Below are positions 1 to 39,057 of a stretch of 39,057 nucleotides of DNA, piece by piece. The translations under genes and the position numbers were made by a program. Each line of letters begins with the position of its first letter. The first letter of the stretch is position 1. Below the pieces are notes generated by a model. It worked only from the letters and a program-made list of their open reading frames with translations. It was not told the origin of the DNA and searched no databases. Where the stretch lies: the NCBI RefSeq assembly GCF_006345805.1, contig NW_021835699.1, positions 1 to 39,057 of the forward strand. Direction: 5' to 3'. The DNA is from Octopus sinensis (lineage: Eukaryota).

Positions 1-17
1 AGAATTATCTGGTCAAA

Positions 18-530
18 GGCGGCGAGCTGGCAGAAATGTTTGCACGCCGGGCGAAATGCTTAGCGGTATTTCGTCTGCCGTTACGTTCTGAGTTCAAATT
101 ACGTCGAGGTCGACTTTGCCTTTCATCCTTTCGGAGTCGATAAATTAAGTACCAGTTACGCACTGAGGTCGATGTAAGTGACTTAATCCGTTTGTCTGTC
201 CTTGTTTGTCCTCTCTGTGTTTAACCCCTTGTGGGTAGTAAACAAATAGGTATTTCGTCCGTCGCTACGTTCTGAGTTCAAATTCCGCCGAGGTCGACTT
301 TGCCTTTCACCCTTTCGGGGTCGATTAAATAAGTACCAGTTACGCACTGCGGTCGCTATAATCGATTTAATCCGTGTGTCTGTCCTTGTTTGTCCTCTCT
401 GAGTTTAGCCCCTTGTGGGTAGTAAAGAAATAGGTATTTCGTCTGTCGCTACGTTCTGAGTTCAAATTCCGCCGAGGTCGACTTTGCCTTTCATCCTTTC
501 GGGGTCGATTAAATAAGTACCAGTTATGCA
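18..530 (+). mobile_element. SINE type A (tRNA-like head) with ~2.5 internal 184-bp units
   Basis: Head GGCGGCGAGCTGGCAGAA; B-box-like GAGTTCAAATTCC; unit starts GGTATTTCG at 65, 249 and 433; about ten related copies in the window. Confidence 0.9.
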
Positions 531-544
531 ATCAAGGTGGTCTA

Positions 545-900
545 CTTTGGTATCTCTAGAGATCGAAATGAAGCGTGCTTCTTCTGGTCAGATATAACTC
601 AAAGAACTCGGAATTTAAAAAAACTGGGATTTCACAAGTTCTTATGTATATACTTAACTTATCCTAATTACTTAGTAAAAAGAAATAGATACACGTAAAG
701 ACATATATTCTCCCATTCATATAAATCTCTACAGAATTGTATATATTAGATGTTTCTTAAAAGAAATCTCTCCAGAGCAACTGGAAGCAACTCGAACGCG
801 GTATACTACGAGAAAATAACGTAACAACCAATGTCTCACCAATTATAAAATTTACACCAGATGTGTCGGCATCGAAGGAATTTAATTGTTCAGTTAGTTC
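545..900 (+). mobile_element. Decayed Penelope-like element, GIY-YIG C-terminal relic
   Basis: Colinear motifs across frames: NRYT*RH, STELYI (728-745), CRHRRNL (864-884), versus remembered PLE consensus RYNNH..STELSKYIW..KCRH. Confidence 0.55.
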
Positions 901-1307
901 TCCTATTGGTTTTCTATTCTCCAAACTTACGATGGTCTGCTTTTAAGAATAAGACACTTTTATGTCTGAACGTGTGATGGTGAGAAAATATATACATTTG
1001 AACGGCAATGGTTGCATTTAAGCTCCGGGAAGCAAAAATTTAACGGCTGCATAAATGTCACAAAGACAATTAAATCGTACGATGTTACGTTAAAACGTAT
1101 CACATGTACTTTACAGGCTGAAGATCTAATTTATGTAATCGGTCACAAGACAATATCGTTTATGCATCTGCACGTCCTCGTCCTCCATTTTCAAAAGAAA
1201 GTTGCTTATGCATAGACATGTAATACCCACACACACATACATACATACATATATGCGCACATATATGTGTGCGTGTGTGTATATACATATAAATATATAT
1301 ATATATA

Positions 1308-1601
1308 TCACCGTGATCACCGTGACCGACCAGGCTATCAGATGTTGCTACACATCGCTGATCACAATGCGCTATGCATTGTTTTAGCCTTAAAATGACG
1401 CCACCCCGCTGGCTAAGCGAGCAGGCCGACAGAAGAAAGAGAGAGAGAAAGTTGTGGCGAAAGAGTACAGCAGGGATGGCCACCACCACCCTGCCGGAGT
1501 CTCGTGGAGCTTTAGGTGCTTTCGCTCAATAAACACTCACAGCGTCCGGTCTGGGAATCGAAATCGCGATTCTACGACCGCGAGTCCGCTGCCCTAACCA
1601 C
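1308..1601 (-). mobile_element. SINE type C (tRNA-derived), head slightly truncated
   Basis: Near-identical to 31592-31897 and 33982-34292; ends in TCACGGTGA repeats. Confidence 0.9.
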
Positions 1602-1639
1602 ACACAGAAAAAGCATAACTGCAATCCAATATATATATA

Positions 1640-1682
<43 letters not shown>

Positions 1683-1730
1683 CTCATATACACACGTATT
1701 TGCGTGCACTCATATACACACACACAGACA

Positions 1731-1948
1731 CGAGGGTGGGTTGAAAAGATGTTGGCTTTGCGTAAAAGAAAATACAGGAAGATCAGTTCATTGTGGTTTT
1801 ACTCAACATATTCCCCTCTCAGGTTATCAGACTTATTGCAGCGGTCGTTCAGTTTTACAAAACCCTGTAAAAAAAGACTCAGAAGGTTGGGCCTCTAACG
1901 AGGCCTTTCGTGACACCTTTAAAGCTAGGAATTTTTCAGTACCCTTTG
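1731..1948 (-). mobile_element. Mariner-derived MITE (~220 bp)
   Basis: Imperfect TIRs CGAGGGTGGGTTGAAAA / TTTTTCAGTACCCTTTG followed by TA; minus strand encodes mariner C-terminus-like LNDRCNKSDNLRGEYVE*; related copies at 3232 and 35357. Confidence 0.8.
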
Positions 1949-2039
1949 TATGCATTATACATATGTAAATATATATATATTATAGCATGAGTTTTCATTT
2001 AAATATTTATGTCTCTGCTATCTCTCACCTTACCTACGA

Positions 2040-2231
2040 ACAAACAAGCGCGTGCGCACACGTACACGCACATGCACACACACACACGCACACACATGTA
2101 TTTACACAAATATATATGAATACAGACTTTTATATACATTTGTATGTGCTTGAATGTGTAAGTGAGTGTTTGTGTGTCTGTGTGTGTGTAATGTATTCTT
2201 TTACTCACCTATTATTAGATTGCAGTTATGC

Positions 2232-2265
<34 letters not shown>

Positions 2266-2545
2266 TGTGCTTGTGTGTGCGTGCGTGCATTCGTGTGTGT
2301 GCGAGCGTGCATTCGTGTGTGTGCGTGTATGTATGTGTGTATTAATAATACATACATATATACATACATATACACACGCACACACACAAACACACACACA
2401 CACACACATCCTTTCCACACACACACATATCCTTCCCATACACACATCCTTCCCACACTCACACATCCTTACCAACACACGCACCATTCTCACAATCACG
2501 TCCTTCTCACATATAAACACTCACTCACTCAAATACACACTTCTA
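2040..2545. repeat. Compound (CA)n/(TG)n microsatellite region
   Basis: Directly visible; source of the CV/HT-rich ORFs. Confidence 0.95.
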
Positions 2546-3231
2546 TCCAAAACAATACTTCATAATATTACATCATAAAGCAACTCGGGAACGTAGATGT
2601 TTCCAAAGAACAGATAAGAAAGCAAAGAGAAAAAGATGAAAAAAAATATATATAAGGAAAAGGAAAAAGCTCGAAGTCAAAACAGTGATGTACATATTTA
2701 CTACCATCAGTGGTACTACCATTCCTTCATTCCGAGTATGTCTGTCAAACGCTATATCAGAAGAACCGTATTCCATGGCATCATGATTGATGGTTCTTTT
2801 GATCACATTGGGTGAAACTGATCTTGAATCATGTTCGAACTCATTCTTACACAGCATGTAGGTGTGTAAAACGCATGTCTTTGAAATACGTTCCGTATAT
2901 TGTGTCCTTCCCAATCAGTCCAGACGAATACATGTACAAACATATCATAAACGCAAGCACAAACACACACACACACGCACATGTACACAAGCACGCATCA
3001 TATATACACAGACACACACATACACAGAAAAAAATGTACGTTCATTCTGTTTCCTGTTTCTCGTAAGCGTTGTTGTGCAATAAAGATGTTTGTTACGCAA
3101 CCACGCGAATTTCATGTCCGATCCTAATACTCGGCACCTTGGACGAATGGCTGCTGCTATAGCCTTGTTATCAATTTGGTAAATGGAAACTGTATAGAAG
3201 ACAGTGGGATACCTACATACATGCACACATA

Positions 3232-3448
3232 CAGAGGGGATTCTGTAAATGTTTCTGGCTTTGGGTAAAAAGATAATATAGGAAGATCGGTTAATTATGT
3301 TTCTATTCAACATATTCCCCTCTCAGATTCACAAACTTATTGCAGCGGTCCTTCGGGTTTTCTAAGCCCTGTAAAAGAAATCGGAATATTTGGCCTCCAG
3401 TTAGGCCTCTTGTGATACTCTTACAGCCAGGAACATTTCAGCACCCCT

Positions 3449-3450
<2 letters not shown>
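3232..3450 (-). mobile_element. Mariner-derived MITE, copy 2
   Basis: Colinear with 1731-1948; starts after TA, ends TTTCAGCACCCCTC. Confidence 0.8.
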
Positions 3451-3520
<70 letters not shown>

Positions 3521-3529
3521 ACACACACA

Positions 3530-3915
3530 CGCTCTTGAAACCAATTAAAATAATTTTGCTTTCTTTCAGACCCGCCGTGGCCGATAAAATGATAACGCAA
3601 GAAATGAAATAGCATGAAGGCATAGTTGCCATATATACACTTGACTTCGGCCTTATTTGTTCTTGTTAATGATGGACACTCGACATCTCGAGATATGAAC
3701 AAGGGTAAATTTTGCTTTTTGCGGCCCGTGTTCGAACCCTACCGACACCAACCGTGACTTTCATTCCATCTTTAAAACATTGTTATTGCCTATTTACATT
3801 TTGTCAACGAACAATGTGCACAGGAAATTCAGTAATTGATCATTCGAATGAGGTAAATATGTCTAGCAAAAAAAGGGATCCGTCACTCCTTGAACTCTCT
3901 TGTAATTTGTAACAC
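3530..3915 (-). mobile_element. Decayed Penelope-like element relic (linker/GIY-YIG start)
   Basis: Minus-strand colinear fragments GSLFL, EFPVH, NR.NN.V, PCSY.RDVECP, KAEV, Y-I-G (frameshifted), LRYH. Confidence 0.45.
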
Positions 3916-3931
3916 ATTGCATTCATCCATA

Positions 3932-4190
3932 AAATAAAAAATGCGCCCTTTTTAAAGCCTAGCCAGGCTCATGGGCCCGGTTTCCCGGTTTCTATGGCGT
4001 ATGTGTTCTCCAGCTGGACGGGACGCCAGTCCATCGCAGCTTTACTTATTTTTGCCAGCTGAGTGGACTGCAGCAACGTGAATTGAATTGTTTTGCTCGA
4101 GAACACAACGCGTCGCCCGGTCCAGAAATCGAAACCAAAATCTTACGATCATGATGCTGTCACCCTAACCACTAAGCCACGCGCCTCCAC
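3932..4190 (-). mobile_element. SINE type E (tRNA-derived)
   Basis: A-box TGGCTTAGTGG and B-box GGTTTCGATTTC on the minus strand; 13-bp TSD GCATTCATCCATA (3919-3931 / 4191-4203). Confidence 0.88.
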
Positions 4191-4391
4191 GCATTCATCC
4201 ATACATGTACGTTATCTTCTGGTCATTTTTCTCGTCTTCTCTTGATAGCAGTTTTTTTTTAGCTACTCTGTATATTCGCCTTCCTGTCTCTCTCTCTGTT
4301 TTTTTTTTCTCTCTTTCTTTCTGTTTCGCATTTTCATTCTCTATCTCTCTGTCCATTTCTACTTTTCTCTATATTGCTCCATCTTTTTCTC

Positions 4392-4430
<39 letters not shown>

Positions 4431-4525
4431 CAGTCTCTTAGTGTGTGTGTGTTTCTACGCTAACTTAACATAGTCTACTCCATCTATATCTATATTATCG
4501 AGCCACATCTTTTACTTAGCCTCTC

Positions 4526-4880
4526 TTTTACTCTTTTATTGTTTCAGTCATGTGACTGTGGTCATGCTGGAGCACCGCCTTTAGTCGAGCAAATCGACTA
4601 CAGGACTTAATCTTTGTAAGCCTAGTACTTATTCTATCGGTTGTCAAGCGATGTTGGGGGGGGGGACAAAGACACACAAACGTATACACACACATACATA
4701 AATATATAACATATATACGACGGGCTTCTTTCAGTTTCCGTCTACCAAATCCACTCATAAGGCTTTGGTCGGCCCGACGCTAGAGTAGCAGACACTTGCC
4801 CAAGGTGTCACGCAATGGGACTGAACCCGGAACCATGTGTTTCGTAAGCAGGCTACTTACCACACAGCCACTCCTACGCC
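4526..4880 (-). mobile_element. SINE type B with ~50-bp internal deletion
   Basis: Matches 27969-28372 and 34403-34871; the deletion lies between two ATCGGT direct repeats. Confidence 0.9.
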
Positions 4881-5000
4881 TCTATTCATAAATTTCCCAA
4901 AACCTTTTACTTCTTTTCTATGTCAAATTGCGTCGGATTCATTTTTAACACTCAGTACCACAGAATTCCAAACTCTCACTTGATCACATCCTTTCACCAG
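4881..5000 (-). mobile_element. Possible CR1/L2-type LINE 3' ORF relic
   Basis: Minus-strand VRVWNSV...ESDAI*HRKEV...KFMN resembles the RVV.LWNSLP...FKK.LDKFM C-terminus. Confidence 0.35.
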
Positions 5001-5170
5001 TTCTTCATTTTTCCAAATCTCTCATAAATTTTAAGAGATTTCTATGTTCAAATATCTATTAGTATAAGAAAACCTGTAAGATAATATATAAAGAAAAAGA
5101 AAATTTCAATTACAATTTTCTAGATACTATGATATTGATAAAAATACAAAAAAAAGGAGAATCCAGCAAA

Positions 5171-5218
5171 CATCATCAACATCCTCCTCCTCCTCATCAT
5201 CATCATCATCATCATCAT

Positions 5219-5278
<60 letters not shown>

Positions 5279-5391
5279 TATTATTATTATTATTGTTGTT
5301 GTTGTTGTTGTTGTTGCTATTATTATTATTATTATTACTATTATTATTGTTGTTGTTGTTGTTGCTATTATTATTATTATTATTATTATAA

Positions 5392-5422
<31 letters not shown>

Positions 5423-5436
5423 CATTATTATTATTA

Positions 5437-5521
<85 letters not shown>

Positions 5522-5547
5522 CATCATCATCATCATCATCATCGTCA

Positions 5548-5583
<36 letters not shown>
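5171..5583. repeat. Compound trinucleotide array (CAT/CCT/CAC/TAT/TGT)
   Basis: Directly visible, single triplet phase throughout. Confidence 0.95.
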
Positions 5584-5805
5584 GCATTGCCGTGTTGTTT
5601 CTGATAATTTTTTTTTTGAAAAATAAAAAATTTAAAAAAAAAAACAGCATGACTTTGCTTTCATTTATTTTGTTCTACAGAGTCGTGTTGTGTCCGTGGC
5701 AATAAATTATTTCGCTGATATCCTTCAGTAAATATTTATGATATGTAAATATCGTGCCACAAGATAACACATGATGATGATAAGCGATATCGTTTATTAT
5801 CATTC

Positions 5806-5870
<65 letters not shown>

Positions 5871-5938
5871 CATACATATATACATATGTAGATATATATA
5901 CTTACTTTTTTCTTTGATGATTATTATTATTATTTTTA

Positions 5939-6002
<64 letters not shown>

Positions 6003-6106
6003 GTTATTTGATAACTTTCTACTATCAGTTTCATGTGCTGAGAATTTTCCGGTAATGTTTACAGTTTTGCATTATGTAATATTAAATGATATTATCTAAT
6101 TAATAC

Positions 6107-6140
<34 letters not shown>

Positions 6141-6159
6141 AATAATAATAATAATAAAA

Positions 6160-6555
6160 AACTGCTTGAATTTTACGTATCATACACATGTTGTCAAAAG
6201 TTGTTTTGCCAAATGCAATTTCTCGGCGAACACTTTGCAACGGGAGCTTGTGAATGGAAGAGTTCGAATGATATAAGCCTATCATTAAGGGGACTGGGCG
6301 TTTGAATTCCGTCTCTTAAGTGACGCATTACATATAGCCAATCTTGTGTGTTTCCAGACACGATTGATCGCTACCATACTAAATACTTCCGTTTTATTCC
6401 TTCCTATGCCAAACACCAGCCAAAAGATATTACAGAATCTAGTATCTAATTTTTGGTGAACCGAATCGAAGAACTAGATTCACAAGCACCAAGGACGATT
6501 AATTCCTTGAATAATATTCTTGTTACAAATTGTTGGATATCTTAAGTCAACAATG
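6160..6555 (+). mobile_element. Decayed Penelope-like element relic
   Basis: VSYTC (6177-6191), CEWKSSND..LRG, TKYFR, versus consensus VSYSC..CNCR..CPL.G..KTYIG. Confidence 0.4.
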
Positions 6556-6569
6556 AATGAACGGACTAA

Positions 6570-7288
6570 GGCGGTGAGCTGACAGAAACGTCAGCACGCC
6601 GGGCGGAATGCTTAGCGGTATTTCGTCTGCCCTTACGTTCTGAGTTCAAATTACGCCGAGGTCGACTTTGCCTTTCATCCTTTCGGGGGTCGATAAATTA
6701 AGCACCAGTTACGCACTGGGGTCGATGTAATCGGCTTAATCCGTTTGTCTGTTCTTGTTTGTCCCCTCTGTGTTTAGCCCCTTGTGGGTAGTAAAGAAAT
6801 AGGTATTTCGTCTGTTTTTTTATGTTCTGGACTTTGCCTTTCATCCTTTCGGGTTCAATAAATTAAGTACCAGTTGCGTACTGGGATCGATCTAATCGAC
6901 TGGCTCCCTTCCAAAACCTTGTGAGTGGATTTGGTGGACGGAAAATGTGTGTGTGTGTGTGTGTGCCTTTGTGTCTGCTTGACAACAGGTTCTGGTGTGT
7001 TTACGTCCCGTAACTTAACCGTTCTGCAAGAAGATATCGATGGAATAAGTATCAGGCTTTACAAAAAATAATAAGCACTAGTGTCGATTCATTCGACTAA
7101 AGGCGGTGTCCCGGTGAGGCAGGGACACCGATGAGGCAGGGACACCGATGAGGCAGGGACACCGATGAGGCAGGGACACCGATGAGGCAGGACACCGATG
7201 AGGCAGGGACACCGATGAGGCAGGGACACCGATGAGGCAGGGACACCGGTGCGTCTAATGACTGAAACACGTAACAAATAAATAAAAA
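6570..7288 (+). mobile_element. Chimeric SINE: type A head plus ~1.5 units joined to a type B body/tail
   Basis: A sequence to ~6915, then CCTTGTGAGTGGATTTGG and the B-type tail containing a 17-bp minisatellite. Confidence 0.8.
7115..7249 (+). repeat. 17-bp minisatellite TGAGGCAGGGACACCGA x8
   Basis: Eight near-perfect units; unit 5 is 16 bp. Confidence 0.97.
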
Positions 7289-7332
7289 ATATCGTTGAGG
7301 AGTCTCTGTGAGACAAAATACTATAACTAGCG

Positions 7333-7537
7333 CTGTGTGTGTGTGTGTGTGTGTGTGTATGTTTGTGTGTCTGTGTTTGTCCCCCAACATCGCTTGACAA
7401 CCGACGCTGGTGTGTTTACGTCCCCGTAACTTAGCGGTTCCGCAAGAGACACCGATAGAATAAGTACTAGGCTTCCAAAGAATAAGTCATGGGATCGATT
7501 GGAGGCAGTCAAATGACTGAAACAAGTAAAAGAATAA
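7333..7537 (+). mobile_element. SINE type B 3' half
   Basis: (TG)n-GTCCCCCAACATCGCTTGAC...AATGACTGAAACAAGTAAAAGA. Confidence 0.88.
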
Positions 7538-7704
7538 ATGTTGAACGATCTTCTGATAATGTTGAGCCGTCTGTGACTGAAATTGAGCGGGCTTTGCCTA
7601 ACGTTGAGCAGGCTATGCTGAACGTTAAGTAAACTTCGTTAAAGACCGATCGCTGTTGATCAAATCTTGTTCAATTTCCAGAAAAGTTTGTCCAGTATTG
7701 AATA
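7537..7704 (+). repeat. Cryptic degenerate 21-bp tandem repeat (~8 units)
   Basis: AATGTTGAA/AATGTTGAG/GAAATTGAG/AACGTTGAG/AACGTTAAG at 7537, 7558, 7579, 7600, 7621; weaker units to 7704. Confidence 0.7.
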
Positions 7705-8009
7705 ACAAAAGTTCAACGTACTTTTTGATAGAACTAGTTTTGAGCAACGTCAATTACAATTTGATGTAATACCAATTTAGTAGATTCCATATGATATTGG
7801 AAATTGGTTATTTGTGGGTGAAATATTTGGATTCGAGTAGAATATTAACAATCAGTTTGGCGGCAAACTTTCTCATTTTACATATCAGATGTATATCTGA
7901 GCCTTACCAGTTTATATTGATATTGGCATTCTGATGCAAGCGACTGCACTACATTTAGAAGTGCCATACATTTTCATATTAAATTATAATATTCATCGAT
8001 ATTCAACGA

Positions 8010-8140
8010 CAGGCATTTCTGTGTGGTTAAGAAGCTTGGTTCCCAGTCGCGTGGTTCCAAGTTCAGTCCTACTGCGTTGCACCTTGGGCAAGTGTTTTCT
8101 ACAATTGCCTAGGGCCGACCAAAGCTTTGTGAGTGGATTT
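8010..8140 (+). mobile_element. SINE type B head fragment (diverged)
   Basis: GTTCAGTCCTACTGCGTTGCACCTTGGGCAAGTG...GCCGACCAAAGC. Confidence 0.8.
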
Positions 8141-8151
8141 AATAGATGCGC

Positions 8152-8223
8152 ACGGCATATGGCGTAGTGGTTAAGAGCACGGGCTACTAAACCTAAGATT
8201 CCGAGTTCGATTCCAGGCAGTGA

Positions 8224-8308
<85 letters not shown>

Positions 8309-8524
8309 TAATTTTCTGGGACCCAGAAATTCTAACTGGGTCCCACCTGCAAGGTCATGTGCTGTTTATCTTGATATGAGATCACCATGTTGCGCACATA
8401 TGGCTGTGATGCAAGTGCCTAGTGTACCCTTATCGGACGGGTAGTCATGATGGGTATACTGGGCTTCGTATAAATTACCCCAGTGTCACTTTGATGGCAT
8501 GCACTACTCTCTCACTCAATAATG

Positions 8525-8592
<68 letters not shown>

Positions 8593-8830
8593 AAGAAAAA
8601 GAAAAAGAAGAAGAAGAAGAAGAAGAAGAAGAGAAGAAGAAGAAGAAGAAGAAGAAGAAGAAGAAGAAGAAGAAGAAGAAGAAGAAGAAAATTCTCCAAG
8701 ACACCCGATAAAAGCTGGGGGTGGGGTATATCAGCCGAAACGTTGTGTTAACAACATACAAGATGAGGACAAATATCCGTCAAATGTAAATAATGTACAT
8801 AATTCCTCATTTCTTAAATATAGAATTGTA
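8152..8830 (+). mobile_element. Composite element: tRNA-like head - (AAT)n - inserted module - (AAT)n(GAA)n - hammerhead-like tail
   Basis: A-box TGGCGTAGTGG (8160-8170); B-box GAGTTCGATTCC (8203-8214); tail motif at 8701-8748. Confidence 0.6.
8701..8748 (+). ncRNA. Degenerate minimal type I hammerhead ribozyme (probably inactive)
   Basis: ACAC-CCGATAA(core CUGAUGA with 2 changes)-GCTG..CAGC stem II-GAAA-CGTT(palindromic AACGTT stem III)-GTGT stem I. Confidence 0.55.
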
Positions 8831-8849
8831 CTATCATATAGGTTGCAGT

Positions 8850-9356
8850 AGGAAACCCGAGCCTGGTGTATTTTGTTTTTCAGCTACTCCATTTAGTAGA
8901 TTCTGGTTGTGGCTAAGGCGAGGGCGGCCATCTTAGATTCAGAAGGCATATGAAAGCCATTTGACAGCAATAGTATAGCACTTGGACACTCGGTGTTAGC
9001 AAGTAATAAAGCCATTGATACTTGTACCTTAGGTTGGATGTGTGTGTCTGTACGGAGTGTAGGGTTTTAAACGCCATGTTATCGTAAAGCTTTGCAAATT
9101 TGTAAGGATGTTTTGGGGTTGACTGTCATATTGCGTGGTGGTAGAAACAATTAAAGTTAGAAATTGATTTAATTTGATATATATTTTTTTGCACGCGTGT
9201 GTGTGTGTGTGTATATATGTGTGTGTGTATTCATGTGTGTGTGTGTGTGTGTGTATTCGTGCGCCCGAAAAAAATTTATTTGACATGCATTTATATGTGT
9301 GTCTGTTCGTGTGCATGTGTGCTCGTGTGTGTGTGTGTGTATGCTCGTGTGTGTGC

Positions 9357-9392
<36 letters not shown>

Positions 9393-9700
9393 GTGTGTGT
9401 GTGCGTGTGTTTGTGTGCTCGTGTGTGTGTGTGTGCGTGTGTTTGTGAAACTGATAAAATGAATACAATTTACGATATAAATTAATTTGATTTTGATCAA
9501 AATGCCATCGACATCAGAGCGAAATATCTCATTACAATTCACATACGTTTAGCATCTCTTGCAGTCACTCACTCCTACTCCGTTTGTTGTGTTAGTTTCT
9601 CTCATTTCAAATGTAAAAAGACAAACTGAAAAACTAAGCAGAAACGCTGTTTTAGGAAGGGAGTAGAAACGCTATGAAAGAAATGCAAATAAACGACTGC
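8850..9700 (-). mobile_element. Decayed Penelope-like element relic (RT core/thumb)
   Basis: DAK-VCEL (about 9535-9556), IFRSDVDG, YTPYR (9047-9061), versus DGAEVCEL..LYRDDG..YKPYR; may continue at 7760-8000 (INW motif). Confidence 0.5.
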
Positions 9701-9769
9701 AGTTTGTGTAGAATGCGTTATAAAAGTATAATAAATCTTATAAACTGCACATGGCTCAACTTTTTTAGC

Positions 9770-10317
9770 GGGAGGGGGGTCTGTCGATTAGATCGAACCC
9801 AGTACGCAATTGGTGTTTAATTTATCGAACCCGAAAGGATGAAAGGCAAAGTTGACCTCGGTGGAATTTGAACTCAGAACGTAACGGCAGACGAAATCCC
9901 CATTTCGTATTTCTTTGCTGCCCACAAGGGGCTACACACAGAGGACAAACAACGACAGATAAACGGATTAAGTCGATTATAGCGACCCCAGTGCGTAACT
10001 GGTACTTATTTAATCCATCCCGAAAAGATGAAAGGCAAAGTCGACCTCGGCGGAATTTGAACTCACGTAAAGACTGAGGAAATACCTATTTCTTTACTAC
10101 CCACAAGGGGCTAAACACAGAGAGGAGAAACAAGGACAGACAAACGGATTAAGTCGATTATATCGACCCCAGTGCGTAACTGGTACTTATTTAATCGACC
10201 CCGAAAGGATGAAAGGCAAATTCGACCTCGCTGGAATTTGAACTCTGAACGTAAAGATAGACGAAATACCGCTAAGCATTTCGCCCAGTGTGCTAACGTT
10301 TCTGCCAGCACACCACC
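9770..10317 (-). mobile_element. SINE type A, three units, alternative tail
   Basis: Head at 10317; three B-box-containing units; last unit has GATCTAATCGAC. Confidence 0.88.
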
Positions 10318-10345
10318 TTAGTAATAATGATAATGATAACAATTG

Positions 10346-10560
10346 ATTCTTTTCTAAGATTGGCACAAGGCTTGAAGTTGCGGAGGAAGGAAATTCGGCA
10401 ATTAATTTGATCTCCCTACTTAGCTAGTACATTATTTTATCGATTCAAGAGGGATGACAAGTAAAGACGACCTCAGCAGGATATGAACACAGAATGTTGA
10501 AAATCGAAACAAATTCTGTAAGGTGTTTCTTCCGACGCGCATACGATTCTATAAATCCAG
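10346..10560 (-). mobile_element. Old diverged type A-like SINE
   Basis: GGCACAAGGC...TTTATCGA...GGATGA...GACCTCAGCAGG..TGAAC aligns loosely to the A monomer with the alternative tail. Confidence 0.6.
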
Positions 10561-10754
10561 CAATGGTATTAATTTTGCTGGCTGTGGTTGTGTGGGTGCT
10601 GCGGGCAATTGGATTTATTCTTTTGTCGTTCCGGCATCCATAGTATCCGGAGTATTATTACTAGTGGTGTAGATAATGAACATATTACTGTTGTTGTGAT
10701 GGGGTGACATCGGGGATCATACCAACACCACCGAAAGTTTTCTTTTAGAAATTT

Positions 10755-11275
10755 GAACGAGAGAGAATATATTGCCTTCAGTGAATGTGTATGGAAATCT
10801 TTCCTCTACTTCCCACTCTAAGTTTTCTCCCATCATCTTAAGTGTATAAGATTTAAAAGAGAGCAGCGTATCATTCTAGTTATAAAGTGCATCGTTCTTT
10901 ACTCAAATTAATTCGAGGTAAAATATCGGTTTCTCTTGTTAGACAACATTTTTGATAGGTTTTCTTTAAAATCTGTGACCAACAGCATTATTGATAAAGC
11001 TAGTAAAATCGGATAGACGTAATTGCTGGCGTGCTTTTCTTACATTGATAGCGTGTTGCGAATGATATCGGTCGAAATGCGATTGAAAAACTATTTGAAG
11101 AGAGGCAAATCAACAAGCAGAGATTCCTTGGCGTTACTCAACAATACTTATAACATCAAATAAGCATAAGATTCCCTCACCCAAATTATTTCCTTCAACC
11201 CGTTGTGTGTTGGAATAATTACATCAAATCAAATAACGACGGTGCCGACATGAAAAATATTTCTTATGCAATAGG
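10755..11275 (+). mobile_element. Decayed Penelope-like element relic (linker + GIY-YIG)
   Basis: KSVTNSIIDKAS (10969-11004), YID (11041-11049), NNTYNIK* (11140-11163), RCRHEKYFL (11240-11266). Confidence 0.6.
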
Positions 11276-11323
11276 GAAACCCTGTTCAGTTACACAGGAT
11301 TTTTTCCAATCATTTATTCAGCT

Positions 11324-11372
11324 GCTTGTGGAATGAAGATTACAAGCTAATGTTGGCGAAATAATATCAAGC
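11324..11372 (+). ncRNA. Hammerhead ribozyme relic
   Basis: GCTTG..ATGAAGA(11333-11339)..CGAAA(11357-11361)..CAAGC, about 60 nt after the PLE CRH..FL motif. Confidence 0.35.
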
Positions 11373-11689
11373 GTTTCTTTGTGATTTTACTTGCTGGCGA
11401 GAAGCTGAGAAATGACCAGAATAGTTAAAGTGAACCAATATAGTTCCAAATGTATCTTTATTTACTTTCCTTTCAATAAATCATTCAATGGTGCGTCAGG
11501 ATCTAAATAATAATACATTAGCTCCTAGCTGAACCGTTCTTTTTATCATCGTTGCTCGTATTGTTGTTATTCCTGCTGTAGATGTTATTTGTGTCGTTGT
11601 TGTTGGTTTCTATTCCGTCAGTTCTTGCTAGCTGGTTTTATACAATAGAACCATTTCAGTATTCGGTTACAGAACACGAGATTCTCAGG

Positions 11690-13000
11690 TGTCCATGATG
11701 ATAAGATTATAGAGATGAACTATGCAAATATAACAGTTCTTATACGATTTACGGTCGCTGCATGATAACGAAACCCTTAATATTAAATACCGCTGTGTAC
11801 CAATCTATTTACTTATCTACCTGTAAACAAATACCATTTATAATCACGAGAGAACTGTAAACATCAACACTGGATATTTATCGCAACGTGTGTTAATGTT
11901 CCTCTATTGAATTAAGAAGCATAAAACATAACTTCGAAAGTGCTTAATACCTTTTAGTGTTGTTAGACTAGGAGGAGTTGCCCGCACCCACGACATCCTT
12001 AGATGTGTCAGAGACTGAATGAAAGAAAGAAAGAAAGATATGCTCAGACTAGAGACCTGGTTCAATATTGCAACAGAGAAGCTTGTACTGAAGGCACTCA
12101 AGGATCAGTAGGTCGTGCTATAGCGAGGGACGAATTAAACGTACCGGCCAAAAACAGTTGTTCCTCGGAAGAATCTTCACAGAGCTCCCATCTAACTTCT
12201 CAAATTTCTTTCTCTACCCTCTCTCTCCATTTATATATACATACACATACATAAAAAAAGCAAACGAAAAAGTAGGAAATTATTTTTAAACCTCACAACG
12301 TGGGATGTTCAGCAACAGTACTTTGTAGTAAAAATTATTTGCCAATATAACATGTCAGTTTTGTTTTGAGCTGAGTTGGAGTGCTAGACTCCCTTGTTTC
12401 AAAATATAAGGACACAGATCGTGTCGTATAGCCAGCTGGAGACGATGTCTCCTGGGGCTAAATTACAGCAACATTAGTGCTAAACCAGGACTGCCGTGTT
12501 ATGTTAGCAAACAATCTTTACTAAAAACGATGCTAGTCTATCGAGGTAACCGTAAGTAATATCACAGTTAAATGAAGATATGCAACGAAAATACTTCCCG
12601 AGAGGACCGTTAGCGTATTATTTTCATTCTCACTTTGGTACAATATCCCAATTTAATAGGGAAGCGTATAGCGGGGTATATCGATCCATGCATTTGCATA
12701 GGAGTGAAAATATGGTAGAAAATATAGTTGAAAGTAGGAGTGGCTGTGTGGTAAGTAGCTTGCTTACGAACCACATGGTTCCGGGTTCAGTCCCACTGCG
12801 TGGCACCTTGGACAAGTGTCTTCTACTATAGCCTTGAAAAAAATGGTTAAGTAACCCTTTTAGCAGTCAAAAGAAGATTATTATATTTTCGTAGATAAAT
12901 GTAAAAGGAAAATGAAAGTTATTCCGTTTCGTTTTTCATGTTTCCTAAAATGTGAATTCAATTTGAAAAGAAATCAGCGATTACCGTTGTTAATCAGAGA
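11690..13000 (+). mobile_element. Decayed Penelope-like element (RT motif to GIY-YIG end)
   Basis: YRDE (11708-11719; consensus YRDD), ETWFNIA..KALKD (from 12052), VGNYF, KLF..NMSV, LVYR (12533-12544), FNREAY; interrupted by a SINE B head. Confidence 0.6.
12734..12835 (+). mobile_element. SINE type B head fragment
   Basis: GGAGTGGCTGTGTGGTAAG...GGGTTCAGTCCCACTGCG...CTATAGCC. Confidence 0.88.
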
Positions 13001-13055
13001 GATAGGGGATTTTTCAGTTCTATTACTCAATTAGAATATTAAGTAGCAGTGTTCT

Positions 13056-13100
13056 ACGACTGATTATTAAATTTGGAATAACTGTCGAAATTATTTAGTT
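13056..13100 (+). ncRNA. Hammerhead ribozyme relic
   Basis: CTGATTA (13060-13066)...CGAAA (13086-13090) just after the PLE relic; helices poorly preserved. Confidence 0.3.
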
Positions 13101-13169
13101 AACGGGGAAACTAAATTGATAACTATATTTGTATGTAAGTATATATATATATAATATATATATATTATT

Positions 13170-13214
13170 AGACATATGAATGTATATATAAGTATATATA
13201 TATACACCACACAG

Positions 13215-13254
<40 letters not shown>

Positions 13255-13437
13255 TATATATACATATATATGAATGGCGCATATATATCTGTACCTAGGT
13301 GTGGTTTACGAACACAGACACACACACGCACATATACATTCATATATGTACGCATATATATATATGTATATGTATGCATGTATGTACGTATATATATATA
13401 TTATACCTACAAGTATATAAAGATATATGTATATGCG

Positions 13438-13479
<42 letters not shown>

Positions 13480-13678
13480 TTGTATATATATATACATTAT
13501 ATATATATATAATATATATATACAAACACACACATATACATACCTACATACTTACATATATATATATAATGCGTACACTCACACTCATACACACGCATAT
13601 ATATACTTATACATGCATATACACATTTACTTATATATATATTTATATATATATATAGACATATGAATGTATATATAA

Positions 13679-13712
<34 letters not shown>

Positions 13713-13909
13713 GTATATATTTATATATAAATAATATATATATATATAGAAATATATATATTTGAATGGCGTATATATATCTGTGCCTTGGTGTGGGTTT
13801 ACAAACACAGAGACACACACGCACATATACAGGCATATATGCACGCATATATATATATATGTGTATACATATATATTATACCTACAATTATATAGATATA
13901 TGTAAATGC

Positions 13910-13940
<31 letters not shown>

Positions 13941-14030
13941 CATACACACTCACACATATATACATACCTACATACTTACATATATATGTAATGCGTACAA
14001 CCACACACATACACACATACACACACACAT
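13170..14030. repeat. Tandem duplication (~487-bp period) of a TA/CA-rich segment
   Basis: AGACATATGAATG at 13170 and 13657; shared TGAATGGCG, GGTGTGG..TTTAC and ATTATACCTACAA blocks. Confidence 0.85.
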
Positions 14031-14400
14031 CCGGTATGTCTTTAAGCATAAGTTCCTTTTATATAAGTGAGTTATCCGGTGAGCATTTACCACCATTTCA
14101 ATAATGATTCTTTGTTGAATCTTCTTTTCCCGCCACAAATGATTCCCCCATCCTCCGTCTTGTCGATTTAATTTAGGCTCCAACCTATTTAAGCCGCATA
14201 TATTCCTTAACGAAATTATTGAAATTATAGCTAAACTGTATGAATTCTCATTAAACGATCTCCTATTTCAGTTATTTAGTTATTTCAAGCAGTAATTTCC
14301 GTGTTCCGTCGCCAGCTGTTACTAGCGAGTTATCTTATTGTTCAAAATACAATATGTCTCTATAACAGTCGTTTTTCTCTACTAGTATGTCGTGGACAAC
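14030..14400 (-). mobile_element. Decayed Penelope-like element GIY-YIG relic
   Basis: GNYCLK, EIV*, KEYMRL, NHLWREKK, LKW, YKRNLCLK in order. Confidence 0.55.
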
Positions 14401-14475
14401 ATTTGGTGTAAGGGAAGCTTTTTTGATTAGCTGTGAAAAGTTCTGTAAAATTAACCTACCCTATTAGGTGTATAT

Positions 14476-14753
14476 GTGGAAGAACATGGCCTAGTGGTTA
14501 GAGCAGCGGACTCGCGGTCGAGGGATAGCGGGTTCGAATCTCGGACCGGGTGATGTGTGTTTATGAGCGAAACACCTAAGCTTCACGCGGCTCCGGTAGA
14601 AGGTATTGGCGAACTTATGCTGACTCTTTCGCCACAACTTTCTCTCACTCTTTCCTCCTGCATCTTGCAGCTCACCTGGGGAACCTATACGCCAAGGAAA
14701 CCGGGAAACCGGCCCTGATGAGCCAGGCATGGCTCGAGAAGGAACAAACAAAC
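14476..14753 (+). mobile_element. SINE type D (C-like head/body, E-like tail)
   Basis: A-box TGGCCTAGTGG; B-box GGTTCGAATC; 13-bp TSD ATTAGGTGTATAT (14463-14475 / 14754-14766). Confidence 0.9.
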
Positions 14754-15243
14754 ATTAGGTGTATATATTGCTGCAGATTTAAGAAGTCTACTTCGTAATC
14801 ACGTAGTGTAGAGTTCAGTCCTATATCGGGTTATTGGATGGTGTGTTCTAGAATATTCACTACTTGGGAGTTTATTTGGTAGACGGAAAGAAACCATGCA
14901 AAGTTTTTAAAGTATGTATGTATGTATGTATGTATGTATGTTCTTTACTGTTTTTCATTATTCAACATTTTGCTTTGCAGAAAGAACTAGTTTCTAAGAT
15001 ACAAAGCTTCATCGTTGGAATGTAGATAGAGAGATAACGAAAACCATGTCACATTTTAAATTCGAGAAAAATCTTGCATCTGTTCCGCGTAAAGATTGTA
15101 TTTGTAATGTACGAATTAGTTGACTGATTTCGTTTTCTGAAAACCCAAGCTTATCCAGTCTGACAGTTAGGCATTGACTTACAAAAACCAAGTGCTTCAA
15201 TTCTTAGGGATATAAATGTAAGTTTGAAACCTGGATGGACATA

Positions 15244-15472
15244 TGTTTCTTTATTACCCACAAGGGGCTAAAAATAGAGGGGACAAACAAAGACAGACAA
15301 ACGAATTAAGTTGATTACATCGACCCCAGTGCGTAACTGGTACTTTATTTATCGACCCCGAAAGGATAAAAGGCAAAGTCGACCTCGGCGGAATTTGAAC
15401 TCAGAACGTAACGGCAGACGAAATACCGCTAAGCATTTCGCCCGGTGCGCTAACGTTTCTACCAGCTCGCCG
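15244..15472 (-). mobile_element. SINE type A monomer
   Basis: 11-bp TSD GGATGGACATA (15233-15243 / 15473-15483). Confidence 0.92.
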
Positions 15473-15499
15473 GGATGGACATAGCCAATCTTTGGCTAC

Positions 15500-15580
15500 T
15501 GTGGTAGACACTCAGCCAAGGTGACACACAGCGAGACTGAACCCAGAACCATGTGGTTAGGAAGTATGCTTCTTACTACA
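15500..15580 (-). mobile_element. SINE type B head fragment (diverged)
   Basis: CCAAGGTGACACACAGCGAGACTGAACCCAGAACCATGTGGTT. Confidence 0.7.
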
Positions 15581-15589
15581 TGCAAAAAT

Positions 15590-17095
15590 AAAAGCTGTGC
15601 TTCGCAACCTCAGTATTTGCACTTGTAGTTCATTTCGTGTTTCGGTAATGCTATACTCAACAGGAATAAAAGACGGCGAGCTGGCAGAAACGTTATCACG
15701 ACGGGCGAAATGCGTAGCGGTATTTCGTCTGCCGTTATGTTCTGAGTTCAAATTCCGCCAAGGTCGACTTTGCCTTTCATCCTTTCGGGGTCGATAAATT
15801 AAGTACCAGTTACGCACTGGGGGTCGATGTAATCGACTTAATCCCTTTGTCTGTCCTTGTTTGTTCCCTCTGTGTTTAGCCCCCTGTGGGTAGTAAAGAA
15901 ATAGGTATTTCGTCTGCCATTACGTTCTGAGTTCAAATTCTGCCGAGGTCGACTTTGCCTTTCATCCTTTCGGGGTCGATAAATAAAGTACCAGTTTCGC
16001 ATTGGAGTCGATATAATCGACTTAATCCGCTTGTCTGTCCTTGTTTGTCCCCTCTTGTGGGTAGTAAAGAAATAGATATTTCGTCTGTTGTTACGTTCTG
16101 AGTTCAAATTCCGCCAAGGTCGACTTTGCCTTTCATCCTTTCGGGGTCGATAAATTAAGTACCAGTTACGCATTGGGGTCGATGTAATTGACTTAATCCC
16201 TTTGTCTGTCCTTGTTTGTCCCCTCTATGTTTAGTTCCTTGTGGGCAGGAGAGAAATATATACTCAACAGGAATATCTCGGTCCACTGATCGTATCAAAT
16301 ATCGCAACTGGCACACTAGAGGCGTGTGCAGTCAGTCGTCTCCCACTGCTCGAGAGAAAATTCGGGCTCATAATTCACAAAATTATAAATGCACATTCAG
16401 ACGCAGTTTATTACATGTTTACAAATTCCCTTGACATATTTGCTCAAAATCGTGCATATATACACGCACTCACATAAACAGAAACAGACACAAACACACA
16501 CACACATACATACAGCCGTCCATAGGAATATATGTTCTCAAATATCTCATTTTATATAACTTTATATCCTCGCATTTATCACTACTCGCCAGCGAATATG
16601 TAAATATATAACAATACTTATTAAGTAGAAGGCTGATAGCACAAGGGAACAAATTTCACGGTGGAATTAATAATAATATAAAAAAGGAAACAATGCTTCC
16701 ATGAGCGAGACGTTCTCTCGCCTTCACGAATGAATCTTTGGCAATCAAGCGAATGCAGTTCTTAATCGATAAAGTTTAAGATACATGTGTGCGTAGGTGT
16801 GTCTGTGTGTGTGCGTATGCGTATGTGTGTATGCATGTGTGTATGTAGCAGAAGTTACAGTGTCCCAAATATGTGAACAGAGATCGATTGTGGAACGCAT
16901 TTTAGAAAGCAAGTGAGAATTGCTAGAATATCTACTGGCCTTGTTTGGGAAGTTCAACCTTTCGATGTACTTTTAGCAACGTTATAGATGTTAGATCACC
17001 ATTAGAAATAATCACAAATAATAAAGACCGATATTTGTTAGAACGTCTGAGCATTTTACCGATGTACAGGGACGACAAAATGAAACGATCTCTGC
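15590..17095 (+). mobile_element. Decayed Penelope-like element interrupted by a SINE A trimer and microsatellites
   Basis: LRNLS..LYS, KIINAH (about 16379-16396), K*ELL, PCLGSSTFRC, LEIITNNKDRYLL..MYRDDK, versus ISNLS..IINAHN..KWEII..PY..SKRC..LLNKR..CRH. Confidence 0.55.
15672..16258 (+). mobile_element. SINE type A trimer
   Basis: Units at 15719, 15904 and 16075; 17-bp TSD TATACTCAACAGGAATA (15652-15668 / 16259-16275). Confidence 0.93.
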
Positions 17096-17109
17096 ATGTA
17101 TGTCTGTAT

Positions 17110-17161
<52 letters not shown>

Positions 17162-17174
17162 GTGCGTATATATT

Positions 17175-17358
17175 CTTTTAATTGCTTCAGTCATTTCACT
17201 GCGGCCAAGCTAGAGCACCACCTTTACTCGAACAATTCGATGTAAGCCTAGTGCTTATTCTGCCGGTCTCTTTTGCCGAAGCGGTAGGTTAGGAGGATGT
17301 AAACAGACTAGCATCAGTTTTCATGCGATGATGGGGGCAAACACAGACAGACAGACAG

Positions 17359-17395
<37 letters not shown>

Positions 17396-17585
17396 ACACA
17401 CACACACAAACACACATATATAAATAGATAGATAGATTTATACGACGGGCTTCTTTCACTTTCCGTTCACCAAATCCACCCAAACGTCTTTGGTCGGCTC
17501 GCGGCTATAGTATCACGCAGTGAGACTGAACACAGTACCATGTGTTTGGCAAGCAAGCTACTTGCCACACAGCCACTCCTGCGCC
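17175..17585 (-). mobile_element. SINE type B (diverged, internal deletions)
   Basis: Tail TTCAGTCATTT..., central CA tract, head CCACACAGCCACTCCTGCGCC. Confidence 0.85.
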
Positions 17586-17672
17586 TATATATATATATAC
17601 ATATGTATATGTGTATGTATGTATAACAAGAACTTTTCGATGGAAACTGATAAGATTGTATAATATTGATAT

Positions 17673-17745
<73 letters not shown>

Positions 17746-17766
17746 TATATATATAATATAAAATAT

Positions 17767-17850
<84 letters not shown>

Positions 17851-17930
17851 AAAGAGTGGTCTCTTGTTGATTCACCAGAAGCAATAGCTTACAGTACTCA
17901 ATACAAATACAAAGTGCTCCTTAGCACATC

Positions 17931-17979
17931 ATGACAAAGGTTTCGGTCTCCAGTTGCTCGTTTCCGATCATCAGTTCAT
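17931..17979 (-). ncRNA. PLE-type hammerhead ribozyme relic with intact core boxes
   Basis: Minus strand ATGAA-CTGATGA-TCGG..CC-GAAA-CCTTT-GTCAT; helices imperfect. Confidence 0.5.
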
Positions 17980-19097
17980 ACACAAACCCTGATTTTCTTT
18001 TGTATATTCACTGTCTGATTAGTTTTCGAAACACGAAACGCAATTTCGAAAGAAACTCTCAACCTTATGTTCTTTCGCTTAAAATCTTTTGGGAACGACA
18101 ACGTGCAAAAACAGCTGCTTCAAGCTTTCCGCTTTTAATTTCATTTCTGATTCTAGTGGTTAATGTTATTATAAACGTCGTGAACTCCATACTATCGACG
18201 CCATGAAATTGTGTTGCTTTTCAGCAATGTTCCAAAATAATACTTGTAAGTAATAATTTAATTAATGCTTTTAATTATTGTTTTTAAAAACAATGATCAT
18301 GCGTCTGCGCAGATACATACTTATACACGTATGTACACTCCTAGACACACATATATACACGGAATTACATACTCGTGTATACATATGCACATATGTTTAC
18401 ATACATATACTTACAAATACAGTGTACATTTAAACACATAAGAGGCATCAATCATAGGATTCCTTGCACGCTAGAAATGACAGTTAAATTCCAAACCACT
18501 ATCAGGGTAAAATTTCGAAACACTGTATTTGTATGAATAATATGTAGTCTATTGTCTAAATTTTTACATGCTAGGCCACTGGTAATAGAAATTTTAATTA
18601 TTTCTAATTACCCTTTGCTATTATTAATTACACATATACTTAGATGTAGAAATACAGACGCGCAACCACACACGTCAAAACATATATATCGATAAAACTT
18701 ATTTAAACATTTCGAAAGCCAATAATTATATTTTGGTGATAACAAAGGAGGATTGGCTATTACGTCCCATTTGGCGAATGGTTCAAAAGAGATGTAGTGC
18801 TTGCCGAGTGTTGTGCTATATAGACTATATGAAGATGACATGTGCAGAAGTGTGAAACTTCACATCAGCTGCGTATGAATGCGAGTAGGGTTAGTATTAA
18901 CATTTATAAAATCATTAGCGTACGTGCACTATACTATAATTTCTCAGAATCACTATTAAAATAATAAAATAAAAAAAGTGGTCCAGAAGCTTACATCTCA
19001 ACCATGTGGTTTTTCGGTTCAGTACCAGAGACCAACCAAATCTCTAACCGACCCAATGTTTCTGGGTGAATTTGGTAAACAGAATTAAAACTCATCG

Positions 19098-19132
<35 letters not shown>

Positions 19133-19193
19133 TATTATATTGTGTGTGTATATAATATTATATATATATGTGTGTGTGTGTGTTGGTTGTGTA

Positions 19194-19305
19194 GAGGCGC
19201 AATGGCCCAGTGGTTAGGGCAGTGGACTCGTGGTTTCGATTCCCAGACCGGGCTTTGTGAGTGTTTATTGAGCGAAAAGACCGAAAGCTCCACGAGGCTC
19301 AGAGC
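19194..19305 (+). mobile_element. SINE type C head fragment
   Basis: GAGGCGCAATGGCCCAGTGGTTAGGGCAG...GGTTTCGATTCCCAGACC. Confidence 0.85.
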
Positions 19306-19604
19306 AGAGTAGCTGTGTTTGTTATATGTTCTAGTTCAAAATAACTACCACTTTATGTAACACGCACATATATGCATGCAAGTCTTATGCGTATATGTAT
19401 AGATACACACATCATATACGCTCCCATATATACATTTATATTTATAGCTATACACATATTCATGCACTCACGCGCATATATATTTGCATGTGTGTATTTA
19501 GGTATGAGTGCATGCATGCGAGTTTTTATGTATGTATGTATGTTTATATGCATGCATGCCTGTATGCGTAAACATAGCCAGATATAGTGCATGAGTGAGA
19601 GCGT

Positions 19605-19661
<57 letters not shown>

Positions 19662-19751
19662 GAAAGAGAGAGTGAGGAAGAGAGTATGAGAAAGGGAAAC
19701 AAACGTAAAAAAGATCATGAAACGTGCTGAAAAAAGAACATTTGTATTTCC

Positions 19752-19802
<51 letters not shown>

Positions 19803-20484
19803 CAACAACAGCAACAACAACAAGAATAATAATAACAACATCGAAACAACCACATAAAAAAATAATAATTCTGCATTTACAACTTAAAACGTGTTTTATG
19901 AAAGGATTACAAAACATGTGAGGTTCAAGATATATGAATATGTGAACATACATATATACGTGCTCAAATACGTACATGGATACACTCATAAGCATTCAAG
20001 TATGTATGTAGCTTTGTACCGAAAATCACAGGACTGTACACCGCGTATCTGCTTAATCGGAATTTCGAAAGCTTAAAATAGAAAAATGTACATCACCAAA
20101 GGAAAGATCCAAATTCCAAAAATTGGAAATATTTTCAGGGAAAATGATGATAAAAACTTTCCTCAAAACATTTATTTACAGTTTTTGAGGTGAGTTTATT
20201 GAGGACACATATCAATATGTACAATATATAACAAAATTAAAGTGCTTTTCAAGGATAGCATGTGAAAGATGTAATTGAAAATGAAAAATATTTCGGTAAA
20301 TACTTTTGTTATTGAATACATTCTGTTATTGAATACATAAAACGTAAAAGACTGATGTGTTGTTGATTATTTTCATAATTAACAAAAACATATAGCTAAC
20401 ATATTTCGAGAAAAATATAATCAAGAAACGATAATTGTAAAAAATTATTTATTTAAATATGTATTTATGCACATAATTTGCGTA

Positions 20485-20526
<42 letters not shown>

Positions 20527-20634
20527 CACACACGCAATCACGCACTTACACACAAACACACAAGCACACACACGCGCACTATTTATCAGATTAGACGTGT
20601 GTCCGTGGGGCTGCTAAAGTACATACATAATACC

Positions 20635-21051
20635 TATTTCTTTACTTACCCACAAGGGGCTAAACACAGAGGGGACGAACAAGGACAGACAAACGGATTA
20701 AGTCGATTACATCGACCCCAGTGTGTAACTGGTACTTAATTTTATCGACCCCGAAAGGATGAAAGGTAAGGTCGAACTCGGCGGAATTTGAACTCAGAAC
20801 GTAGCGTCAGACGAAATACCTATTTCTTTACTACCCACAAGGGGCTAAACACAGAGGGGACGAACAAGGACAGACAAACGGATTAAGTCGACTACATCGA
20901 CCCCAGTGTGTAACTGGTACTTAATTTATTGACCCCGAAAGGATGAAAACGAAAGTCGACCTCGGCGGAATTTGAACTCAGAACGTAACGGAAAACGAAA
21001 TACGGCTACGAATTTCACCCGACGTGCTAACGTTTCTGCCAGCTCGCCGCC
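20635..21051 (-). mobile_element. SINE type A dimer inserted in a PLE relic
   Basis: Two units; ~20-bp imperfect TSD TAAAGTACATACATAATACC (20615-20634) / TAAATTACATGCATAATACC (21053-21072). Confidence 0.92.
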
Positions 21052-21689
21052 TTAAATTACATGCATAATACCACAGTGCAAACAATTGCCAGTCATAGGG
21101 CAGTTATCATTTACGCTGCATTTGCACGATTTCTTATTGTAGGTTGATGCCAACGATTGTTAGTTATGTAGCCGGAACCAGGTGTAGCTAAGATGGTAAG
21201 GTTGGTACATTTAGAACGAAGAAAGTCAATGTTATTTCTATTGCAGTCAGAGACAGCTAATTTATTACAGTTATTGATAATGGAATTTATTCCGGATTTA
21301 TGTTTATTTACATTATGAAGATCAGCATTATGATTATCAACAGTAGTTTGCCACATTACCACATTATGTGGATCACTTACTATGTTTTCTTGGGTGGACG
21401 GCAAGGCCTGCTTTGCTCTGTGCCACAATTCCACAATGACAGGTAAAATTTTTCATTTGGAGGAGCAGCGTTTAGATAGCGTGGCTTCATGCTTACACAA
21501 TGTTGGCCCAGATGTTGGAATCGACTTTGTACGGATCTTTGAAGTGAAGACATATATTATATATGTGTGCATTATATATATATTTGTAAGTATGCATATA
21601 TGTATTATATTTGTATGTATGTATATATATATATAAAATATATATATGCATATATATATACATATACATATACATATATATATATAATA

Positions 21690-21746
<57 letters not shown>

Positions 21747-21758
21747 GTATACATATAT

Positions 21759-22073
21759 GTGGCTTAGTGGTTAGGGTATTCGGCTCACGATCGTAAGCTC
21801 GAAAGTTCAATTCTCAGCGACGCGTTGTATCCTTGAGCAAGAGACTTTATTTCATATTGCTCCAGTCCACTCAGCTAGCAAAAATGAGTAGTGCCTGTAT
21901 TTCAAAGCGCCAGCCTCATCACAATTAGTGTCACGAGGAATTTCCCTGGCAATTACGATAAGGGTACGGATGTTTGTGGATTGCTCAGCCACATGCACGC
22001 TAATTTCACGAAAATATTTTTTCCCTTGATCGGATCGACTGAAACCATTGTCGTCGCAACTGACGGAATGTCA
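21759..22073 (+). mobile_element. SINE type F (E-like head/core, different tail)
   Basis: GTGGCTTAGTGGTTAGGGT...GCGACGCGTTGT...CAGTCCACTCAGCT.GCAAAAAT shared with 3932-4190; unrelated 3' half. Confidence 0.75.
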
Positions 22074-22159
22074 TTTATATATGTATATAAATATATGTAT
22101 CTATAATGATTTTGTGTTTGATCCACTACGCACATAACTGTTGGGCTCTATCTTTGTCG

Positions 22160-22462
22160 AGTGACGGCACATGGCCTAGTAGTTAGAGCAGCGAACTCGC
22201 GGTCGAGGGATCGCGGGTTCGAATCTCAGACCGGGCGATGTGTGTGTTTAAGAGCGAAACACCTCAGCTCCATGTGACTCCGGCTGACGGTAATGGAGAA
22301 CTTCTGCTGACTCTTTCGCCACTACTTTCACTCACTCTTTCCTCCTGCATCTAGCAGCTCACCCCCGACAGACCGGCGTCCCGTCCAAGTGGGGAACCTA
22401 TACGCCAATGAAACCGGGAAACCGGCCCTTATGAGCCAGGCATGGCTCGAGAAAGAAGAAAC
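22160..22462 (+). mobile_element. SINE type D, copy 2
   Basis: Matches 14476-14753; 10-bp TSD with one mismatch (22150-22159 / 22463-22472). Confidence 0.88.
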
Positions 22463-22740
22463 ATCTTTGCCGTGGCCTAATGGCTGAAACCAGTAAAAGA
22501 GAATCAAATTTAAGACTATGATATTCTATATGCATGCATACGTAGAAACAGATATACAAATGTATAAATATATAAACCCATGAATCACCATTACTATTAT
22601 TATCATCGTTATTATCTTTCATACTACGTATTCTTAAATCTGAATGATTTATTTTGCTTCGCTGAAATGGAAATACTATTGGTGTGTGTGTGTGTGTGTG
22701 TGTATTTGCGTGAGTGTGAATACATACAAACATACGTATA

Positions 22741-22784
<44 letters not shown>

Positions 22785-22875
22785 TCTATATAACGTAAAC
22801 ATATTATATATATGTATTTATATGTGTGTATGTATGCTTGTATGAATATATGTAAGTATACATCTCTCTATCTAT

Positions 22876-22931
<56 letters not shown>

Positions 22932-23124
22932 GTGTATGACTGCGCTTGCATATTTATATGTATGTAAGCACTATTCCACAGTATATAGATTAATATTTCT
23001 TTGTGCATAGATGAAAAGAAAAGTATGTACTGTTTAAATTTAATTTAAATATTTGTATACAAATGAATAGAAACTTATAAATTTTATAGCAAACTTAAAC
23101 AGCCATAATGAATAGGATTTGAAT

Positions 23125-23215
23125 GTATTCAGAACGTCATTCCAAATTTGTATAAGTCTACATGTATTCTTAGAATTATCTGGTGTTTTGAAAATATAAT
23201 TTCATAACTGAATAA
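23125..23215 (+). repeat. Dispersed AT-rich repeat (second copy 25766-25857)
   Basis: GTATTCAGAAC..CATTCCAAATTTGTATAAGTC.ACATGTAT.CTTAGAA shared between the two sites. Confidence 0.8.
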
Positions 23216-23562
23216 TGTGAATGTAATACAATGAATGGTACCGACACATATCGAATATTCAATGTGTGGAATAATAAATCATCATTATTATGAATTTATA
23301 AACATGCATATATACATGCACATTGATATGAATATATACGCACACACACAAACGCATATGTGTATGTATATGAATCTATATCTATGGCTATCTACGTCTC
23401 TATCCGTCTGTCTTTTTGTCTATATAGATAGATAAGTATAGATATAGATATTAGCATATAGATACAGCACATAAACGCATGTAGTATATTCATATGCAAT
23501 TATGATCATATATATACGTCTGTGTATTTACATAGACGTACACATAGATGTGGTATATATAG

Positions 23563-23593
<31 letters not shown>

Positions 23594-24269
23594 ATTATAT
23601 ATATATATATCATACCACGCACGCACACACACAAACATATATATGTGTATGTATGTATGTGTATCTATATGTATGTATATGTATATATATATATACTCAC
23701 ACACATTTATATATATATATATACGTATCGAATTACAAGTATGTATGCATTTATATATGCGTGTAATTATATATAGATATGTGGTGCATGTATGCTGGTG
23801 GTTTCTCTGTGTATGCGTGTTTGTGTGAGAACTAATATATATGTATGTATGTGTGTATGTATGTGTGTATGTATCTTTGTATATATGTATGTATCTCACT
23901 CTCAATCTATTTATCTATCTTTCTATATCTATATCCATGTGTGTGTGATTGTGTTTGTGTGTGTATGTGGTGTGTGTGTGTGTGTGTGTGTGTGGTTAAG
24001 CCGGGCGAAACTTCAAAGTCACTATCGACAAAATTTGTAATCTCCAAAAATATAGAGTAACCCATTAGATTAATGTAAAATTGTTTTATTATCACTGAAC
24101 ATCTATTCATATATATTATATATATATATACATACACAAATTTAAAATGAGAGTGAGAAATTGGATATTAAGTTAGTCAAATTAGCATCAATTTAACACC
24201 AGTTGTCTACCATATAAAAATCTGAAGGTTCAGTAAACTATTATGTACTTGATTAATTATGCAGATTTC

Positions 24270-24560
24270 CAAGTATACATACAGAATCACTTGTTCTAGC
24301 CAAAACTTCGTACCTCGCAGAGCCGCATGGCATAACGGTTTCATGTTCACTCTTCACTCTCATGTACACCATTGTACAACAAAATTTGCACGACTTAAAT
24401 CCCTGCCGGGAGTTATTAACTCTTTTAAAGACGCGTACCCAAATACCTCTTGACCTGCTATAAAGCACTTTGACACACGCCATTTTACCCTTTTGCCGAA
24501 ATAGTAAAATAAACAAGAAAATCGAGCGACCTTGCATCCGTCATGTTTCAATCCACCATT
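24270..24560 (-). mobile_element. Possible PLE GIY-YIG relic
   Basis: IWVRVFKR..RQGFKSCKFC..KSEHETVM..RYEVLAR. Confidence 0.4.
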
Positions 24561-25039
24561 TTGAATAACACTTGTCACATCTGATCGTTCTGCACCTCCA
24601 TCTAACCATCACATCGTACTTCACGTCATTCATCTTTTCTTTTTTACCAGATCATTACTCCATCAGTTCCAATTCCTTCTACTGCTTTTCCGCTTCACTT
24701 CACCTTTGGTCTCTCTAAATTCATTTTTTAATCTCTTTTGCATTCTATTACCCTCGTCTTTTAATCCATTTAGATTCCAATCCATTATAAAAATTAGACT
24801 GATTTTGATTTCTTTACTACTTTTTTAAAAATCTATGATTTTTTTAATAAATTACAAACATGTACTTTAATATTTAATATATTTTTTATAGATTAATACA
24901 TATTTATACACATTTATAGATTTAGCTTTTTCGTTACATATTCTTATTGCATGCACTTTTCGTGGACTAAAATATTAATTCATTTTAATATCGATTTTGA
25001 AGATTCATTAGTTAATTCCTATTATCACTTATTCGTCAC

Positions 25040-25157
25040 TGATCCAGCTCAATTGAGATACCGTAGAAGATATTTGCTGAAGTTGGCACACAGTAGGATT
25101 GAACCTGGAACTATGTGGCTGGGATGCAAACCTCTTGCTACACAGCTATGCATGCGT
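25040..25157 (-). mobile_element. Diverged SINE type B head
   Basis: GTAGAAGATATTTG..CAGTAGGATTGAACCTGGAACTATGTGG..ACACAGC. Confidence 0.7.
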
Positions 25158-25946
25158 ATAGCCACGTCCACTGAGATTAAAATAAGGGCAAATATACTTG
25201 GTGATAATCAGTTATACTACCAAAATGACTACCACCCACAAAACAAAAGCAGACCACACGCTCATAGATTCGTATACTATACAGACATACAGACATGTGG
25301 ACAAATGTACAGCGCATTTACCTCCATTAACATTATATTACATATGTGCACTCTAGTCTATTGTTTCTTGTTGCGCCATTTTAATATATATACATACATA
25401 GATACATACATACATACACACACATATATATGTATGCGGTTGTTTATATATATACATATGTATATATATATATGCATGTACATTATATATATACATTATA
25501 TATATATATATATGTATATATATATACATTATATATATATATATATGTATATATATATACATTATATATATATATACATATGCGTGTGTGTATGTATGTG
25601 TGTTACTCCAACACATACAATATGTTTTTGTTTATGAAAACACAAAAAAATATCCACATTTAATAATTGCGTGATTGTATTGTTCACATTTCATTTAAAT
25701 ATTTCAAGAGCGAGTAACGTGTTTAATGCCAAAACTGAAACACACAAAATAAATGAGAGTTCTACGTATTCAGAACAACATTCCAAATTTGTATAAGTCC
25801 ACATGTATCCTTAGAAATATCTATTATTTTCAGAACATAATTTCATAATTGAATAACTTGTTTATAAAAGAGCGGGCCCATCATATATCATATAGATGGC
25901 CAACACGTCTATTACTATCTAATATATATATATATATATATTATAT

Positions 25947-25981
<35 letters not shown>

Positions 25982-26062
25982 GTATATATATATCAGTCTG
26001 TCTCTCTCTCTTTATATATATATATATATATATGTATATAGATATAATATATATATATATAC

Positions 26063-26093
<31 letters not shown>

Positions 26094-26150
26094 ATATATA
26101 TATATATGTGTGTGTGTGTGGTGTGTGTGTGTGTGTGTGTTGTGTGTGTA

Positions 26151-26867
26151 TTTGTTTGTTTGAAAATGCACCTGAATTTGAAAAGATTGTAATTGTTTTC
26201 AAATGTATTAATTTATATACATACCAAACTAGTTTGAACAATTTTTGTTTATCGATGGTATATAAGTGCGAGATTTAAAAAAATAATTTAAATTGCAATG
26301 TAGCAAACATGTTTACATGGTTAAATGTTCACAAAATTCAACAATATCAAAAATGGTCGGCGAAGAACATAAAGTGTTGGTCATCATTTATAAATGTTTA
26401 AATTTTAACAAAAATGATCGGCGAAGAATATCAAAACAACGTGGATCAACATGCTTAAATGATTAAATTTTCACAACGTTCAATAGTATCAGAAATGAAC
26501 GGCGAAGAATATAAAAAATATGGATCACCAAAAGTTCGGTCATACTGAGTTAAGTGAGAGAAAAGAAGAAAAAAAAAAAAAAACAGGAATGGAGAATGTA
26601 AAGAAAACGGGTTTTGTTACAGATTCTGTCATCTTGGATTCTTTTTCCCGTCGCGTGAAGGGCTTAGCAGTTATGATATTATTGAATTTTCTGAACATTT
26701 AACCGTTTAAACATGTTTTCTACTTCACAATGTAAAATTTTAAAAATTCCATACGTTTATACCATTTAGAAACAAAACATTGATGAAACTAGCTTGGCAT
26801 GTATGGAAATAGATATATTTAAAAAAACAAATAGTTTTTCAAATTCAGGTTTATTTTCAACAACAAA
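26151..26867. mobile_element. Foldback/MITE-like element with ~200-bp imperfect TIRs and internal subrepeats
   Basis: Arms 26151-26349 and 26674-26867 are imperfect reverse complements; AAATG..CGGCGAAGAA at ~26352, ~26412 and ~26493. Confidence 0.8.
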
Positions 26868-26949
26868 TTCTCCTATATTTTTTTCCTGAGTGGAAATTTT
26901 GGCCCTTCTTTTCTTATATATATATATATACACACTCTTCGATTTCAGA

Positions 26950-27200
26950 TGCAGAAGAAAGTCCATATGAGGAAGATATGGTCTCGCTTTGATTGGATTC
27001 CTAATTTTGATTGGATTCCTGTTTACGTATTTTTCTATCACGAAAGTGCCGTATAAATAGACCTTATATTTGAACAGCATTACCAACTTTGTTTCATGAA
27101 ATGTAGGTGTTTTCATCCTTTCTTCTGTATTCTTTTTAATGTGCATTGAAGTTTTCCTGCTACCATAAAATGAGTTTAGACGGACACCGGATATAAGATA
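26950..27200 (-). mobile_element. Possible PLE GIY-YIG relic
   Basis: FKYKVYLYGT..EKYV..IKARPY. Confidence 0.35.
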
Positions 27201-27599
27201 CCACATGAGAGATCATTAAATATTCCATCTATAGTTCAAAAAATTTATAACATTTTATTCATATTACGTAACTTTTTCTCGATTTTATTAAATTTTGTTT
27301 GAAGTTATCGTTAGGTTTTAAGCTATAGATATGGCATTTTTTCAGTTGCCAATATCGGAGGAGACTGATATGAATATAATCATATCAATAAATAATTAAT
27401 TAGATTAATTAGATTATGTTGTAAATTAAATCCCACTTCCATTCAGAATATAGATGTGATATACATATGTGTGTATATGTGTGTGTAGTATATGTGTGTG
27501 CGTGCGTGTATGTTGTATATGTGTGTGCGTGCGCGTATATATATATATATATTATATATATATATATATAGATATATATATATATATATATATTATAAA

Positions 27600-27950
27600 T
27601 GTAAACAAACAAACGAAGTTTGCTTTAGAAGCGTTGAGATGTCTTAGAAAGTCAAAGAAGTGAATTTAAATTCTGAAACGCAAGATGATGTTAATAATAT
27701 AAACTGAAAAGCTACCCCTATTTTGCAGAAATAATTTGAAGTCATGTACCGAGGAGCCTATAATAAGGGCTAAATGTCGCTATCTGCAATTAATAAGACA
27801 TCTAAACAGAAGTATAAGGAATTATATTGAAATATGGATATATTGTTTCATATGCTCTTTCACTCATCAGAAAAAAGGCCTCTCATAACAAAAACAAGTT
27901 ATAAACCCTGAAGCGATTATAACCAGCAACGACAGTAAGAGATCGAAGAC
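27600..27950 (+). mobile_element. Possible PLE GIY-YIG end relic
   Basis: NIN*K, NNLKSC, AKCRY (27769-27783); hammerhead-like CTGAAG..GATCGAAG at ~27908-27949. Confidence 0.4.
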
Positions 27951-27968
27951 AAAATACCCACATATATT

Positions 27969-28372
27969 CTCTTTTACTCTTTTACTTGTTTCAGTCATTT
28001 GACTGCGGCCATGCCGGAGCACAGCCTTTAATCGAGCAACTCGACTCCGGGACTTATTCTTTTGTAAGCCCAGTACTTATTCAATCGGTCTCTTTTGCCG
28101 AACCGCTATGTAACGGGGACATAAACACACCAGCATCGGCTATCAAGCAATGTTAGGGGGACAAACACAGACACACAAACGCACACACGCATATATATAT
28201 ACATATACATATATACGACAGGCTTCTTTCAGTTTCCGTCTACCAAATCCACTCACAAGGCTTTGGTCGGCCCGAGGCTATAGTAGAAGACACTTGCCCA
28301 AGGTGCCACGCAGTGGGACTGAACCCGGAATCATGTGGTTGGTAAGCAAGCTACTTACCACACAGCCACTCC
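27969..28372 (-). mobile_element. SINE type B, near full length
   Basis: 12-bp TSD with one mismatch: CCCACATATATT (27957-27968) / CCCACGTATATT (28371-28382). Confidence 0.92.
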
Positions 28373-28845
28373 CACGTATATTGTTTAATAATTTTCTGAA
28401 AAAGAAAAAAAAAAAGAAATTCAAAATCCAGCCACCACTTACTTAACTTATCTGTTTATCAGCTCAAAGTTGTTTCTGTTCTTGTCTTGATAAAAAATAT
28501 TGTTTTCAATATATGATTTTTCATTTGATCGATTTCATTTCCTTTTCTCTCTTTATGCATAATTTTCTTATGAAACTATTATTGATTTACTTAGTTTATT
28601 TCAGCGCTCTCATTTCTTTTCACTTTCTATGTATCATAATTTATTTAATATCCTCCATGAAATAGTTTCTTATATCAACTGTTTAACAGTAATATTTTGC
28701 CATATATAAATGCTCGGAAGGCTATAAAATTCTGGTGCTGACGTGCAACCCAGTGTTCTAGATTTGATATCAGTTTTCGGCATGACATTATAGGATATGT
28801 TTTGAGCTATAAGCTTAGGTTGGTCAATATTATAGAAGTAATTAA

Positions 28846-29360
28846 GCTGGCGAGCTGGCAAAAGCATTATCACGTCCAGGAAAATGCTTAGCGGCAGTTC
28901 GTCAGTCTTTACGTTCTGAGTTCAAATTTGGCCGAGGTCAACTTGCCGTTAATCTTCCCGGGTTCGATAAAATAAGTTTGTCCCTTCTGTGTTTACCCCC
29001 TTATGGGTAGTAAAGAAATAGGTATATCGTCTGTCTTTACGTTCTGAGTTCAAATTCCACCGAAGTTGACTTTGCCTTTCATCCTTTCGGGGTCGATTAA
29101 ATAAGTACCAGTTACGCACTGGAGTCGATATATTCCACTTAATCCGTTTGTCCCTTCTGTGTTTAGCCCCTTGTCGGTAGTAAAGAAATAGGTATACCGT
29201 CTGTCTTTACGTTCTGAGTTCAAATTTCACCGAAGTTGACTTTGCCTTTCATCTTTTCGAGGTCGATAAATTAAGTACCAATTACCTACGCGGGTCGATC
29301 TAATCGACTGGTCCCCTCCCCCAAAATGTAGGTCCTTGTGCCTAAAGAAGAAAAAGAATA
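28846..29360 (+). mobile_element. SINE type A, three units, alternative tail
   Basis: Head then three GAGTTCAAATT units; ends GATCTAATCGACTGGTCCCC...CCTTGTGCCT..AGAAAAAAGAAT. Confidence 0.88.
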
Positions 29361-29559
29361 AATATTGTTTATTCGTACCACACGAAGTTACAAGCACTTC
29401 TTTTATTACGGGAATTATCTACCAGCGATCGATTCGTTTCTAAAGTGTAACAGAAAACACACGCCTTTTGTGTTTAGAAACAAATACAATATTGATATAA
29501 ATAAATAAACATAAAATGCTCACAGAATAATAGTTTTCTTATACACAAAGTAGTTTCTT

Positions 29560-29850
29560 GAACACATTGCTGTTTATTATTTGTCACTTTATCGAAGACG
29601 TGCACCGATCTGCTCTTCCTTCAAAGAGAAGCAGCTAAGTGCATGTAATAGACAATGTCGGAGGCTGCAACTGACTGACTGATCAGACAACAAAGAAAAC
29701 AATTGATTAATGTGTTAAGTATTTGTTAACAGTAAAAGATGAAATAAAACCACTGCATGCTTTTATATTGGCGAAATGTCTCTTCCAAAGTAGAACATCT
29801 GTTTCAGCCTATGATTTCATATCAAGCATTCTTGCTGGATCAATAAGACA
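29560..29850 (+). mobile_element. Possible PLE GIY-YIG relic
   Basis: H..SSFKEK, NSKR*N (29728-29745), FYI. Confidence 0.3.
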
Positions 29851-29935
29851 ACGTTGTATTTGTCATACATATATATGTATACATGTTTATACACACACAC
29901 ACACACACATACGCAGAGACACATAGACACACACA

Positions 29936-30237
29936 CCCGAAAAGATGAAAGGCAAATTCGACCTCAGTGAAATTTGAACTCACAACGTAACGGCAGACGA
30001 TATACCTATTTCTTTATTACCCACAAGGGGCTAAATACAGAGAGGACAAACAAGGACAGACATAGATATTAAATCGATTACATCGACCCTAGTGCGTAAC
30101 TGGTACTTAATTTATCGACCCCGAAAGGATGAAAGGCAAAGTCGACCTCGGCGGAATTTGAACTCAGAATGTAGCGGCAGACGAAATACCGCTAGGCATT
30201 TCGCCCGGCGTGCTAACGTTTCTGCCAGCTCGCCGCC
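29936..30237 (-). mobile_element. SINE type A, ~1.4 units
   Basis: Head at 30237; second unit truncated at a CA tract. Confidence 0.9.
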
Positions 30238-31149
30238 TAACAAATAAATGATATTGTAAATGATCCTTTGAAAAAAACACACTGGTCCATCGGCTTCGGC
30301 CGATGCTCACACACACACACATACATAAACATGCATACACACAAAGTATCCGTTTAACACACTCGCATACGACAATATGATACCACAAAGGAATAGATGA
30401 TTATCTTATAAATATTAACAATAATATGCTGTGGGCTCATAACTGAGTGTCTCAGTAACGACTTAGAGCTTCATCGGGCGTGTAATTCTACACTGAGGTT
30501 ATTGGTTTTGCAGTGGCCAAGCGAAATATATATATATATGGATAAAACTATAACTAGAGAACTTACTTGAACTTGAGCATGCAGGCATTTAGACTTAGGG
30601 GTTAGATCTGTCATGAGGCCCAAGTTTCATACGGTTGATGTTTAACTTGGTTTGACTAGTGTCAAAGTGATTGAGATTACCAACACTTCTGAACCGGGCG
30701 CTGGTCTGTCGCAGGGTTAACCTGCCGATTATTGATGGCACTCAGAGTTCAATCGAATCGAACAACGTAAAATAAAGTACACAAACAAACCGCTCGTCCC
30801 GGAATCGAAACCGCGGTTCTTTGATTGTGAGACCTTTCGCCAACAGTCATTTAGGTGATGGAAATTTAACTTGATCACACAGGAAAGAGAATGATTTACA
30901 AAACGAAGCTAAATACAACAACGAGGAACTTAATAGAACCTTATCACATTTCTGATACCTTACAAAATTCACACACATGACAAAAAAAAAATGTTACACA
31001 TTAAAACTGGATCCATAATACGGTTAATATGATCAGATAGGTTTCCTTTCAATATTTACCATTTTAATTCAATGAACATCTTCCTTTAATGAGATAACTA
31101 ACGGATAATTAATTTGGCCTTAGATTTGTAGCGTGTGGCAATTTAAAAG

Positions 31150-31500
31150 AAAATTAGCTACTTAATTGTTTCATTAAGCATGCAGACGCTTCTACTAAAT
31201 TTCACACGCAAGGAAGCCGATTGTAAAAATCTTAATTGCAACATGGGTGTATTTAATCAATACCTTCTGTTACTGTTCAACTCCCGAGCCTTCTATGCTG
31301 AATATATTTCAGTTAGAGAAAGACAATGCAATGCGCTTGCTTCAGCAACTAAATACTTACATTTTGAATATTCAAATGATGTCATACTTTCTCGGATTTA
31401 ACACACCTTTGTTTTTTTTTGGCATTTGCTCAATTTCAAATATTACACAACCGTGTAAAAGTTGTTCCTGGTGTGAAAAAAACCCAACAGAAAAGCACAA
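31150..31500 (+). mobile_element. Possible PLE GIY-YIG relic
   Basis: NIFQLEKDN...KSCSWC..TEK, versus YIWQLKDN...KRCNLCLTEK. Confidence 0.4.
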
Positions 31501-31591
31501 AACAAATATACATATGTAGGCATACATGCATGTGCGTATATTCCTCTCCCTTTCTCTTTTTCTTGCTCTCTGTATCATATATATATATATA

Positions 31592-31897
31592 TCACCGTGA
31601 TCGACCAGGCTATCAGATGTTGCTATACATCGCTGGTCACAATGCGCTTCGCATTGTTTTAGCCTTCAAACGACGCCACCACGCCGCTGGCTAAGGGAGC
31701 AGGCCAACAGAAGAAAGAGTGAGAGAAAGTTGTGGCGAAAGAGTACAGCAAAGATTGCCACCACCCCCTGCCGGTGCCGCGTGGAGCTTTAGGTGTTTTC
31801 GCTCAATAAACACTCACAACGCCAGGTCTGGGAATCGAAACTGCGATCCTACAACCGCAAGCCCGCTGTCCTAACCACTGGGCCATTGCGCCTCCAC
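31592..31897 (-). mobile_element. SINE type C, full length
   Basis: A/B boxes on the minus strand; matches 33982-34292. Confidence 0.92.
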
Positions 31898-32113
31898 ACA
31901 CACACACACACACACAAACACACACATATATATATATTTGTATGTATGTATATGTATTATATATAAAGGATTTTCGTCTAATGACGAAATGTTATACGTA
32001 TGTACTATGAGTGCCCGGTTTGGCTTACCACTGCATCTGAAGGCAAGTTGGTGTTGGGGCTGCCTATCAAAGTTAGCTAGCTAGAAGTGGCTCATCATGG
32101 AATGGATATATAT

Positions 32114-32158
<45 letters not shown>

Positions 32159-32182
32159 ATATGTGTGTATATATATATATAT

Positions 32183-32526
32183 GGTAGCCTTCAACTAACA
32201 CTATCTCCTCCGAGACCTCTCAAGTTGACCAAAATTGAGAGAATGATAGAAGAAGGCTTGCTCTTCCTTCCGTAGAAGTAAATATTCAAACCGGAGCATG
32301 TTAACAGCAAAAATTATTTACATCAAAAAGGTGTTTTTTTTTATGAAAATCCCTATTTTTTTACAATTTTTTGACTGCTGTGTCGCCATTTTTCGGTGTA
32401 TTTCAACTAGAAAAACGTTCACTTAAAGTGAATAACAAGCTACATAGTGCAAAATTTTTACTTTTCGAAAATTCTAATTCTAAAGAGTCGAAACAAACCC
32501 GAGCAACGCCGGGCGATACTGCTTGT
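32183..32526 (+). mobile_element. Non-autonomous Helitron-like element, 3' portion
   Basis: Subterminal hairpin CCCGAGCAACGCCGGG (32498-32513) followed by GCTTGT (canonical CTAG end mutated); 5' limit uncertain. Confidence 0.5.
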
Positions 32527-32529
32527 ATA

Positions 32530-32722
32530 TTATCAGCTACCAAGGGACATGTTCAATTGATTACAGTCAAACAACTGACAAGCAAATCGGTGGTATTGAG
32601 CAGAATATTTGCTGTAGCCCATCTTTTATACCAAGACAAAATAATGTCTATGACAACACTTCCAATTAATTAAGATCAGACGACATGAGATCCAGTGCCT
32701 GGTACTGTATCAAGGCATTTAA
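32530..32722. repeat. Unclassified repeat end abutting (ATT)n
   Basis: Sharp junction with (ATT)n; recalled as a common octopus repeat, not verifiable within the window. Confidence 0.3.
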
Positions 32723-32748
32723 CATTATTATTATTACTATTATTATTA

Positions 32749-32821
<73 letters not shown>

Positions 32822-33089
32822 CAGCAGCAGCAGAAGCAGCAGCAGCAGCATTGTAGGTTTTCAGGCAAGGGTAAACAGAAATGCTTGCCGATGGCATTCA
32901 GTGACGTCATACCTAAAACTCATTAGATTCAATTAACAAGACGAATTGATATAATGTAAAAGGGGAGGACCTTTCCACTGATCCCTATGTACAAATGGAT
33001 TCACATCATTGATTTTAAATTTCTGTGCTATTTTTTTTTATCAGATATTCCCTTAAATGTTGGCTATCAATGGGGAAAGTGGACTTGGC

Positions 33090-33381
33090 CTTCTTCTCCT
33101 TCCCTCTTCTTCTTCTTGTTCTTCTTGTTCTTCTTTTTCGTCTTCTTCTTCTTGTTCTTGTTCTTGTTCTTCTTTTTCGTCTTCTTCTTCTTCTTCTTCT
33201 TCTTCTTCTTCTTCCCTCTTCTCCTTCTTCTTCTTCTTCTCCATCTTCTTCTTCCCCTCCTCCTCCTCCTCTTCTTCTTCTTCTCCTTCTCCTTCTTCTT
33301 CTTCTTCTTCTTCTTGCCTTCTTCTTCTTCTTCCTCTTCCTTCCGCTTCTTCTTCTTCTTCCTCTTCCTTCCTCTTCTTCT

Positions 33382-33413
<32 letters not shown>

Positions 33414-33630
33414 TTCTTCTTTTTCTTCTCCTCCTCCTCCTTCTTCTTCTTTTTCTTCTCTTTCTTCTTCTTCTTCTTCTTCTTTTTCTCTTTCTCCTTC
33501 TTCTCTTTCTCCTTCTTCTTCTTCTTCTTCTTCTTCGTCTTCTTTCTCTTCTTCTTCTTCTTCTCCTCCTCCTCCTTATTCTTCTTCTTCTCCTTCTTCT
33601 TCTTCTTCTTCTTCTTCATCTTCCCCCCTC
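33090..33630. repeat. Compound (CTT)n/(CCT)n polypyrimidine array
   Basis: Directly visible; source of the poly-S/F/L/K/E ORFs. Confidence 0.95.
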
Positions 33631-33981
33631 CTCTCCGAAACGCCGCTGCCTAGTACCATAAAGGACAATAATTATAACAATTATTCTCTCATCATCATAT
33701 CTTTCAAATCTAATGATACTTCGATCGCTGCTCCTCCCTTAAAACACCCCGAATTTCATCCTCTTTCGTTCGCATTCAAGCCACAGGCATCAATAAAATG
33801 ATTCTTTGACGATTCTCATCTCTTGTTGAAGAAAGACGAGTGCTAGACATCATCAAATGAGGTAAACACCGCAAAGATTTCGCATCTCCATTTGCTATCC
33901 ATGGTTGTTGCAAAAATTTACGATAATGAGATTGTGTTTCTGAGTTCAGCATTATAATGCAGTGAAACTGTATTTCAATAT

Positions 33982-34292
33982 CACCGTGCTCACCGTGATC
34001 GACCAGGCTATCAGATGTTGCTACACATCGCTGGTCACAATGCGCTTCGCAGTGTTTTAGCCTTCAAATGACGCCACCCTGCTGGCTATGCGAGCAGGCC
34101 AACAGAAGAAAGAGTGAGAGAAAGTTGTGGCGAAAGAGTACAGCAGGGATCGCCAACACCCCCTGCCGGAGCCTCGTGGAGCTTTAGGTGTTTTCGCTCA
34201 ATAAACACTCACAACGTCTGGTCTGGGAATCGAAACCGCGATCCTACGACCGCGAATCCGCTGCCCCAACCACTGGGCCATTGCGCCTCCAC
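33982..34292 (-). mobile_element. SINE type C, full length
   Basis: 12-bp TSD GTATTTCAATAT (33970-33981 / 34293-34304). Confidence 0.93.
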
Positions 34293-34402
34293 GTATTTCA
34301 ATATGTTGCTCATTTCTTCAGTTGCCTTCTTAAACCATTATAAAATCCTGTTTCAAGTATCTTATCACCCAACCTTGGTTAGCGAGACAAAATTTTAAGT
34401 AG

Positions 34403-34605
34403 GGTGCAGGAGTGGCTGTATGGTAAGTAGCTTTCTTACCAACCACATGGTTCCAGGTTCAGTCCCACTGCGTAGCACCATGGGCAAGTGTCTTCTACTA
34501 TAGCTTCGGGTCGACCAAAGCCTTGTGAGTGGATTTGGTAAACGGAAACTGAAAGAAAGAAAGCCCGTCTCGTTATATGTATATATGTGTATTTATATTA
34601 TATTG

Positions 34606-34651
<46 letters not shown>

Positions 34652-34871
34652 TGTGTCTGTGTTTGTGTTTGTGTCTGTGTTTGTCTCCCCAACATCGCTT
34701 GACAGCCGATGCCGGTGTGTCTACATCCCCGTAACCTAGCGGTTCGGCAAAAGAGACTGATAGAATAAGTACTAGGCTTACAAAGGATAAGTCCTGGGGT
34801 CGATTTGCTCGACTAAAGGCGGTGCTCCAGCATGGCTGCACTCAAATAACTGAAACAAGTAAAAGAGTAAA
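34403..34871 (+). mobile_element. SINE type B, full length
   Basis: tRNA-like head, central TA/TG tract, tail GGCGGTGCTCCAGCATGG...GAAACAAGTAAAAGAG. Confidence 0.92.
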
Positions 34872-35356
34872 ACAAAAAAAAAAAGAGTAGAAGAGATTAC
34901 CATTGTGAGGCAACTCCATTGACGGGATTATCTCACTGAACTCTTTCTTAAAGCTGCTGACTGTTCCAGTGTCGCTGAGACTGGCGGAAGAAAAGAGGAA
35001 CGCTATATTAAGATTCAATGTATATCCCAAATGCTTGCACAGAAGTGAATCCGTTAAAATAAACCAAAGCAAGTCGAGGTGTTAAAGTATTAAATCGGAC
35101 GACAGATAATGTTTACATCTTAAAAAAGAAGCTGCATGAAACTTAGTTATCTGCCGAGAGACACGTATAATCACTGGCATCATATAAAAACACGCAATCT
35201 ATGAGAGTACCAAAGCGTTCAGTGGCAATTCTTTCACTTTCAAGATAGCACAATTCGTATACCCATTAATCTCCTACTATCACAGTTTCGTATCGTATAA
35301 ACACACATCTACAATATACGAAGCATTAGACTTAAACCACGGGCGATTAACTAATA

Positions 35357-35548
35357 TCAGGGGGTGCCGAAGAGAAGCTCCTGGCTTTAAGGGTATCGTG
35401 AACGTGTTGGCTTGAGGCTCAACCTTCCGAATTCTTTTACAGGCTTTAGGAAAACTGAAAGACAGCTGCAATAAGTGTGTACACTTGAGAGAAGAATATT
35501 TTGAATAAAATGAAAACTATCTGATCCTCCTGTATTTTCTTTTGACAA
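35357..35548 (+). mobile_element. Mariner-derived MITE, copy 3 (right TIR lost)
   Basis: Reverse-oriented match to 1731-1948; cut by a SINE A fragment. Confidence 0.75.
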
Positions 35549-35550
35549 GT

Positions 35551-35707
35551 GCCGCTACGTTCTGAGTTCAAATTCCGCCGAGGTTGACTTTGCTTTTCAT
35601 CCTTTCGGAGTCTATAAATTAAGCACCAGTTATATACTAGGCTCGATCTAATCGAATAGCTCCACACCCAACATAAATTTCGAGTTTTGTGCCTAGAGTA
35701 GAAAAGG
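35551..35707 (+). mobile_element. SINE type A 5'-truncated monomer, alternative tail
   Basis: GTTCTGAGTTCAAATTCCGCCGAGG...GATCTAATCGA...GTGCCTAGAGTAGAAAAG. Confidence 0.85.
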
Positions 35708-35849
35708 TTCTAGTCAACACTACCAAACCTTATTTTATTATCCGGGTTTTAAATGGTCCATTGTCAGTTATGTTATTTTTTTTTATTTAGAACGGTTTTG
35801 TGATCTATCATAAGACATAGCTCTGATACATGTTGGCAGACCTTTCAGG

Positions 35850-36350
35850 CTGATATCTGTAATTTTATTCTGCATGTCTCGACATTCATGTGATCGAGTG
35901 TTACACTTCAAGGATGATAAAAAACTATGGAACCTTATCGAAGACACAATCGGTTACGGTGCATACCACGCTTCAAAGAAATCTTAGCTACGGAACGACG
36001 AAAATTTTTAACGTAATGAAAAACAATGTTATGAGTTTCTATGAATTCACGCACTTAAATAGAAATAAAGAAAAAAATAAAGAAAAATCTTGAAATTACC
36101 ATAACTGCTTTTAATTTATTTAATGATCTGTGGTAAAATACATGTGAATTCAGATTTATCGAGCTGCGGTACCATTTCTCTCTTGTATGGAATCTTAATC
36201 GTTAGTGCTATTTGATTGAAGGACTCGTTCTATTGTAAACATTCTGCGTTGCAATCATCTTCAATTTTACCATTCTTGTTTTCTATAGCAATAAAAGATC
36301 CAACCATGAAAAAAAAATATATATATAGGAAAAGAAGAAGACAAGAATAT
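35850..36350 (+). mobile_element. Possible PLE linker relic
   Basis: WNLIED, KIFN..NNV..FY, TCEFR, NR*CYL.EGLV. Confidence 0.35.
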
Positions 36351-36399
36351 TTAGTACAAGTCGAACAGAAAATAATCAAAATGAAGAACAATTTTAATA

Positions 36400-36444
36400 A
36401 CGATATTAATAATAACAATAATTATAATGATGATGATAATAATA

Positions 36445-36489
<45 letters not shown>

Positions 36490-36920
36490 TGATAATAATA
36501 ATAATGATAATAATAATAATAATAATAATAACAACAATAACAATAACAACAACAACAACAATAATAATAACAACAACAAAAACAACAAGAACAACAATAA
36601 TAATAATGAAAGATAATGATGCTGATAATGAGGACGGGATAAGGATAATGATGACCATGATGGTGGAGGTGTTAGTGGTGGTGATGGTGGTGGTGGTGAT
36701 GATGATGATGAAGATTATGATGATGATGGATAATGTTGGTGATGGTGATGACGATGACGACGAAGACGATGATGACGACGATGATGATGCTACTATTATT
36801 GATACTGCTGCGGCTGCTGCTGCTGCTGAACTTGGTGAGGTGGCGAAGGAGGGAAGCAAGGTGGTGTTGGTGGTGGTGGTGGTGGTGGTGGTGGTGGTGA
36901 TGGCGGCGGCGGCGGCGGCG
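36400..36920. repeat. Compound trinucleotide array (AAT/AAC/GAT/GGT/GAC/GCT/GGC)
   Basis: Directly visible. Confidence 0.95.
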
Positions 36921-37389
36921 TCGATTGATAGTGAAAATAATATTAACGAAAGTTAAGACAAAGAAGATAAGGAAAAAATCATGGAGATGAAGAATAAAGA
37001 AGATTACGAATATAAATAAATAAAAAAATAAGAAAAGAAACTCCAAAAAAAAACCAAAACCAATCCAGCGCTCATTATAATCATGTCGATGGGGACGACG
37101 ACTTCAAATTGCAGAATCGACATTGTCAGGTTCTCTGACAGACTGTCTGTCTATTGTTTCTATTTATGCACAAAGCTAATATGGCAGGGATTAGCATATA
37201 TAATACGCTATCTATAAATAGTTGGGTTACATGATAATTTCACTTCCAATCAGTTAACCAAACCGACTATGCACACACAACGGTTCTATGACAATTTTTA
37301 TCCTGCGAGAGTAAGAATAAGAATGAAAAGGAGAGAAGGGGAAAGAGGGGTAACACAAATAAAAAAGTATTCAGAAAAAAATGTACTGA

Positions 37390-37592
37390 AACCCTATAAA
37401 TACACATACATAATACATACATGCATATATGCATATATATATATGTATATACATATTATATATAAATATGTATGTATATATATATATATATATATGTATG
37501 TATGCATATATGTATATATGATATATATGAGTTTATAAATGTACGAAAACGCTATAAATACACATACATAATACATACATGCATATAATATA

Positions 37593-37641
<49 letters not shown>

Positions 37642-37714
37642 TATGGTTATATATTATATATAAATAGTATGTATATATACGTATATATGCATATATATAT
37701 GATATATATGAGTT

Positions 37715-37769
<55 letters not shown>

Positions 37770-37870
37770 CATTATATATACATGCGTGCATTTATATATA
37801 TATGTATATATATACACGCATGCGCGCGCGCACTTATACACAGACACAGAGGTACACACATATATATATA
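37390..37870. repeat. TA-rich region with local ~160-180-bp duplication
   Basis: CTATAAATACACATACATAATACATACATGCATATA at 37394 and 37552. Confidence 0.8.
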
Positions 37871-39057
37871 GGGAAGGAGAGCTAGAGAGGGGAGGGAGAG
37901 GTGGAGAGTGAGAAAGCTTTTATAAGTGTTTTTTTTTCTTTCATTTCATTTTCCTCGTTAAGTTTCTTTCGAATTAGTCTTTCGTTTTTCGTTCTCTTTC
38001 TGTCAGCATTGAACCAAAAATATTCCATGTAACAAGATAAATTCCGCTTATACACACACAGAGACACACATACATACATGCACACATATGCATATTGCAC
38101 ATCTGTTTAGAGACGTACTCATACAGTTGCACGCATACTCACGAATATACAAATATATATATATTTATATATATACGTGCATCTTTGAAAGAAGACATGG
38201 AGAGTGACAAGAGGGAGGTTAATGAAAAAAAGAAAAAGAAAACGAATGAGAATGAGACAATCATTATCTATTAATTACCATTAATGACTATATATAATCT
38301 ATTTCTCTATAAGAAACCTCATTGGATAAAGACATACACTAAGAGAGCTAAAGACAGAGAGAGAGGAGAGAGAGAGAGAGCGAAACAAAAAGAATGAAAG
38401 GATGAGAGGAAGAGAGGAGCTCAGAGTGACAAAAGGAGCATATTTGTTAGTATTTTTTGTTATTGTTCTATATGTATTTATTATTATTATACTTTTGTGC
38501 ATATTTTTTGGAACTCTATTTGATTGCTTCGTGTGGTTTTATATAAATTTTCAGGATTTTGATACTTTTCTGTAATCTATAGAATAGACTTTGGCTTATT
38601 CTGAATGTAGATTTAAGTTGACTTCAGGTAATACCTTTACAAATCATTTGGACGTAAAAATAGTCTAATGATTAGTTCCACATGGCTCTTGTTTCTACAC
38701 TTATTTACATATGTATTATACACACTCACAGACACACACATATATATGTATATACACACATATATATATTACAGATTTACTATCATTCTTTCGATTACTC
38801 CGTAATTGTATATTTAAACCGCTAAGGATTTCACGCTTATATGCAATGCATGTATGTATGCATACAATGTATATGTAAGTATATGCATATTCATATGTGC
38901 ATATATACATTGATACATACATACTTGCAGGAACATACACACACATACAGCTAAGTCCTTATATACACACACAAACACACACACATACACACACATTTAT
39001 ATATCCAGCTTGGCACCTGTGGCATTCCAACTGGAGCAACGTGAAATATAATGGAAT

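What the first reader, a model, noticed from the sequence alone, without database searches (positions are those of the whole stretch)
545..36350. Hidden graveyard of Penelope-like (Naiad-type) retroelements makes up much of the 'unique' DNA
Seen: many non-SINE, non-microsatellite stretches yield, across stops and frameshifts, motifs in the same order: (D)GAEVCEL, YRDD, YKPYR, HP, FNRNN.V.SY, CxCx5CPxxGxCL, IVYKA, YIG, STEL, KW, CNLC, CRH. About 16 relics occur on both strands. Established: this is the RT-thumb-linker-C-terminal GIY-YIG layout of PLEs. Inference: an ancient, very large PLE burst forms the substrate of this region, now too diverged for nucleotide repeat masking, so it would probably be annotated as unique sequence. 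The consensus is from memory and the weaker relics could be pareidolia.
Basis: partly seen in the sequence, partly recalled or inferred. Interest (0 to 1): 0.72.

Follow-up and report, generated by a model that had tools for sequence, protein, structure and literature searches.

The report
Few Hydra-type Penelope relics, no graveyard
Of about sixteen claimed fossil jumping-gene fragments only one passes statistical tests; it and an overlooked non-coding tail match the known Hydra group of Penelope-like retrotransposons (not Naiad) and cover only a few percent of this stretch of likely octopus DNA, which is ordinary.

Summary
Mostly pareidolia around one true relic. A frameshift-aware profile of 57 natural proteins found one hit above all nulls: 21079-21150 (-), 34.8 bits, against null maxima of 31.4 or less. 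The other two 'best relics' (10960-11270, 11700-12700) score at chance; the second contains a young non-coding repeat. Sixteen planted relics decayed by up to 0.4 substitutions/site would have been seen; at 0.5 or more the test is blind. Proven Hydra DNA is about 4% of the 19 kb 'unique' DNA; with all possible PLE-style stubs about 12%. Genome-wide, Hydra coding relics are about 0.7-1.4% of a 600 kb sample, so one per window is ordinary, and an intact 99.7%-identical family exists. Octopus Hydra elements and 6.8% PLE content are published; this scan noted Hydra ends elsewhere in this genome before.

The parts
21075..21345 (-). Decayed coding relic of a Hydra-clade PLE: post-thumb region and the CxCx5C linker; cut at the linker by the tandem SINE at about 20615-21070; the endonuclease part was not found
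   Evidence: Profile 34.8 bits at 21079-21150, above all nulls; tblastn E 5e-5; 61.5% over 312 nt to L005; peptide scores 16.8 bits on the Hydra profile and -3.6 on the canonical PLE profile; 19 of 19 fetched genome hits of the peptide carry Hydra segments of 45 bits or more
17865..18724 (-). 3' UTR of an older Hydra family ('family C'), 5'-truncated inside the UTR, ending next to (CT)n(TA)n; hammerhead core remnants only; interrupted at about 18379-18649
   Evidence: Genome copies at 69-77% identity, many sharing the right end; 13 of 20 copies have a Hydra ORF end directly upstream in sense; family DNA profile 427.7 bits; the ribozyme descriptor finds no intact hammerhead in the window and Rfam finds none
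18379..18649 (.). Stub of a hammerhead-bearing short repeat family, inserted as an inverted pair inside the Hydra UTR; likely PLE-mobilised, retrozyme-like
   Evidence: 77-85% genome matches; longer copies L205 and L209 share about 600 nt, repeat an arm at 442 and 468 nt spacing, and L205 holds a hammerhead between the repeats
12269..12545 (+).
   Evidence: 82-94% matches, 2341 first-look candidates for the 2.4 kb query; a hammerhead lies directly upstream of the arm in L180, L185 and L141; the unit recurs at 353 and 355 nt in L177 and L180; no parent ORF shown
27595..27735 (-). Stub of a TA-flanked repeat family whose longer copy has a tRNA-like head and an inverted arm; PLE link not shown here
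   Evidence: 81-89% genome matches; ARAGORN calls a tRNA in L232, 1 of 3 loci scanned
26150..26930 (.). Microsatellite-flanked inverted pair of a dispersed repeat; parent element unknown
   Evidence: Arms match each other at 76-77% and genome copies at 79-83%; the one neighbouring PLE ORF (L233) is separated from it by a SINE, so the link is unproven
10960..11270 (.).
   Evidence: p 0.2-0.4
11700..12268 (.).
   Evidence: p 0.34-0.62
886..972 (-). Weak, unresolved candidate resembling the end of the Hydra thumb region
   Evidence: 24.3 bits, within window-wide null maxima; local p 0.02 and 0.2; no genomic relative

Best explanation
The window holds two dead fragments of Hydra-clade Penelope-like retrotransposons (one coding, one 3' UTR) and at least two short hammerhead-family stubs that PLE proteins likely inserted, while the other claimed relics score at chance and are likely pattern-matching on AT-rich DNA. 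Shown: the fragments, their family links, their decay and the later SINE, microsatellite and stub insertions. Inferred from PLE biology (PMC8557442): a Hydra protein nicked a TA-rich site with its C-terminal GIY-YIG endonuclease and reverse-transcribed a ribozyme-cut RNA from its 3' end; synthesis often stopped early, giving 5'-truncated or inverted-pair insertions. The copies then decayed neutrally. The UTR family is about 0.13 substitutions/site from its ancestor (half of 22% pairwise difference, Jukes-Cantor; rough). The density is what this genome shows everywhere.
For: One hit above nulls with the main profile. Sub-threshold hit counts equal permuted-profile nulls: 13 vs 14.7 at 20 bits, 42 vs 37.9 +/- 6.2 at 18 bits. 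Sixteen planted relics give 3-9 hits of 28 bits or more at decay 0.4 and 6-11 at 0.3; the window has 1. Sixty fixed 10-kb genome samples: 9 hits of 50 bits or more, 8 (3,904 nt, 0.65%) after dropping L147, a canonical PLE; 0 with the reversed profile. That predicts 0.5-1 per 39 kb. UTR linkage 13 of 20. Intact 710-aa ORFs with RWK, DKT, YRDD, CxxC and CxH and a hammerhead upstream in 11 of 14 full-length copies.
Against: The test is blind at 0.5 substitutions/site or more (planted and real counts overlap), and the planted copies came from families close to the profile. Against 5-mer shuffles alone the window had more 18-bit hits (42 vs 30.7 +/- 3.7), an excess that vanished with reversed sequence and permuted profiles. 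With the mixed profile the true relic (31.1 bits) was only at the top of the null range (1 of 20 nulls higher). CRH and WFNPP-like motifs are nominally enriched. L002 and L005 were found with the relic as query, so their similarity is partly selected. Only about 7.4 kb of the window was searched by DNA against the whole genome; the rest only against a 1.19 Mb library, so further non-coding PLE ends can be missing.
Confidence: 0.8

Rival explanations
1. One reading: a much older layer of Hydra copies, 0.5 or more substitutions/site from any family sampled, underlies much of the single-copy DNA.
For: Hydra copies are very abundant (14,171 first-look candidates for one endonuclease query) and span many ages; the genome sample shows an excess of weak hits (114 vs 90 at 24 bits or more); candidate 886-972; nominal CRH and WFNPP excess.
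Against: No excess of weak hits in this window; the named best relics fail; at such decay short motifs would rarely survive to be read by eye (inference).
Confidence: 0.12
2. The relics are Naiad or canonical (Neptune/Penelope-type) PLEs.
For: Naiads are listed for Octopus species; canonical PLE copies occur in the genome sample (L147, L144, L142, L138).
Against: The relic peptide scores -3.6 bits on the canonical profile against 16.8 on Hydra; the best window hit of the canonical profile (28.7 bits) is within its permuted nulls (5 of 20 maxima higher). Relatives have a C-terminal endonuclease, DKT and hammerheads. No Naiad-specific profile was built.
Confidence: 0.03
3. Even 21075-21345 is a chance look-alike of the cysteine linker.
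For: The scoring core is 24 codons; with one of the profiles it is matched by the top null.
Against: Above 70 of 70 null maxima with the main profile; DNA similarity to L005 extends about 200 nt beyond the motif; 79-82% DNA identity to L002 over 61-75 nt.
Confidence: 0.05

Closest known systems
Hydra clade of C-terminal EN+ PLEs, including Hydra-1_Obim of Octopus bimaculoides (Craig et al. 2021, PMC8557442; section 11 and Files S1, S2 read)
   Same: Single ORF of about 710 aa, RWK, DKT, CxCx5C linker, CxxC and CxH around the endonuclease E and N, hammerhead in the terminal repeat, microsatellite-flanked ends.
   Different: That paper lists one octopus Hydra family; here at least three DNA families plus many singletons were seen, with an estimated 36,000-68,000 coding fragments genome-wide. 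A 15-nt piece of the Hydra-1_Obim hammerhead matched none of the loci held. No full sequence comparison with Hydra-1_Obim was made. The two printed copies of the youngest family lack the second linker cysteine.
Naiad PLEs (PMC8557442 sections 5-7)
   Same: PLE reverse transcriptase, GIY-YIG endonuclease, (TA)n preference, remnants in cephalopods.
   Different: Endonuclease N-terminal, DKA, CCHH present, no canonical hammerhead, 3.4-4.4 kb: none fits the relatives of the window's relic.
Penelope-like fraction of Octopus vulgaris (Bonar et al. 2026, PMC13282606; first third of the text, passages and the whole supplement read)
   Same: PLEs are 6.83% of the genome in 190 families, with an old expansion and 336 recently active insertions; the window's 2-6.5% is in this range.
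   Different: That annotation does not name Hydra (0 hits in text and supplement).
Metazoan non-LTR retrozymes (PMC7229834, passages read; bioRxiv 10.64898/2026.07.22.740005, first fifth read)
   Same: Short non-coding units of a few hundred bases with a type I hammerhead, proposed to be non-autonomous PLE derivatives; fits the families of 12269-12545 and 18379-18649.
   Different: Only partial tandem repeats were seen, not full dimers; the window stubs lack the ribozyme; circular RNA was not tested; they could be terminal repeats of an ORF-bearing PLE not reached here.

Membership tests
Hydra PLE | CxCx5C linker | tested here: met
   Present in the window relic; 50 of 57 full-length homologues, 0 of 38 canonical PLEs
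Hydra PLE | GIY-YIG endonuclease C-terminal to RT | tested here: inconclusive
   Met in genomic relatives (L097, L092, L063); the window relic itself lacks the endonuclease part
Hydra PLE | RWK and DKT motifs | tested here: met
   In relatives: L097 and L092; RWK 35 of 57, DKT 49 of 57 homologues; these regions are not preserved in the window
Hydra PLE | CxxC and CxH beside the conserved E and N; no CCHH | tested here: met
   In relatives; conserved columns. My CCHH regular expression was uninformative (4 of 38 canonical, 2 of 57 Hydra-like), so absence of CCHH rests on reading the printed proteins
Hydra PLE | Canonical hammerhead in the terminal repeat | tested here: inconclusive
   Met in two younger families (14 copies; 11 of 14); not intact in the window's UTR or in any of 20 copies of its family
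Hydra PLE | Insertion into (TA)n | tested here: inconclusive
   The window UTR ends about 15 nt before (CT)n(TA)n; several family copies end in TA or CA repeats; not counted against a null in a microsatellite-rich genome
Hydra PLE | RT phylogeny with named Hydra families | not tested
   No tree built. L097 is 42% identical to a Hydra vulgaris protein (P0072) and 22-26% to canonical PLEs
Naiad PLE | N-terminal endonuclease | tested here: not met
   Relatives have it C-terminal
Naiad PLE | DKA motif and lack of canonical hammerhead | tested here: not met
   DKT; hammerheads present
Canonical C-terminal EN+ PLE (Neptune type) | DKG and CX2-5CxxC linker | tested here: not met
   38 of 38 canonical proteins have both; the relic scores -3.6 bits on their profile
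Non-LTR retrozyme (stubs at 12269 and 18379) | Tandem 150-450 bp units each with a type I hammerhead | tested here: inconclusive
   Unit spacing 353-355 and 442-468 nt with one hammerhead between partial repeats; no full dimer seen
Non-LTR retrozyme (stubs at 12269 and 18379) | Expressed as self-cleaved linear and circular RNA | not tested
   No reads laid

The most novel reading that the evidence does not exclude
Hydra PLEs and their ribozyme-bearing non-coding passengers have colonised this genome in repeated waves up to the present (tens of thousands of coding fragments, about 90,000 hammerhead motifs by extrapolation), and an older layer below current detection makes up a large share of the DNA that annotation calls unique or unknown.
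Probability: 0.12. Interest if true: 0.5.

Novelty: new member of a known kind. Interest (0 to 1): 0.2.

Why it matters
As claimed, little: the window is ordinary repeat-laden intergenic DNA. Two side points have modest use. Pfam-A as held here returns nothing for intact 710-731 aa Hydra proteins (0 families for 3 of 3 at E 0.02), so domain-based annotation can miss this clade. And Hydra appears far more abundant and more recently active here than the single octopus family in print suggests. Three paper searches showed no copy-number study of octopus Hydra elements, but they cover open-access papers only.

Tried and rejected
tblastn with 111 natural proteins: only 21061-21168 stood out; other clusters matched the reversed control. 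A genome-specific protein profile built from 301 fragments was too flat to be useful: it missed the true relic. Joining 21075-21345 and 17865-18724 as one broken element (same strand, right order): no endonuclease DNA was found between them and the family C profile did not hit the coding relic, so they are treated as separate insertions. 10348-10549, first taken for a Hydra UTR, is an old SINE copy. 3067-3215 and 7502-7670 hit Hydra profiles only through other repeats that appear to be inserted in the source copies. 12269-12545, first read as a MITE, has a hammerhead and a one-sided tail in longer copies. Pfam on 107 stop-free frames of 42 aa or more: one irrelevant hit at E 0.018. Rfam: no family at gathering score in the window. 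Genome protein searches with the peptides at 850-1017 and 11099-11272 gave no Hydra-linked relatives. Rows dropped before counts: L147 (and L144 at the 35-bit level) as canonical PLEs; five loci matching the inserted stub and the self hit were left out of the 20 UTR loci.
Full report
Setting. Microsatellites and low-complexity DNA take 12,344 bases, repeats present more than once in the window a further 7,598, and 19,115 bases remain 'unique'. No stop-free frame of 42 aa or more in that DNA has a meaningful Pfam hit (1 irrelevant hit in 107).

Which clade the motifs describe. Craig et al. 2021 (PMC8557442; abstract, sections 5, 6, 7, 11, 12 and supplement Files S1-S2 read) define Naiads by an N-terminal GIY-YIG endonuclease, DKA, CCHH and no canonical hammerhead. 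They define Hydra by a C-terminal endonuclease, RWK, DKT, a CxCx5C linker, CxxC and CxH motifs, no CCHH, a hammerhead and (TA)n targets.

Reference set. The 35-aa peptide at 21055-21159 (-) drew 67 genome matches at E 10 or less; all 19 non-self loci fetched carry Hydra segments of 45 bits or more. One such frame retrieved 111 natural proteins; 57 full-length ones gave a 714-column profile with the Hydra motifs. A canonical PLE profile was made the same way from 38 proteins.

Test of the relics. A frameshift-aware codon-level aligner was run on the excised unique DNA. One site passes: 21079-21150 (-), 34.8 bits, against maxima of 30.0 in 40 shuffles and 31.4 in 30 permuted or reversed profiles. 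It extends by DNA to 21345 (61.5% over 312 nt to L005). Counts of weaker hits match the permuted-profile null (13 vs 14.7 at 20 bits; 42 vs 37.9 +/- 6.2 at 18 bits), although they exceed simple shuffles (30.7 +/- 3.7), which destroy low-complexity structure. The named relics 10960-11270 and 11700-12700 have local p of 0.2-0.6 and no signal against 157 genomic Hydra segments. 886-972 (-) stays unresolved. The canonical profile finds nothing above its nulls. No Naiad-specific profile was built.

Power. Sixteen natural Hydra fragments of 300-800 nt planted in reversed window DNA give 9-14, 6-11 and 3-9 hits of 28 bits or more at added decay 0.2, 0.3 and 0.4; at 0.5 and 0.6 they give 0-4 and 0-1 (8 replicates each). 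The window has 1. So the claim fails for relics up to about 0.4 substitutions/site from sampled families and cannot be judged beyond.

17865-18724 (-) is the 3' UTR of an older Hydra family: 13 of 20 genomic copies lie directly behind a Hydra ORF end in sense, copies are about 79% alike, and the window copy ends beside (CT)n(TA)n. Its hammerhead is degenerate. Two stubs, 12269-12545 and 18379-18649, belong to short non-coding families that carry a hammerhead in longer copies, recur at 353-355 and 442-468 nt, and insert as inverted pairs, the first with a one-sided tail. This fits PLE-mobilised retrozyme-like elements (PMC7229834 passages; preprint 10.64898/2026.07.22.740005 first part); an earlier scan note (e1-9536097) prompted this reading. 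Three more inverted-pair or TA-flanked repeats (26150-26930, 27595-27735, 30360-30560) may be of the same kind, but no PLE parent was shown.

Budget. Proven Hydra DNA is 817 of 19,115 unmasked bases (4.3%); with the two hammerhead-family stubs 1,300 (6.8%); with all three doubtful pieces 2,230 (11.7%). As spans this is 2.2-6.5% of the window. All of these pieces except the coding relic are found by ordinary DNA search. Only about 7.4 kb was searched by DNA against the whole genome, the rest against 1.19 Mb of loci, so the non-coding share is a lower bound.

Genome context. First-look candidates number 14,171 for an endonuclease query and 5,587 for an RT query (not copy numbers). In 60 fixed 10-kb samples, 9 hits reach 50 bits (0 with the reversed profile), 8 after dropping one canonical PLE, 0.65% of bases. 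At 35 bits there are 21 hits, 19 after dropping two canonical ones, against 4 null hits, about 1.4%. That is 36,000-68,000 fragments genome-wide and 0.5-1 per 39 kb. Canonical PLE coding DNA adds about 0.8%. A curated Octopus vulgaris annotation gives 6.83% Penelope-like DNA (PMC13282606 supplement). A family with intact ORFs and 99.7% identity shows recent activity, so the history is repeated waves, not one ancient burst.

Mechanism. Shown: fragment identity, orientation, truncation, decay and nesting. Inferred from PLE literature: endonuclease nicking at TA-rich sites, reverse transcription primed there on a ribozyme-processed RNA, early termination and inversion. The fragments are likely inert.

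Verdict. Observation partly confirmed (1 of 3 named relics; 1 site in the whole scan). Interpretation partly supported: PLE yes, Naiad no, graveyard no at detectable ages. Earlier notes of this scan reported Hydra ends elsewhere in this genome. New members of a known kind; interest 0.2.

Noticed in passing
L084-L110 (e.g. L097 = G000:C2:88213361-88216657): A very young Hydra family: open frames of 720-728 codons in many copies, 99.7% mean pairwise identity, hammerhead upstream in 11 of 14. Likely active. Both printed copies lack the second cysteine of the CxCx5C linker that older members keep.
   Followed up: partly
L111-L170 (60 x 10 kb genome sample): A type I hammerhead descriptor matches 20 times in 600 kb and 0 times in the reversed sequence, about 90,000 motifs genome-wide by extrapolation.
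   Followed up: no
L061:213-2969: One 919-codon open frame joins the thumb and endonuclease of a canonical PLE to a 5'-truncated Hydra ORF, probably a nested in-frame insertion.
   Followed up: partly
L041-L077 (family A): A second Hydra family has long, variable asparagine-rich insertions before and after the thumb and a hammerhead with a long stem II.
   Followed up: no
window 15-530, 6565-6912, 9747-10322, 15246-16258, 20615-21070, 28828-29341, 29949-30238: A SINE-like repeat whose 170-185 nt body occurs in tandem copies, about 20 units in the window. Resembles the octopus OK-type SINE (recalled, not tested).
   Followed up: no
window 23091-23215 and 25732-25856: A 125-nt stretch present twice in the window, with no match in the 1.19 Mb locus library.
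   Followed up: no
window 30360-30820: Two old dispersed repeats (65-87% identity to genome copies); the first occurs as an inverted pair in L239.
   Followed up: partly
window 14967-15236, 29672-29835, 32201-32312, 32405-32700, 8333-8496: Further dispersed repeats inside the 'unique' DNA, unclassified.
   Followed up: no
window 7111-7248: A GC-rich 17-nt minisatellite, 8 copies at 97%, at a SINE tail.
   Followed up: no
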